A stretch of DNA of 64,000 nt, taken from contig JASGHG010000001.1 of NCBI GenBank assembly GCA_047602425.1, forward strand, positions 4,672,001 to 4,736,000, given 5' to 3'. Positions 1-64,000 of the stretch are shown in pieces (within the stretch, counting starts at the first letter, position 1; each line of letters opens with the position of its first letter). This DNA is from Nibricoccus sp. (GTDB lineage Bacteria > Verrucomicrobiota > Verrucomicrobiia > Opitutales > Opitutaceae). Under the pieces are notes generated by a model that had not been told where the DNA came from, did not search any database, and saw only the letters and a program-made list of their open reading frames with translations. The translations under genes and the position numbers were made by a program.

Positions 1-1297
1 ACCGGAAAGAAACGACCGTATCGGCCAGGTACGTGAGATCGATGGGCGATTGCACATAGCCGACGATTCCCTGCTGGGCGAGGACCATCAAAGTTAGGAC
101 GCCCTGTTGGTTGAGGAACGCGAGCAATTCATGCAGTTGCAACACGAGGTAGCGTTCATCGGGCATGGCGTGAACCAAGCCATTGAGACTGTCGATGATC
201 ACCATGCGCACGCCGTCCTTTTGGACCCGGTCCTTGATGATACAAGAAAGTTCGCCTGGCGAAATCTCCGCGGGATCGATCTGGTGCACGCTCATTCTTT
301 TGTCCTCGACCATCGACTCGATCGGCAGGCCAAGACCCTTGGCGCGTTCGAAAAGAATGTGCAGCACCTCATCGAACGTAAAATAGAGGACGCGCTCGTT
401 GCGCTCCGCCGCGGCGATGGCGAAGCGAATGGCCACCGACGATTTGCCGGTGCCGGCGGGGCCCATAAAAATGGTGCTCGTGCCGCGGTCGAGACCTCCG
501 CCGAGAAGGCGATCCAAATTTTCGATTCCTGAGGAAATACGCTGATCCTCAAACGGCGTGTGATGCTCGGACGCGACCAGACGCGGGAAAACAATCATGC
601 CGCCGGTTTTTAGGAGGACATCATGGTTGCCCTCGCGGAAATTGACGCCGCGGATTTTTTCGATGCGAAGCAGGCGCCGGGTGATGCCGTAACTGGGGGC
701 GTTTTTCAGGAGAAGCACCACGCCGTGGGCGATACTGGCGACCTGTTCGTCCACGATTCCATCGCTACTATGATCGTCGAGCATCAAAGCCGTGCACTTC
801 CGACCGGAGAAGAATTGCTTGAGGTGCAAAATCTGCCGGCGATAACGCAGAGCGGTTTCCGAAAGAAGCCGGAGTTCCGACAACGAATCGAACACCACAC
901 GATCCGGCTGCACGCGTTCGACCTCGGAAAGAAGCAGTTTGGTGGTTTGATGAAGTTCGACTTCGGAAGGACTGAAAAAAGTATTGTCGGCCGCCTCCTT
1001 GATCTGGGCTTCCAGCGCCGAAAGCTCAAATATAGTGATGCCCGCCAAATTCCAGCCGTGGGAATTGGCGACCTCGTCGAGTTCGGTTCTCGTCTCGGAG
1101 AGTGTGACATAGAGGACGCGTTCGCCGAGTCGGTGGCCTTCGAGCAAAAATTGAAGGCCGAGGGTGGTTTTACCGACTCCCGGATCGCCAAGGATCAGAT
1201 AAAGACGGTTGCGGGGAAACCCGCCGCCGAGAATGTCGTCGAGGCCTGCGATTCCTGTTTTGCAACGATTATGATCGGGTTCGGTGGTTGTGCGCAT
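1..1297 (-). CDS. KaiC-like double RecA-domain ATPase (partial, runs off the left edge)
   Basis: Absent from the ORF track because it has no stop in the window. My translation from ATG 1297 gives MRTTTEPDHNRCKTGIAGLDDILGGGFPRNRLYLILGDPGVGKTT. In the same frame, a second domain reads ISSGIENLDRLLGGGLDRGTSTIFMGPAGTGKSS...VIIDSLNG...DLTYLADTVV. Confidence 0.88.
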   Translation of the reverse strand, partial: MRTTTEPDHNRCKTGIAGLDDILGGGFPRNRLYLILGDPGVGKTTLGLQFLLEGHRLGERVLYVTLSETRTELDEVANSHGWNLAGITIFELSALEAQIKEAADNTFFSPSEVELHQTTKLLLSEVERVQPDRVVFDSLSELRLLSETALRYRRQILHLKQFFSGRKCTALMLDDHSSDGIVDEQVASIAHGVVLLLKNAPSYGITRRLLRIEKIRGVNFREGNHDVLLKTGGMIVFPRLVASEHHTPFEDQRISSGIENLDRLLGGGLDRGTSTIFMGPAGTGKSSVAIRFAIAAAERNERVLYFTFDEVLHILFERAKGLGLPIESMVEDKRMSVHQIDPAEISPGELSCIIKDRVQKDGVRMVIIDSLNGLVHAMPDERYLVLQLHELLAFLNQQGVLTLMVLAQQGIVGYVQSPIDLTYLADTVVSFR

Positions 1298-1732
1298 GAG
1301 GGGAAGTGAAAATGAAACGATGCATTTTGAACGCTGGCCAAGGCAGCGGCCGTCCAGCGCCTGTGATGCAAGTATATGCCGACCGTGTAAGTAGCACGAG
1401 GATGCCCCTAAATCGAATTTCCGCAGTAGAAAAATTCCTAGGACTGGCACCGGAGAATCTCCCATGAGCCCCTTGGGGCGCGCGCTGACGCGATTGCGAG
1501 GCAGGGAAGAGCGAGGTTTTTTAACCGGAGACGGATATCGCGTGGGGCTGGAGCGTGCTTCGTCGAGTATTGTCGAAGTGGTGAATCTTCGCTGCCTCAG
1601 GATGACCAGCGTGGTATGAACAGAATTGCTGTTTTGGCGCGTCCGCCGTGTTCGAAAAATCTGCAACGATGACGGACGTCTCGGAGAGACTTTCCGACCG
1701 TCGATCCAATGCTCACACCTTGCAACTCGGAA

Positions 1733-2941
1733 CTACTCGTAGCGCAAAGCGTCGATCGGATCGAGTTGAGAGGCTTTGAGCGCGGGGTAGAAACCGGAAA
1801 CGATGCCGACAAAGGCGCTACCGCCAACGGCGATGCCCATCCACAAGGACGAAAGCTCGGAGGGCCAGCCCATTTTCCAGGAAACGAATTCCGAGGCACC
1901 GGCGCCCAGCGCGATGCCGATCAGGCCACCGGCCAGGCTCAACACCACGGCCTCGGTCAGGAATTGCAGGAGCACGTCCTTGCCGTGCGCGCCGACCGCG
2001 AGGCGAATGCCAATCTCGCGGGTGCGTTCTGTGACGGAGACGAGCATGATGTTCATGATGCCGATGCCGCCCACGATGAGTGAAACCAATGCCACACCGC
2101 CAAGAAGCGAAGTCATGGTTTTGCTTTGCGCGGTGAAAAGCTCGGCGATTTCAAGCTGGTTGCGAATCGTGTAGTCGGGCTCGCGGCCCTGACGGCGCTG
2201 CTGCAAAAGGTCGCCGATGTCGCGCTGCACGCGTTCCATCGTTTCGGGCGAAGGCGCCTGCACGATGATATTGCTGATGCGATCTCTCTTCGAAATGCGC
2301 TTCATCGAAGTGGTGTACGGCACGACGATGAGATCGTCCTGATCGGCACCATTGGAATTGAAACCCTTGGCGATGAGAACGCCGACCACGCGCAGTGGAA
2401 TATTGCGGGCGCGGATGGCCTGACCGATGGGATCCATGCCAGCGAAAAGTTGGTCGGCCACGGTTTTTCCGATGACGCAGACTTTGGCGGAATTGCGCAC
2501 ATCGGTTTCGGTGAAGAATTCGCCCTCCGCGAGTTTCCAGGCGCGGATCGAGGGAAAGTCGGGCGATTCGCCGAGCACCTGGGTGTTCCAATTCAGGCCA
2601 TTGGCCATGACTTGCTGACGATCGCGAATTTCGGGACTAACGCCCACTGCTCCGACCACCTCACGCTTGATCGCTTCGGCATCTTCCACCGTAAGAGAGC
2701 TGGCAGAACCCCAACCACCCCGCATGCCACCCGAGGTGAGACTACCGGGGAAAATCGTGATCATGTTTTGCCCGAGTCCGGCGATGGACGTCTCGATCTG
2801 CCGCTTGGCGCCGTTGCCCATGCTGACCATCGTGATGACCGCGCCAATACCGATGATCATGCCGAGGGCAGCGAGGATCGTGCGCAGCTTGTTACGGCGC
2901 AGGGCGCGGAAGGCGATGATGATGGTGGTGAGGAAACGCAT
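1733..2941 (-). CDS. MacB-like ABC transporter permease (FtsX family)
   Basis: N-terminal RNKLRTILAALGMIIGIGAV and C-terminal GGIGIMNIMLVSVTERTREIGIRLAVGA...LDPIDALRYE are typical MacB/FtsX motifs. Confidence 0.92.
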   Translation of the reverse strand: MRFLTTIIIAFRALRRNKLRTILAALGMIIGIGAVITMVSMGNGAKRQIETSIAGLGQNMITIFPGSLTSGGMRGGWGSASSLTVEDAEAIKREVVGAVGVSPEIRDRQQVMANGLNWNTQVLGESPDFPSIRAWKLAEGEFFTETDVRNSAKVCVIGKTVADQLFAGMDPIGQAIRARNIPLRVVGVLIAKGFNSNGADQDDLIVVPYTTSMKRISKRDRISNIIVQAPSPETMERVQRDIGDLLQQRRQGREPDYTIRNQLEIAELFTAQSKTMTSLLGGVALVSLIVGGIGIMNIMLVSVTERTREIGIRLAVGAHGKDVLLQFLTEAVVLSLAGGLIGIALGAGASEFVSWKMGWPSELSSLWMGIAVGGSAFVGIVSGFYPALKASQLDPIDALRYE

Positions 2942-2950
2942 TTTCGGGAG

Positions 2951-2995
2951 CGGAGGGCGGATGCCGGAGGTCGGAAGCCAGATGTCGGAGGTCGG
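2951..2995. repeat. Degenerate heptamer tandem repeat (about 6 units)
   Basis: cggaggg-cggatgc-cggaggt-cggaagc-cagatgt-cggaggt-cgg in the permease/ATPase intergenic gap. Confidence 0.6.
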
Positions 2996-3046
2996 GGGGG
3001 GGAGAAAGATAAAGAGAACGAGAAAGAGGGAAGAGGGCGGCGATGT

Positions 3047-3814
3047 TTAGTTAGAGACGAGTTTGGCGGCGGCTTCGGCTTCGTTGAGCTTGCGCATTTC
3101 TTCGGTGGCCATGAGGCGGTCCTTGACGATGACATCGCTCACAAGGCGGCCGTCGCGGAGGATGAGGTTGCGTTTGCAGTAATGCGCGATGTCGAGCTCG
3201 TGCGTGACCATGAGGATGGTGATGCCTTGCTCGTTGAGCTTTTGGAAAACGCCCATGACCTCGACGGAGGTTTTGCTATCGAGATTGCCGGTGGGCTCGT
3301 CGGCGAGGAGCACCTGGGGATTGTTGACAAGGCCGCGGGCGATGGCGACGCGCTGCTGCTGGCCGCCGGAAAGCTGGCTCGGCAAATGGTCAGCGCGATT
3401 GGCGAGTCCGACAATTTCGAGGGCTTTCAAGGCACGCTCGCGCATAACTTTGGAAGGTATGCGCTGGTTGCTGTAAAGCATCGGGAGTTCGACATTCTCA
3501 AGCGCGGTGGTGCGGGCGAGGAGATTGAAACCCTGGAAAACAAAACCTAGCTTCTGGTTGCGGATGTCGGCGCGGTCGTTGCGATCGAGGTTGGAGACAT
3601 CCACGCCGTCGAGCAGGTAGTGGCCGCGGGTGGGACGATCGAGGCAGCCCAGGATATTCATGAGCGTGGACTTGCCGGAACCGGAAGCGCCCATGAGCGC
3701 GACAAATTCGCCTTTCTGAATATCGATGCTCACGCCACGCACGGCGTGGACCTCGATCTCGGAGCTGTTGCCGTAGATCTTGTGGATTTCCTCTAGTTTA
3801 ACAACGGGCTGCAT
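3047..3814 (-). CDS. ABC transporter ATP-binding protein (LolD/MacB-like)
   Basis: Walker A GASGSGKS, signature LSGGQQQRV, Walker [12 protein letters not shown]. Confidence 0.95.
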
Positions 3815-3888
3815 GGAAAGGCGGAGGAGGAATGCAGTGGAAGAAGCGGAAGGTGACGTCTGGTTGAAGCGGCTCGGTAATTGACCTC

Positions 3889-5358
3889 TTAAAAACGGCG
3901 TCCACCGCCGCCGGGGCCGGCCTGGCCGCCGAAGGGATTGCGAGCCTGCTGCGGTTGCGCGCTGGCCGCATTGTCGCCGGGCAGATAAACGCTGGAAACG
4001 ATGACATCGCCCTCCTTGAGGCCGTCGATAATCTCGGTGCTGGCGCCGTCGGTGATGCCAAACTTGGCGGAAACGGGCTCCACTTTTAGATCTGGCAGCG
4101 GGTTGGCGAGACGATAGACCGTGCGGGTGGTGACGGTATTTTCGCCGCTGCGATTGCGACCGCCGGATGTAAAGCGTTCGGGCAATTCGATGCCGCGTTC
4201 AGCGGCGAGCTTGATGATTTTCTCGCGATCTGCGGCCGACATATCGCGGCCGAACGTGACTCCCGCTTCCTGGGCGAGTTGGCGGAGCTGAGCGAACTGA
4301 CTGCGACCGTCGCCGCCGCCTCCCTGGCCCCGCTGGCGTTCGCCTTGCGAAGAAGTCGTGGGCGTGCCGCCGGAAGAGGAGGACGAATTGTTGGCGGTGG
4401 CGGGCGTCTCGGGTTTGGCCGGCAGGAATTTCTCGGGAATGCGAGCGCGAAGAGCGGCGTTGGCGATCTTCAATACGCCGGTGCGTTTGGCGATGATGAC
4501 GGAAACGTTGGCGGTCATGCCGGGCTTAAGGCGCTGGCTCTCGTTGTTGACCTCGATAATGGTGCTGTAGACGACGACGGACTGGGAGGTTTTCGGGAGA
4601 TTGCGGATTTGGGCAACGCGGCCGTTGAAGGTGCGGCCGGGATAGGCATCGACGGAGAAGGTGACATCCTGATCGATCGCGACGCTGCCAATGTCAGCCT
4701 CGGCGACGTCGGCGCTGATCTGCATTTTGGACAAATCGGTGACGAGGGTGAAGAGCGTCGGCGCATTGAGGCTGGCGGCGACGGTTTTGCCGACGTCACA
4801 TTGGCGATCGAGCACGATGCCATCGATCGGAGCGTAGATGGTGCAGCGATCGAGATTCACTCGCGCGTCCTCGACGGTGGCTTTGGCGGTGAGCAATGCG
4901 GCGTTGGATTGGGAAAGCTGGGCCTCGGATTGGTCGAGCTCTTGTTGCGAAACGAGATTTTCGGAACGGAGCTTGCGAGTGCGATCAGCGTTGAGCCGCG
5001 CAAGAGTGTTGCTGGCGGTGACGGAGGCGAGATTGGCTTCGGCCTGACGCAGGCGCGATTCGTAAGTCGCGGGATCGATGCGGGCAAGGACGTCGCCTTT
5101 TTTCACGGGCTGATTGTAGTCGACATTGAGCTCTTTGATCTGACCGGAAATTTGCGAGCTGACATCGACACTGGTGGGCGCCTGGAGCACGCCGGTGGCG
5201 GTCACGCTTTGAATGACGTCGCCTTTGCTGATGGCGATCGTCACGACCTCGGGTGGCTTCGCGGAATTTTTGCCGATAAAAACGTATGCGCCCGCGCCAA
5301 CGGCGATTACAACCAAGCCTAAAACAATGAGTCCACCGAAGCTGCGTTTCTTTGCCAT
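3889..5358 (-). CDS. Efflux periplasmic adaptor subunit (MacA/HlyD family)
   Basis: Probable start MAKKRSFGG followed by a TM anchor; VDVSSQISGQI...VKKGDVLARID and IYAPIDGIV lipoyl-like motifs; lies upstream of the ABC genes. Confidence 0.9.
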   Translation of the reverse strand: MAKKRSFGGLIVLGLVVIAVGAGAYVFIGKNSAKPPEVVTIAISKGDVIQSVTATGVLQAPTSVDVSSQISGQIKELNVDYNQPVKKGDVLARIDPATYESRLRQAEANLASVTASNTLARLNADRTRKLRSENLVSQQELDQSEAQLSQSNAALLTAKATVEDARVNLDRCTIYAPIDGIVLDRQCDVGKTVAASLNAPTLFTLVTDLSKMQISADVAEADIGSVAIDQDVTFSVDAYPGRTFNGRVAQIRNLPKTSQSVVVYSTIIEVNNESQRLKPGMTANVSVIIAKRTGVLKIANAALRARIPEKFLPAKPETPATANNSSSSSGGTPTTSSQGERQRGQGGGGDGRSQFAQLRQLAQEAGVTFGRDMSAADREKIIKLAAERGIELPERFTSGGRNRSGENTVTTRTVYRLANPLPDLKVEPVSAKFGITDGASTEIIDGLKEGDVIVSSVYLPGDNAASAQPQQARNPFGGQAGPGGGGRRF

Positions 5359-5560
5359 AAAGTGATTAGAGAAGAAGGAAAATAAGTTTATTCGAGCTTC
5401 GCAATCCGCACTTAACGTATCACATGGAGAGAAGATTGGGAACGAAGCCAGTGGTTGGCAGAGACGCTTTTCATTTCCGCAGGTAACGCGGACAGGTGTG
5501 TTTTTCCAAAGAAAAGAAGGTTCGCGCCAGCGACGCGGTTTGCTTTTGCTGCGGGGAAAA

Positions 5561-5974
5561 ATGTCCAGCCTCTTCATCTATCTTTGGGTCGCGATTGGTG
5601 GCGCCTTGGGCAGCGTGACGCGCCTCGGCGCGGTGGAACTGGGTGCACGGCTTTGGGGACACGATTTCCCGTGGGGAACGCTGTTGGTCAATGTGGTCGG
5701 CGCTTTCGTGATTGGTTTTTTCGCGACAGTGACGGATGCGGACGCGGGTGGACGGTGGCCGGTAGGCCTGGCCGGACGCCAATTTTTCATGACGGGCGTG
5801 CTGGGCGGCTTCACCACGTTTTCGGCCTTCAGCTTGCAGACACTTTCGCTCGCGCGGCATGGCGAATGGACTAAGGCCGGCGGCTACGTCGCGGGGTCGG
5901 TTGTGTTGTGTTTAGTTTTCGTGTGGCTCGGGCAACTGACCGCGCTGGCGATCAGTCCGGGGCGAGTGCGGTGA
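5561..5974 (+). CDS. crcB: Fluoride efflux channel CrcB/FluC
   Basis: VAIGGALGSVTR, FPWGTLLVNVVG and GVLGGFTTFSAF motifs; start taken at ATG 5561. Confidence 0.93.
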   Translation: MSSLFIYLWVAIGGALGSVTRLGAVELGARLWGHDFPWGTLLVNVVGAFVIGFFATVTDADAGGRWPVGLAGRQFFMTGVLGGFTTFSAFSLQTLSLARHGEWTKAGGYVAGSVVLCLVFVWLGQLTALAISPGRVR

Positions 5975-6061
5975 AACCGTGGTGGGACTGCGTGCACGAC
6001 GCATCTACGCACTGCGGCCGACGGGAAAACCGAACCGCGATAAAAATACCAACAACGTGGC

Positions 6062-6559
6062 TTAGTGCGCGCCGAGTTGTTTGCCGGTGAAGGCTTTTCT
6101 GAGAGCCTCGGCGACGTTGGGCGGCACGAAATTCGAGACATCGCCGCCGTAACGCGCGACCTGCTTGACGAGGTTGGAACTCGTGTAGCTGTACGACTCG
6201 TTCGGCATGACGAAGATCGTTTCGATTTCGGGTTTCAGATGGCGGTTCATCAGTGCCATGTTGAATTCGAATTCGAAGTCGGACAACGCGCGCAGTCCAC
6301 GGATGATGGCGGTGGCTTTTTGTTGGAGCGCGAAATCGACCAGCAGACCGTCGAAGCTCGTCAATTCGACGTTGGGAAATTGAGCGATGTTGGGGCGCAC
6401 GATTTCGATGCGCTCGGCGGTGCTGAACAGCGGACCTTTGCCGGGGTTGTCGGCGATCGCCACCGTAACAACGTCGAACAGTCGGGCGGCGCGCGAAAGC
6501 ACGTCGAGGTGACCGTAAGTGATCGGATCAAAGGTACCGGGATAAATACAATGGCTCAT
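6062..6559 (-). CDS. coaD: Pantetheine-phosphate adenylyltransferase
   Basis: IYPGTFDPITYGHLD, IIRGLRALSDFEFEF and SSNLVKQVA motifs. Confidence 0.96.
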   Translation of the reverse strand: MSHCIYPGTFDPITYGHLDVLSRAARLFDVVTVAIADNPGKGPLFSTAERIEIVRPNIAQFPNVELTSFDGLLVDFALQQKATAIIRGLRALSDFEFEFNMALMNRHLKPEIETIFVMPNESYSYTSSNLVKQVARYGGDVSNFVPPNVAEALRKAFTGKQLGAH

Positions 6560-6686
6560 CAGAGGTGAAAGGATACTTGCTCGCCGGCGTAATCTTGTTC
6601 GAGATCACACGTCTAGTGAGAAGCTGCCTTCGAACCTTCACCATTCGCTGCGCGAAGACGAGGAAGTTTTCGCGCACCACCACCGT

Positions 6687-7304
6687 ATGAATCTGCCCAA
6701 CCTCATCACGCTGTCCCGCGTTCCCACGATGTTCATCATTGTGGCCCTGATGTATTGCAATTGGTCGGGCGCGGCGACGCTGGCGTTTGTGCTCTTCATC
6801 CTCTCGGCGATCGGCGACTGGCTGGATGGTTATCTCGCGCGAAAGCGGAACATCGTTTCGGTTTTCGGCAAGTACATGGACGCGCTGACCGACAAGGTTT
6901 TTGTGGTTGGCATCATGGTTGCGTTCGTAGAGCGACTCGCGGCGAAAGAACCGCACGGTTACGGCTCGGTGATTTTTCTGATCATGGTGCTGCTGACGTT
7001 GTGCCGCGAATTTCTCATCAGTGGCATGCGCATGATCGCGGCGACCAAAGGCGTGGTGGTAGCGGCCGAAAAAGGCGGAAAGATCAAAACCGTGCTGCAA
7101 TTCGTGGCGCTCGCGATTCTCCTGCTGGTGCCCACGGTGGAAAAAGACGCGGCGCAATTCCTGCCGGAAAGTGTCCTGAGCTACACCGGCTATCTGCACA
7201 AGCTGGGCATGGGAGTTTTCATTGTTGCGACCCTGCTGGCGGTGAGCTCCGGGGTGAGCTACGCGAGCAAGTACCGGCGCATGTTTGACGACGCCAACCA
7301 ATGA
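6687..7304 (+). CDS. pgsA: CDP-diacylglycerol--glycerol-3-phosphate 3-phosphatidyltransferase
   Basis: MNLPNLITLSR and the CDP-alcohol phosphotransferase motif DWLDGYLAR...FGKYMDALTDK. Confidence 0.92.
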   Translation: MNLPNLITLSRVPTMFIIVALMYCNWSGAATLAFVLFILSAIGDWLDGYLARKRNIVSVFGKYMDALTDKVFVVGIMVAFVERLAAKEPHGYGSVIFLIMVLLTLCREFLISGMRMIAATKGVVVAAEKGGKIKTVLQFVALAILLLVPTVEKDAAQFLPESVLSYTGYLHKLGMGVFIVATLLAVSSGVSYASKYRRMFDDANQ

Positions 7305-7834
7305 GACTGCGACAGCCCATCTGGTCGCGCTTCCTGCCGACAAAAATCATTCTCGCGGTCGCTCGCGTTGGTCCCTTTGGCCGGATGCGAAAAGCGCCGG
7401 GCACGTGGGGTTCGGTCGCGGGATTGCTATATCAACTGCTGATTTTCCACCACCTGAGCATCGTCGCGACGGTTGTACTCAGCCTTGTCGGCATCTGGCT
7501 GGCCGTCGGCATCTGCGGCGAAGCGGAATTTCGCCTCGGCAAACGCGATCCAGGCGAAGTGGTGCTCGACGAATTTGTGGTCATCCCCCTATGCTTCATC
7601 GGCTGGACGCATGTCGCGGCGGTGCTGCCGGGTTGGGCGACGCCGTGGAGCGTTTACCTGGCGGGCTTCGCATTATTCCGGATCTTCGACATCGCAAAAC
7701 CATTTGGAATCGCCAAATTGCAGGACTTTGAAGGAGGGTGGGGCGTCGTTTTCGACGACGTGGCGGCGGCGCTGGCTTCGTGCGCCGTCATGCATGTGGC
7801 CGCGGCGGGTTGGCTGTATTTCCATCACGGCTGA
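7301..7834 (+). CDS. pgpA: Phosphatidylglycerophosphatase A
   Basis: KAPGTWGS, DPGEVVLDE, LFRIFDIAKP and GVVFDDVAA motifs; overlaps the pgsA stop. Confidence 0.93.
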   Translation: MRLRQPIWSRFLPTKIILAVARVGPFGRMRKAPGTWGSVAGLLYQLLIFHHLSIVATVVLSLVGIWLAVGICGEAEFRLGKRDPGEVVLDEFVVIPLCFIGWTHVAAVLPGWATPWSVYLAGFALFRIFDIAKPFGIAKLQDFEGGWGVVFDDVAAALASCAVMHVAAAGWLYFHHG

Positions 7835-7867
7835 GGCGGCGGTGCGGAAACGTGCGGGAGAGGAATT

Positions 7868-8497
7868 TTAAGAAAACCACTTCACCGCCAGATCGCCCAG
7901 TTGCCAAAGGCCGAAGCCCAGGATCAAGGCGCCGGCGACCATATTGATGACATGCAAGGTGCGATGGCCGAGCTTGCGACCGAGCCAGCCCGCGATGCTG
8001 CAAAGAAAAACCCACCACAGCGCGGATCCTAAAAAAATTCCGACCGCCAGTCGCAGGGTTTCGAAATGAGTCTGCTCCGTGCCACTCACATTGAAGGCTG
8101 CCACCACGCCAACAAGGCCGATCAGCGTCAGGGGATTGGATAACGTTAACAGCAGGGTGAAAAGCCAGGCCCAGAAAAGATTTCTCTCGTGCAGCGGGCG
8201 CTTGGCCGCGTTGGGATCCTTGGCGCGAAAGGTGCGCGTTCCGAGCACAACCATGAACAAACCGCCAATCAATTGAAGCGCGCTGCGGTGACTGGTGATC
8301 AACGAAGTGATGGCGGACACGCCGAGGGCCGCGACCAAGCCGCAAAGAAGATCGGCGGTCGCGGCGCCCAGGCCTGAAACGATGCCCGATAAGCGTCCCT
8401 CGTTGAGCGTGCGTCGGATGATGAGCAGCGCAATGGGCCCGACCGGCGCGGCGACGATGAAACCGATTTTGAGGCCTGTATAAAAAAAATCGCTCAT
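7868..8497 (-). CDS. LysE/RhtB family translocator
   Basis: IVAAPVGPIALLIIRRTL...G..SGLGAATAD and LTLSNP motifs; multiple TM helices. Confidence 0.88.
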   Translation of the reverse strand: MSDFFYTGLKIGFIVAAPVGPIALLIIRRTLNEGRLSGIVSGLGAATADLLCGLVAALGVSAITSLITSHRSALQLIGGLFMVVLGTRTFRAKDPNAAKRPLHERNLFWAWLFTLLLTLSNPLTLIGLVGVVAAFNVSGTEQTHFETLRLAVGIFLGSALWWVFLCSIAGWLGRKLGHRTLHVINMVAGALILGFGLWQLGDLAVKWFS

Positions 8498-8571
8498 GCC
8501 TGTGACTGGTCAGCAAGGCTGATTCAGGGTCGCTTTGCAATCGACGAAGTGCACAACTGTTTCGCAGGCAC

Positions 8572-8605
8572 AAAAAAGCCAGCGGCGCGAGCCACTGGCT
8601 TTTTG
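8572..8605. terminator. Intrinsic terminator downstream of greA (potentially bidirectional)
   Basis: aaaaaagccagcgg-cgcgag-ccactggctttttg: hairpin with A/T tracts on both sides. Confidence 0.75.
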
Positions 8606-8644
8606 AAGGGGAAAGTTGAAGGAACGGTTGAAGAACCAATCTGC

Positions 8645-10489
8645 TTAGCTGGCGTCGACGTAACGCGAGATGCGTGTAACCGTGTACGTCTCTTCGGAAG
8701 TGCCGATTTTGACCTTCACGCTGTCGCCAATTTTCTTCGAGAGAAGCGCAAGGCCGAGCGGAGTCTTGTAGGCGATGATGTTCTTTTCCGGCACGCTGTC
8801 CCAAGCGCCAAGGATCGAGTAGCGGGCGGTGTTGCCGGAGGCGCCGACTTTGACCTCGACGACGCTGCCGATACCAACCTGGTCGTTGGTGGCTTCGGTG
8901 AAATCGGTGATGCGAGCGCGGCCGAGTTCTTTTTCGAGCAGAGACTTCTGGGCCATGAGCACCTGCTGATCCTGCTTGGCCATCTTGTATTCGGAATTTT
9001 CCTTGAGATCGCCATGCTCGCGAGCGGCGGCGATGGCCTTGGAGTTCTCCGGAATTTTCTGGGATTTGATGGTTTCGTATTCCTCGCGTTTACGCTCGTA
9101 GCTGTCGCGGGAAACGAGGAGCTGCTCTTCCTTGCCCTCGGCGTCGCCGGCGACGATCGATTGGATCGAGGGGAAGATTTTGATGAAGCGGGCGAGCAGC
9201 GATTTTTTCGTCAGCTCTTCGAAGCCTTGGTTCAAGAGCAGGGTATTCGCGAGGTCGCGAGCGGTTTCCGGATCGGCGGTCGAAAGAAGATCGCCGATGA
9301 GCTCGGTGTCATCGCTAAGGATTTCCGCGAGCGGAATACGACGTGCACTGGAAGCTTGGAGCGCCTCGTAATCGATCGCGAAGAAAATGGCGCTGAGGAG
9401 GCGCGGCGTGATGAGGTCGTGAAGCAGCTTGGCGAATTTCTTCGAATGGCGATTCTTGACGATCCAGAGAAGAACGGGAGCGCGGAGGTTTTGCTCGACC
9501 TGCCAACGCTTGAGCGCGGCGGCGAGTTCGTCGGCGTGACCGTTTTCGACGAGGAAATTGATGCACTCGGTGGTGAATTTGCCCTGGCTGGTCTTCAGCA
9601 GATTGAAGGCGATGTCGCGAGTCTCGACCGGGTGGGTTTCTTTGACGAGGTCGAGGAAACGGCCTTGGAATTGGACGGGAATTTTGTCGGCCATGTCCGC
9701 GAGTTCGCGAACGTCGGAGACGAGGGAAGCCTGACTCGGTTCAAAGGCGGTTTCGTCGCCGATGGCTTTGGCGAGTTGATCGCGCACATGCGCGCCGTAG
9801 AGACGTTCGGCCGCGTCGATCTGGTTGCTGTCTTTCACAGCTTCGGCGACACCGGTGAGAATGGCTTTGAGGTCAGTTTTGACTTCCTTGGACTCGATCG
9901 CGGAAATGAGATCTTCGGCGAGGCTGATGCGGCGGCGGGCCGAACGCGTGCCGTTGAATTGCTCAAGGATCTCGTCTTCGGCGGAAACGGGGGTTTCGCG
10001 GAGGATGTAGCACTCGGTTTTCTTGGCCGGGATGGCGATGCGCGGGTCCTTGGCGACCGCTTTCTTCGCAGACGACCACCATTTTTTAAACTTATCTTCA
10101 CCGATGACTTGGGCGAGGGTGAGCTCCAGGTCGATCGCGGTGGTGGCGTTGTTGGGATAAGATTGGAGGGCCTCGACGATGAGCTGAGCGGGATTGTTTT
10201 CGATGAGGTCGTTGATCTTGGCCGTGTCGGTTTGTTTGCGGACCAGCAGATGGTTGGCTGGGAGGACATCCATGGTGGTCACACAAAAGGCGGGGTCCAT
10301 CTGATGGGACTTCTTGCCCTCGAAATCGATGACGAGCTTGAGCGCGCTTTCGTCGAAGGATTTGATCTGACCGAAGCCCCAGCTGCGGTGAACGACATAA
10401 CTGCCGGATTTCATGGCCTCCAACTTGGCTTTGGACGCCTTAAGCGTCGGGTTTTTGGCGATGAGTGCAGATACAGCTTCCGAATTCAT
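8645..10489 (-). CDS. greA: GreA/GreB family elongation factor with long N-terminal extension
   Basis: C-terminal AIAAAREHGDLKENSEYKMAK and IAYKTPLGLALL Gre motifs; start taken at MNSEAVS (10489). Confidence 0.85.
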   Translation of the reverse strand: MNSEAVSALIAKNPTLKASKAKLEAMKSGSYVVHRSWGFGQIKSFDESALKLVIDFEGKKSHQMDPAFCVTTMDVLPANHLLVRKQTDTAKINDLIENNPAQLIVEALQSYPNNATTAIDLELTLAQVIGEDKFKKWWSSAKKAVAKDPRIAIPAKKTECYILRETPVSAEDEILEQFNGTRSARRRISLAEDLISAIESKEVKTDLKAILTGVAEAVKDSNQIDAAERLYGAHVRDQLAKAIGDETAFEPSQASLVSDVRELADMADKIPVQFQGRFLDLVKETHPVETRDIAFNLLKTSQGKFTTECINFLVENGHADELAAALKRWQVEQNLRAPVLLWIVKNRHSKKFAKLLHDLITPRLLSAIFFAIDYEALQASSARRIPLAEILSDDTELIGDLLSTADPETARDLANTLLLNQGFEELTKKSLLARFIKIFPSIQSIVAGDAEGKEEQLLVSRDSYERKREEYETIKSQKIPENSKAIAAAREHGDLKENSEYKMAKQDQQVLMAQKSLLEKELGRARITDFTEATNDQVGIGSVVEVKVGASGNTARYSILGAWDSVPEKNIIAYKTPLGLALLSKKIGDSVKVKIGTSEETYTVTRISRYVDAS

Positions 10490-10624
10490 AGAGAGTGGTT
10501 TTGCGAGTCTGAACCGACAAGTTGAGGGCATCGGGGGGGTGGATGTCAACAACCGCGCTGCAAATGTGTGCGGTGCCTCAGGCTTCGGTCTTGCAAACAC
10601 GAAGCATGCGCAGAGCGTGACGCG

Positions 10625-11944
10625 ATGGAAAAAAATGACGTCCACGTCGCGACAACCCCTTGGTCAGCCGCAGTAAAATTATTGGAGCGCTGGCTGGAAA
10701 ACAATGAGCGGGTCGACGCGTTGCTCGAAACTTTGCCGCGCACGTTGACGGGCGTCGACCGTGGGCGTTGCCAAAGTCTCCTCTTTGGCGCCTTGCGCAA
10801 TCTGGGCCGCATCGAGGCGCATACAACGAAACTGATCGAGCGTCCGCCACGAGCCCGGCTGCGCGCTGTGCTGTTGGTCGCGGGCTTCGAATTGATCGAA
10901 GGCGGTGACGAACATCATGTCGCGCGCGTCGTTCACCACGCCGTTGAACAAACAAAAACCCTCGCAAGCCCTGCGGAGGCGCGGTTGGTCAACGCCGTGG
11001 TCCGCAAACTTGCGGCCGCGCTCGCCGCGGAGTCCGCTCCGCCGAAGTTGGCGACGGCCGATCAGCTGGCCGCCTATTATTCTCACCCGAAATGGCTGGT
11101 CGAACGCTGGCTTTCGCAATTCGGCGCGCCGGCCACCCGTGAATTTCTTGAATGGAATCAAAAACCCTCGTCCGTCTACGCCCGCTGGCGTTTGCGCGAG
11201 CGCGGGCCGTCGCCCGACGAACTCGCATGGCTGACGCCCACGGCTTGGGCTGGTTTTTATGAGGTCAAGCAGGGCAATTGGGCCAACATCGAAGCGTTGC
11301 TGGCCGCGGGAGCCCTGTATTTGCAGGATCCGTCTACGCGGCTCGCCGTCGAACTGCTCGCCCCGCAGCCCGGCGAAACGATTCTGGACACTTGTGCCGC
11401 ACCCGGTGGAAAAAGCGTCGCCATCGCCGACGCCATGCGCAGTACGGGTGATGTCGCGGCGGGCCGTGTCGTCGCGATGGATCTGCCCGGTGATCGTATC
11501 GAGCGACTCAAAGAGAATCTCGGCCGCGTCACGGGCGTGGATGTCGCCTTGGTTCAAGCCGACATCGCCAAAGCCAATCCACGGCTTTTCGAAGACTTGA
11601 ATCTTCCGTCCGAATATAAAGCGGTGCTCATCGATGTGCCATGTTCGAACACCGGCGTGATGCGCCATCGTGTCGATGTCCGCTGGCGTTTGCAGGAAAA
11701 TGATTTTGCAAAACACGCCCGCCAACAACGGGACTTGTTATACTGGGCCTCTCGACGCGTGGCACCGGGCGGGCGTCTCGTTTACAGCACATGCAGCGTC
11801 GACGCCGAAGAAAACGAACGTGTGATCAGCGCGTTTCTCGAAAAGTCGGGCGGACGCTTCGCGCTGGCAGATTCCGCGGTGACGCTGCCGTGGATGTCGG
11901 GCCACGATGGCGCGGCCGCATTTTTGCTCGTGCGCAAAGCGTGA
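10625..11944 (+). CDS. rsmB: RsmB/NOP (Sun) family rRNA m5C methyltransferase with NusB-like N-terminus
   Basis: YSHPKWLVERW, LQDPST, ILDTCAAPGGKS, VLIDVPCSNTG and LVYSTCS motifs. Confidence 0.88.
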   Translation: MEKNDVHVATTPWSAAVKLLERWLENNERVDALLETLPRTLTGVDRGRCQSLLFGALRNLGRIEAHTTKLIERPPRARLRAVLLVAGFELIEGGDEHHVARVVHHAVEQTKTLASPAEARLVNAVVRKLAAALAAESAPPKLATADQLAAYYSHPKWLVERWLSQFGAPATREFLEWNQKPSSVYARWRLRERGPSPDELAWLTPTAWAGFYEVKQGNWANIEALLAAGALYLQDPSTRLAVELLAPQPGETILDTCAAPGGKSVAIADAMRSTGDVAAGRVVAMDLPGDRIERLKENLGRVTGVDVALVQADIAKANPRLFEDLNLPSEYKAVLIDVPCSNTGVMRHRVDVRWRLQENDFAKHARQQRDLLYWASRRVAPGGRLVYSTCSVDAEENERVISAFLEKSGGRFALADSAVTLPWMSGHDGAAAFLLVRKA

Positions 11945-12160
11945 GGCCAGACAGGTCGCGCGCTCTTAGCCTCCGGCCAAGCCGTGATCGCCACGTCGTC
12001 CATCTCCGGTGACGTGGGTTTTGGGGTTGCATGCTTGGTTAGCTGAATCGCATCGCTGTCTTTCTCCACGTCGGCTCCCTACATGACCTGCGGTAATCCG
12101 CCGGATGGCGAAGGTATTTGCCGATCTATATTTTGAGAGCCCAACGTGGAGGAAAACCAA

Positions 12161-13714
12161 ATGACGAATTTATATTACAAGAAGCTGCGCATGGCTCTCA
12201 CGATCGGCGGATTTGTTTTCGCTGTTACAATGGTTATGAAACTGAGCATGAGTGCGGCCAACCCGCCGACACCGGCTCCGCTGCCAGATGCTACCGAGGA
12301 CGCGCAAACGCCGCGTCCCATGCCCGGAAACCGGCCAGAACAGAAAAAGAATGCCCACGACACATCGGGAGTCTTCGGGGCGGAGAAGGCGCCACCGGCA
12401 TCCACGGCGTTTCAAGCGCAGCCTGATCAGGGCGAAATGAAGGGCTTCGATTTTGCGCGCGATCCATTGAACGCGAAAACACCGAACGAAAGCCCAGAGG
12501 CAATCATGAAGGCTGACATCGCCGCGAAGGACGGTGTCATGTCCAAGCAGCGCGAACTTTTGGCGCAGCGTTACGATCTTACGCCACGCCTCGATCCGGA
12601 GGTGAAGATGACTCGCGGCAAACCGATCGCGGTGGGCCCCACGGCGAAACTGCGCAGCGGACTCACCTGGGAGCGGCTGGCCAATCTGTCGGCTGATCAA
12701 ATCCGCAGCCAGGGTGTTTTCCCGTACCCGTCATTGCCCCACCCGAAACAATCGACAGGAGGACAAGTTTTCCCCCAGGTCCAAATTGAAATGTTTCCAA
12801 GGCTTCAACGCTTCGACGTCGATTTCGATTTGCCCGAGGCGTTTCTGCCGGAATTTCCGGCGGCGATCTTTTTGCAGAACCGTCCGGAGCTGGGCGACGT
12901 TTCACGCGGCGAGGTGGTGTCCATCAATAATTTCTTCCGCTTGTTCAAAGATATCCTGACGCCTGTGCAATTGGACGGTCTCCAGTTTCTGGTTACACCT
13001 TTTCCTCAGGAGGAATTTAACCCGACCGACGATCGGAAAACCATGAACCCGAGTCTGGGAGTTTCATGTTTTGACTGTCACGTCAACGGGCACACGACCG
13101 GTCAGTTTCACCTCTCCCCAGATATACGCCCCCAGCAGCGTAGGTTTCGTTTGGATACAACGAGTTTGCGCGGCCTGTTTAATCAGCAGATTCACGGATC
13201 GAAACGCAGTCTGCGCTCGGTGGAAGATTTCACGGAATTCGAGCAGCGAACCGCCTATTTCAACGGCGATCCGATTCGCGCGATTAAAAAGGGTGCCAAT
13301 ATTCTCGACCGCGTTCGGGTGAGCCACATGGCGCAATTGCAGAACATGCTCGATTTTCCGCCTGCCCCAAAATTGACGCCAGCGGGTCGTTTGGATCCGA
13401 CGAAGGCCTCGACAAAAGAAATGCGGGGAGAAGCGGTGTTTTTTGGAAAAGGTCAGTGTGCCAGCTGCCACACTCCGCCGGCCTACATGGACCAGCAAAT
13501 GCATGATCTGCACGTGGAGCGGTTTCTCAACGAAGGTCCGGACGGCCCGATCAAGACCTTTACCCTCCGTGGAATCAAGGAAAGTCCGCCGTACCTTCAC
13601 GATGGACGCTGCCTGACGCTCGAAGATACGGTTGAATTCTTTAACCTTGTGCTTGAACTAAAGCTCAATGCCGAGGAAAAGTCCGACCTCGTCGCCTTTA
13701 TGCGTGTTTTGTGA
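12161..13714 (+). CDS. Exported di-haem cytochrome c (cytochrome c peroxidase/MauG-like superfamily)
   Basis: Two CxxCH motifs (CFDCH, CASCH), TFTLRGIKESPPYLHDG motif and N-terminal hydrophobic segment; GGAGG RBS upstream of ATG 12161. Confidence 0.75.
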   Translation: MTNLYYKKLRMALTIGGFVFAVTMVMKLSMSAANPPTPAPLPDATEDAQTPRPMPGNRPEQKKNAHDTSGVFGAEKAPPASTAFQAQPDQGEMKGFDFARDPLNAKTPNESPEAIMKADIAAKDGVMSKQRELLAQRYDLTPRLDPEVKMTRGKPIAVGPTAKLRSGLTWERLANLSADQIRSQGVFPYPSLPHPKQSTGGQVFPQVQIEMFPRLQRFDVDFDLPEAFLPEFPAAIFLQNRPELGDVSRGEVVSINNFFRLFKDILTPVQLDGLQFLVTPFPQEEFNPTDDRKTMNPSLGVSCFDCHVNGHTTGQFHLSPDIRPQQRRFRLDTTSLRGLFNQQIHGSKRSLRSVEDFTEFEQRTAYFNGDPIRAIKKGANILDRVRVSHMAQLQNMLDFPPAPKLTPAGRLDPTKASTKEMRGEAVFFGKGQCASCHTPPAYMDQQMHDLHVERFLNEGPDGPIKTFTLRGIKESPPYLHDGRCLTLEDTVEFFNLVLELKLNAEEKSDLVAFMRVL

Positions 13715-13800
13715 GCGGTCGCCGCGAAACAGAACCGAGATCGGCTGGGGCAGGGTGGGACGCAGCATGGTTGGTCCTGCCTTCGGCACCCGCAGTCCGA

Positions 13801-15360
13801 TCATCGGTGGCTCGTCCACTGCGCGTCATTATCCTTTGCAATGCGAGCCATGGAACGGTGGCTCAGTACGGACATGTCGTCTCGTCGCGGGCTGATTGCC
13901 GTCGCAGGGCGGCCCGATTTTGCGATCAGCCACACATCCTTTCCGTCGTCGCTCCGGATTTTGAACATGTGCCATTCGCCCTTCAGTTTTTTGCCCCTCA
14001 GCAAAAGTTTTAGACTGCCGGATTCCACGCTCCCGCTGAGCAATTCATAGGTGCCGATGTCCCAGACCATGACGGTGCCGCCGCCGTATTGGCCTTTGGG
14101 AATGGTTCCTTCGAAGCGCATGTAGTCGAGTGGATGGTCCTCCACGGCGAAGGCGGAACGCTTCACGCCGAGCTCCGTCGGCACGCCCTTGGGAATTGCC
14201 CATGATTTTAATGTACCATCCATCTCCAGGCGGAAATCGTAATGCAGGTGGGAAGCCGCATGCTTTTGAATGACGAACCGGGAGCCTCCGTTCGCGTCGT
14301 TCGATCTGGCGTTTTTTGCTTGGCGCCCTTTTCTCCTGCCGGTGGACGAAGGTTCGGCTGTCTTGGTGAAATCGCGTTTCGCCTCGTAGGCCGCGAGTTT
14401 TTGTTTTGAGTTTTCCGGCGGGTCCACCGCCGGGCTTTGGCGGGCGAAGGCGCGGGGCAGTTTTTGTTTCAACACGAGAACGGGCGCAAAAAGGTCGCCC
14501 TTCTTTTCGAGTCTTTTCACCGCGGCATCGGGGGAAAAGAAAAGCGCGTCGGTTTTTTTGCTTCGCTCGGCTTTCTTGAACTCCTCCCACGTGACGGGCA
14601 TGGAAATATAGGGTTCGTCGCGTTTTCCGCGCATCGAATAAACGGATACGGTGGTCTTGGAGCGGGAGTTTTGACTCCAATCGATCAGCACTTTGCCTCG
14701 GCGCAGTTCCTTGGGCATGGCGCTTACGACCAGCTTGGGTTGTTGCTTGGCGAGTAGTTCGGCCACCGCTTTGGCGAAAGCCCCGGTTTCCTCATAGGTG
14801 GCCGCCGTGTTGAGCGGCAGATAGATCTGAAGTCCTTTCGATCCGGAAACCTTGGGAAAAATTTCCAGTTTCAAACCGTCGGTGATTTCCTTGATGAGAA
14901 AAGCGACGCGGATGCAGGTGAGGAGATCGGCGCCTTCACCCGGATCGAGATCGAAAACGACATGGGTGGGACAATCGAGCTTTGGCACGCGATGGAGAAA
15001 CGGATGCAATTCCATGGCCGCCATGTTGGCGCACCAAGCAAGTGTTTCGGCATCGTTGATCAGCAAATAGTCGATCTCACCCTCATGATGGCGGCGCGGC
15101 ACCGAGAAAGTCTTGATCCATGAAGGGCGGAAACGCGGCGCATTTTTTTCGTAGAAGCGCTCGCCCGTAATGCCATCGGTGAAGCGGATGGTTGTAATCG
15201 GGCGATCCCGAAGATGTGGCAGGATCGCAGGCGCCGCTTGCAGATAATAGTGAATCATTTCCCCCTTGGTGAATTTGGTCTTGGGGAAAAATATTTTTTC
15301 CAGATTGGAAAATTTCACCTCACGCTCTGGCGCGTCCGGAACTTTTTTATTTTTCGGCAT
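13801..15360 (-). CDS. ligD: LigD polymerase domain fused to 3'-phosphoesterase domain
   Basis: Pol motifs NLEKIFFP...TKGEMIHYY, VFDLDPG, KVSGSKGLQ, VLIDWSQN; PE motifs YEAKRDFTKTAEP, FVIQKHAASHLHYDFRLE, SWAIPKG. Confidence 0.9.
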   Translation of the reverse strand: MPKNKKVPDAPEREVKFSNLEKIFFPKTKFTKGEMIHYYLQAAPAILPHLRDRPITTIRFTDGITGERFYEKNAPRFRPSWIKTFSVPRRHHEGEIDYLLINDAETLAWCANMAAMELHPFLHRVPKLDCPTHVVFDLDPGEGADLLTCIRVAFLIKEITDGLKLEIFPKVSGSKGLQIYLPLNTAATYEETGAFAKAVAELLAKQQPKLVVSAMPKELRRGKVLIDWSQNSRSKTTVSVYSMRGKRDEPYISMPVTWEEFKKAERSKKTDALFFSPDAAVKRLEKKGDLFAPVLVLKQKLPRAFARQSPAVDPPENSKQKLAAYEAKRDFTKTAEPSSTGRRKGRQAKNARSNDANGGSRFVIQKHAASHLHYDFRLEMDGTLKSWAIPKGVPTELGVKRSAFAVEDHPLDYMRFEGTIPKGQYGGGTVMVWDIGTYELLSGSVESGSLKLLLRGKKLKGEWHMFKIRSDDGKDVWLIAKSGRPATAISPRRDDMSVLSHRSMARIAKDNDAQWTSHR

Positions 15361-15386
15361 GACACAAAAATCCAGAGATGCGCCAA

Positions 15387-16232
15387 TCACGCAGCGCTGC
15401 GACGCGCGGTTTTGGTTGGTTTGGCGGCTTTGCGTTTCGTGGGCTTAGAAGTTCCGCGTGCTTCGGCCAGGCTCTGCTGGAGAATCGAAGCGAGATCGAT
15501 GACATTGGTCGCTGGTTTCTCGTGCTTGGTTCCGCCGGGAAGTTCTTTTCCGCCAGCCGCGACCTTGCGGTCGATTAGTTTCATCAAGGCGGATTTGTAT
15601 TCGTCGGTATAACGACGCGGATCCCAATCCTCCGTCATTTGTTTCACGAGAGTTTTGGCCATTTCCAATTCGCGTTTGCCAATCGTCTTGCCACCGGTGG
15701 CCTGCTTGACGGTTTCGGCGGGGACAAGTTCATCGGCGAAGTGCATCAGTTCGAGCACGAGCAAATTGCCATTGGCCTTCACGGCGGCGAGATGTTGACG
15801 GGTGCGGATGACAACTTTGGCGATACCGGCTTTGTTCGTGTCGGCGAGAACATCGCGAAGCAGCGCGTAGGTGCTGGAACCGCCTTTTTGCGCCTCCAAA
15901 TAATAAGGCCGGTGGAAAAACATCGGGTTGATTTGCGAGATCTCGACGAAATCGACGATGTCGATCGTGTCCGTTGCCTCGAGATCGACACGCCGAAAAT
16001 CCTCGTCCTTGAGCACGACAAATTTTCCTTTTTCGTATTCGTAACCTTTGACGATTTGGTCCCAAGGCACCTCTTTGCCGTCGATGGCCGCGACACGTTT
16101 ATAATTCACCGGGCTCATGTCCTTGGCGCGGAGCAGGCGGAATTTGAGCTCCTCGGTGCGCGTGGCGTTTTGCAGGGCCACGGGAATGCTAACCAAACCA
16201 AAACTGATGGAACCTTTCCAAATTGCGCGCAT
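15387..16232 (-). CDS. ku: Non-homologous end-joining protein Ku
   Basis: MRAIWKGSISFGLVSIPV, IVKGYEYEKG and a basic C-terminal tail. Confidence 0.96.
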   Translation of the reverse strand: MRAIWKGSISFGLVSIPVALQNATRTEELKFRLLRAKDMSPVNYKRVAAIDGKEVPWDQIVKGYEYEKGKFVVLKDEDFRRVDLEATDTIDIVDFVEISQINPMFFHRPYYLEAQKGGSSTYALLRDVLADTNKAGIAKVVIRTRQHLAAVKANGNLLVLELMHFADELVPAETVKQATGGKTIGKRELEMAKTLVKQMTEDWDPRRYTDEYKSALMKLIDRKVAAGGKELPGGTKHEKPATNVIDLASILQQSLAEARGTSKPTKRKAAKPTKTARRSAA

Positions 16233-16253
16233 GGCAAAACCTTTTGTTAGGGG

Positions 16254-17312
16254 TTAATGGGTGGAGTTAAAACGGCCGTTTTGTTTCTTTACGGAGGTTG
16301 CGGCTCCCGCTTCGCGCCGGACTTCCGTGGCGGCCTTGTCCTTGCGCAAGCCAAGGAAAACGGGCTGTCGCAACAGGCCGTCGTGCGTCCATTCGCCAAA
16401 GCGAATTTGGGCGACAAACTTGGGGTCGAGCCAGGTGACCTTTCTCATTTCGGCGCGTGTCATTCCTTGACCGAAACGCGGCCGCCGCTCCATGGGCAGA
16501 TTTGAAAAGGGGCAGTCGTCGCGCTGAATTTTCGAGAATAAACCGTGGAGTTTTTGCAGCGCTGCGAAATCGAAACCCGTGCCGACTTTCCCGGCGTAGA
16601 GAAGTTTGCCGCGCTGATAATAACCGACAAGAATCGCGCCGAAATACGAACGGCTATTGCGTGGCTCGGTGAAACCGCCAATCACGAATTCCTGTTCGTT
16701 TAAAACTTTCCATTTCAGCCACGCGCCGGACCGGCGATCGGGTTCGTATAACGAGGCGGGTCGTTTCGCGATGAGACCTTCCAAGCCCTGTTCCTGGATT
16801 TTCGGCATCAGGTGGGCGGGCTCGATCACGAAAACGGGCGAGAGTTGCAAGGGAGCCATTGGACGCTTCAGAAGTTTTTCCAGCGCGGCGCGACGCTCTT
16901 CGATGGGACGTGACATGAAGTCTTCGTCATCGAGCTGAACGAGGTCGAAAAGACAGTAAGCGATAGGGGGCCGCGCGGCGGAAATTTCTCGCGCTTGCAG
17001 CAACTGAAACCGCGAGCGGCCCGCTTCGTCGAGAGCGACGATTTCGCCATCAAGAATGGCGCTGCGGCATTTAAGAGCCCCGAGGGCTTTGACGATTTCG
17101 GGATAGTCGGCGGATATGTTTTTTTCGTTACGCGACCACAGTTCAGCGGCGCCGTCGTCAAGCAGCGCCAGCGCGCGATAGCCGTCGAATTTAATTTCGC
17201 AACGCCACGTTCCCGAGGGCGGAGTCGAGACACCCAACGCCTTCATGGGAATCACAAAGGATGGCGAGCGTGGAGACCGTTGGCCCAGGGAAGTGGTTGC
17301 GCGAAATGACAT
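16254..17312 (-). CDS. ligD: ATP-dependent DNA ligase (LigD ligase domain)
   Basis: EIKFDGYR adenylation motif, ILDGEIV, EGLIAKR, WLKWK, YAGKVGTGF and LRQPVFLGLRKDK; start taken at MSFRATT. Confidence 0.9.
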   Translation of the reverse strand: MSFRATTSLGQRSPRSPSFVIPMKALGVSTPPSGTWRCEIKFDGYRALALLDDGAAELWSRNEKNISADYPEIVKALGALKCRSAILDGEIVALDEAGRSRFQLLQAREISAARPPIAYCLFDLVQLDDEDFMSRPIEERRAALEKLLKRPMAPLQLSPVFVIEPAHLMPKIQEQGLEGLIAKRPASLYEPDRRSGAWLKWKVLNEQEFVIGGFTEPRNSRSYFGAILVGYYQRGKLLYAGKVGTGFDFAALQKLHGLFSKIQRDDCPFSNLPMERRPRFGQGMTRAEMRKVTWLDPKFVAQIRFGEWTHDGLLRQPVFLGLRKDKAATEVRREAGAATSVKKQNGRFNSTH

Positions 17313-17325
17313 GATGGGGGTAATG

Positions 17326-18388
17326 CTAGGATTTTGCGCGTGAGTTGCGGACGGCTCGGTGTGCTTTGGGCTTCTTGCGAGTCGTTCGGCGGCCTGCATT
17401 TTCGCCACCGCGCCGGTTGCGCCACGGCCAGTTGGCAGCTGTACGTGGCTTTTCGGTGATTTTTTCGATGGCGGGTGGTTCGTCTGGGGCAGGGCCGATT
17501 TCAAGGAAGTGCGCGAGGCGCATGGCATCGTAGGGCGCGCGAACCTTAACATCGTTGTCGAAATAGACGAAAATGTCGCGACCGGCGGCTCGCGGAGAAA
17601 CCGGCGAAACGAGACGCTGCCCGGCCGCCAGATTCCCGCCGCTGTGCCAGGTGCGCAATTTTTTCTCCCAGGAGCGCAACGCCTTTTCCGTATAACCGCT
17701 GACATAGAGCTCTTCGTCACCATGCAGACGGATGTAGATGAAATCGGAGGTGACGTCTTGGATCAGGGGCCATTTTCCCGCGGTATCGGCGACGACCGCA
17801 GCGACATCATGCTTGCGCAGCAAATTCACGAAGTCGGGCGTCATGAACGAACCATGGCGAACCTCCAAGGCATGGCGAAGGGGACGATTGCGACCGGTCT
17901 TGGTCCAGGCATCGGAAAGCCGTTCGTCATGTCTTTTCGCCAGCCGCGCGGCCTCAGCGGTATCACGTGGCAGCAATTTGAAAAATGCGACGAGACGCTC
18001 CGGATCAAAAGGCAGGCTGGGCGGCAGTTGCCAGAGAAGCGGCCCGAGTTTTTCCTCCAGCAAAAGCAACCCTGACGCGAAAAAGTTCGCGACAGGCCCC
18101 TCGATTTCCTTAAGCCGCCGGATGTGCGTTACGTAGCGCGGGCATTTCACCGAGAAAACAAAATCGTCCGGCGTTTGTTTGTACCAACTGCGATAACTCG
18201 ACGAGCCGCTGCGTGGAGTAGAAAGTGCCGTTGATTTCGATCGAATTGACCTGACGCGAGGCATAGGCGAGTTCGTCTTTTTGCGGGAGATCCGCCGGAA
18301 AAAACGTTTTCCGCCAAGGAGGATAACGCCAACCGGAAATGCCAATACGATAGGACGGCGCCGAGTTTTTTTTCGCGGAACGATTCAC
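17326..18388 (-). pseudogene. DUF72 family protein, interrupted by a 1-nt frameshift near 18204
   Basis: The N-terminus (RIGISGWRY...SIEINGTFYSTQR) is in ORF 18110-18388 and the remainder (SYRSWY..TPDDFVFSVK...LWQLPP...YIRLHG...YFDND) is in ORF 17326-18345. Confidence 0.8.
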
Positions 18389-18613
18389 TCATCTTCGGAC
18401 CGACGACGGCTTGCTTGGTATCGCAACGGCGCATCAGGTAAATTCTTGCACCGCACCACGGAAAATCCGCTTGTCGGAAATGGAAGAGCAACGTTCTGAA
18501 AAACCAGAAATGGACTTCTCTAACAAACTAACAAAAACGCAGCCGCTTCACGGAAGGGGCTATTAATTCACGTTCCATAGCACAGCCAGAAGGAGATATC
18601 AGCCCAGTCCAAT

Positions 18614-18641
18614 ATTAGACATAATATTTATTGTGCGCAAC
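18614..18641 (-). other. XerC/XerD dif-like recombination site
   Basis: Minus strand reads GTTGCGCACAA-TAAATA-TTATGTCTAAT, with 11-6-11 architecture closely matching E. coli dif GGTGCGCATAA-TGTATA-TTATGTTAAAT; lies in an AT-rich intergenic gap. Confidence 0.8.
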
Positions 18642-18755
18642 AAACGGGGAGAGCTTAGAATGCTTTAAAAGGCCCGACGCGAGGCGAATTCAATTCCAAC
18701 AGTCGGTTGTTAAGATCTTGATTACAATGGTACAAAAGCTCTAAGAGAATGGCCC

Positions 18756-21700
18756 ATGGGGGTATTGCGAAAGATTTCCGACGCCGGCGTTCGCCGACCT
18801 TCATGGGCAGCGTGGGCTGGATTCGCACTTGGATTTGTGTGCAGCGTCGGGTTTGCGTGTTGGGCCGAAGTAAAACGGCAGAATACCGAAAAAACCCGTG
18901 CCTTGGCCATAGTGACCAACCGAGCCCAAGCGCTACAACGAGGAGTCGAACGAGCCATTTCCGTCAACTACACTCTCGAAGCACTTGTTCTGAAAGGGAG
19001 TGGAGACATCGAACAATTCGATAGCACGGCTAAACGCCTTCTTCCCCAATATCCGGGAGTGTCCGCGGTCGGGACCGCTCCTGGCGGTACGGTGACGCAA
19101 GTCTATCCGCTTTCGGGCAACGAAGGCGCGATAGGACACGACATTTTTAAAGATCCCGCGCGTTCCCAAGAAGCCCGCCTCGCTCGGGATACCGGCAAAT
19201 TAACCCTCGCCGGTCCCTTCGAGCTTGTGCAAGGCGGTTTTGGAGCGGTCGCTCGCCTACCCGTGTTCGCCGGCGAAGAAGGCGCCGGAAAATTCTGGGG
19301 TTTTACCTTCGCGGTGCTTCGCATGCCCGATGTTCTCGCGGCTGCACGTATTCATCGGCTGGTCGAACAAGGTTACGACTACGAACTCTGGCGCGTGAAT
19401 CCCACAGGTCAGCGACAGGTGATTGCGGCTTCTTCGAAGGAAAACCTGCGGCGTCCGGTAAACAGCGCCCTGGAGCTTCCAAACGGCCAATGGACTCTCA
19501 GCGTCGCACCCCTGACCGGCTGGTTCGACACCCGCCTTTTAGCCCTAAGGCTTGGGTTGGTACTGGTTTTTTCCCTGATGAGTGCAGCCATAGCGAAACT
19601 TTTCGCCGAAATGAAGCGGAGGGAACTTCATCTCGAAACGCTGGTGACCGAACGCACCGCCGAGGTGAAAACCCGCGAGGAGCAATTGACGCGAGCCCAG
19701 GCGGTGGCACGGGTCGGAAGTTGGGCGGTGGAGTTCGACAGCAACCAGGCGATAGTCCCCGAAAAGACATTCTGGTCCGCCGAAGCACACCGTGTTTTCG
19801 GTGTAGATGGTGGTTCCCCCATGACACTCGAGCAATTTGTGCAACGCGTCCATCCCGACGACCGGCAGATGCTGGTTGAGGCGTGGACCGACTCTCTCAA
19901 GACCGGGGACTATTTTATCGAATTTCGCCTCGAGTCCGCAAATGGCGTACGATGGGTAAGAAGCCGCGGCAAGATGGAACGATTCCCTGATGGCCGGGCG
20001 ATCCGCGGCATCGGAACGGTGGAAGATATCACCGAACAGCGTGCAGCCGAGGCCGCGCGGGTGGAAAGCGAACAACGGTTGCGGCGAGCGGTCATCAACG
20101 CGCCGCTTCCGGTTATGATCCACGCCGAAAATGATGAGGTTCTTTTGCTGAGCGATGCGTGGTTGGAAATCTCCGGCTATGCGGCCGAGGAACTGAAAAC
20201 CGTTTCGGAATGGACCCGGAAAGCTTATGGCGACCGATCGTCCACGATAGAAAAAGAAATCCGGGAACTTTATAGCCTCACAGGAAAGGTTAAGGAAGGT
20301 GAGTTTATCATAAAAACAAGCGCGGGTTCAAACCGGGTCTGGGACTTTATGTCCGCCGGTTTAGGCACCCTGCCCGATGGCAGGCGGTTAGTGATCACCA
20401 TGGCCATGGATGTCACCGAGCGCAAAGAAGCGGAACGGACATTGCGAATCCAGAGCAGCGCTCTGGAAGCGGCGGCAAATGCGATCGCCCTTTTGGACGA
20501 GGTTGGGCGCATCGAATGGGCCAATGCAGCATTCGCTGCCGTGCTCGGACTTTCGCTCGAAGTCATTGTCGGCAAAAGTCTCCCGGGCATGACCTATTTT
20601 GAGGAACTCGATCCAAATTTCTTTCGAGAGTTTGGACCCAGGATGCAAGGCAAGCAGGTGTGGAACGGCGAGGTGGCCAATCAACAAAAGGGCGTTGGGC
20701 GCGCCGTGCACGACGTGATGATTACCCCCGTTTTGCGAGCCGGTGAACCTGGTTACTTTATCGTGGTGATGCAGAATATAACCAGGCGCAAGATACTAGA
20801 GGAGCAATTGCGTCAGTCGCAGAAAATGGATGCAGTCGGTCAGCTTGCGGGCGGCATTGCCCACGACTTCAACAATGTACTCGCGTCCGTTCTGCTCCAA
20901 CTCGGACTAGTGCAGGATCAACCTGGCCTCGATCCGGCGATTCGCGGAGTTTTTCGCGATCTCGAAAAAGAAATCCAACGTGGAGCAAATTTGACACGGC
21001 AGTTACTCGCCTTCAGTCGGCAACAGGCGATGGAGACCAAGGCTATTCGGCTGGACCAATTGCTCAATGGACTGGTCAGTATGCTGCGACGGCTTCTCGG
21101 TGAGAACATCGCGATCGAATGCGATTTTCCTCGTGACACTCCGCTCGTCGATGCCGATCCGGGGATGATCGAACAGGTGGCGATAAATCTTTGCGTCAAC
21201 GCGCGCGATGCCATGCCGCAAGGTGGACGACTACTGTTGCGCACGAGGGCCGTCGAAGCCTCGCCCCAGAATATCGCTTACACAAGCGACGCACGGTCCG
21301 GCCGTTTTGTTTGTCTCGACGTCACAGATACAGGTTGCGGCATGGACAGTGCCACGATCGAAAGAATATTCGAACCGTTCTTTACCACTAAATCGATCGG
21401 CAAGGGAACAGGTCTGGGACTGGCCACGGTTTATGGGATCGTCAAACAACATGGAGGCTGGGTGGAGGTGGACAGCACGGTGGGCAAAGGTTCTGTCTTT
21501 CGCGTGTATTTACCGGCGGCTCAAGAATCGCAGATGCCAGCCGCCGCCGCCGCTGCTCCGGTACCACGCGGACACGGACAAACTATTCTCGTCGTCGAAG
21601 ATGAACCGGCCGTTCGCAAGATGTTTGGCCAGATTCTGACGCAATACGGATACCACGTTATCGAAACCGAATCTGGACCGCGCGCACTGGAGGAATGGGG

Positions 21701-21953
21701 CAAGCAGACAACGTCAATCGATTTGCTGGTCTCAGATATGGTTATGCCGGGCGGCATGGACGGTGTGCAGCTGGCGACCGCGCTGCGAGCTAGAAAGCCG
21801 GACTTGAAAGTAATACTTTGCACCGGCTACAGCACGACTGTTCTCGGTGCTGGAGAGCTTTCACAGCGGGACATTGTACTTTTGCGGAAGCCCATAGCCA
21901 TGCAGGATCTGTTGCGGGCGGTAGGTCGGAAGTTAGCAAATGAGAAAAACTAG
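18756..21953 (+). CDS. CHASE-domain, multi-PAS hybrid histidine kinase/response regulator
   Basis: TM-CHASE (VYPLSGNEGAIGHD...LAGPFELVQGG)-TM, three PAS/PAC-like units, H-box AGGIAHDFNN, G-box GKGTGLGL and C-terminal REC (ILVVEDE...DMVMPG). Confidence 0.9.
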   Translation: MGVLRKISDAGVRRPSWAAWAGFALGFVCSVGFACWAEVKRQNTEKTRALAIVTNRAQALQRGVERAISVNYTLEALVLKGSGDIEQFDSTAKRLLPQYPGVSAVGTAPGGTVTQVYPLSGNEGAIGHDIFKDPARSQEARLARDTGKLTLAGPFELVQGGFGAVARLPVFAGEEGAGKFWGFTFAVLRMPDVLAAARIHRLVEQGYDYELWRVNPTGQRQVIAASSKENLRRPVNSALELPNGQWTLSVAPLTGWFDTRLLALRLGLVLVFSLMSAAIAKLFAEMKRRELHLETLVTERTAEVKTREEQLTRAQAVARVGSWAVEFDSNQAIVPEKTFWSAEAHRVFGVDGGSPMTLEQFVQRVHPDDRQMLVEAWTDSLKTGDYFIEFRLESANGVRWVRSRGKMERFPDGRAIRGIGTVEDITEQRAAEAARVESEQRLRRAVINAPLPVMIHAENDEVLLLSDAWLEISGYAAEELKTVSEWTRKAYGDRSSTIEKEIRELYSLTGKVKEGEFIIKTSAGSNRVWDFMSAGLGTLPDGRRLVITMAMDVTERKEAERTLRIQSSALEAAANAIALLDEVGRIEWANAAFAAVLGLSLEVIVGKSLPGMTYFEELDPNFFREFGPRMQGKQVWNGEVANQQKGVGRAVHDVMITPVLRAGEPGYFIVVMQNITRRKILEEQLRQSQKMDAVGQLAGGIAHDFNNVLASVLLQLGLVQDQPGLDPAIRGVFRDLEKEIQRGANLTRQLLAFSRQQAMETKAIRLDQLLNGLVSMLRRLLGENIAIECDFPRDTPLVDADPGMIEQVAINLCVNARDAMPQGGRLLLRTRAVEASPQNIAYTSDARSGRFVCLDVTDTGCGMDSATIERIFEPFFTTKSIGKGTGLGLATVYGIVKQHGGWVEVDSTVGKGSVFRVYLPAAQESQMPAAAAAAPVPRGHGQTILVVEDEPAVRKMFGQILTQYGYHVIETESGPRALEEWGKQTTSIDLLVSDMVMPGGMDGVQLATALRARKPDLKVILCTGYSTTVLGAGELSQRDIVLLRKPIAMQDLLRAVGRKLANEKN

Positions 21954-22296
21954 GCGAACCCCTGGTTTTCTGAAACAACTTGCCCCTAGTTGTTGGATCG
22001 ATGTTTTTCGCGACCCTCGGGTAAGCCGCTCGTGGAAGTTGAGCGTGACGAATACACCCTTACGGTTGCACCACTCTTCTCAAGGAGAGAGCAACTTTCA
22101 TCCCGCAAATCGATTGTGCCACTGGCTTGACCACTTGCCACTACTCGGTTCTCGCCCTGCTTAATACCTTGCGCCGTCCATTTTTTCTGCTTCGGCGATG
22201 ACATCCGAGGGGAGATTTCATGATTCGTGTCGAAACTTTACGATTGCCGAGAAGACGGCGTGCTGCACGTTGGCAACCGCGCAAGCTACATCCACT

Positions 22297-22386
22297 GGAG
22301 AGGTGGCAGAGTGGTCTATTGCGGCGGTCTTGAAAACCGCTGAGCCCGCAAGGGTTCCGAGGGTTCGAATCCCTCCCTCTCCGCCA
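22297..22386 (+). tRNA. tRNA-Ser(TGA)
   Basis: GGAGAGG acceptor stem, anticodon arm gcggt-cttgaaa-accgc, long variable arm, GGTTCGAATCC T-loop and encoded CCA. Confidence 0.96.
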
Positions 22387-22431
22387 GCTTTGATGGCAAA
22401 AAGCGGGCTTAAGCCGGACGTCAATCGGCTG

Positions 22432-24021
22432 TCATTTCCCGGCAGAAACCGGGGTTTGTTCGTGAGGCACGAGATGCAGGCGTGTTTTTAGGAGTTCAAA
22501 TGCGCGTCCGCGAAATACGATTGCGTCGCTACTTTCGCTGGCGAGCGCGGTGCCCGACCAGACGCCGTCGGCGATCAATGCTTGATCCAAAACAGTGCCG
22601 GCAGGGAATTTTTCGGTCGTGCCGTCGCCATATTCGACTTGGACGGATCCGCTTTGGATAAAGAAATACCCGCGGGGTTTTTCGCCTCGTTCGAAAAGCG
22701 GCTCGCCGGCCTCCAAATGGATGGAGCGCAAAAGATCCTCAGGCGGGGGCGATACAACGCTAATATCGCGCGGGAAAAACAGTTCGAAGGTCCAGTCGAC
22801 AATGACCCGCAGGCGTCGCAAGGCCCCTGGAAGTTTCGCCAGATAAATGGTCCGCCACAGCCACCACGCGATAAATCCGCTGAAATGCAGGCCGAGGATC
22901 TCGGCTACGGCCGCGCGTTTACCAACCGTCGCGAGCTGGCCCAGATATTTGTAACGAAATGGCTGCGGTGCTCCGTTTCCCCGCAACACGCGCGCGAGGT
23001 TTTGGCCAAGCTGTTTCCCTTGTCGCAAGGCAAATTGCGATGTCGGCGGCGAGGTTTTTTCGGTTCCCGTGGCGTCTTTCCACGGCACCGCCGCGCAATC
23101 GCCAGCAGACCAGAGATTATTTTGGCCGCGAACCTGCATGGTAGATTCGACCACGATGCGTCCTTTCAATGTTTCGAGATTAAGTTGACGGCAAAGATCG
23201 AGCGTGACCGGGCTCGGCGCGTTGCCGATCGAAGAGACAACGGTGTGGGCTTCGATGAACGAACCGTCATCGAGAAGTAATTTGCGCGCGGTTACTTCAA
23301 CGACGCGCGCATCGAGTCGGATTTCCATGCCGCGCCGGCGAAGGACACGCAGTGCGTAGTCTCCCAACTTGTCTCCGATTTCCGGCAACAAATGCGGTCC
23401 CGCATGCACCAGGGCGACGCGCAATTTTTCGGTTCTTAGATTGGAATAAAATTGTTTTGCCTCGTGCAGGAAATCGAAAATTTGTCCCGCCGTCTCCACG
23501 CCCGTATAACCACCGCCAACCACCACGAAACTCAGGAGCCGCGCGCGCACGGCGTTGTCCTCGACGAGATTTGCCTCTTCCAAACGGTTGATCAACGCAG
23601 AGCGAAGGCGCAAGGCGTCGGCCACGGTTTTCATCGGCCAGCCGTAATCCGCCATGCCAGGTACACGCGAAAGATCGGTCACGCTGCCCAGTGTCAGCAC
23701 AAGATGATCGAAACCGACCAAATGATTCCGGGTAAAACGTCCACCATCGAGCGAAAGTTGTCTTTTTGCCCAGTCGATATGTTGGATGTTACCCTGCAGC
23801 ACATTCACATTTCGGCAAAAAAGCCGCAAAGGATTCACGACATCGGCAGCCGCCAGCGCGGCTCCGGCAACTTCGGGCAGCATGGGTTGAAAAATGAAGA
23901 CGTTGCGTTCGGCGATCAACGCCACGCGGCGCACGCCGTCCGGACCCAAAGCCCGCCCGAGGGCGCGCGCGCAATATGCCCCGGCAAAACCACCACCAGC
24001 GATGACGACATCGAATTTCAT
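22432..24021 (-). CDS. Type II NADH dehydrogenase-like FAD oxidoreductase with C-terminal cNMP-binding-like domain
   Basis: VVIAGGGFAG and VVVGGGYTGVETAG Rossmann motifs, WSAGDCA, AWWLWRTIYL; tail LEAGEPLFERGE...FFIQSGSVQV resembles a cNMP-binding domain. Confidence 0.85.
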   Translation of the reverse strand: MKFDVVIAGGGFAGAYCARALGRALGPDGVRRVALIAERNVFIFQPMLPEVAGAALAAADVVNPLRLFCRNVNVLQGNIQHIDWAKRQLSLDGGRFTRNHLVGFDHLVLTLGSVTDLSRVPGMADYGWPMKTVADALRLRSALINRLEEANLVEDNAVRARLLSFVVVGGGYTGVETAGQIFDFLHEAKQFYSNLRTEKLRVALVHAGPHLLPEIGDKLGDYALRVLRRRGMEIRLDARVVEVTARKLLLDDGSFIEAHTVVSSIGNAPSPVTLDLCRQLNLETLKGRIVVESTMQVRGQNNLWSAGDCAAVPWKDATGTEKTSPPTSQFALRQGKQLGQNLARVLRGNGAPQPFRYKYLGQLATVGKRAAVAEILGLHFSGFIAWWLWRTIYLAKLPGALRRLRVIVDWTFELFFPRDISVVSPPPEDLLRSIHLEAGEPLFERGEKPRGYFFIQSGSVQVEYGDGTTEKFPAGTVLDQALIADGVWSGTALASESSDAIVFRGRAFELLKTRLHLVPHEQTPVSAGK

Positions 24022-24308
24022 AGAGCACGATGACCGATGTTCCGCGCCACGCAATTGCGGGAATCATTCTTTTGCAGGTGGCATGTGGTCGCGCTCGGAT
24101 CGATTCCGTGAAGATATAGATAGCGTCGAGTTTGGGAAAAGGGGCTTCCCCTACTCGCCTGCACGGAATTTTTCCGGCCGCTGGATCCGGGAATTTCGAT
24201 TTAGAGATAGGGAATTGACCGGCTGCAGCCGCAGGAACCGTTTCCCACGTGGAATGTCCCTTACCGAGTTCGTTTTTTGGCGGTCCACACCAATCCATTT
24301 CCACGAAA

Positions 24309-24947
24309 ATGTCCTCTTCGTCGTCAGCGCTCCTCACCTGCCCTTTGTGCGGCCAGCACCATCAACCGGTGGCGCTCGCCGCGGGAGAACGGGCGCTTTG
24401 TTTTCGTTGCGACACCGTGCTGGCCAGAGGTCCGCGATTTGGCCGGAACACCACACTGGTATTTGCATTGACCGGGCTGGTTCTGGCTGGGCCGGCGCTC
24501 TTTCTGCCGTTTATCACCGCCGGAAAATTTGGGCAGGAACGCGGTGGTTTATTGTTCTCCGGTGTGGAGGGACTTTGGGATCACGGCATGCGGCTGCTTT
24601 CGGTCTGGGTGCTCATCTGCGGAATTGTCGCCCCGATGATTCTGCTGGGAATCCTGACGGCCCTGCTGGCGTGCGCACATATGAAATGGCGGCAAAGAAG
24701 CGGCGTTTTTTTGGTCCGCGCCGCGCATGCCGTCGCGTATTGGGCCATTCCGGAAGTGCAGGTGCTCGCCGTGCTTGTGGCTCTGATGAAACTGGGCTCG
24801 GTCGTGCATGTCACGATTGGCGCTGGCTTTTGGTTTTATTCCGGCATGGCTGTTTCAGTTCTCGTCGCGTGGCGCAGTTTCACGCTGAGTCAGCCGGTAT
24901 TTGCTCCGGAAGAAATGCCGTCCAATTCGCAACCGACAAACGCATGA
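24309..24947 (+). CDS. pqiA: Paraquat-inducible protein A family, N-terminal half
   Basis: CPLCG...CFRCDTVL Zn-ribbon, then TM helices and WAIPEVQVLAVLVALMKL. Confidence 0.82.
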   Translation: MSSSSSALLTCPLCGQHHQPVALAAGERALCFRCDTVLARGPRFGRNTTLVFALTGLVLAGPALFLPFITAGKFGQERGGLLFSGVEGLWDHGMRLLSVWVLICGIVAPMILLGILTALLACAHMKWRQRSGVFLVRAAHAVAYWAIPEVQVLAVLVALMKLGSVVHVTIGAGFWFYSGMAVSVLVAWRSFTLSQPVFAPEEMPSNSQPTNA

Positions 24948-25483
24948 AACGTCGCTATCCCCATCTTCGTTCGGAAAGGCTTTCGAATGCCGTGGCTTTT
25001 GCGCTTGCCGCCACGGTGATGCTTTTGCCGGCAAATCTTCTGCCGATTTTGACCACACAGACGTCGGGTGCGGCCCGCACCGATACCATTTTCTCAGGTA
25101 TAATCGAGCTCTGGCGTCAGGGGCTGGGGGTCATCGCGATCATCGTATTCCTCGCCAGCATCGTCATTCCGATCATGAAACTAGTCGGACTCGGCTGGCT
25201 CATTTTTAAGGCGCATCGCGGTGCAGGACGGCAGGCCCGCGAACTCACGCGCCTTTATGCAGCGCTGGATTTTATCGGCCGCTGGTCGATGCTCGATGTC
25301 TTTCTCGTCGCGTTTCTCTCGGGCGTCGTCCAATTCGGCGCCTTTTCCAACGTCCAGCCGCGCGAGGGCATCGTCGCTTTCGCGATGGCGGTCGTACTTA
25401 CGGTCCTCGCCACCCACGCCTTCGATCCGCGCGTACTTTGGCGCGAACATTCCACGTCCCTGCCGCCAGTTTCCAAATCATGA
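24944..25483 (+). CDS. pqiA: Paraquat-inducible protein A family, C-terminal half
   Basis: PANLLPI, DTIFSGIIELW, IGRWSMLDVF and AFDPRVLW motifs; ATGA overlap with the upstream gene. Confidence 0.85.
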   Translation: MKRRYPHLRSERLSNAVAFALAATVMLLPANLLPILTTQTSGAARTDTIFSGIIELWRQGLGVIAIIVFLASIVIPIMKLVGLGWLIFKAHRGAGRQARELTRLYAALDFIGRWSMLDVFLVAFLSGVVQFGAFSNVQPREGIVAFAMAVVLTVLATHAFDPRVLWREHSTSLPPVSKS

Positions 25484-26400
25484 ACGCCGCTCCCGAACCA
25501 ATCCCCAAAGTCAGCCGCACGCGCAGCTTTTCTCTCGTGTGGGTGGTGCCCCTGGTCGCGATCGCGGTCGGTGGCTGGATGGGTTTTCGCGAACTGAAAA
25601 ATCGCGGCCCGGAAATTACAATCGATTTTGCGGACGGGTCTGGCATCACTGCGGACAAAACGGTGCTCGAACACAAAGGCGTCTCCGTCGGCACCGTCAC
25701 CGCGGTTGAGTTGAAGCCTGGGCTCGACGGCGTGACGGTGCGCGTGCGCCTCGATCGCTCCGCGGCGGCCCTGGCCCGCGAGGGTTCGCAATTCTGGATC
25801 GTGCATCCCGAAATCGGCCTGTCCGGTATTCGCGGGCTTGATACATTGATTACGGGAGCCCGGCTGAATGTGCGGCCGGGAAAAGGTCCGCCCGCCAATC
25901 GGTTTACAGGAATGGTGAAAGCCCCGCCGCCCGAAACTCCTGAACAGGGAAAAACGTTCACGCTCCTGTCGGATCACCTCGGGTCGCTGACGACCGGCGC
26001 CGCGGTTTTTTATCGCGAAATGAAGGTCGGCGCCGTAGAAACCAGCCGGATGGCTGACGATGCCACGAGTGTTCTCATTCGTATCCACATAGCGGCCCCT
26101 TACGCGGACCTCGTTCGAACCAACACCCGCTTTTGGAATTCGGGAGGCTTTTCCTTCAAGGTCGGTTTGCTAGGCGCGGAACTTAAAAATACATCGCTTG
26201 AATCCCTCGTCGCAGGCGGCGTTGCCTTTGCCACGCCAGAAGGAGGCAAAGAAGGTTTAGCTCCGCTTGCGCCGGAGGGAACGGTATTTCAGATTGTAGC
26301 CGAACCGGACAAAGAATGGCTCAAGTGGGCTCCTAAAATTCCGATCAAAGCCCCGGAAATCGTGTCGGAGCCAAAACAAACGGTCGCCAAGGAAAAATAG
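25480..26400 (+). CDS. pqiB: PqiB/MlaD (MCE) family protein with two MCE-like domains
   Basis: VWVVPLVAI..GGW, GPEITIDF, FWIVHP...GLDTLITG, GSL..GA.VFYR...VG.V and TRFWNSGG motifs. Confidence 0.82.
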   Translation: MNAAPEPIPKVSRTRSFSLVWVVPLVAIAVGGWMGFRELKNRGPEITIDFADGSGITADKTVLEHKGVSVGTVTAVELKPGLDGVTVRVRLDRSAAALAREGSQFWIVHPEIGLSGIRGLDTLITGARLNVRPGKGPPANRFTGMVKAPPPETPEQGKTFTLLSDHLGSLTTGAAVFYREMKVGAVETSRMADDATSVLIRIHIAAPYADLVRTNTRFWNSGGFSFKVGLLGAELKNTSLESLVAGGVAFATPEGGKEGLAPLAPEGTVFQIVAEPDKEWLKWAPKIPIKAPEIVSEPKQTVAKEK

Positions 26401-26636
26401 CACTCGTCGTCATCGAGCGTAGGGATGTTTACGCAACAATACGACTGATCTAAAACAAGGTGCCTCTTACAACGTGAGTCCAGCCATTATCGGCCGACGA
26501 TCAGACGAATACCGCGCGCACGATTCTGCCATTGTTTTCACCTCGGAAATTCGGCCCGCGCCCCTTGAAGGTCGCTGCAACGAGGCGTAAATTTCACGAT
26601 CCAGTTTTTCTCATAAAACCCAACGAAAGGATTCCC

Positions 26637-27377
26637 ATGTTAAAGACATTAAAATCAATGAGAGACTGTACTCTGTCCGCCCGAGACGGAGAAATCGGCA
26701 TGGTACGTGACGTCTTTTTTGACGATGAGCATTGGATGGTCAGATATTTTGTGGTCAACACCTCGAGCTGGCTCGTCGGGCGCAAGGTATTGATCCTGCC
26801 GCATTCGCTGCGAGGTATCGATAATTTCAATCGCACGCTGGCCGTGGATCTGACCCGTGAGCAGATAAAAAAGAGTCCGGATATCGACACGCACCAACCG
26901 ATGTCCCGCGCTCAGGAACTGCGTTATCACCGCTATTTCGGCTTCCCTATCTATTGGGGCGGCATTGCCGGTGAGGCGTCCGTGCCAATCCCCGCCATTC
27001 CCGAACCACAATATCCTCCCAAGGAAGATGTGCCGGGCGAGTCGGAGGAATCGCATCTGCGCAGCGCCCGCGAACTCGAGGGCTATCATGTGGAAGCAAA
27101 CGACGGCCCGATGGGTCATGTCACCGAGCTGTTGATCGCGCCGGAGGATTGGCGCATTGCCTATCTGGTCCTTAAAACCAAAGATTGGTTGCCGGGCAAA
27201 ACCGTGGTCGTCCCCACGCATTCTTTTAGGAATGTAAACTGGTTCGACCGCACGATCAAGGTTGCGCTCGATCGTTCCGAAATTGAAGCGGCCCCCGAAT
27301 TCAATCTTCCAGATCTCGAAAACGGCATGCTGGCTGAAAAGTTGCAGCACCACTTCGGTGCTTATCATCGTTCCTAA
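26637..27377 (+). CDS. Tandem PRC-barrel domain protein
   Basis: Two repeats, ARDGEIGMVRDVFFDDEHWMVRYFVV..WL.GRKVLI and ANDGPMGHV..LLI..EDWRIAYLV..WLPGKTVVV. Confidence 0.85.
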   Translation: MLKTLKSMRDCTLSARDGEIGMVRDVFFDDEHWMVRYFVVNTSSWLVGRKVLILPHSLRGIDNFNRTLAVDLTREQIKKSPDIDTHQPMSRAQELRYHRYFGFPIYWGGIAGEASVPIPAIPEPQYPPKEDVPGESEESHLRSARELEGYHVEANDGPMGHVTELLIAPEDWRIAYLVLKTKDWLPGKTVVVPTHSFRNVNWFDRTIKVALDRSEIEAAPEFNLPDLENGMLAEKLQHHFGAYHRS

Positions 27378-27543
27378 CGGGTTCTGCTTGTCGCGGCACC
27401 GCGCTGTACGGGCCCGACGTTGTCTGAGTCATTCGTTTATCCGGCCTCGCTGGCCGGGTAAACGATCGCTCCGAAAATACCGGGGACAAAAAATGGGCTT
27501 CGCCCCGATACCTCCGCCCCGGCCTCCGCATTAAAGTAAGCGG

Positions 27544-27909
27544 ATGAAAAAAATTTCGACCAACGTTCCCGCTCCTGCCTCGACCGAAACTCCACAAGCG
27601 GAGCCTTCGCAGGATGAAATCGCCCGGCGTGCCCATGAGCTATGGCTTCAGGATGGTTGCCCTACTGGCCGCGCTATTTACCACTGGCATGAAGCCGAGC
27701 GCCAGTTGAAGAAGGACCGAGTTCCGTCCTCTACTAAGCAGACTCAATCGCCGCAAAAAGATCGCTCGCTCACTTCGCTGGCAGACGACTCGTCTCCATT
27801 CAACGCGATGGAAGAGGATGCGCCACTTAGCGTGAAAGTTGAACGCAACCTAGCGAAAACAAGTATTAAGTCCACGCCGGCCAGCGGCGGCTCGGTGAAC
27901 GTCGATTGA
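27544..27909 (+). CDS. DUF2934 domain protein
   Basis: EIARRAHELWLQDGCPTGRAIYHWHEAERQL matches the DUF2934 pattern. Confidence 0.8.
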   Translation: MKKISTNVPAPASTETPQAEPSQDEIARRAHELWLQDGCPTGRAIYHWHEAERQLKKDRVPSSTKQTQSPQKDRSLTSLADDSSPFNAMEEDAPLSVKVERNLAKTSIKSTPASGGSVNVD

Positions 27910-27970
27910 TTCACGAAAGCCCGGTGCGTGCGGGCTCCTCTCAGCGGACAACGGCCGGAGAAGACGACCC

Positions 27971-29191
27971 ATGCGAGCCGAACCACGACTTACCGCCCCC
28001 ACCACCAGTCAGCCCGCTCGAATCGTTCGACGCGTGCGTTCCTGGCCGCGTCGCGTGGTGGTCACGATTAGTGTGGTGGCGTTGGTTTTGCTCGTCGCAC
28101 GGATTGCGCTGCCCTACGTGGTGAAACATCAGGTGAACATCCGGCTTTCGCGCATTCCCGGATACACGGGCGGCGTCGACGATATCGGAATTCATCTCTG
28201 GCGAGGCGCCTATTCGTTGCACGAGTTCCGCATTTTAAAGAGCAACGGCCGGTTGCAGGAACCGTTTTTCCGGGCGAAGAAAATCGATTTTTCCATCGCG
28301 TGGCGCGAATTGTGGCACGGCAAGATCGTGAGCGATATTAAAATCGACGAAGGCCAGCTCATCTTCGTGCAAGGGCCGAGCAAAGAGGAAAGTCAAAATG
28401 ACCTGGATCGACGGTGGCAGGATACGATTACAGATATATTTCCCATCGATATCACTCGTCTTGTGATCAAAGACGGCTTGTTGCGCTATCGAAATACCAC
28501 CCACAAGCCCACCGTCGACGTGTTTGTCACGCATATGCGCGCAACGGCGACGGGCCTGCGCAACCGTCCGGGCGAAGCGAAAAGCGGCGAATTTCCCGCC
28601 CAGATCGACATCGAGGGCGAGAGCCTTGGAGGTGGAAAGCTAAACCTTTCGCTATCGGCAGAGCCGCTCGCGGACCGGCCCCATTTTCAGCTCAGCCTGA
28701 AACTCGACGAGGTCGATCTCACCTCCCTGAATGAAACGCTCAAGGCTTACATCAAGGCCGACGTATCGCGCGGCACGTTTCGTTTGGTGGGCGAAATGGC
28801 CGGCCGCGATGGTGGTTTTCAGGGTTACGTGAAACCGTTTTTCGAAAATCTCGATTTTAAGAACGTCGAGGATAAGGACAAAAGCGTGGGCGAGCGGGTT
28901 TGGCAAAGCGTCGTCGCCGCGACGGCTTGGGTGGTAAAAGACAAATCGCGCGATCAAGTCGCCACCCGCATTCCCTTCGAGGGAAGGTTCGGCGACGCAA
29001 AAGTTGGTCTGCTGGCCACGATCGGTAATTTATTCCGGCACGGATTTGTCCGTGCGTTTAATCCCACAATCGAAGGTTCGGTTCACGCCGACGAAGTATC
29101 GCCGGATGGAAAAACCAAAGAGGAAAACGAAAAACGGGAAACGACGCTCGACGAAAATCTGAAAAGAAGCGAGCGCCCCGGCGTGCACTGA
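27971..29191 (+). CDS. DUF748 domain (AsmA-like) protein
   Basis: N-terminal TM followed by RIALPYVV...GYTG.VDDI.IHLWRGAY, GYVKPFF and DQVATRIPFEG; recalled family pattern. Confidence 0.7.
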   Translation: MRAEPRLTAPTTSQPARIVRRVRSWPRRVVVTISVVALVLLVARIALPYVVKHQVNIRLSRIPGYTGGVDDIGIHLWRGAYSLHEFRILKSNGRLQEPFFRAKKIDFSIAWRELWHGKIVSDIKIDEGQLIFVQGPSKEESQNDLDRRWQDTITDIFPIDITRLVIKDGLLRYRNTTHKPTVDVFVTHMRATATGLRNRPGEAKSGEFPAQIDIEGESLGGGKLNLSLSAEPLADRPHFQLSLKLDEVDLTSLNETLKAYIKADVSRGTFRLVGEMAGRDGGFQGYVKPFFENLDFKNVEDKDKSVGERVWQSVVAATAWVVKDKSRDQVATRIPFEGRFGDAKVGLLATIGNLFRHGFVRAFNPTIEGSVHADEVSPDGKTKEENEKRETTLDENLKRSERPGVH

Positions 29192-29411
29192 GCAGTCCGC
29201 AAGAGAACGCGGCGGAGTTCCCATGCGGGAGGTGAAATTCCTAGGTTTTTGGGCCGTACAATACGTATTTTCCACATGACTTTGAGAGGAAGACGAAGCC
29301 CAGCATAGGGAATTTTCCCATACGTGACAAAAAACACTCCCGGATGGTTGCGATTAGCGCGGGCATGGGTGAATTCCGCGGCATATTCCCCATCCTCCGG
29401 CGGGAAAATTT

Positions 29412-32400
29412 ATGATTACCACCAATGCCAAAGCGACGAAATCAGCAAAGCGCAAGCGTGCCGTCGCTGCGGACGAAGGCTTCACGCGGGACCTTATCGA
29501 TACGTTGAGTGCAGTTGAGAATGGCGATTTTTCCGCGCGGATGGCCTCCGATTTGAGTGGCCCGGAAGGCAAAGTCGCCGATCGCGTCAACGCCATCGCG
29601 TCGCGCCTGGAACGTTTCAACAAGAGCCTTCTCCGGTTGCGAAAACGAGTCGGTGAAGAAGGCAAAATCAACGAACGCCTCCCATTGGGTGACAATGTGG
29701 GAAATTGGGCGGAGCGTGTTGAGGCAATCAACGCGCTGGTTGACGAACTTTCACAGCCCACCGTGGATATGGGCCGCGTGATCGGCGCCGTGGCGATGGG
29801 CGATCTTTCGCAAGCCATGCCGCTGGAAGCGCAAGGCCGCTCGCTCCAAGGCGAATACCTGCGGTCTGCGAAATTGGTCAACGGCATGGTGGGACAACTC
29901 CGCGCATTTTCGGTGGAAGTGATTCGTGTGGCTCGTGAAGTCGGTACCGACGGCAAACTCGGCGGCCAGGCGAAGGTCAAAGGTGTTTCCGGGGTTTGGA
30001 AAGAACTAACCGAGTCGGTGAACCAAATGGCCGGCAATCTCACGGCTCAAGTTCGCAACATCGCCGACGTCACCATCGCTGTGGCCAAGGGCGATCTCTC
30101 GCGCAAAATCACGGTCGATGTTCGCGGCGAAATTCTTCAACTGAAGGAAGCCATCAATGTAATGGTGGATCAACTACGCTCGTTCGCGGCGGAAGTGACG
30201 CGCGTGGCCCGCGAAGTCGGCACCGAAGGCAAACTGGGTGGCCAAGCCGTCGTGCCCGGCGTGGCCGGCACATGGAAGGATCTTACGGACTCGGTGAACG
30301 CGATGGCGTCGAACCTTACCGCGCAGGTGCGCAATATCGCCGGCGTGACCACGGCCGTCGCGCGCGGCGATCTTTCGCGCAAAATCACCGTCGACGTGAA
30401 GGGCGAAATCCTGGAGTTGAAGGAAACGATCAACACCATGGTCGACCGTCTCAACGCGTTCGCGTCCGAAGTGAGCCGCGTGGCGCGCGAGGTCGGCACC
30501 GAAGGCAAGCTCGGCGGGCAGGCCGTCGTGCCCGGCGTCGCCGGTACTTGGAAAGATCTTACCGACAATACCAATTTGATGGCCGCGAATCTCACCGGCC
30601 AGGTGCGTAACATCGCCGAAGTAACGACGGCCGTCGCGCGCGGCGACCTCTCGCGCAAGATCACCGTCGACGTGAAGGGCGAAATCCTGGAGCTGAAAGA
30701 CACGATCAACACGATGGTCGATCAACTCAATGGCTTCGCCTCGGAAGTGAGTCGCGTGGCGCGCGAAGTCGGCACCGAGGGAAAACTTGGCGGTCAAGCG
30801 CAAGTCTCCGGCGTCGCCGGTACTTGGAAAGACCTTACCGACAACGTAAACTCGATGGCGAACAACCTGACCGCGCAGGTGCGCAACATCGCCGACGTGA
30901 CCACGGCGGTCGCGCGCGGCGATCTTTCGCGCAAAATCACCGTCGACGTGAAGGGCGAAATCTTGGAGTTGAAAAACACGATCAACACGATGGTCGATCA
31001 GCTCAACGGTTTCGCGGCTGAAGTGACGCGTGTGGCCCGCGAGGTTGGCACCGAAGGTAAACTCGGTGGACAAGCGCTCGTGCTCGGCGTGGCCGGCACG
31101 TGGAAAGATTTGACCGATTCGGTGAACGCGATGGCGACGAACATTACGGCGCAGGTGCGCAACATAGCCGAAGTAACGACCGCTGTCGCTCGCGGCGACC
31201 TCTCGCGCAAAATCACCGTCGATGTGAAAGGCGAAATCTTGGAGCTGAAAAACACGATCAACACCATGGTCGACCAGCTCAATGCCTTCGCCTCCGAAGT
31301 GAGCCGCGTGGCGCGCGAAGTCGGCACCGAGGGCAAACTCGGCGGCCAGGCTCAAGTGCAAGGTGTCGCGGGCACGTGGGAAGATTTGACCGATAACGTG
31401 AATTCGATGGCGAACAACCTGACGACGCAGGTGCGCAACATCGCCGACGTCACCACCGCCGTCGCGCGCGGCGACCTTTCGCGCAAGATCACGGTCGACG
31501 TTCGCGGCGAAATCCTGGAGCTGAAAAACACGATCAACACCATGGTCGACCAGCTGAACGGCTTCGCGTCGGAAGTGAGCCGCGTGGCCCGCGAAGTCGG
31601 TACCGAGGGAATTCTCGGTGGCCAGGCGCAGGTGTCCGGCGTGGCCGGTACTTGGAAAGACCTTACCGACAACGTGAATTCGATGGCGAACAACCTGACG
31701 TCGCAGGTGCGCAACATCGCCGACGTCACCACAGCCGTTGCGCGCGGTGACCTTTCGCGCAAAATTACCGTCGATGTTCGCGGCGAAATTCTACAACTAA
31801 AAGAAACCGTCAATACGATGGTCGAACAGCTCCGCGCGTTCGCATCGGAAGTGACACGCGTCGCGCGCGAAGTCGGCACCGAAGGCAAACTCGGTGGTCA
31901 GGCGATCGTTCCCGGCGTCGCCGGTACGTGGAAGGACTTGACCGACTCCGTCAACGTCATGGTGGTAAACCTCACCGATCAGGTTTCCGGTATTGTGAAA
32001 GTGGTGACAGCCGTCGCGAACGGAAACTTGCGTCAGAAGCTCACCGTCGAAGCGAAAGGCGAAGTCGCGAGTCTGGCCGAAACCATCAACAACATGACGG
32101 ATACGCTGGCGATTTTCGCCGAGCAGGTCACCAACGTCGCTCGTGAAGTCGGTGTCGAAGGTCGTCTTGGCGGTCAAGCGCACGTGCCCGGTGCCGCCGG
32201 TACTTGGAAAGATCTCACCGGCAACGTCAATTTGCTCGCGGCCAATTTGACCACGCAGGTGCGCGCGATCGCCGACGTCGCCACCGCGGTGACCAAGGGC
32301 GATCTTACGCGTTCCATTCAGGTCAACGCGCGCGGCGAGGTCGCCGAACTGAAGGACAACATCAACACGATGATCGCGAACCTGCGCGCGACGACCGAAA

Positions 32401-35108
32401 CCAATCGCGAGCAGGATTGGTTGAAGACCAATCTCGCGAAATTCACCCGCATGCTGCAGGGCCAGCGCGATCTGTTCACCGTTGGCAAGATGTTGCTTTC
32501 CCAACTCGTGCCGCTGGTCGATGCGCAACAAGGCACGATCTACCAAATGGACGACTCCGATATCGAGAGCCCTTCCCTGCGGTTGCTCGCCAGCTACGCC
32601 TCCCGTCCGGGCCAGCCGGAGCGTATTAGTCTTGGTGAAGGGTTAGTGGGGCAGTGCGCGGTGGAGCGTCAGCGCATTTTGCTCTCCCATGTTCCGAGCG
32701 AATACAGCCGCATCCATTCCAGCCTGGGCGACGCGATTCCCATCAACATTGTCGTGCTCCCCGTATTGTTCGAAGGCCAGGTCAAGGCTGTCATCGAACT
32801 CGCCTCCCTCCACGTTTTCAACGTCACCCACATTTCGTTCCTCGAACAGTTGACTCAATCCATCGGCGTCGTGCTCAACACGATCGAGGCGACGATGCGG
32901 ACCGAAGGATTGCTGCAACAGTCCCAGCAGCTCACGGTGGAATTGCAGTCGCAGCAAAAAGAGTTGCAACAGACCAACGAGCAACTTGCCCAGAAGGCGC
33001 GTCAGCTCGCCGAGCAAAACGCCGAGGTCGAACGCAAGAATCGCGAAGTCGAACAGGCCCGCCGCGCGCTCGAAGAGCAGGCGGCCGAACTTGCGCTCAC
33101 CTCCAAATACAAGTCCGAATTCCTCGCCAACATGTCGCACGAATTGCGCACACCGCTCAATTCGATCCTCATCCTCGGGCAGCAACTCGCCGAAAATGGC
33201 GCGGGCAACCTGCTGCCGAAACAGGTGGAGTGCGCGCGTAACATCCATTCGTCCGGCTCGGACTTGCTCAACCTGATCACCGACATTCTCGATCTCTCCA
33301 AGATTGAATCGGGAACGGTCACCGTCGATGCCGAAGAAGTCAGTTTCTCCTCGTTGCGCGATGCCGTTGAACGCAACTTCCGGCATATCGCGGACACGAA
33401 GAATCTGCCGTTCAACGTGGACTTTTCACCTGCTCTGCCCCGAATCATCACCACTGATCCAAAACGTCTGCAGCAGATTTTGAAGAATCTCTTGTCGAAC
33501 GCCTTTAAGTTCACCGCCCAGGGTTACGTCACGGTGAAAGTGCATCCCGCGCAAGAAGGTTGGACGACGGGCCATCCCATCCTGGCCCGCGCTACGCAAG
33601 TGGTCGCGTTTTCGATCACCGACACCGGTATCGGCATCGCGCCGGAAAAACAAAAATTGATCTTCGAAGCGTTTCAGCAAGCCGACGCAGGCACCAGCCG
33701 CAAGTACGGCGGTACCGGACTCGGTCTCGCGATTTCACGCGAACTGGCCACGCTGCTCGGCGGCGAGATCCGTCTGAACAGCATTCCGAACGTGGGCAGC
33801 ACGTTCACGCTTTATCTGCCTTTGCTCTATCTCGAACCCCCTTCCGAGATCACGCGCATCACTCACCAACCAGTCGCCATCCCCCACTTCCGGGAGGAAA
33901 TTGTCCCGGACGATCGCGAAAGCGTTCAAGAGGGTGATCGAACTCTGCTGATCGTCGAGGACGATCCGCACTACGCGCGCGTTCTGCTCGGACTCGCCCG
34001 CGAACGAGGCTTCAAGGGCATCGTCGCCACCCGCGGCACGTCCGCCCTCACCCTCGCCCGACAGTTCCAACCCACGGCCGTCACCCTGGACGTCGTTCTC
34101 CCCGACATGCTCGGCTGGACCGTACTCAACAACTTAAAGCTCAACACTTCGACCCGCCACATTCCTGTCCACATCATATCTGTTGAAGAGGAACGTTCGC
34201 ACGCACTGACGCGCGGAGCCTTTTCCTACACGGTAAAACCCGCGACCGTTGAGGGCTTGGACCGCTGTTTCGACCGCATCAAGCGGTTTGTCGATTCCAG
34301 TCCCAAACGCTTGCTCGTGGTGGAAGACAACGACATCGAGCGCCAGAGCATCGTCGACTTCCTCAGTCACGACGACATCGAGATCGCGACGGCTTCCACC
34401 GGCGCCGAGGCTCTGGAAAAACTTTTCGACCGGCCGTTCGACTGTTGTGTCTTGGATCTTCGACTACCGGATATTAGCGGGTTTGACCTGCTGGACAAAC
34501 TTCAAGCCGAACCAACGCTGCGAGAAATTCCCATCGTCGTGCTGACGGGCAAGGACCTCAGTCACGAAGAGGACGAACGACTGAAAGCCACCGCCAAAAG
34601 CGTCCTCATCAAAGGCGTGCAGTCTCCCGAAAGGCTCTTTGACGAAACGGCGCTGTTCCTCCACCGCGTGGTCACGGCATTGCCTCCAACCAAACAAAAG
34701 ATGCTGGAGCATCTCCACATTTCCAATGAGATGCTGCGGGGAAACAAAGTGCTCATCGTAGACGACGACGCGCGAAATATTTTCGCACTCACGACCCTGC
34801 TGGAGGATCACGAAATGGAAGTGATCAGCACCACCAACGGCCGGGAAGCCATCGAAATCATTCAAAAGCAGCCTGATGTCAGCGTGGTGCTCATGGATAT
34901 CATGATGCCCGAAATGGATGGCTACCAGACCATGACTGAAATGCGGAAATATCCGCAGGCCCACACTCTTCCGATACTAGCGCTCACCGCCAAAGCCATG
35001 AAAGGCGACCGTGATAAATGCCTCGCGGCCGGAGCTTCCGACTACATTGCCAAACCGGTTAATACCGACGAGCTCCTTTCCCTTCTTCGGGTCTGGCTCC
35101 ATCGCTGA
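29412..35108 (+). CDS. Poly-HAMP hybrid histidine kinase (HAMP array-GAF-HisKA-HATPase-3xREC), OsaA/Nik1-like
   Basis: 92-aa repeats [26 protein letters not shown]-box [23 protein letters not shown]; three receiver domains (LLIVEDD, LLVVEDN, VLIVDDD); no TM segments. Confidence 0.93.
29934..32400 (+). repeat. Intragenic 276-bp tandem repeat (HAMP units)
   Basis: The REVG codons recur at 29934, 30210, 30486, 30762, 31038, 31314, 31590, 31866 and 32142, an exact 276-nt period. Confidence 0.92.
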
Positions 35109-35125
35109 CGGCTGTTGCCTCGTTC

Positions 35126-37327
35126 ATGAATGCTTCAACCAAAGATCTCTCCGATCCCGTGCGGACTGGTCCGGTCGAGCAAACGGGTTTTGATGAATCG
35201 CAGGAAAAGAAGCCGGTCATGGCCGATGCGCCTGTCAATATTCTCCTCGTCGACGACGACGGTCGAAATCTCGACGTCCTGGAAAGCGTTCTGGAGTCCC
35301 CGGCCTACAATCTCGTGCGGGCGTTGAGCGCCGACCGTGCGCTGATGCAGCTGATTCAGGGCGATTTCGCCGTGATCGTGATGGACATCCAGATGCCCCA
35401 GATGAGCGGCATCGAACTGGCGCACCTCATCAAACAGCGGAAACGCACGCAGCATATTCCGATCATTTTCCTAACTGCCTACTATCAGGAGGACAACCAC
35501 GTCCTGGCGGGTTACGGCACCGGTGCGGTCGACTACCTGATAAAGCCGCTCAACCCCCAGATTCTCAAATCCAAGATCTCCGTTTTCGCGGATCTCTATC
35601 GCAAAACCCGCGCGCTGGCGGCCGCAAACCGCTCGCTGGAGCTCGAAGTCGCGCAACGGCAGCAAGCGGAGGAAGCGCTGCGTTGCGCCAACAACGAACT
35701 CGAATCCCGAGTCGAAGCGCGCACGGTCGAACTGCTTAATATCAACAATGAACTGCGCGAGCGGGAAAAGACGCTGATCGAACGTGAAGCCCAGCTTCGC
35801 CTCGTCACCGACCATGCCCCGGTCTTCATCGTGCAACTGGATCGTGCGCACCAATTCAAATTCGTGAATCGCACCTACGCCAGTTGCTTCAAAGCCGAAC
35901 CAGAGCAGATGATTGGAAAACATTTTTCGGAAATTCTGGGACAAGAGCCGTACGAAACCATTCGCCCTCACGTCGATGCGGCGCTGGGCGGCCAGAGTGT
36001 GGAGTTTGAAGTCGAGATTCCGTTCGCCTCTTCGGGCGTTCGGTGGCTGCACGTCGTTCACGAACCAGAACGCACGCCCCAAGGCGAGATCGTGGGCATT
36101 GTCGCGGTGATCAACGACATCACGGAGCGCAAAAGCACGGAGAACGAAATTGTTCGCGCCCGGGATCGTGCAATGGCCGCCTCGCGCGCCAAAGACGAAT
36201 TTCTCGCGCGGCTTTCCCACGAACTGCGCACGCCGCTCAACCCGGTGCTGCTCGTCGCGAGCGAAGCGGCGCAAAATCCCGCGCTCCCATCTCAGATACG
36301 GGCTGATTTCGAGGTGATAGCACAGAACGTAGCGCTTGAAGCGCGGCTGATTGACGACCTCCTCGACCTTACGAGCATCCTGCACGGGAAAGTGGCCCTC
36401 ACCTGCCGGCCACTGGATGTGCACACGATTCTCGAAGACTCGCTCAAGATGGTGCGCGCCGACATCATCAGGAAAAACCTATCCATCACGCTAGATCTAA
36501 AAGCGGCGCGCCGGACCGTGTTCTGCGACGAAGTGCGCATGAAACAGGTTTTCTGGAATATCCTGAAAAATGCGGTTAAATTCACTCCCGAAGGCGGAGC
36601 GGTGAAGGTGGCGACTTTGATCGATGAAGAAGGCGCCAACCTTTCAATCCAGATCGCCGACTCCGGAATTGGCATGACGGAGGATGAGATCAAACGTGTT
36701 TTTGTCGCGTTCTCCCAAGGAGACCACGCGGGCGGCGGCACCTCGCATCGGTTCGGCGGTTTGGGCCTGGGGTTGGCGATTTCACGTTTGTTGGTGGATT
36801 TGCACTCGGGAACTATTCGCGCCACCAGCGCGGGTCGAAATGGCGGATCCACCTTCCATATCCAATTTCCGCTGCACAACGAGACGCAGCGTTCTGAAGA
36901 TCCGCCGACACGTCCGGCGTCTTCGAGCCAGGCCGTTACTACGACTCATTCCTCTGCGGGCGCACCGATGCGACGCATTCTGCTCGTTGAAGATCACAAA
37001 CCGACGCGCAACACGCTGGCCCTTTTGTTGCAGCGCCGGCATTACGACGTTGTCACTGCCGATTGTTTCGCGGCGGCGCGGGCGGTCGCCGAACGCGAGG
37101 TGTTTGATTTGCTGATCTCCGATATCGGGCTGCCCGATGGCAACGGTTGTGATTTAATGTCCGAACTGCGCGATCGCTGTGGACTTCGCGGCATCGCCAT
37201 CACCGGATACGGCATGGAGGAAGATGTGCGCAAAGGCCGCCTCGCAGGATTTTGCGCGCACTTGACCAAACCCGTCAGCGTGGAAGCCCTCGATCAAGCT
37301 CTGCAATCCCTCGCAGCTCCGCGCTAG
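35126..37327 (+). CDS. REC-coiled coil-PAS-histidine kinase-REC hybrid
   Basis: N-terminal REC (NILLVDDD...MDIQMP...IPIIFLTA), PAS, H-box [18 protein letters not shown] and C-terminal REC. Confidence 0.9.
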   Translation: MNASTKDLSDPVRTGPVEQTGFDESQEKKPVMADAPVNILLVDDDGRNLDVLESVLESPAYNLVRALSADRALMQLIQGDFAVIVMDIQMPQMSGIELAHLIKQRKRTQHIPIIFLTAYYQEDNHVLAGYGTGAVDYLIKPLNPQILKSKISVFADLYRKTRALAAANRSLELEVAQRQQAEEALRCANNELESRVEARTVELLNINNELREREKTLIEREAQLRLVTDHAPVFIVQLDRAHQFKFVNRTYASCFKAEPEQMIGKHFSEILGQEPYETIRPHVDAALGGQSVEFEVEIPFASSGVRWLHVVHEPERTPQGEIVGIVAVINDITERKSTENEIVRARDRAMAASRAKDEFLARLSHELRTPLNPVLLVASEAAQNPALPSQIRADFEVIAQNVALEARLIDDLLDLTSILHGKVALTCRPLDVHTILEDSLKMVRADIIRKNLSITLDLKAARRTVFCDEVRMKQVFWNILKNAVKFTPEGGAVKVATLIDEEGANLSIQIADSGIGMTEDEIKRVFVAFSQGDHAGGGTSHRFGGLGLGLAISRLLVDLHSGTIRATSAGRNGGSTFHIQFPLHNETQRSEDPPTRPASSSQAVTTTHSSAGAPMRRILLVEDHKPTRNTLALLLQRRHYDVVTADCFAAARAVAEREVFDLLISDIGLPDGNGCDLMSELRDRCGLRGIAITGYGMEEDVRKGRLAGFCAHLTKPVSVEALDQALQSLAAPR

Positions 37328-37494
37328 AGCACATACAATAAAACTGTAGCCGCAAATCGGTGCTATGAATCGAGCTGTCTTCGTAGGGGCGCAGTCTTGC
37401 TGCGCCCTTTCTGTAGCGAAGCCCAACCGGGTGCAGCAAAACTACGCCCCTACAGCCGGAGTTGTGCGGCTATGGCATTTTTTAAAATGCTCTA
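37325..37494. mobile_element. MITE-like element with imperfect terminal inverted repeats
   Basis: Left end TAGAGCA-N15-TAGCCGCA (37325-37354); the right end reverse complement is also TAGAGCA-N15-TAGCCGCA (37465-37494); TA at both termini. Confidence 0.55.
37383..37453. repeat. Inverted GTAG-type REP doublet (REPIN-like)
   Basis: GTAGGGGCGCAGTCTTGCTGCGCCC (37383-37407) and the reverse complement of 37429-37453, GTAGGGGCGTAGTTTTGCTGCACCC, match at 22/25 positions; each is an internal hairpin. Confidence 0.75.
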
Positions 37495-37556
37495 AAGGCC
37501 CGCAGCCGATTTTCGAGACGATTGCTTCAAACATGGCGCCGCTGGAGTAGAAAAAA

Positions 37557-38690
37557 TTATTTCGCGCCAACTAACGCCAGCATCAATCGCGAGCGGGTTG
37601 TCACCCCGGCTTTTTTAAACATGCGGTGGAGATGAAACTTCACGGATTCCACCGATTTTCCAAGCTCGCTCGCGATCTCCTGATTGCTCATTCCCTCTCG
37701 CACGAGGTTGGCAACTTGACGCTCGGCCGTGGTTAGCGAGTCCACCACCGAGGTCGTCGCATCGCACGTGCCAGTGGACTGCCGTTCGAACTGCACGATA
37801 AAATTCGGCAACGCCGTTCCGACCAGGCTCGCCCCGCATAGACGCACCGTCGCGTAGTGCGCCGGTACCGTCGGGTGACGCACCAGATGAGTTTTCCGCA
37901 AACGCCCCGCGCCGGGTTTTTCAATCCATTCATCGCGCAGCCGCTCGCAGGTGGCCAAAATATCCGTCGGCAACGCTTCCGGCCGGCGGCTGACTTTGAG
38001 CTGCCCGCGGCCGTCGTCTTTCCACGCCAGAATGGAGGTTTGCGACGCACGATTATGCCAAACCACCCTCAATCGGGAATCAAGCATCACCGTACCAAGG
38101 TGATAATTTCGCAGCGCCAGCGAAATCCCATCGAGGAGCACCCGCGAAAGCAAACGCTGGCAAAGCAGAGCCCAGGCGTTGTCGATGTAGCGGCGAAACG
38201 ATTCCAATCGCTCCAGTTCGCCTTGTTCGAATTCTCGCGCGCCGGACAGGCGCAGCACCGAAAAAGCCAGGGTCATCGGATCCGCATGCTCGCCGATGAA
38301 CAACAGCACGGCCTGGGCCGAACCAATTCGCTTCAGAATCTCGCAGCGATAACCTTCCAGTCCTTCTTCCGAGGAAAACCCCATGCCCGCGCGTACGACC
38401 AGGGCTTTTTCTCCAGAGCTAATTTCGCGGCGGATTTCCTGGAACAGCTCGGCTTTGCGCTGGACGAACGGCGCTTCCCAAGTCCGCTCACGGGAATCGT
38501 GCGCCACAAAACCGCCGCCCGCCGATCTGCGCCGCAATGCGATGGAAAAATCGCCCAATTGCTCGGAGTTCAAGAGTTCCTGAGCCGCGGTGACAAAACT
38601 CACGGCACTGTTCGCCACATAAAGCTTTAACACCTGGCTCAGAACGCGGCTTTCGGAAAGAGCGACGGAATTTTGGGCCACAGATCTCAT
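37557..38690 (-). CDS. LuxR-family HTH transcriptional regulator, divergent from the CIS operon
   Basis: C-terminal LTTAERQVANLVREGMSNQEIASELGKSVESVKFHLHRMFKK LuxR HTH. Confidence 0.85.
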   Translation of the reverse strand: MRSVAQNSVALSESRVLSQVLKLYVANSAVSFVTAAQELLNSEQLGDFSIALRRRSAGGGFVAHDSRERTWEAPFVQRKAELFQEIRREISSGEKALVVRAGMGFSSEEGLEGYRCEILKRIGSAQAVLLFIGEHADPMTLAFSVLRLSGAREFEQGELERLESFRRYIDNAWALLCQRLLSRVLLDGISLALRNYHLGTVMLDSRLRVVWHNRASQTSILAWKDDGRGQLKVSRRPEALPTDILATCERLRDEWIEKPGAGRLRKTHLVRHPTVPAHYATVRLCGASLVGTALPNFIVQFERQSTGTCDATTSVVDSLTTAERQVANLVREGMSNQEIASELGKSVESVKFHLHRMFKKAGVTTRSRLMLALVGAK

Positions 38691-39243
38691 GCGCGCCCCA
38701 CTCCACGGAAATTATATATAATACAAAAAATCACTAATAACATAAGTTATAAACTATATTCGAAAGCAGACCTAATGTGTCCGAACCTGCGCGGGCAAAA
38801 TCTAACCTAAAGTTAGGAAGACCCGCGCCACGTTCAAGTATAGTATTTGGTTTATTATATATGTAATCGAATTGCATAAATACAGGAGCCGATTTCGTGT
38901 TAGGAAATTGCATTAACGAATTCGGGTGGGACCTATATTAATATTAGTTCTTGGATTTCAAAATCATATCACTTCGAAAACGCAGGATTTCGTTTTTCAC
39001 CCCCGCTCGTCAGCGACGTATCATGTTTTGTCCGCATCACAAATCAACACATCACATCACAAATGCTCCTTCGAGCCTTCAGGTAGGAATCCGTTTTTTC
39101 AAACCAGCGTGAGGTTTTAGTTTTTTCACTTCCCCCGGTCGCAAGTGGCTTAGTCGGCATGAATCTGATTGCTGACATCGGTCCTTCGGAATCACAGCCG
39201 GCTTCATCGGAGGAATTTTCTCTGACCTGCGCCTAATAGACAA
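38691..39243. promoter_or_regulatory. AT-rich divergent promoter region for luxR and the CIS operon
   Basis: Markedly AT-rich relative to its flanks; inverted repeats ATAAC-ataa-GTTAT (38737-38750) and CTAAC-ctaaa-GTTAG (38802-38816). Confidence 0.55.
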
Positions 39244-39849
39244 ATGGCCAATTACCTCGCCATACACTCTTTCTGCCAATCGCTCTGCGATTATCTTTCG
39301 CAACGGTACGCAACTTACGTGCCGCCGCCCGGTGTCCCCGCTCTGCCGAAGGCCACCTTTACCGTCCTCAGTTCCTCGAAGTTTAGTTCCAACGATAACG
39401 TCCAGGAGGAATCCAGTTCCACGGTTTCACTTTTTTTGCATCGCGTCTCGATCAACAACCATTTGCGCAACTCCCGCGCGGGCGGCGCTACCGGGCCGCT
39501 AGGACTCGATCTGCATTTTCTCCTGACGATCTGGGCCGACAAAGCCGACGAGGAACACATCCTGCTCGCTTGGACGATGCATGAACTGCATCGCCATGCC
39601 TTTCTCGATACGAGTTCGCTCAGTGCCGACGCCCACTGGGCGGTCGACGAACAGGTTAACATCGCTCCGGGCGAACTTCCGCCGGAAGAGATGGCTCGCA
39701 TTTGGGAGGCGTCGCATCGCGGTTACCGTCTCAGTTATCCGTTTGTCGCGCGAGTCATTCGCATCAGCGACGATCCCGCCGTCTCCACCACACCTGTCGT
39801 GGCTACGCGTTTTAGTTACACCGACAATCTCAAGGAGACGGTGCCATGA
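39244..39849 (+). CDS. DUF4255 protein (Afp16/Pvc16-like CIS cap/terminator)
   Basis: VSLFLHRV..N.HLRN...PLGLDLHFLLT.W...EEMARIW...YRLSYPFVARV; first gene of the sheath/tube operon. Confidence 0.82.
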   Translation: MANYLAIHSFCQSLCDYLSQRYATYVPPPGVPALPKATFTVLSSSKFSSNDNVQEESSSTVSLFLHRVSINNHLRNSRAGGATGPLGLDLHFLLTIWADKADEEHILLAWTMHELHRHAFLDTSSLSADAHWAVDEQVNIAPGELPPEEMARIWEASHRGYRLSYPFVARVIRISDDPAVSTTPVVATRFSYTDNLKETVP

Positions 39850-40622
39850 TCAAGGAACGCATCGATACTCGTATACTTGGAGCGGTGCGTTGGGTTGATG
39901 CCGTCACGCTCGCGCCGATTCCCTATCCTCTTGTCGCCACTGGCGCGCAGCTTCGCTTCACGCGCAATCTCAGCGGACTCTGCGTTATCACGCACGCCGA
40001 CGGGCTCGAGAAATACACGCCGACTTTTAAGCTCACCGATCTTTTACCCGCCGATGTTGTCACCACGGGTTCGCTTGGCCGTTCCGGGCAGGTTGAAGAT
40101 CCGTCCGGAAATTATTTGCCGACGAAATTCACGCTCAGTCTTCCGCGCGATCCGAGCCCGGCTCTGGTAGGTCCCAACAACGACCAGCGTCCGCCCAATT
40201 CGCTTTTCAGCCCGTTTGAAATTGGACTCCTGCCCTCGCCCACTTCGCGGGTCGCGCCGGGTTTCGCTCAGGTTCGCGTGCTCATTCTCGACAACGCTTC
40301 GAACCCAATTCGCAACGCCCTCGCCCGCGTCATGGCGACAGCCGACGACGCGCTCCTTGGCTGCGGCCTTTCCGATCAGCGGGGAGAAGCCCTCGTCGCC
40401 ATTCCCGGCCTCAAACATTTCGCGCCCGGCGACACCGAAGACGAAGTCGTCAGCGTCGTGACCGAAGCCAGGCTCGAAATCATTTTGCCGCCGAATACCG
40501 AACCAATTGTCGACTGGACGGCGTTGCGCGACGCGACAGTCGCCGCCGGCAACACCGATCCCGAACTTCTGCACCTAAAACCCGGCGCATCCTACAGCCG
40601 CCACTATCCCTTTACGACCTAA
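39846..40622 (+). CDS. CIS-associated hypothetical protein (possible cap adaptor)
   Basis: Coupled to the DUF4255 gene by an ATGA overlap; contains a beta-rich ARV...GLSDQRGEAL segment; function inferred from position only. Confidence 0.55.
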   Translation: MIKERIDTRILGAVRWVDAVTLAPIPYPLVATGAQLRFTRNLSGLCVITHADGLEKYTPTFKLTDLLPADVVTTGSLGRSGQVEDPSGNYLPTKFTLSLPRDPSPALVGPNNDQRPPNSLFSPFEIGLLPSPTSRVAPGFAQVRVLILDNASNPIRNALARVMATADDALLGCGLSDQRGEALVAIPGLKHFAPGDTEDEVVSVVTEARLEIILPPNTEPIVDWTALRDATVAAGNTDPELLHLKPGASYSRHYPFTT

Positions 40623-40668
40623 GGCCACTGGCCCCGGCCGTCACCTCCAACATTAACCCAACATAATC

Positions 40669-42477
40669 ATGCCAGAATACCTAGCGCCCGGAGTGTTCGT
40701 TGAAGAGACAAGCTTCCGGAGCAAATCCATCGAAGGAGTAAGCACCAGCACCACCGCGTTTGTCGGGCCCACCCGTCGTGGTCCCGTTAACGAGATTCCT
40801 GAACTCCTCACCAGCTTCGCAGACTTCGAGCGCATCTACGGTGGTGTGGATGATCTCGGCAGCGGCTCGACCGCCAAAACCAACTATCTCGCCCACGCGG
40901 TCACGGCCTATTTCAACGAAGGTGGCGCTCGCCTCTATGTGGCCCGCGCCTTCCCGATCACCGGCACGCTCACCGAACCGGATCCGTTTGCCACGAGCCC
41001 CAGCGCGGGCACCCCGGCCAAGGCCTACGCCACCGTGGTGATTCCCGCTTCGGGTTCGGGCAGTTCCGCGGTGCCTGCAGCCAATGTCGGTCACTTCCAA
41101 GCGCGCTTTCCTGGTGCAGCCTACAATGGGAAAATCACCGTCGTCCAACGTGCCGCTTTGTCTTCGGTGGACGCGGCTAAAAAAGCCATCGACGGCAGCT
41201 TGTTCCGTGTGACGGTGACGACTGGTTCTGGTAGCAGCGCCACCACCACTGTCACTTTTTTCACAAAGAAAGGTGCGGTTTTCACCGGCGCGTCCTCCTC
41301 CGATGCATTCCCCAGCGCCGATGCGGCCGGCACGGCGATCGAGCTCCTGACTCTTGACGTGATCACGGAGGACGATCGTGGCGAACCACTTGGTACCTAC
41401 GAAGGCCTCGGTTACCATCCCGATCACAAGCTCTACATCGGCTGGGTGCTCGCCATCGACCAAAACAAGCGCGCCGACCATCTCTCCACTTCGTTTGCGT
41501 TCAAGCCGGCATCGACCAGCATCACGGCGTTTCAGCTGCAAAAAGTTTTCGAGCCCGCCAGTGGCACGACGTCGAAGACCTTTACCTTGGCCAATGGAAC
41601 CGAGCCGACTTACACGAAAAACGATTTCGACGCCGCGCTTTCGATCATCGAGGGCATCGACGATGTCTCCATCGTGGCCGCGCCCGGACATACCACGATC
41701 GATACCGCCATTGCCAATTCGCTTGTCACGCACGCCGAGAAGCGTCGCTCCTATCGGATCGCCGTCCTGGAAACGCCGAAGAGCCTGCTGCCGACCGGCG
41801 CCCGCGACTATAAGGCCAAGATCGATTCGAAGTACGCCGCGCTCTATTATCCATGGGTCGTTGCGCCGAACCCTAACTTTGATCCAAACAACCAGAACAC
41901 GGATGCTGAGGTCGTTCTCCCGCCTTCCGGTTTCGTTTGCGGCATCTATGCCCGTAACGACATCGAGCGCGGCGTGCACAAGGCTCCCGCCAACGAAGTC
42001 GTTCGCACCGCCTTGCGCTTCGAACGCCTCGTCAACACCGGGGAACAGGAAATTCTCAATCCTGCCGGTGTGAATTGCCTGCGCTACTTCGCCGGCCGCG
42101 GCAATCGCGTCTGGGGCGCCCGCACCACGTCGTCCGACCCCGAGTGGAAGTACGTCAATATTCGCCGCTACTTCAATTACCTAGAGCACTCCATCGACGT
42201 CGGCACGCAATGGGCGGTCTTCGAGGGTAACGGCGAACGTCTCTGGTCCAACGTCCGCGATACGGTCACGGGTTTTCTTTTCAACGAATGGGTCAACGGC
42301 GCCCTTCTCGGCGACAAGCCCGAGCAGGCCTTCTTCGTGAAATGCGACCGTTCCACCATGACCCAAAACGACCTCGATAACGGCCGTCTCATCTGCCTCA
42401 TCGGCGTCGCGGCGATCAAGCCCGCTGAATTCGTCATCTTCCGCATCGGCCAAAAGACCGCCGATGCCCGTTCCTAA
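40669..42477 (+). CDS. Contractile tail sheath protein (Afp2/3-like)
   Basis: MPEYLAPGVFVEE, AALYYPWV, RGVHKAPANE, GVNCLR, VWGART, WKYVNIRR and PAEFVIFRI motifs. Confidence 0.96.
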   Translation: MPEYLAPGVFVEETSFRSKSIEGVSTSTTAFVGPTRRGPVNEIPELLTSFADFERIYGGVDDLGSGSTAKTNYLAHAVTAYFNEGGARLYVARAFPITGTLTEPDPFATSPSAGTPAKAYATVVIPASGSGSSAVPAANVGHFQARFPGAAYNGKITVVQRAALSSVDAAKKAIDGSLFRVTVTTGSGSSATTTVTFFTKKGAVFTGASSSDAFPSADAAGTAIELLTLDVITEDDRGEPLGTYEGLGYHPDHKLYIGWVLAIDQNKRADHLSTSFAFKPASTSITAFQLQKVFEPASGTTSKTFTLANGTEPTYTKNDFDAALSIIEGIDDVSIVAAPGHTTIDTAIANSLVTHAEKRRSYRIAVLETPKSLLPTGARDYKAKIDSKYAALYYPWVVAPNPNFDPNNQNTDAEVVLPPSGFVCGIYARNDIERGVHKAPANEVVRTALRFERLVNTGEQEILNPAGVNCLRYFAGRGNRVWGARTTSSDPEWKYVNIRRYFNYLEHSIDVGTQWAVFEGNGERLWSNVRDTVTGFLFNEWVNGALLGDKPEQAFFVKCDRSTMTQNDLDNGRLICLIGVAAIKPAEFVIFRIGQKTADARS

Positions 42478-42504
42478 ACTAATCGCTTTAACCAAAGGTA
42501 AACC

Positions 42505-42954
42505 ATGCCTCGCAGCACTCCCTACGGCGCCTTCAACTTCTCCGTAAACCTCAATTCCCCCGGCGTCGATCCGGCCTCCGAGCTCGGCGGCTTTTCCGAC
42601 GTCTCCGGCCTCGTCACTGAATCGGTCGTTGCCGAATATCGCAACGGCAACGCCAAGGAAAACCACGTCAAAAAAATCCCGCTGATGCACAAGGTGGGCG
42701 ACGTCACGCTCAAACGCGGCGTCGTCGACTCGACCGAATTCTTTGCGTGGATCAAGGACACGCGTGAAAAGGGCTACTCCTCCAAACGCGATGTCGTCAT
42801 CACGCTTCGCGACGAGACCGGCGCCGATGTCCGCAAATGGAAACTCCAAAGCGTACTCCCGCTCAAATACACCGGCCCAACTCTCGCCGGTAAAGGTGGC
42901 GATGTCGCGATGGAGGAACTCGTCCTCTCCTCCGAAGGCATGGTGATCGAGTAA
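42505..42954 (+). CDS. Tail tube protein (T4 gp19/Afp1-like)
   Basis: PYGAFNF.V, GGFSDVSGL, EYRNGN, DVTLKRGV, P.KYTGP.L and VAMEEL motifs. Confidence 0.93.
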   Translation: MPRSTPYGAFNFSVNLNSPGVDPASELGGFSDVSGLVTESVVAEYRNGNAKENHVKKIPLMHKVGDVTLKRGVVDSTEFFAWIKDTREKGYSSKRDVVITLRDETGADVRKWKLQSVLPLKYTGPTLAGKGGDVAMEELVLSSEGMVIE

Positions 42955-42968
42955 GTCCGCACTCTGTC

Positions 42969-44540
42969 ATGTCAGGCCTCCTCTTCAAGGACGCGCAGCC
43001 TGCTGCGACGTCGTCGCCAAATCGCGCCGACGTCGTCTGCTTCATCGGCTTCGTCGGGCGCCGTGCCACGCCGCTATCCTCGCGCCTCAAGTCCTGGCTT
43101 CAGGACCAAGGCTGGCGGCCGCGCGGCACGCTCGTGCCCGACTTCGATCCGTTGTTCAACACGCCCGTTCCGCTGGAGAGTTTTGAGGCCTTTGATCGCC
43201 TGTTCGAATGGGAAACACGCCCGCCCCAACCGCATGCGTTTTCCTACACAACGTGGTTAGGCGCCGCCGTGCGCTCATTCTTCCGTCAAGGTGGCGCACG
43301 CTGTCACGTTGTGCGTATCGACAATCCGGTTACGTACAAAACCCTCGCCATCTCGGCTTCAGCCGCGGAGAAAGCGGCTTTTGTGGCCAGCCAGCAGGTT
43401 CGTCTCAACCAGTTGCTTCCCGGATTTGTCGGCGGCACTGAGACTCCGACTCCCGCGGATCCTGCAACGTGGAAAGGCCTCGGCGTTCTCCTCGGTCTCG
43501 ACGAAGCCGCCTTCGTCTGCCTGCCCGATTTGCCCGAACTCGTTGCGGACACAGCGCTCGAACCCGCGGGCCTCGCGCCGGTCGAGCCGGGTCCGGAGGT
43601 TTTTGTCGACTACACGCCGGAAGTTGTCCTGCCGAAGGACGAGGTTCGTCAGATTTCCTCGTCACCGGCCTGCACCGAAGCTGGTTATCTCACGTGGCGC
43701 CGTGCGGTCCGTTACGCTGCAAGCTTCATCCGCGACCGACGCCGCGATGTCGAATTGGTTTTGACGCTCCCGCTGCCATCGCCCGATCTCACGCGCAATT
43801 ACACGAGCAATCTCGATCTCGCCAGTGGCGTGCTTGGGCTCGGAAAAACGCTCGACGAAAACGATGGCATCGCCAGCGCATTTCTTCAGCTGGCTTACCC
43901 TTGGGTGTTGACGCCCGGCGCCGAGGCGCTACCTGGCGGACTCGAACCACCCGACGGCGTCTTTTCCGGCGTGCTCGCCCGCGCCATTCCTGAACTCGGG
44001 ATCGCCCACAGCGTAGGCCGTCAGTTTCTCCATGGAGTCCATGGCTTCGAACCCAAACTCACCGGTTCCGATTTGGAATTGGACACGCCGAAAACTGGAG
44101 CCCCCGCTTTGATCTATCGCGTCTCGCTGCTTGGCCAGACGCCCGACGGCAATCGAGTCCTTTCCGACGTCACCACGAGCAAAAGCGAAACCCATCGTCC
44201 CGCTCCAGTCGGACGGCTCACTGCCGCGATCCTGCGCACCTCGCGCCACCTTGGCGAAAGCGTCACTTTTGAGCCCGCTGGCACGGCGCTTTGGGAAAAA
44301 ATTCGCGCTCAACTGGAGCGTTTGCTTGGCGACTTCTATGCCGCCGGAGCGCTGCTCGGCACGTCGACCGAGGAGGCGTATTCAGTTCGTTGCGACGAAT
44401 CCACTACGAACCAAAACGACATCGACAACGGCCGTGTGATCGCGGAGGTCCGTTTCGCGCCGGCTCATCCCGTTGGGCTCATCACGGTCATTCTTTCTCT
44501 CCGCGAAGGCACTGTCACCGCCGTCGGCTCACCCGCCTGA
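42969..44540 (+). CDS. Second, divergent sheath protein (Afp4-like sheath initiator)
   Basis: RADVVCFIG, AVRSFFRQGG..CHVVR, AYPWV, FEP, AYSVRCDESTT.QNDIDNGRVIAEV.FAP motifs. Confidence 0.85.
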   Translation: MSGLLFKDAQPAATSSPNRADVVCFIGFVGRRATPLSSRLKSWLQDQGWRPRGTLVPDFDPLFNTPVPLESFEAFDRLFEWETRPPQPHAFSYTTWLGAAVRSFFRQGGARCHVVRIDNPVTYKTLAISASAAEKAAFVASQQVRLNQLLPGFVGGTETPTPADPATWKGLGVLLGLDEAAFVCLPDLPELVADTALEPAGLAPVEPGPEVFVDYTPEVVLPKDEVRQISSSPACTEAGYLTWRRAVRYAASFIRDRRRDVELVLTLPLPSPDLTRNYTSNLDLASGVLGLGKTLDENDGIASAFLQLAYPWVLTPGAEALPGGLEPPDGVFSGVLARAIPELGIAHSVGRQFLHGVHGFEPKLTGSDLELDTPKTGAPALIYRVSLLGQTPDGNRVLSDVTTSKSETHRPAPVGRLTAAILRTSRHLGESVTFEPAGTALWEKIRAQLERLLGDFYAAGALLGTSTEEAYSVRCDESTTNQNDIDNGRVIAEVRFAPAHPVGLITVILSLREGTVTAVGSPA

Positions 44541-44545
44541 TCATC

Positions 44546-45052
44546 ATGCCTGACTTTGAAACACCGCCTGTTGGAAATTTCCGCTACGAACTGGTTTTCT
44601 CCGAGAACCGTTTGAAAAGCGACGGCGCCCTGCCCAACAGCGAAAAAGGCGTGGCTGGTGGCGCGTTCGCCGAATGCAGCGGCCTTGAGGCAACCATGGA
44701 ACCCAAGGTGATCAAGGAAGGCGGTCTTAATTACGGAACGCATCAGCGCGTGGGCACCGTTTCTTTCGCCACGGTTATTCTCCGTCGCGGAATGACCACC
44801 AACACCGACCTCTGGAAATGGTTTCTCAAGGTCACGCTTTCCGGCGCCTACACCCACCGCATGGACGTGAAAATCCGTCACCTCGATTTTGATGGGACAA
44901 CGGTTATCCGCACGTGGCAACTCGACCGGGCTTTACCCGTGAAATTCAAATCCTCCGACCTGAACGCCAAGAGCGGAGAAATCGCCATCGAAGAGCTTCA
45001 TCTCGTTCACGAGGGCCTCGGCACTCCAATAAGCCATGATCGCTGTCCCTAA
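44546..45052 (+). CDS. Second tail tube protein (Afp5-like)
   Basis: True start probably MPDFETPP (44546); AFAECSGLE, EGGLN, VILRRGM, PVKFK..DLNA..GEIAIEEL.LVHEGL motifs. Confidence 0.88.
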   Translation: MPDFETPPVGNFRYELVFSENRLKSDGALPNSEKGVAGGAFAECSGLEATMEPKVIKEGGLNYGTHQRVGTVSFATVILRRGMTTNTDLWKWFLKVTLSGAYTHRMDVKIRHLDFDGTTVIRTWQLDRALPVKFKSSDLNAKSGEIAIEELHLVHEGLGTPISHDRCP

Positions 45053-46007
45053 CACCGTAAAAGCAAAGTTCTCCTACAACAGTTCTGCGGGAGCGCAGAG
45101 CTTCGACGTTAATTTTAATCCCTCCTCGCTCGACTATACCATTACCGCGAACAGTCAGGGCGACGGCGGCCATGCGCAGCAAACCACCGGTTCGGCCAGC
45201 GCGAAGCTCAACATGGAGCTCATCTTCGACACCACCGACACCGGTGACGATGTCCGCTCCAAGACCAACAAGGTCGAGCTCATGCTCCAGACCAGTCCCG
45301 GCACCGGCGATAACCCTCCGCCGCAAGTTCTAAGCGAAGTCACCTTCGAATGGGGCGCGTTTCATTTCATCGGCATCGTCGACTCGTTCAAGCAGACGAT
45401 GGATTTCTTTTCGCCCAACGGCATTCCGCTGCGCGCCGTTGTCACGCTTTCGATGGCGCAAAACGCCTATAAATTCGACCAGCAGGGCTCCGGCCAAACC
45501 GCCAACGTTGATCAAACTCTCGACGTTGCCGGTGGAAGCCCTTCCGACCTCGCCGCCGCTGCTGGCGATCCAACCGGCGCCCGCGGCATCGCCAGCGCCA
45601 ATGGACTCGAAAGCCTTCGTGCCGGAGTTTCGGGCGGCATCTCCGTTGGCGGTGGCGTCTCGATCGGTGCCGCCGCCTCATTCTCCGCTGGGGCCAGCGC
45701 CAACGCCGGCCTTGGTGCTGGCCTTGGGTTCGGTGCCTCGGCTGGAGCTGGCGTTGGCCTCTCAACCGGTGCAGGCATTTCCGCCGGTGTTTCCGCGAGC
45801 GCCGGCGCCTTCAGTGAACTCCACACCGAAGCCACCGCCGTCGGGGGAAAATATCTCGACGCCTCGCGTTTGCTTGCGACGGCTTCCGCCCCCGGCGTCG
45901 CTCCCGGTGCGCTTTTCGATGTCACCGGCAAAGCTATTGCCCAAAGTTCCAGCACCTTTAAAGCCGAAGTCGGCGCCACCAGCGGGCTTCGCTTCGACGA
46001 CAATTAA
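45036..46007 (+). CDS. CIS tube initiator (Afp7-like) with degenerate LysM and Gly/Ala/Ser-rich tail
   Basis: VNFNPSSL, L.MELIFDTT, VTFEWG.F.F.G and FFSPNGIPLRA.V.L motifs; LysM-like DLAAAAGDP..ARGIASANGL. Confidence 0.82.
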   Translation: MIAVPNTVKAKFSYNSSAGAQSFDVNFNPSSLDYTITANSQGDGGHAQQTTGSASAKLNMELIFDTTDTGDDVRSKTNKVELMLQTSPGTGDNPPPQVLSEVTFEWGAFHFIGIVDSFKQTMDFFSPNGIPLRAVVTLSMAQNAYKFDQQGSGQTANVDQTLDVAGGSPSDLAAAAGDPTGARGIASANGLESLRAGVSGGISVGGGVSIGAAASFSAGASANAGLGAGLGFGASAGAGVGLSTGAGISAGVSASAGAFSELHTEATAVGGKYLDASRLLATASAPGVAPGALFDVTGKAIAQSSSTFKAEVGATSGLRFDDN

Positions 46008-46009
46008 CC

Positions 46010-46177
46010 ATGGCCATCATTTTCGACGAAGTCTCAGCGGAAATCGCTCCGCCTGTTCCCACCACCGGCGCCGCCGACCGGCAGGGTGATGCGAACGTGC
46101 CTCCCACCGATCCACAAGCCGTCTTGCGCGAACTCCAACGTATCGCCGAACGGGCCGCCCGTTTGAACGCTGATTAA
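46010..46177 (+). CDS. Small 55-aa CIS protein (possible Afp6/plug analogue)
   Basis: Below the ORF-track cut-off: MAIIFDEVSAEIAPPVPTTGAADRQGDANVPPTDPQAVLRELQRIAERAARLNAD*; fills the gap with 2- and 6-nt spacers. Confidence 0.7.
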   Translation: MAIIFDEVSAEIAPPVPTTGAADRQGDANVPPTDPQAVLRELQRIAERAARLNAD

Positions 46178-46183
46178 GCCGCC

Positions 46184-47266
46184 ATGCCTCCTCCTGCCGA
46201 TACCGAACGCACCTACGTCGCCAATCCGACCGTCCGACTCGACGGTCAGGAAAACGAACGCATGGCGGCGCTCATCACCTCCATGGTGATGAACGAACAG
46301 GAGGGCGGGCTCTCTTCGCTCGAGCTTCGACTCACCAACTCCGCGTCGCTCCGCGGGGGCGGTGCTGAATACGCCTTCGACGTCGGTGGCGAACTGGCTT
46401 TTGGCGCCGAGATCGTCATTGGCGCCGGCGACACTGCGGCGCCTGTCGAAATTTTCCGCGGCATCGTCACAGGGCTGGAAGGCATTTTCAACAAGGAGAC
46501 TCCGCCGGAAATCATCGTTCTTGCCGAAGACGCCCTGCAAAAAGCCCGCTGCAAACGCCGAACCAAAGTCTACGAAGACCAGTCGCTCGCCGATATCGCC
46601 CGCGCCATCGCAGGCGACCATGGTCTCACGCCGCAGATCGACGGTCTCGATCAAAACTTCGGAACCCAGGTGCAGCTCAACGAAACCGACCTTGGTTTCC
46701 TTCGCCGCCTCATTGCACGAGTTGATGCCGATCTCCAGATCGTCGGCAACAATCTGCAAATTTCACCGCGTGCCAATGTCCGCCGCGGAGAACTCGAACT
46801 CGCCCTGGGCGGAGAACTCAGGGCCGCCCGTGTCCTCGCCGACCTTGCCCATCAAATCACGAAATCCACCGTGAAAGGTTGGGATGTATCCGGTGGTTCG
46901 GTCATGGATGGCGAGGGCGCGGAAAATGCCCTCGGCCCCGGCGAAGGCAAAAAAGGCGGCGAAACTCTGTCCGATGCTCTCGGGGACCGCACGCATCACA
47001 GCTGCCACCACTTCACTTTCAATCAGGACGAAGTCGACGCCGTCGCCACCACGGTCCGCAACCGCCGCGCCCGCCGCTTCCTTCGGGTGCAGGGCGAGAC
47101 CACCGGCTCCCCCGCACTTCGGGTCGGTACGCATGTGAAGCTCACCGGCCTCAGTACTTGGTTTTCGAATACATTCTACGTCACGTCGGCGCGCCATCTC
47201 TTCGACCTGCGCTCCGGTTATCGCACCGAGTTTGAAGGTCAGTGCGCTTACCTCGGAGACACCTGA
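46184..47266 (+). CDS. Baseplate hub / phage late control D (VgrG gp27-like, Afp8 N-part)
   Basis: IF.G.VTGLE, AEDALQ, Q.NETDLGFLRRL..R, GWD and G.PALRVGT.V.L.GL...F...FYV..ARH.FD...GYRTEF motifs. Confidence 0.88.
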   Translation: MPPPADTERTYVANPTVRLDGQENERMAALITSMVMNEQEGGLSSLELRLTNSASLRGGGAEYAFDVGGELAFGAEIVIGAGDTAAPVEIFRGIVTGLEGIFNKETPPEIIVLAEDALQKARCKRRTKVYEDQSLADIARAIAGDHGLTPQIDGLDQNFGTQVQLNETDLGFLRRLIARVDADLQIVGNNLQISPRANVRRGELELALGGELRAARVLADLAHQITKSTVKGWDVSGGSVMDGEGAENALGPGEGKKGGETLSDALGDRTHHSCHHFTFNQDEVDAVATTVRNRRARRFLRVQGETTGSPALRVGTHVKLTGLSTWFSNTFYVTSARHLFDLRSGYRTEFEGQCAYLGDT

Positions 47267-47269
47267 CCC

Positions 47270-47947
47270 ATGCCCGCCATCGATTTACATTCCGATCCGG
47301 TTCATGCCTGCCATCTCGCCAAGGTGGTCAGCGTGCAAGATCCCGACAGCCTGGCCCGCGTCAAAGTGAAGCTCCTCACGGTCGATGGCGACGGCGAGGC
47401 CGAGATTTGGGCGCGCGTCGCCGTTCCTTTTGCGGGTGCCGACCGCGGTGCGCTTTTCATCCCCGATGTCGACGACGAGGTGCTCGTCACTTTTCTCGCC
47501 GGCGATTCACGCTTCCCCGTCGTGATCGGCGGCCTGTGGAATGGCGCACAAAACCCGCCCGAGCAATTCAGCGGCGATCGCGTGGATCGGTGGACCATCA
47601 CCGGCAAAGCCGGTACGCGCATAGCCATCGTCGAGGAAAGCGCCTCGTCGGCAAAAATCGAATTTTCCACGCCGAACGGCATCAAGGGCACGCTGACCGA
47701 CGAAAGCGGCGGCAGTATTAAGTTTGAGGATACAGGCGGCAACAGCATCACCATCGACTCTCAGGGCATCGCGCTTCAGGCCGCCTCGAAGGTCAAGGTC
47801 ACCGCCGGACAGGTCGAAGTTTCCGCCGGCATGGTGAAAGTGGACGCCGGCATGTCGAAATTTTCAGGCGTCGTGAAGTGCGATGTCCTTCAAGCCACAA
47901 CGGTTATCGCTTCAACCTACACCCCGGGAGCCGGCAACATATGGTAA
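47270..47947 (+). CDS. Spike / baseplate assembly protein V (gp5 OB-fold, Afp8 C-part)
   Basis: DPDSLARVKV, WARVAVPFAG..RG.LFIPDVDDEVLV.F..GD.R.PVVIGGLWNG; beta-helix-like C-terminus. Confidence 0.9.
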   Translation: MPAIDLHSDPVHACHLAKVVSVQDPDSLARVKVKLLTVDGDGEAEIWARVAVPFAGADRGALFIPDVDDEVLVTFLAGDSRFPVVIGGLWNGAQNPPEQFSGDRVDRWTITGKAGTRIAIVEESASSAKIEFSTPNGIKGTLTDESGGSIKFEDTGGNSITIDSQGIALQAASKVKVTAGQVEVSAGMVKVDAGMSKFSGVVKCDVLQATTVIASTYTPGAGNIW

Positions 47948-49533
47948 GCGTCGCCACAAAAGAAACTGACTGCGGCCACGAGGTCGAACTCCTCGGCGCC
48001 TGGCCCGTGCGTGGCGACGGCGCGCCTTCGATCATCGAGCGCAAAGACGAGGATTTTATCCCCGCTCTGCTTGAAGAACTCGCCGGCGAAAATCCGGCTT
48101 CGACGGTTCCAACCCATCGCCCCTCGGCGGACGGAAGCGTACTCCGTCTCTTCCAGCCCGTTCACCGTGTTTTCAACCTCGCGCTGCTTGAGGCCCATTG
48201 CACGACCTTCGGTACGCCGCGTCTCGACCCCCGCAAAATCGACTCCTCCGGGCTCGTCGTTCGCCGCATCCGCACCCAATCCGACGGCACTAAACGCTAC
48301 GATGCTTGGTGTGCCACGAAGAGCCGTGTGACCGGCTGGGTCGAGCTTCCGCCCTTCGACAGCGACGATCACCGCCGCGATCCGGACCCCGCCCGTCGTC
48401 CACAGCCTCGATACACCGCCGATCCCGCTTTTGACCGACGCCAGTTTGGCAGCAGCGACCGCACCGCCGAGGAAACTACTTCACTTTTTATCGCGCCACC
48501 CGAAACAGTTGCCACCACCACGCGCACTTTGCTGTATGGTGTGATTCCCGTCACCAGTTCCTCCCGTGCCGGCGCGATGCCGAAAGGTGACGCACCTTCT
48601 GCCGCCGACTGGGCCGCCCACCTTTCGCTCCTTCTTCGCGCCAACGCGAGTCCTGTCTTGCTCTGGCCCACCGACACTGCCGGACAGCGCGCCGAAAATC
48701 TCGTCCGCGACGACGTCAAAAACAACCCCGTCCTCTACCCTGACGCTAGCATCAACCCCGGCGCCTCGCGTTTCATCCTCCTCGTTCGCCAGCTGGCGCA
48801 AGAATTCAGTCTGCTCCGTCCGCTCAATCCAACCACGGGCGACAAGCTGATCGAAAAACTCAACGCCCTCACGATCACGCTGGTCGACGGCACCTCGCGC
48901 CCGGCCGGCTCTTACCTCAACGATGCCGCCAAACTCTACCTCGACCAACCTGAACCATCGCTCACGCTACCACGTCCGGCGACGTGGCCTGCTGTTACCG
49001 ACGCGCAGGCCAACGCGCTGTTCAATGTCCTTCAGGAAATCGCCGGCGAGACGGAGCTTTCGGTTTTCGCCGGGGAAAACGCCGGCGGGCGTTATGACGA
49101 CGTCACCGCTCATTATGTCGTTCGCGCCTTCATCCGCGTGAAGCGTCCCTGCGATTGTCCGCCGGAAATCGTGTGGAGCCCCTATAGCGAGGAATTCACC
49201 ATCGCTCCGTGGTTCGAATCCGGGCCGACGGGACCGGTGCCGGTGATTCTTCCGGATCTTACGCCTGATTTTTTCAAAAAAGCCCGTCCCAACGTCGCCT
49301 TCTCCGTGCCGGCGAAGCTGGCCAATTTTCTCAATCAGGATCCCAAGAAAATTCTCAAGGGCGAAGGCACCAACGGTTCGTCGCTCACCCTCGATTGGAT
49401 CTGCGGTTTCAACATCCCGATCATCACCATCTGCGCGTTCATCGTGCTCAACATCATCCTGGGCCTGCTGAACATCATCTTTTTTTGGCTCCCCTTCGTG
49501 AAGATCTGCATCCCCTTCCCCCGTAAAAAATGA
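47941..49533 (+). CDS. CIS-associated hypothetical protein with C-terminal membrane anchor
   Basis: Start MVSVATK overlaps the spike stop; ends WICGFNIPIITICAFIVLNIILGLLNIIFFWLPFVKICIPFPRKK. Confidence 0.7.
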   Translation: MVSVATKETDCGHEVELLGAWPVRGDGAPSIIERKDEDFIPALLEELAGENPASTVPTHRPSADGSVLRLFQPVHRVFNLALLEAHCTTFGTPRLDPRKIDSSGLVVRRIRTQSDGTKRYDAWCATKSRVTGWVELPPFDSDDHRRDPDPARRPQPRYTADPAFDRRQFGSSDRTAEETTSLFIAPPETVATTTRTLLYGVIPVTSSSRAGAMPKGDAPSAADWAAHLSLLLRANASPVLLWPTDTAGQRAENLVRDDVKNNPVLYPDASINPGASRFILLVRQLAQEFSLLRPLNPTTGDKLIEKLNALTITLVDGTSRPAGSYLNDAAKLYLDQPEPSLTLPRPATWPAVTDAQANALFNVLQEIAGETELSVFAGENAGGRYDDVTAHYVVRAFIRVKRPCDCPPEIVWSPYSEEFTIAPWFESGPTGPVPVILPDLTPDFFKKARPNVAFSVPAKLANFLNQDPKKILKGEGTNGSSLTLDWICGFNIPIITICAFIVLNIILGLLNIIFFWLPFVKICIPFPRKK

Positions 49534-49916
49534 GCGTTCCTCCACCCATCGGTTGGCCTTTGCTTCCGCTCCCTGACGAGGGCGGGCAACTCAATTGGCC
49601 CACGCTCGAACAAAGCGTCGCGCAACAAATCCGCGTTATTCTTCAGACGCGTCCTGGCGAACAGCTCATGCGTCCGTTGTGGGGCGCCGGTCTGGAGAAT
49701 TTTCTCCACGAGCCCAACACGCTCACCACGCATCGCCGTATTCGCGACGTCGTTGGTTCATCCCTCGCGCACTGGGAGCAGCGAATCATCGTGGACGATA
49801 TCTCCGTCGCCGCGCCGCCCGACCAACCCGGTCAGGTCCGCGTGGAAATCGCTTACCGTCTCCGCCGCACCGGCGCCTCCAGCCGTCTCGGCCTAACCCT
49901 CGAACTCGGAGCCTGA
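49530..49916 (+). CDS. GPW/gp25 family baseplate protein (Afp9-like)
   Basis: IRVILQTRPGEQLMRP.WGAGL..FL.EPN and L..WEQRI.V motifs. Confidence 0.92.
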   Translation: MSVPPPIGWPLLPLPDEGGQLNWPTLEQSVAQQIRVILQTRPGEQLMRPLWGAGLENFLHEPNTLTTHRRIRDVVGSSLAHWEQRIIVDDISVAAPPDQPGQVRVEIAYRLRRTGASSRLGLTLELGA

Positions 49917-49920
49917 CCCG

Positions 49921-52140
49921 ATGCCAATCCGCGTCCCATCTCTAGACGATCGCTCATTCAACAATCTGGTCGAGGAAGTCCTCGCGCGTGTTCCTGCCCA
50001 TACACCGGAATGGACTAATCCGGTTCCCGGCGATCCCGGCCGCACGTTGGTCGAACTCTTCGCGTGGCTCACCGACACGCTGCTTTACCGCGTCAATCTG
50101 ATTCCCGAGCGCCAGCGTCTGGCCTTTCTTCGTCTGCTCGGTGTGAAAATGCGCGCCGCTCGCGCCGCCCACACCGTTCTCTCGATCCAATTCGACGCGC
50201 CCGACAACACGAAGTCCCAATTTCTCCCGGCGCTCACGAAAATCAAAGGACCCGCCGGCTTCGAAATCCGTTCGGAAATCACCGTTCTTCCCATCGTGGG
50301 CGAACTTTACTGCAAACGCCCGCTGAACCCCGCGGAACTTGAGGAACTGTCTCCAAAGATCGCACAGCTTTCTCGTCTCTACCCAGTCGACATCAACAAA
50401 CCTGCCGTTCCTTATCTCACCACGCCGGTTTTTCCCGACGGCAAAGCCGATCCCGCGGGCTTCGACCTGATTCAGAACACCGTCGACCAGGCTCTCTGGT
50501 ACGCATTGCTCGTTCCCGCCGAACAAGCCGCCGACTTCGCCCCGATCCGAGATGCCGTCAAAACCACTCTCGGCAAAAGCAGCTCCGGCGGCCCGCAATA
50601 TCTCAACGTCGCGTTCTCGCCGAAACTTTCCCTGCCGGCGTTTGCCGAAGACATCGGAGAACGTTCTCCCATTCCTTTCACTTGGGAACTGACCACTCCC
50701 GATCCAGCCAACCCCACTAAAGGGGTCGCCTATCTTCCACTCACCGTCGTCAGTGATACCACGCAGGGACTCACGACCGATGGTGTCATCCGCCTCACGC
50801 TGCCGTCGAAAGATTCCTTTTTCGCGCCGCCGAACAACGTTCGCGACGACACGGACGCTGGCACCGGCGACAAGCCTCCGCGTCTCGACGACGATACAAA
50901 ATCCAACCGACTCGTCGCCTGGCTCCGTTTGCGTCCCGCCGTCGATCTCGACTCTCTCCCGATTGCCTGGAGCGGCATCAATGGCGTCGAAGCCGATCAA
51001 CGCCAAACCACCGCCGGCCTGGTCGTTGGTCAGGGCACGGGCCAGCCCGATCAATCGCTCACATTGCCCAATGGCGGCATCGAGGAAGAAAGTTTTAGCC
51101 TCCAAGTCGAGGAAGCCGGCCTCGGTTATCGTCGCTGGAAACGCGTTGCCAGCCTGGCTCTCGCCGGCGTGCAGGAAGCCGTTTACGAACTCGATCCCGA
51201 AGCCGGCACCGTGCTTTTTGGCGACGGCGTACGTGGAAAAATTCCCGCCCGCGGCGCTCGTTTTCGCGTCGAGCTCATGCGTCTTGGCGGCGGTGAAGTG
51301 GGAAACCTGTCGGCTGGTTCGCTCGCTCAAGTTCAAGTATCGCCCGCCCCGGTTGCAAAATTGAAAGCGTTCCAACCGCTCGCGGCCACCGGTGGCCAAA
51401 ATGCCGAATCGCTCGCCGAAGCCGAGAAGCGCATCCCCGCGCTTTTCCGCAATCGCGACCGTGCGGTCACCGCGGACGATTACGAAAAACTCGCCGCCAC
51501 CACGCCCGGTGTCCGGGTTGGCCGCGTGGAAGTGTTGCCCAAATTCAAACCGCAGGAACGCCGCCCCGATGTCCCCGGTGTCGTCTCCGTCATGGCGCTG
51601 CCCTACCGCGCCGGTTTCGACGCGCCGTATCCCCGCGTGGACCGCCCGTTCATCGAGACTGTTTTTAAATATCTGTCCGACCGCAAACCTCTAGGAACCG
51701 AACTCTACGTTATCGGCTGCGAATACGTTCAACTCGCGATCTCGGTTGGCATCGACAATCCTGGCGGCCGGGAAGAAACCAACACCGCCGTCAAAGAGGC
51801 CTTGAAACGTTACCTCTTTTGTCTCGCTCCCGGCGGTCCGCAAGGCGGTGGCTGGCCCCTCGGCCGCGCGATCAAACGCCGTGAGCTCGAAATTGTGGTC
51901 TCGCGTGTCGAAGGCATTGAGGGCGTTTCCGGTCCAAATCTTTTCCTCCAGGTCGGCGGCGTTTGGCAGCGGCTCACCGCCACCAACGACAACGTCGAGA
52001 TCACGCTTCAAGCTTGGCAACTGCCCGAACTGATCGGCGTCGTGGTCGCCGAGGGCGAAGCCCCGCTGGAGTTCAAACCGCCCGCGCCCACCAAAGCCAA
52101 TGACGGCCTCGCCATCCCCGTCGTTCCCGAAATCTGCTGA
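49921..52140 (+). CDS. Baseplate J-like wedge protein (Afp11-like)
   Basis: PSLDDRSF..LV......P..TPEWTN...GDPG.TLVELFAW, VLFGDG.RG.IP, GG..AES and RDRAVTADDYE motifs. Confidence 0.92.
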   Translation: MPIRVPSLDDRSFNNLVEEVLARVPAHTPEWTNPVPGDPGRTLVELFAWLTDTLLYRVNLIPERQRLAFLRLLGVKMRAARAAHTVLSIQFDAPDNTKSQFLPALTKIKGPAGFEIRSEITVLPIVGELYCKRPLNPAELEELSPKIAQLSRLYPVDINKPAVPYLTTPVFPDGKADPAGFDLIQNTVDQALWYALLVPAEQAADFAPIRDAVKTTLGKSSSGGPQYLNVAFSPKLSLPAFAEDIGERSPIPFTWELTTPDPANPTKGVAYLPLTVVSDTTQGLTTDGVIRLTLPSKDSFFAPPNNVRDDTDAGTGDKPPRLDDDTKSNRLVAWLRLRPAVDLDSLPIAWSGINGVEADQRQTTAGLVVGQGTGQPDQSLTLPNGGIEEESFSLQVEEAGLGYRRWKRVASLALAGVQEAVYELDPEAGTVLFGDGVRGKIPARGARFRVELMRLGGGEVGNLSAGSLAQVQVSPAPVAKLKAFQPLAATGGQNAESLAEAEKRIPALFRNRDRAVTADDYEKLAATTPGVRVGRVEVLPKFKPQERRPDVPGVVSVMALPYRAGFDAPYPRVDRPFIETVFKYLSDRKPLGTELYVIGCEYVQLAISVGIDNPGGREETNTAVKEALKRYLFCLAPGGPQGGGWPLGRAIKRRELEIVVSRVEGIEGVSGPNLFLQVGGVWQRLTATNDNVEITLQAWQLPELIGVVVAEGEAPLEFKPPAPTKANDGLAIPVVPEIC

Positions 52141-52194
52141 GAATCACTGGCACCCAAACCATTCCTCATCTTCCCATAAGTCTCCTTTTCTTTC

Positions 52195-54558
52195 ATGGAC
52201 TCTAATGGTCAACGTTTCTGGCTTGCCCTCGGCGGCACCTCTTGGACACCGGATATCCCCGGCACCCTTGAGCTGCTGCCCGAGCATCTGCGGCTTGCCA
52301 GTCAGACCCAAAACATCGCCTATCCGGAAACGCCCGGCGATGCGGAGGACCGGCTGAAGCTCGTCCCGGGCGTGCGCGATACCTTCGGCACCCGGGCGTT
52401 CCTCGATGCCGACGGGCTGACCGTTCGCGCCACCGGCGCTTTTTCCGAACCTGAAGATACCGCCAGCAGTCCCGTTTTATTCACCGCCTCGACCGCCGTC
52501 ACCGACCTCGCGCTCGGTTTTGACAATTTCCTGTACATCGCCACCGACGGCAAGATCCAGGTTCAGCCGCTGAGCGACCGCTATCCGACGCTCACCCTCG
52601 CGGCCACCGGTTTTGCCGCCTGGCGCATCGCCGCCGCTCCCGATGGCGGACTCTGGACTCTCGATCGCACGAACAAAAAAATTGCCCGCGTCTCCGGCCA
52701 CCATTGGCCCAAGGCCCCGGCTTTCAGGGAGCCTCCGCCCACCGCGTTTCTGCCCACGCAGGAGAATCCCAATCCGCTCACGCTCAGGCTGATTCCCGAT
52801 GGATGGCTCCTTGCGGGCGAAGATCCTGTCGCGCTCGCCTGCAGCCCGGAAGGGCGTCTCGGCATTCTTCTTTGGACCGCGTCCGGTCCGCAGGTTCGCC
52901 TGGTCGATGACTCCGGTCGCCCCGGGCCAACCGCCAGCCTCAAGCTCCTGCAAAAACCATTCTCTATCGCCTGGCTTTCCAACGACCGCTTTGCCGTGCT
53001 CGCGGCCGATGTCGCAGAGGCGATCGCATATTCGTGGCGCGAGGGCGAACTTTTTCCCAGCGGTGAAGTGTATCCACTTCGTGAACACGACGGCGGCCCG
53101 TTTCTGCACGGTACCGCAAGCACGGTTGAATACCTCTCCCGCCAGCCCACGGCTGAGTTGCCCTCCAACCTCCGGACACGGCCGCTGATTGCCTTGGCGC
53201 TCCCTTCTCTCGCGCGGAACGCCGCCGGCTCCCTCGCCACACCCTTCGATAGCGGCCTCGGTGACACTGCCTGGCACCGCCTGTACGTCGAAGCGCATTT
53301 GCCTCCCGGAACCGGTTTCACGATCTACGCCGCCGCGACCGATTCCAACCGCATTGAGGACGCGCCGACCGCCAATGACTGGTATCCGCATCATTTTGGC
53401 GCGGCCGAGCCCGCCAACCGCCACGAACCGCAAGCTGCCTGGGTGCCGCAGTCGTCGGAGCTTCCCGGCCAGCCCGGTTTCACCGATGAACCAATTGCCA
53501 GAAATAGAAACGGTTTGTTCACTGTGTTGCTTCAGCGCTCCAGCCGTCCTGTTCGCACTTTGCGCGGTCGTTTCCTCTATCTTCGCATCGAGCTTCGCGG
53601 CAATCTTCGCAACACCCCGTGCATTCACGCGCTCCGTGCCTATGGTCCGCGTTTCTCCTATCAGGATAAATACCTGCCGGCGCTTTACCGAGAAACGCTC
53701 TTCGGCCCGGAGGCCGAAACCTTGTTCAAGGGCCAAAATTCCACTCGCGCCGACTTTCTCGGACGCTTCCTCGCCAACTTCGAAGGCATTCTCACGCCGC
53801 TCGAAGACAAGGTGGCCGACAGCTGGCTGCTCACGGATTCCGCACATACGCCCGAATCCGCCGTCGAATGGCTCGGCAGCTGGATCGGGGTCGATTTCCC
53901 GTCTTGGTATCCCACACAGCAACGCCGACGCCTGCTGAAAAACGCACCCGAGCTTTTCCGGACGCGCGGCACGTTGAAAGGGCTGCGCCTCGCCCTCGAC
54001 GTCGCCACCGGAGGCGGCGTGCAAACCGGACGCATCGTGGTTGTCGAAGACTATTGGTTCCGGCGCACGCTGCAAACCGTCCTCGGCGTAAAACTCGACC
54101 GCGACGACGATCCGCTTCTCGGCGGCAGTTTCATCTCTGGTAATTCCAAAGTCGGCGATACGCTTTTCCTCAGCGAGGAGGGCGCGGAAAAGAAGTTTCT
54201 CGCCCTCTTCGATGCCTCCATCCACCTGAAATCGGCTGATCAGGCGGTCGTCGACGAATTCTTCGCCTCCCTCGCTCACCGCGTGACCGTGATCGTCCAT
54301 GAGACCGTTTCACCCGACGAATTTAAACTCATCGAACGTGTGACTGCTCAGGAAGCCCCTGCGCATATCATTACGCATGTCCGCTTGGCCACCGCCGATT
54401 TCATGACCGGACTCACCGCGCTGCTCTCGGTCGACACTTTCCTCCGGCCCGCTCCTCCGCCTGTGCCGGTGGAAGTCGAAAAATCCTCTCTCGGCGACGG
54501 CGCACTTTTGCTTCGTCCCGCCAGTCTCGATCCCCGTCTCGAAGGAACCTCCTCATGA
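52195..54558 (+). CDS. Baseplate/tail protein with P2 gpI-like domain (Afp12-like)
   Basis: C-terminal YLPALYRE...FL.RFL..FE...WL.SWIG...RR.L......L...RGT..GL motif; large beta-rich N-terminal region. Confidence 0.8.
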   Translation: MDSNGQRFWLALGGTSWTPDIPGTLELLPEHLRLASQTQNIAYPETPGDAEDRLKLVPGVRDTFGTRAFLDADGLTVRATGAFSEPEDTASSPVLFTASTAVTDLALGFDNFLYIATDGKIQVQPLSDRYPTLTLAATGFAAWRIAAAPDGGLWTLDRTNKKIARVSGHHWPKAPAFREPPPTAFLPTQENPNPLTLRLIPDGWLLAGEDPVALACSPEGRLGILLWTASGPQVRLVDDSGRPGPTASLKLLQKPFSIAWLSNDRFAVLAADVAEAIAYSWREGELFPSGEVYPLREHDGGPFLHGTASTVEYLSRQPTAELPSNLRTRPLIALALPSLARNAAGSLATPFDSGLGDTAWHRLYVEAHLPPGTGFTIYAAATDSNRIEDAPTANDWYPHHFGAAEPANRHEPQAAWVPQSSELPGQPGFTDEPIARNRNGLFTVLLQRSSRPVRTLRGRFLYLRIELRGNLRNTPCIHALRAYGPRFSYQDKYLPALYRETLFGPEAETLFKGQNSTRADFLGRFLANFEGILTPLEDKVADSWLLTDSAHTPESAVEWLGSWIGVDFPSWYPTQQRRRLLKNAPELFRTRGTLKGLRLALDVATGGGVQTGRIVVVEDYWFRRTLQTVLGVKLDRDDDPLLGGSFISGNSKVGDTLFLSEEGAEKKFLALFDASIHLKSADQAVVDEFFASLAHRVTVIVHETVSPDEFKLIERVTAQEAPAHIITHVRLATADFMTGLTALLSVDTFLRPAPPPVPVEVEKSSLGDGALLLRPASLDPRLEGTSS

Positions 54559-55376
54559 GCACCAACACCACTAATCCCAGCCAACGGGTTGCCTACAACA
54601 ATGGCATCCTTCTCGACGCCTCGGATTTCCAACAGGAACAGCTCTATCATCGCAGCCGCCTCGCCGCCGCCTTGACGGTGCTGCATGGTTCGGGAACTAT
54701 CGCCGGCCTCAAGGCCGAGCTCATTCCCGCCAAGGATGCTACGGCGACCGAGCCAGCTGTGCCCGAGCAACTGATCGTCAATCCCGGCATCGCGCTGGAC
54801 CGCATTGGTCGCCTCGTGGAAATCAAAACCAAGCAGAGCCTGCGCCTCGACCGGTGGTATAATTTCCAGAAAGCCAAACCAGGCGCCATACTCAAACCTT
54901 TCCGGGATCTCGGCCCCAATCGCTATTTCATCGCAGACATTCTTCTTCGCTACCGCGCGTTTTCGCAGGGCCTGCGTCCAGGATTCCCAGAGCCCGCCGC
55001 CGATGCGACTGACGCCATCGTGCCTTCCCGCGCGAATGACAGCTTCGAGCTTCTCCTCGTCCCTCGCGACTGCGACCCCGAGATCGAACTCCCCGCTATA
55101 CCTAAAAGCCGGTTCGACGCCAAACCCACCACCAAAGCCGAGCTCTTGGACGCCATCTACAAGGCCTACGATCAATCGAATCCCGCCATCGATCAGGACT
55201 CCGGCCAGGGCGCATCCGACGTCACCGCCATTTTTATCACCCGGGTTCGCATCCGCCTCGTGGATGCTCCTTCCACTTCTCTTAACCGCCACGCTTCCGC
55301 CGAAGTCGTCATCGACGATCTCGACCGACCGCTCGTCACCACGACCGAACTACTCCGCCAACTCCTTCCCGTCTAA
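54555..55376 (+). CDS. CIS hypothetical protein, paralogue 1 of triad
   Basis: RVAYNNGILLDASDFQQEQLY...G.GTIAGL...VNPGIALDRIGRLVEI module. Confidence 0.7.
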   Translation: MSTNTTNPSQRVAYNNGILLDASDFQQEQLYHRSRLAAALTVLHGSGTIAGLKAELIPAKDATATEPAVPEQLIVNPGIALDRIGRLVEIKTKQSLRLDRWYNFQKAKPGAILKPFRDLGPNRYFIADILLRYRAFSQGLRPGFPEPAADATDAIVPSRANDSFELLLVPRDCDPEIELPAIPKSRFDAKPTTKAELLDAIYKAYDQSNPAIDQDSGQGASDVTAIFITRVRIRLVDAPSTSLNRHASAEVVIDDLDRPLVTTTELLRQLLPV

Positions 55377-55396
55377 ACCTTCTTCCCCTTTTCATC

Positions 55397-57415
55397 ATGT
55401 GTGCCGAACCAATCGAACTCACCGCGGAGAACGAATCCTCCAGCATCATCGTCGACACCCGCCGCACCCGTCCGCGTTTCTTCGACGGGAAATTCCTCAC
55501 CGCTGCCGATCTCACACAGGAACAGACTTATCTCCTCACCCGTCAAGCCGACCTCGGCCGCACGCTGGGCTTTGGCGTAGTCGAAGGTCTGCGCGTCAGT
55601 CGGGCCACGATTTCCGCCTCGGGTCTGCCCAATCCTGCCGCTTCCGTTAAAGTCACTCGTGGCAACGGCCTCACTCCGTCCGGGGAAATCGTTTTCGTTC
55701 CCAACGAAATCACCATCGACCTCGACAACGTTGCGCAAATGCAGCGACTCAGCGCCGCCTTCGGACTGACCCGCGAACCGCAGCAGCCTTTTCAAAGTCT
55801 GAGCGGCCTCTTCGTTCTCGGCCTCCGCGCCGTCGAGTTCACGGCCAATCCCACTCCGGCCTATCCGCCAAGCGTCGATGGCAACAGCTCCCTCCGAGAC
55901 GGTGAAACAATTGAAGCCACCGCATTCACCATCGTTCCTTACGACTCGGATGCCTCGCGCAAAGACCCGCGATCCGCCCGGACCCGCGCCGCCCGGGAGA
56001 TCTTTCTAGAACAAAAAAATCCCTCGCTCCCCGCCGGGGTGCTTCCGCTCGCGATGCTTTTCCTGCGCAACGGCACGCTCGATTGGACCGACGAGTGGCT
56101 GGTCCGCCGCGAAGCTGGCGATGATGATAGGTTCGGGTTCGGCTTTGCCCCGCGTGCTCTTTCCGAAGCGCATTTCTTTCACTACCAGGAAATGTTGAAG
56201 GAAACACCCGGCGCCAATCCCGGGCAGCTTTCCGCCCAAAGCTTTCTTGAAATCATTCCCGCTTCCGGCCCGCTTCCCGCGAATGCGATCAATCGCACGG
56301 ATTTCACCCAGGCGTGGTTCCCGCCCGAAGCCCGCGTCGAACTGGCCTTTGTCCCCGCCGACGAACTCGCCGCGCTCATGGAGGACAGCATCGATCTGCC
56401 ACCCATCAATCTCGCCCTCAAACCCGAGGACCAGGATGCGCTCGCCATCCTCGTCCTCGCGCCGGTTACGCGCGCCGATTTTGGCAACACGCTCGATAAA
56501 CTCAAAACGCTACCGCCGCCGGTGCTGCGGAATTTTGCGCCGCCTCTTCTTGCCCAACAAAAACCCATCGAGGCGCTCCTCAAACTCAACGCCGTTTTCG
56601 AACTAAAGAAAAATCAGGTCAGCCCCGCTCCTGCTCCCGCCGATTTTGTCAGCCCGGCCTGGCGCGAAGCCCTCTCAAAAGTCGATCAGCTCTGGTACAT
56701 CCGCCGCCGCAATCTCCCGTCCGGTACCGGTCTCGCCGGCACGCCTCTCGCGGTCGCCAGTGAGGTCATCACCGGCACCGACCTTCCGCCGCCGGTCTCG
56801 ACCGGTGGCGGTTCAGGCGGCACGAATGATGACGACAACACCGAGACGCCGCCCGTCATCAGTGGAAAACCCGAGGAGGTGCTCTACAAGTTTCTCGCAG
56901 AGGAACAGCTCTGGGGTCGTTTTGCCTTTTTCCGAACCATCTCCGATCTGCCCGCCCACAACGATCTCGTCAATCTTCTCACCGATCCAATACTCACCGA
57001 CAACAAGCTCGGCCCGCTTCTCCAGCAGGCGCTTTTCACCACCATGGAAAACGCCATCCCGCTGATTTCCGAAAGTCCCGCGGAAAACTTTGACCAGATT
57101 CAAAAGGATCCAGGGATCAAAGTCCTCACCCAGGACATCATCGCCAAGGCCAGAAAAACCATCCTCTCCAAAACCGTTCTTCGCGGCCTCGAGGCGACCG
57201 TGGCCGAACACCCACTCTTCCTCACCGAGCTGCGCTACCGCCAGGTTCTCGGCCGCACTGATCGCATCGCCACGCTCGCGTTGATCACGGCGAAATATTC
57301 CGATCTCCCCGCCTACAAATCGCTCATGGAGGTGATTGAAAAATACGCCCCGACCGGCCGCGCCCAAGTCATCCGCGACAACATCGACAAATTTATCAAA
57401 AAGGTGAACACATGA
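55397..57415 (+). CDS. CIS hypothetical protein, paralogue 2 of triad
   Basis: RPRFFDGKFLTAADLTQEQTY...GFGVVEGL...VTRGNGLTPSGEIVFV module. Confidence 0.7.
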   Translation: MCAEPIELTAENESSSIIVDTRRTRPRFFDGKFLTAADLTQEQTYLLTRQADLGRTLGFGVVEGLRVSRATISASGLPNPAASVKVTRGNGLTPSGEIVFVPNEITIDLDNVAQMQRLSAAFGLTREPQQPFQSLSGLFVLGLRAVEFTANPTPAYPPSVDGNSSLRDGETIEATAFTIVPYDSDASRKDPRSARTRAAREIFLEQKNPSLPAGVLPLAMLFLRNGTLDWTDEWLVRREAGDDDRFGFGFAPRALSEAHFFHYQEMLKETPGANPGQLSAQSFLEIIPASGPLPANAINRTDFTQAWFPPEARVELAFVPADELAALMEDSIDLPPINLALKPEDQDALAILVLAPVTRADFGNTLDKLKTLPPPVLRNFAPPLLAQQKPIEALLKLNAVFELKKNQVSPAPAPADFVSPAWREALSKVDQLWYIRRRNLPSGTGLAGTPLAVASEVITGTDLPPPVSTGGGSGGTNDDDNTETPPVISGKPEEVLYKFLAEEQLWGRFAFFRTISDLPAHNDLVNLLTDPILTDNKLGPLLQQALFTTMENAIPLISESPAENFDQIQKDPGIKVLTQDIIAKARKTILSKTVLRGLEATVAEHPLFLTELRYRQVLGRTDRIATLALITAKYSDLPAYKSLMEVIEKYAPTGRAQVIRDNIDKFIKKVNT

Positions 57416-60400
57416 AATTAGGCTCCATTCCCGATCCTTTTTCAGGCGAGAAAATCACGGAGATCTTCCCCAAAATCGCCACCTTTGTCGCACCGTCGGC
57501 CCAGCCCGCCACGCCGCCGTCCGACAACAGCGCGGGACGTCGTTTCATTTTTGCCCGCAACGCCGGTTCGGTGGAGCAGATCAACCGGCTGGGACGCCTG
57601 AATTATTTCCCCGGCCGCCATCTCACCGACAGTCAGCTCAGCGCCGAACAACGCGTCCGTGTTCAACGCCTTCTTCTTCGCGGTCGTTCGGTGACTCATG
57701 GCGTCGTCTCCGGGCTGGAAATTTCCTCGCGCGATACTTCCGCGGGCATCGAGTTTCAACTCCAGCCCGGCCAGGCGCTCACGCAGTTTGGTTCGGATAT
57801 TGTCGTCGACCACGTCGTCGCCACCCGACTCACCGACCTGCGCCTTTTCAACCTCGCCACCGGCAAGGTCTCCGAAAAAACCATCGGCGAAACTGGGCCA
57901 CTCACCGGTTCTGTCCTCACCGCCGTCCTCGTCCTCCAACCTGGCTATGCCGAGGATGCCGATCTACCACTTGCGCTCCAAAACGAAAACAACGGCGCGG
58001 ATTTCACACCCGGTGGACGGTCTCCTGACGATGAAGTCTACTACAAGACGACCACGACCGACGCCGCTCGCCTTGTTCTTTATCCACTGCCTTGGCCCGT
58101 CACCGTGCCCTCTCCACTCACCGTCCCGCGCTGGCAAAATAGCGCCGCCTGGACAATCTTCGAGAAAGAGGCCGAAAGCGAACCTCTCCCTTGGTACAAT
58201 ATTGGTGCGCCTCTCGCGCTCATCGGCATCGATGCCACGGGCGCACTCAAATGGATCGACCGCCATGCCGTGGTCCGCCCGGCCGGCGCTCCACGCCAGC
58301 GCCTGCTTTTCAACCCTGCGCTCGACTCCCGTCTCTTCAACGCACGTTTTAACCAGTTCTGCGCCCAGCTTGCCACACTCACGGAACCTGCCTCCGCAAC
58401 CACCCTCTGCCGCCAGCTTCCACCGGTGGGTTTGCTGCCCAAAGCCTATTTGAAACTGGTCAAAAAAACCGGCGGCGCCGAATGGGCGCCGACACAGAAC
58501 TTTTTTCCCACCAACTACACCGTCGACCTCAGCGTCATTCCTCTCGAACAGCTTGACGCACTTCTTGCCGATACGCTCGGGCTTGATCCCTATGATCCCG
58601 CGCGCCCGGACGCGGTGCGCCTCCTGCTTCCTATCTCTCAGCAATGGTTCGACCCGGAGCTCCTAAAGATAGAGATTATTGACCCGCGCTTCGACCAAAA
58701 CATCGCCCGCTATCGCGACACCCGCGCTGACTGGCTCGCCAAGCGGTACGACCTCACCAACCGACGTCGTGTTCTCGAACTTTCTGCCACCGGTAAGGTC
58801 ACCGCCGCTCCTCTCACCTACACCGATGCTGATCCCAAGCGCCTCGAGGATCCCGAACGACGCGGCAATCCGCCTCCCATTGTAAGCGCGCCGCCCGACG
58901 AGGCGGTGCAGTATTCCGTTGTCCGGGCACCGAGCGGTACCACTTTTACCTATACCAGTCAGATCCTCTCCAATCTTCGCGCCAACGCTCTCACTGTCCT
59001 CAAGCAGTTCGGGACAGAGGATCAAGACGAGTTTAAGGAGCTTTTCAAAGCCTGTGGCGTCACCGCAGCCGATCTCGCGGCCACTTTTGGCGCCGCTGTG
59101 CCGGGCTGGCTTGCCGGCTTCACCGCCGCCAGTCCCAATCCCACGGGCGAGAATAACCTGAACGCCAAGGATCAGGAAGAACTGCGCCGCGAACTCCTCG
59201 CCTACATCAAAAAACAGACCGACATCCAAGCCGAGGAACAGGCGAAGATCAACAATGCCACCATTCAGGAACTCATAAGCTACCTCGATGCGAAAACGAA
59301 TGAAGCCGACGAATTGGTCGACTCCGGCTTTCTCAAGGTCCGAACTGATGTTTTCCGCCTTGGCACGCTGCTCACAAACAATTCCCTAGGCACAAAATTT
59401 GCCGCCTCGCCCAGCCTCGCCAACATCATCGAACGCAAGCCCGCCAAGGCTGACGTCGCGGGCGTCAACAACTACGCCACCCAGCTTCTCGCCAACTTTG
59501 CGCCCTCCGCCGTGCAGACCGCCGTGGCCGCAACGAACACTTCGACCAACAACAAAACCGCGTCATCGGATACTTCCGGAACCACGTTTAAGCTGCTCAA
59601 AGTTTCCGCGCCTCTCAACCAAACCGCCTTCAAAATTCCGTCGAGCGACATCGTCAATTTCGTCAACACCGAGAAATCGAATTTCACCGCCAGCAAAACC
59701 TTGCTCGCCGATCCTGAGGTGAAAAAAGGTCTCTCGACCGAAGTCCAAAAGGCCATCGCCGATCTTCAGAAATCCGCCGATCTGGTTTCGTCGGCCGACT
59801 TTCTTGAAACCATCCAACAGGCTTCGGTCATTGAGAAGTTCGCCGATAATTTCGTGCCGAATCTCAACCTTCTTTCCCAAAAACAGATTCGGGCGATCCC
59901 ATTGGATCGGTTGCAGCCCGCGCTCGCTCCTACGGTTCGACAGGAGATTCATGACGGTCGTCTCGAAATTTTTGAACGCCTCACCCGCCTCAACCTTTCC
60001 CTTGCCGATCTCACCACCGACTTTGTCGACGTTCCTAAACTTGCCGTCCGCCCAAAGATTCTTGCCTCCAACGTCGTCCTCACGCGCATTCGCTTCCAAA
60101 CCTTGATCAGCCGCCGTCGCTTCGACGATTTCAGCGTGATCAAAGCCGCCGAAGACGGTTCGTCCACGGTGAATGACGCCGACGAGTCCAAACATTTCTC
60201 CAGTGGCGTCAGCTATGCCGACATGGCCATGGCAGCGCTTCGTGCAGTGGAAAAACGGATCAAGGAATACCGCGCTTTCACCGAGACGCTGCGTTCTGCT
60301 TTGGCCGAAACGCAGGCGTTGATTGCTCGCATCACCACCGACCTCATTCCAGTCGAGGTCGAACTCGAGGAATCGCGGCAAGACGTCGCTGTAGCCCTCG

Positions 60401-61530
60401 ACTTGAAAGCTGAGGAGCAAGCGCGCCTCGATGCGATCAACGCTCACCGCGAAAAGGTTCTCACCGACCATCTCAAGTTTCTCGTCTATCACCGTCCCCG
60501 CGCGATCAAGCTCAACGCCGAGGTCCCGTCGCTTACGATTGAACCTTCTCTCACGAGCGATCCAGTGCTCGATTGCCTTCGCGATCCTCATTCGCCTCCG
60601 ACCGACTTGGCGACCTTGCGCGAATTGTTCCGGTCATCGCCAGCCCGTTGGTTTAAGCACGCGCCGAACTGGATCGAAAAAGTCGACCGCTGGGAACATC
60701 TGCGCTTTCTTCTCGAACGTTCCTCTTACGCGACCATTCCGATTTTCACCGAACCACCTATCGCCTCCAACGGCCGTTACTCGCAGGTCCTCGGCAAGAT
60801 CTACGAAGTCCGCTACGCCTCCACGCAAAAACATCTTGCTCCTGCGCTCGCCATTAACCGCGCGCTTTTGCCGACGCTCAGTTGGCAGGACCTCCGCCAT
60901 ACCGCACATCAGCAGCTCACGCTCGGCCACCTCATCTCCGCCGGGCCCGCCAAGCTCGCCAAGGCCGCCGCTCAGGAACTCGACGATATCTTCACCGTCG
61001 CGACATGCCTCCATGAAGATTTCTGCAAGGTCCCCGCGCTCATCCGGCTCTCGTGGGCCGAGCGCTTTGGCCAGTTCGACAACGTCTCGGTCGACTTCAG
61101 GAACATCAGCCGTCTGCCCGGCTGGCCAAAAATCGATTTCGTTTTGCGTCGGGAAATGCAACTCCTCGTCGACTGGATATTCAATCGCATTGATCAAAAC
61201 CAGCCTGAGGCCCTCGACCTGATCAATGACCTCATCCGCGTTGCCATGCTTCTCGCGAGCCACGCTCCGGTGAACCAGCTCATTACTGGCCAGACCGTCG
61301 AGCCCATCACTCCCATCAAAGGCAATCTCATCAAAATCAAAGTCGATCCCGCCCATGTTCACGTGGGCATGGATGTCATTTATAAAAACCCGACTGGCAC
61401 CAACACCATCCGCGCCACCGTCGAGGATATTTCCTCCTCCCACATTGCAGCCCGCGTGATCGACGCCCCCGCCGTTCCTTTCACGCTGGCGGCGAACAGC
61501 ACACTCCATTTTCAGAGCAACCTTCGCTGA
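57412..61530 (+). CDS. Large CIS hypothetical protein (1372 aa), paralogue 3 of triad
   Basis: RLNYFPGRHLTDSQLSAEQ...HGVVSGL...LQPGQALTQFGSDIVV module, followed by long helical/coiled-coil-like segments. Confidence 0.7.
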   Translation: MKLGSIPDPFSGEKITEIFPKIATFVAPSAQPATPPSDNSAGRRFIFARNAGSVEQINRLGRLNYFPGRHLTDSQLSAEQRVRVQRLLLRGRSVTHGVVSGLEISSRDTSAGIEFQLQPGQALTQFGSDIVVDHVVATRLTDLRLFNLATGKVSEKTIGETGPLTGSVLTAVLVLQPGYAEDADLPLALQNENNGADFTPGGRSPDDEVYYKTTTTDAARLVLYPLPWPVTVPSPLTVPRWQNSAAWTIFEKEAESEPLPWYNIGAPLALIGIDATGALKWIDRHAVVRPAGAPRQRLLFNPALDSRLFNARFNQFCAQLATLTEPASATTLCRQLPPVGLLPKAYLKLVKKTGGAEWAPTQNFFPTNYTVDLSVIPLEQLDALLADTLGLDPYDPARPDAVRLLLPISQQWFDPELLKIEIIDPRFDQNIARYRDTRADWLAKRYDLTNRRRVLELSATGKVTAAPLTYTDADPKRLEDPERRGNPPPIVSAPPDEAVQYSVVRAPSGTTFTYTSQILSNLRANALTVLKQFGTEDQDEFKELFKACGVTAADLAATFGAAVPGWLAGFTAASPNPTGENNLNAKDQEELRRELLAYIKKQTDIQAEEQAKINNATIQELISYLDAKTNEADELVDSGFLKVRTDVFRLGTLLTNNSLGTKFAASPSLANIIERKPAKADVAGVNNYATQLLANFAPSAVQTAVAATNTSTNNKTASSDTSGTTFKLLKVSAPLNQTAFKIPSSDIVNFVNTEKSNFTASKTLLADPEVKKGLSTEVQKAIADLQKSADLVSSADFLETIQQASVIEKFADNFVPNLNLLSQKQIRAIPLDRLQPALAPTVRQEIHDGRLEIFERLTRLNLSLADLTTDFVDVPKLAVRPKILASNVVLTRIRFQTLISRRRFDDFSVIKAAEDGSSTVNDADESKHFSSGVSYADMAMAALRAVEKRIKEYRAFTETLRSALAETQALIARITTDLIPVEVELEESRQDVAVALDLKAEEQARLDAINAHREKVLTDHLKFLVYHRPRAIKLNAEVPSLTIEPSLTSDPVLDCLRDPHSPPTDLATLRELFRSSPARWFKHAPNWIEKVDRWEHLRFLLERSSYATIPIFTEPPIASNGRYSQVLGKIYEVRYASTQKHLAPALAINRALLPTLSWQDLRHTAHQQLTLGHLISAGPAKLAKAAAQELDDIFTVATCLHEDFCKVPALIRLSWAERFGQFDNVSVDFRNISRLPGWPKIDFVLRREMQLLVDWIFNRIDQNQPEALDLINDLIRVAMLLASHAPVNQLITGQTVEPITPIKGNLIKIKVDPAHVHVGMDVIYKNPTGTNTIRATVEDISSSHIAARVIDAPAVPFTLAANSTLHFQSNLR

Positions 61531-61533
61531 TTC

Positions 61534-62904
61534 ATGCCGGTTCTCGAACGCCAAGTCCGCCGCCTGCGCCTCAAGGCCGCACACGAGGATCACGTGCGGC
61601 ACGGACAGGTCTTGCTCGAAGACGCCTTGCGGACTGCCACCCTTGGCGACGAAGCGCGCCTGATTATTGTCCGCCGTTTGGACCTTGGCGTTGTTTCGTC
61701 TCGCGCCAACTCCACTCACTGGAGCCGCCGCATCGAGGAATCTTTTCGAAAGACGAATCTGGTGCCGGTCAGCGTCCACGCCCCGTCCGCTCCCTATGCC
61801 GCAGCCGTCTATTTCGTCGACCACAACGAGCCTTGGCTTCAACTCGCCCGTCGCACGCTGGCGGAGCAGCCGTGCACCGAATGGTACTGGCGCTCGGCCC
61901 TGCCTGGCTGGAAACCTTCGGCCCCCGCCGCCGAAACGCTTCGCCTCTGTGTGCGGACGCTCGCGCTTCGCGGCGGACTTCCTTTGACCCTTCGCCTTTT
62001 TGCGACGCTTCCCTCCACCGCGATCGACACTCTGCTTCAAACCCTGGAGCCCTCCGATCTCGCGCCTCTCCGCGCCGCCCTTGATTGCCCATTCAACGCG
62101 CCCGACGTCAAAACACTGCTCGCGGCCGAAAAATCCTCCGCCTTGTCGCCAAACGACCTCGAACGCCGCTTGATTCAGCTGTGGGGTCCGACGGATATTC
62201 GCACCAACTTTCTCGCTGCTATTCGGCTCTCTTTGGATAACTCGTCTGGTTCGTCTCTGTTTGGAAACTCAGTTGTCTCCTCTAGCCGAATTCAACAACT
62301 CGTCCGGCACTGGCGGAGTGAAAATTACTCGTCCGTCGCGGATCGTTCAATACCCGCCACGAAATCCGCCGACACTACCTCCATTCGCTCGCCACAACGG
62401 AGCGTCATTTCACCTCTCGAAGAAACTCTCGCATCGGAGACCGAACCACCCATTTCGCTCGAACGTCTCTTCACCCGCGCGGGCGGTCTTTTTTTTCTGA
62501 TTTCTCTACTCGATCACGCAGGTCTACCAGACTTCCTTACGACGCTCCCTGAACCGGCACGCGCCGAATTTCCCTGGCAAATCCTCCGTCTCGCCCTTCG
62601 GCATGCCCGCGTGGACGCAGCCGATCCCCTTACTGTTGTCTTCGACGAACTACCATCGACCGACCAGCCGCTCGGTCGCTGGCTCCTCGCCGTCAATCGT
62701 CGCGCGCTTCGCCTGACGGGCATGAATCTCCGCGCCATCGTCCGCCGGCCCGCGCGGATCACACTGACACCGACACACGTCGATGTTTTCTTTCGTCCCG
62801 CCGAGGCCGAAGTCCGTTTGCGCCGTGCCGGTCTCGACCTCGATCCAGGTTGGATTCCCTGGCTCGGTCGCGCCGTGGCCTATCATTTCAACCGCGAGGA
62901 TTGA
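61534..62904 (+). CDS. CIS tape-measure-like protein (Afp14-like)
   Basis: N-terminal LIIVRRLDLG and C-terminal T.AGGLFFL...RPARI.LT.THVDVFF...LRRAGLDLDPGWIPWLGR.V.YHF; lies directly before the ATPase as in Afp loci. Confidence 0.65.
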   Translation: MPVLERQVRRLRLKAAHEDHVRHGQVLLEDALRTATLGDEARLIIVRRLDLGVVSSRANSTHWSRRIEESFRKTNLVPVSVHAPSAPYAAAVYFVDHNEPWLQLARRTLAEQPCTEWYWRSALPGWKPSAPAAETLRLCVRTLALRGGLPLTLRLFATLPSTAIDTLLQTLEPSDLAPLRAALDCPFNAPDVKTLLAAEKSSALSPNDLERRLIQLWGPTDIRTNFLAAIRLSLDNSSGSSLFGNSVVSSSRIQQLVRHWRSENYSSVADRSIPATKSADTTSIRSPQRSVISPLEETLASETEPPISLERLFTRAGGLFFLISLLDHAGLPDFLTTLPEPARAEFPWQILRLALRHARVDAADPLTVVFDELPSTDQPLGRWLLAVNRRALRLTGMNLRAIVRRPARITLTPTHVDVFFRPAEAEVRLRRAGLDLDPGWIPWLGRAVAYHFNRED

Positions 62905-62907
62905 GCC

Positions 62908-64000
62908 ATGGCGAAAACTACTCTCATGCAGCTCGCTCTCGCCGCCGTCGCCCAGCGCGTCGGCGTCCAGACGGGAACCGATTCGACTGAGGCAAATTAC
63001 CTCGCCGAACAAGCGCGCGGTCTTCCTGACACGTCGGAGGGCCTGGCCGATCTCGCACGTCAGATCCTTCGCAAGCCTTCCGGGGACGATACCTCGCTTG
63101 TCCGCCTTGCTTCCACTTGGAAACTTTCGCTCGCGGAAACACTGTCGCTTGCCTTGGTCGCCGCGATTGAACGCGACCTTCTCGCCGGTCGAGCCATCGC
63201 CTACGCCCAAACTCCCGTCGGCGGTTCGAGACCCACGCTTGGTCTCCTCGCAGAATCCTTTGGCCGCATCGACAACTCGAAGCTCTTCAATCCCGTCCAA
63301 CTCGCCAGCAGTCCCGCCTTCCTCAGCGGTGCGCTCACCTTGCATAACGACGGCGCTCCGCTGCCCGAACGTCCCGTTTCGCTTTCGCTTCCTCTCTGCC
63401 TCGCTCTTTCTGGGGAAGAAACCAACTGGCCCGGCGGCGTGATCGACCATCCCGATGCGCAACTCCCGCTCCCGGAATCCGTCGTCGCCCAATGTCGCCA
63501 GCAGGCTTCTGCTCTCTCCCGGGAGTCGTCCTGCGTGCTCGTCCTGCGCTCTTCCGCTCTTGAGGAAACTCGCGCCGCCGCCACTTCCATTGCGCGTACG
63601 CTGAACAAACGACCCTTTATCGCCGAAACGGTCGCCACCTCGGGCCTTGCCGCGTGGCTGATCCTGCGCGATCTCATCCCCGTTTTCGTCCTCGAACCTG
63701 GTCCCGGCGAAACCAAACAGGTTCCTGCCATTCCTCTTTACGATGGCCCCGTGCTCGTCGCCGCCGGTATCGAGGGCACACTCGAGGCTCCCGGTCGTCA
63801 GCTCACGCATTGGAGCCTTCCGCTCCCGACGCTGGCCGAACGCGAGACGCTTTGGCGCCAGGCACTCCCGCATGGCACCGCCGCAGCCGAACTCTCGCGC
63901 AGCCATCGCCTCAGCACCGCGCGCATTTCCCAACTGGGTAAACTCGCCCTCCATCGCGCCCACCTGGATGGCCGAACCACTCCGGATGCCACAACCGTTC
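62908..64000 (+). CDS. Afp15-like AAA+ ATPase, N-terminal part (runs off the right edge)
   Basis: Absent from the ORF track because it has no stop. MAKTTLMQL...LSLAETLSLALVAAIERD...AYAQTPVGGSRPTLGLL resembles the N-terminal region of CIS ATPases; the Walker motifs of the main AAA domain are not in the window. Confidence 0.65.
   Translation, partial: MAKTTLMQLALAAVAQRVGVQTGTDSTEANYLAEQARGLPDTSEGLADLARQILRKPSGDDTSLVRLASTWKLSLAETLSLALVAAIERDLLAGRAIAYAQTPVGGSRPTLGLLAESFGRIDNSKLFNPVQLASSPAFLSGALTLHNDGAPLPERPVSLSLPLCLALSGEETNWPGGVIDHPDAQLPLPESVVAQCRQQASALSRESSCVLVLRSSALEETRAAATSIARTLNKRPFIAETVATSGLAAWLILRDLIPVFVLEPGPGETKQVPAIPLYDGPVLVAAGIEGTLEAPGRQLTHWSLPLPTLAERETLWRQALPHGTAAAELSRSHRLSTARISQLGKLALHRAHLDGRTTPDATTV

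Follow-up and report, generated by a model that had tools for sequence, protein, structure and literature searches.

Directly after its spike gene, in the PAAR slot, the contractile injection system (CIS) described here encodes a 530-aa protein that is a candidate for the missing tip of subtype IIb systems, one with modelled contact residues on the spike and with a marker motif, YTPGAGNIW, in the spike itself, and it is this candidate that is new here. Three copies of the protein would most likely form the membrane-engaging tip of a released particle, and to the mechanism as a whole, release included, we assign a probability of about 0.5. As a locus it adds one member to a subtype that was catalogued in 2019, and Verrucomicrobia were already known to carry eCIS.

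Operon Content and Layout

The stretch of 64,000 nucleotides that was analysed is here called the window (genome coordinates equal window coordinates plus 4,672,000). The operon consists of 21 co-oriented genes on the plus strand (Table 1), extends 8.7 kb past the window end, and is tightly packed, with intergenic gaps of -17 to +54 nt (n = 20). The first-pass annotation had recognized this tight coupling but counted about 19 genes, the 55-aa gene being one addition to its list. Its placement of the eCIS parts, all on the plus strand, is borne out by profile searches, which recover the entire core set (tube, sheath, Afp7, spike, gp25, baseplate J, AAA ATPase, and Afp16 cap); its ATPase was correctly named, if cut by the window end, and the effectors that it had expected beyond position 64000 have their counterparts in two putative effector genes that close the operon after the ATPase. 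These two genes account for both matches to DUF4157 (eCIS_core) found genome-wide. The operon genes are full length when compared with a same-genus genome, G003 (62-95% identity, as far as the G003 contig end), and with a same-family genome, G018, and the operon is almost certainly an intact CIS. The divergent LuxR-type regulator is kept at the same place in G003 (78% identical) and has no blastp match at the corresponding place in G018; a promoter scan of the control region gave hits at chance level only.

Table 1. Features of the operon and its flanks, in window coordinates.
Feature	Position	Strand	Evidence
LuxR-type regulator, divergent; candidate operon controller	37557..38690	-	GerE E 2e-11
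AT-rich control region	38691..39243		GC 0.42 vs genome 0.57
Cap/tail terminator (Afp16/Pvc16, DUF4255; Pvc16_N)	39244..39849	+	PF14065 E 5e-29
258-aa protein; position suggests a cap adaptor with a Cis16B-like role	39846..40622	+	no Pfam
Sheath 1	40669..42477	+	E 1e-21; PF04984 and PF17482; best PDB matches 9ezm, 8bky, 8bl4
Tube 1	42505..42954	+	PF06841 E 1e-30
Sheath 2, strongly divergent	42969..44540	+	PHROG sheath E 1e-13
Tube 2 (Afp5-like)	44546..45052	+	PF06841 E 2e-30
Tube initiator (Afp7-like; CIS_tube), Gly/Ala-rich tail	45036..46007	+	PF19266 E 3e-17
55-aa protein; size and slot alone make it a candidate Afp6/Cis6 spike plug	46010..46177	+	ORF
Spike hub (gp27 half of split Afp8; Phage_GPD)	46184..47266	+	PF05954; matches N-halves of solved CIS spikes
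Spike (gp5 half; Phage_base_V), C-terminal motif YTPGAGNIW	47270..47947	+	PF04717 E 2e-24
530-aa protein in PAAR slot, with Ig-like core, variable middle, and near-invariant hydrophobic helix flanked by two Cys at the C-terminus	47941..49533	+	predicted spike-bound tip
gp25 wedge (Afp9)	49530..49916	+	PF04965 E 5e-21
Baseplate J (Afp11), one copy	49921..52140	+	PF04865; TIGR02243 above cut-off; 9gtp E 2e-38
Baseplate I/divergent Afp12 (Tail_P2_I)	52195..54558	+	PF09684; CIS12_fam E 5e-35, below its cut-off
Short fibre/crown-type baseplate appendage	54555..55376	+	CIS13_fam E 2e-11 (below cut-off); similar to next gene
Fibre/crown-type appendage, TssK/receptor-binding 'shoulder' N-terminus	55397..57415	+	AF2 model pLDDT 75
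Long fibre/crown-type appendage (1372 aa)	57412..61530	+	CIS13_fam E 4e-8; 25% identical to preceding gene over 395 aa
456-aa protein, perhaps a remote Afp14-type tape measure	61534..62904	+	2/89 homologues match PF19268
AAA+ ATPase (Afp15/Pvc15-like, 655 aa)	62908..64875 (window holds 62908..64000, 5' part)	+	PF00004 E 2e-23
Putative effector 1: DUF4157, tape-measure-like helices, nuclease-like C-terminus	64875-68990	+	PF13699 E 6e-20
Putative effector 2: DUF4157, tape-measure-like helices, nuclease-like C-terminus	68994-72749	+	PF13699 E 5e-20
IS481-type transposase	after putative effector 2		

Two of the smaller parts lack recognizable families. The 258-aa protein has no PDB sequence match, its Atlas model resembling carboxypeptidase-regulatory-like clusters (TM 0.60-0.61), and the 55-aa protein, 84% identical in G003 and 36% in G018, has no Pfam family match. 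The tube initiator has no LysM match. The model of the second fibre/crown-type protein matches 7b5h chains AA-AC (Foldseek E 2e-4 to 6e-4) and TssK (E 1e-3). No membrane helix was found in any of the three fibre/crown-type proteins. The tape measure reported by the first-pass annotation finds weak support in the 456-aa gene upstream of the ATPase, through its remote link to CIS_TMP (PF19268, best E 4e-5) and with no match to Afp14; the 1372-aa gene was considered for the same role and rejected, as it has no PHROG match and a fibre/crown-type N-terminus. In the 21 related loci inspected, additional ORFs downstream of baseplate I and ahead of the first fibre gene encode short proteins that look beta-sandwich-like by eye, and none of them matches PAAR.

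Subtype and Closest Known Systems

On its gene content the system very probably belongs to subtype IIb of dbeCIS, as the split spike, the single baseplate J, the small gene in the Afp6 slot, and the absence of PAAR match the published description point by point (Chen et al., 2019; PMC6899500). Thus afp8 is divided into gp27 and gp5 genes, one Baseplate_J gene represents afp11, the afp6 slot holds a conserved gene without a family match, and afp12 and afp13 are divergent (CIS12_fam and CIS13_fam under cut-offs; shoulder fold); extra subtype-specific genes without known domains are also shared. As to afp14, generally absent from IIb, the remote Afp14-like gene here is a possible difference. Homologues occur in Sorangium, a genus with a IIb locus in Table S3 of the same work. 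The features of lineage I (Afp/PVC/MAC), a fused afp8 with a PAAR-type afp10 and a sheath grouping with Afp2/3/4, were not found, and the earlier label 'Afp/PVC-type' is too loose: in the sheath tree, sheath 1 clusters (100/97) with PAAR-less loci that share its gene order, apart from Afp2/3/4, and its best solved matches are the haloarchaeal and Streptomyces sheaths of lineage II (E 1e-105 to 1e-97, against 1e-45 for Afp3/Pvc2). Sheath 2, with no Pfam match and 29% identity to sheath 1 over 217 aa, forms its own long-branch clade (support 100/100). The sheath tree has 42 rows, none a named IIb locus, covers the last 215 residues, and its bootstrap is not fully settled.

The verrucomicrobial host proposed at first is indirectly supported, the close named homologues being from Opitutaceae or Horticoccus and the closest titled locus from a Verrucomicrobiota MAG. 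The novelty attached to this lineage was overstated, as four Verrucomicrobia eCIS operons have been listed and one effector, from Ca. Udaeobacter, has been tested in yeast (Geller et al., 2021). A literature search, which missed most subscription journals, found no experimental study of any IIb system or of the 530-aa protein. As first noted, the locus has neither head genes nor a T6SS membrane complex (21 genes scanned); the sole IcmF match in the genome lies 3.7 Mb away, and a separate canonical T6SS is present. The co-occurrence of eCIS and T6SS is reported to be rare (Chen et al., 2019), and this complete genome holds both.

Among characterized systems, the best solved sheath match is that of the membrane-bound, clade IIa CIS of Halogeometricum borinquense (E 5e-105; PDB 9EZM; PMC11566945), which likewise has DUF4157 cargo and a cluster-linked putative membrane protein but, unlike the operon here, two cis11 genes and toxin-immunity pairs; a related Haloferax locus differs in having PAAR and one sheath. 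The Streptomyces coelicolor CIS (IId; PMC12237407) is close both in its sheath (E 5e-99) and in its baseplate J (E 2e-38), and its cluster also encodes one membrane-type protein, CisA. The N-terminus of CisA is unstructured, a membrane helix forms its central part, and it has an outer domain; its gene follows those of the baseplate, and the protein is absent from the particle. The 530-aa protein, by contrast, is folded N-terminally, encoded after the spike, and predicted to sit on it. These two closest solved relatives work at the producer's membrane or inside its cytoplasm. The Anabaena tCIS (PDB 7B5H; PMC8894136) shares the crown/fibre shoulder fold, a two-gene cap, and a plug-sized gene, but has a fused spike with a PAAR-like Cis10 and is anchored by a membrane helix of its fibre Cis13. 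Serratia Afp and Photorhabdus PVC (Ia) have the superfamily core in common and differ in their fused VgrG, three sheaths, Afp10, clear Afp14, and separate sheath clade.

The Protein in the PAAR Slot

Neither the operon nor any of 76 related loci gave a match to three PAAR queries, of which the T6SS one, as a control, did detect both reference eCIS PAARs. The spike is followed by a gene of the 530-aa family in 50 of 53 loci of at least 5 kb, the other three having no upstream gene on the contig. When loci were chosen by the spike-tip motif alone, all 17, not de-replicated, had the spike and then this gene; a count of 67 motif sites out of 67 was set aside, as those loci had mostly been chosen by the gene itself. 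Spike residues Y217, T218, P219, G220, G222, N223, and W225 are invariant (37/37), and the motif is absent from two PAAR-bearing reference spikes. The gene is probably among the 'subtype-specific' genes of the published IIb gene map (Chen et al., 2019).

The family comprises about 1,500 clusters at 50% identity, from Verrucomicrobiota, Pseudomonadota, Nitrospirota, Acidobacteriota, Myxococcota, and Actinomycetota, with recorded homologues in Thauera, Hydrogenophaga, and Nitrospira. Plain BLAST misses members, as a profile search found a distant homologue on a plasmid of the monoderm Rhodococcus opacus (E 3e-36) where tblastn against plasmids had found nothing. A Cereibacter plasmid locus has a similar front half and lacks both the 530-aa protein and the tip motif, so two sheaths and a split spike alone do not imply such a tip.

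The protein has no Pfam family, no profile match among PDB sequences, and no Foldseek match at E 0.001 in PDB or BFVD; an Atlas search returned unnamed clusters only. The best VIA Z score, 7.5, was to Ig/FN3-type sandwiches, and scores below 8 are ordinary for an Ig-like fold, so these searches do not establish a new fold. The C-terminal hydrophobic peak, present in 120/120 and 140/140 homologues, is the only one of at least 2.0 among the operon proteins. The corresponding helix, residues 492-519, lies between C488 and C523; it is of membrane-spanning length, with basic residues after it (net +2 to +4 in 118 of 120), and is the most conserved region of the protein, at 73% identity in distant homologues against 18-25% for the middle, a conservation that exceeds the needs of a plain anchor.

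Complex modelling suggests that the 530-aa protein probably binds the spike. The model of the protein on a spike trimer scored 0.73, the best of three controls scoring 0.00; this is one prediction, from our own alignments, with a 3+1 set-up (three spikes, a single 530-aa copy) unlike that of the calibration, in which 116 of 157 solved pairs and 2 of 215 mismatched pairs attained the score mark. The runs share at least 76% of contacts, with a partner pLDDT of at least 73. The predicted contact area covers one face of the trimeric spike, on the beta-prism side, and its tip at the YTPGAGNIW end, with the first turns of the helix packed against the tip. Mean conservation of the 39 interface residues, the conserved contacts F39, P73, F183, and W424 among them, is 0.82, compared with 0.53 elsewhere, a value reached by none of 520 circular shifts, in a test that is only partly independent, as conserved residues can attract a modelled interface.

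Putative Effectors

Both putative effectors match PHROG tape measures (E 2e-16 and 6e-8 for effectors 1 and 2) and, under the cut-off of 27 bits, the nuclease family PF13930 (E 1e-4 and 2e-4; 22.8 and 22.2 bits). For the RGH motif and downstream Asn of EndA-like nucleases, effector 2 has RGH...N and effector 1 MHL...NN, with MHL for RGH; neither candidate nuclease matches a solved nuclease in sequence. Their architecture is that of Tme of Streptomyces davawensis, a demonstrated CIS nuclease (PMC11126660) with DUF4157, a tape-measure-like region, and an EndA-like nuclease; the Tme system differs in having a PAAR-like tip and a single 2,247-aa effector within the cluster, whereas here two proteins of 1,250-1,370 aa close the operon. 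No immunity gene was found in the operon or in G018. Removal of such a gene by the insertion sequence (IS) was considered and rejected, as G018 has neither the IS nor a partner gene and the IS lies inside a repeat.

Proposed Mechanism and Alternatives

The cap, two sheaths, two tubes, initiator, split spike, baseplate, and ATPase, assigned by homology, make up a headless contractile tail of a subtype-IIb-like kind. On its spike the 530-aa protein is predicted to grip one face and the YTPGAGNIW end; three-fold symmetry suggests three copies per spike, of which a single one was modelled. Their Cys-bracketed hydrophobic helices would meet at the tip, replacing PAAR as the membrane-engaging end. 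The two DUF4157 proteins would be the cargo, their C-terminal domains cutting nucleic acid after delivery, and the three crown/fibre proteins may bind the target. Least certain is the last step, in which cell lysis would release the particle to fire once at a second cell, with the hydrophobic tip lodging in the membrane of the latter. Several observations count against this mechanism: the membrane-length helix with its basic tail is of the kind found in tail-anchored membrane proteins; the solved sheaths nearest to sheath 1 come from systems that operate at the membrane of the producer or within its cytoplasm; no lysis gene was recognized among the 21 genes; and the nuclease matches fall under the Pfam cut-off, with effector 1 deviating in its motif.

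The first of these points lead to the main rival, docking at the producer's membrane, which we consider rather unlikely. Here the 530-aa protein would sit in the inner membrane by a tail anchor and dock the spike there, the system firing from inside, either outward, as in the T6SS-like haloarchaeal case, or into its own membrane, as in the CisA-dependent Streptomyces case. Besides the single long hydrophobic segment with its basic tail and the lack of a recognized lysis gene, this reading accords with the monoderm Rhodococcus homologue and with the nearest solved sheaths, which belong to membrane-acting systems for which a membrane anchor or adaptor has been proposed in print, and the predicted spike binding is equally compatible with docking. 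The protein is, however, predicted on the ejected spike and not on the baseplate, and an anchor borne by the spike presumably could not brace the baseplate, as the spike moves; the packing of the helix's first turns on the spike tip, the lack of immunity genes, which the haloarchaeal DUF4157 toxins do have, and the separate T6SS already in the genome also argue against it.

Less probable again is that the protein is cargo, a membrane-damaging effector or a nuclease translocation helper on the side of the spike, whose own C-terminus would then be the tip. Some T6SS effectors ride on the spike side, and the predicted binding to the side face of the beta-prism and the fast-varying middle region fit this, as does the presence, among the tied top matches of the Ig-like core, of one domain from a cargo complex bound to VgrG (9jg8/9jdh, Z 7.5/7.4, rmsd 3.0, about 120 aligned). 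Such Z scores are ordinary for the fold, however; the gene keeps the same slot in all loci seen, as exchangeable toxins do not; and neither an enzyme family nor an immunity partner goes with it. A defective prophage tail or an R-type tailocin, to which the phage-derived sheath, tube, and baseplate and phage sheaths of up to 36% identity might point, is extremely improbable and is refuted by the gene content: eCIS-specific Pvc16, CIS_tube, DUF4157, and AAA ATPase are present; Terminase_6N and Phage_capsid, the two head families searched, have no match in the whole 99.97%-complete genome; and gene order is conserved across phyla. The first-pass annotation had called the operon an intact member of the eCIS superfamily and not a prophage, and two of the checks it proposed agree, sheath 1 standing apart from four phage sheaths in the tree and the downstream sequence holding the ATPase end, the two putative effectors, and then a transposase instead of head or terminase genes.

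Implications

Subtype IIb, the sole eCIS subtype without PAAR, was defined from sequence alone, with the replacement of PAAR left open (Chen et al., 2019). Naming a candidate tip and modelling it on the spike turns this question into a testable one. We tentatively suggest that the IIb spike tip may be of a kind absent from the solved structures searched, three Ig-core proteins with a Cys-clasped bundle of hydrophobic helices, a needle that would seat by hydrophobic insertion. The candidate is also relevant to the ways in which lineage II systems engage membranes, which differ between the haloarchaeal and Streptomyces members studied, and whether a particle is released or docks at a membrane may depend on the same 530-aa part.

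Extent and subtype of the gene cluster

The window spans positions 4,672,001-4,736,000 of the host genome, a single contig of 5.16 Mb (99.97% complete). The contractile injection system occupies 21 plus-strand genes separated by gaps of -17 to +54 nt, so that the tight coupling described in the first-pass annotation stands. Family scans identify the cap, a sheath, two tubes, the initiator, hub, spike, gp25, baseplate J and I, and an AAA ATPase; sheath 2 has no Pfam match but matches PHROG sheaths. Putative effectors, expected beyond the window, were found when the downstream sequence was read, in the form of two large DUF4157 genes, with an IS481-type transposase 3' of both. Neither terminase nor capsid, the two families searched for, is matched anywhere in the genome, in agreement with the earlier reading of the window. 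The system is real, intact, and very probably of an already catalogued subtype. A genome of the same genus (G003) possesses the first 16 operon genes, 62-95% identical, after which its contig ends, and a genome of the same family (G018) possesses the complete gene run, with one effector versus two here. Sheath 1 shares 62% identity with its G003 copy and is 39 aa longer, while the neighboring genes share 83-95%, which points to a putative fast-changing surface domain.

Two hybrid kinases are encoded just upstream of the LuxR gene. A repeat of about 173 bp occurs between genes, with 22 copies of at least 150 nt among 50 BLAST hits in the host genome; one copy harbors the IS481-type element (4 copies at ≥99.5% identity).

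Location of the features discussed (window positions, unless stated otherwise)
Feature	Position	Remark
Hybrid kinases	29412-37327	first 1,898 aa, with 9-10 HAMP repeats, GAF, three receiver domains
Repeat, about 173 bp	37325-37496; 72747-74233	second stretch beyond window
Operon start	39244	plus strand
Sheath 1	40669-42477	
Sheath 2	42969-44540	
PAAR-slot gene	47941-49533	530 aa, no Pfam family
DUF4157 gene 1	64875-68990	beyond window, counted on from it
DUF4157 gene 2	68994-72749	beyond window, counted on from it
T6SS	G000:C1 ~936,000-963,000	host genome (L021 and upstream)
eCIS of relatives	G036:C16:7500-31400; G006:C23:4900-22300	single sheath, ATPase first
Rhodococcus opacus plasmid NZ_CP095404.2	L102:14451-33887; L104	same-subtype locus
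Cereibacter sphaeroides plasmid CP031753.1	L109:22665-26255	similar front half

The designation "Afp/PVC-type" has to be abandoned. The solved sheaths most similar to sheath 1 are those of the Halogeometricum (9EZM) and Streptomyces systems, and in a tree of C-terminal sheath sequences (42 rows), whose bootstrap is unsettled and whose deep forks are open, sheath 1 clusters with 11 other loci sharing the gene order (support 100/97), next to the R. opacus plasmid locus and separate from both Afp2/3/4 and the four phage sheaths included, so that the grouping with phages, named earlier as grounds for rejection, is not seen; sheath 2 forms a long branch of its own. Judged from sequence, the locus is not of the Afp/PVC kind. 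Subtype IIb, in the part of Chen 2019 devoted to it (PMC6899500), possesses afp6, lacks afp10 (PAAR), and has a split afp8 and a single afp11. Its afp12/13 are divergent, and two or three genes peculiar to the subtype have no known domains. The locus appears to fit this published description, the tree containing no named IIb sequence and afp6 and afp14 being only candidates. Tentatively, a cap adaptor may be encoded by the 258-aa gene and a plug by the 55-aa gene, and the 456-aa gene may specify a remote tape measure. The eCIS loci of two relatives have other layouts, and the order thus holds at least three eCIS kinds.

The three genes behind the baseplate share an N-terminal domain, and the modeled fold of the middle one resembles that of trimeric, crown-sized chains in the Anabaena baseplate (7B5H), as well as TssK and the receptor-binding shoulders of phages. 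The eBAP classes set out in a 2026 catalogue are consistent with this, Tail_P2_I baseplates bearing several fibres there (PMC12923769). None of the three has a membrane helix, in contrast to Anabaena Cis13 as described in the section concerned (PMC8894136).

The protein in the PAAR position

We fetched 76 metagenomic loci with a profile of the PAAR-slot protein, keeping the best 80 among 417 stretches that were confirmed. Among the 53 loci of at least 5 kb, the gene lies directly 3' of the spike gene in 50 and directly 5' of gp25 in 51, the remainder ending at the gene; no PAAR match was obtained in any of the 76, and the only PAAR of the host genome belongs to the distant T6SS. The spike C-terminus YTPGxGNxW is present in 37/37 of these loci, while two PAAR-bearing reference spikes end differently, and an independent scan with this motif alone recovered spike followed by PAAR-slot family in 17/17 loci (E 2e-152 to 3e-5). 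Seventeen IMG/VR "viral" contigs (L112-L128) with this spike region may be bacterial in origin and have been entered among viruses. Of the fetched loci, L042 is a mirror-image contig, an assembly artefact, and L040 has the gene split over two ORFs.

In the model of the protein (pLDDT 85), a large insertion interrupts the beta-sandwich core, and residues 492-519 form a C-terminal helix. This helix is the sole strongly hydrophobic stretch among the operon proteins; it is kept in 120/120 and 140/140 homologues and flanked by two Cys at near-fixed spacing in 113/140.

Three copies of spike residues 100-225, modeled with residues 10-530 of the protein, scored 0.73, versus 0.00 for the highest-scoring of three controls; 116/157 solved and 2/215 mismatched pairs reach the mark applied, counts that carry over only approximately to this set-up. 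Contact agreement between runs is at least 76% and partner pLDDT at least 73. Searches made for a similar complex found none, making recall of a close structure a less likely source of the score. The predicted spike contacts pass from chain to chain (185-188, 192-197, 199-203, 203-208, 208-215, 215-222), as along one face of a triangular beta-prism, which by symmetry would place three PAAR-slot proteins on each spike. The hydrophobic helix enters the predicted interface with its first turns (490-503), and the 39 interface residues are conserved at 0.82 versus 0.53 elsewhere (76 rows, <50% identity), a value matched by 0/520 shifts. Region 208-380, the fastest-varying, has no named contact and would face outward.

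Cargo and mode of action

Both terminal genes combine DUF4157 (HETAH) with tape-measure-like helices and have a nuclease-like end whose matches fall below the Pfam cut-off. The same architecture is found in Tme, for which the pertinent section reports nuclease activity (PMC11126660). No immunity gene follows the terminal genes, here or in G018, as with most tested effectors in the portion of Geller 2021 on this matter (PMC8213781).

A headless contractile tail is recognized by homology, and its spike is predicted to carry the PAAR-slot protein. We give a probability of about one half to the whole mechanism, in which this protein would form a three-fold, hydrophobic tip and the particle, loaded with nucleases, would be freed by lysis and fire once into a target membrane. 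The main rival, docking at the producer's own membrane, is less probable: the helix length, the basic tail (cf. the positive-inside rule), the absence of a recognized lysis gene, and the behavior of the closest systems studied (PMC11566945, PMC12237407) speak for it, but the protein is predicted to sit on the moving part, and immunity is absent. Still more improbable, and ranked third, is that the PAAR-slot protein is itself spike-borne cargo, in the manner of T6SS effectors side-loaded on VgrG.

Distribution and significance

The system is rare within the host's phylum. Among 300 other genomes of the family, 5 yielded the PAAR-slot gene, in one case as a weak, pieced match, and it was found in none of 400 genomes drawn from the phylum, while Pvc16_N is present in 2/400 phylum genomes and 5/40 relatives. 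The gene family comprises 1,518 clusters at 50% identity, 608 with E 1e-30 or better, and its named members are from Nitrospira, Sorangium, Thauera, Hydrogenophaga, Pyrinomonadaceae, and Opitutaceae. The patchy occurrence and the fixed gene order suggest horizontal spread. At least four eCIS operons in Verrucomicrobia, one in Opitutales, are listed in the corresponding part of Geller 2021 (PMC8213781). The R. opacus plasmid extends the subtype to an actinobacterium. Behind the hydrophobic segment, the PAAR-slot protein encoded there continues for about 110 additional residues, most of them acidic, and DUF4157 genes lie within the cluster. The C. sphaeroides plasmid encodes a short spike that lacks the tip motif; the gene before gp25 is there an unrelated one of 312 aa.

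The host genome also encodes a separate canonical T6SS, with matches to TssC, TssM/IcmF, VgrG, a PAAR-peptidase C39 fusion, and an Imm49 gene; eCIS and T6SS in one genome are rare, according to the passage on co-occurrence in Chen 2019 (PMC6899500). Overall, the host lineage contributes little, and the point worth pursuing is a candidate spike partner that would replace PAAR.
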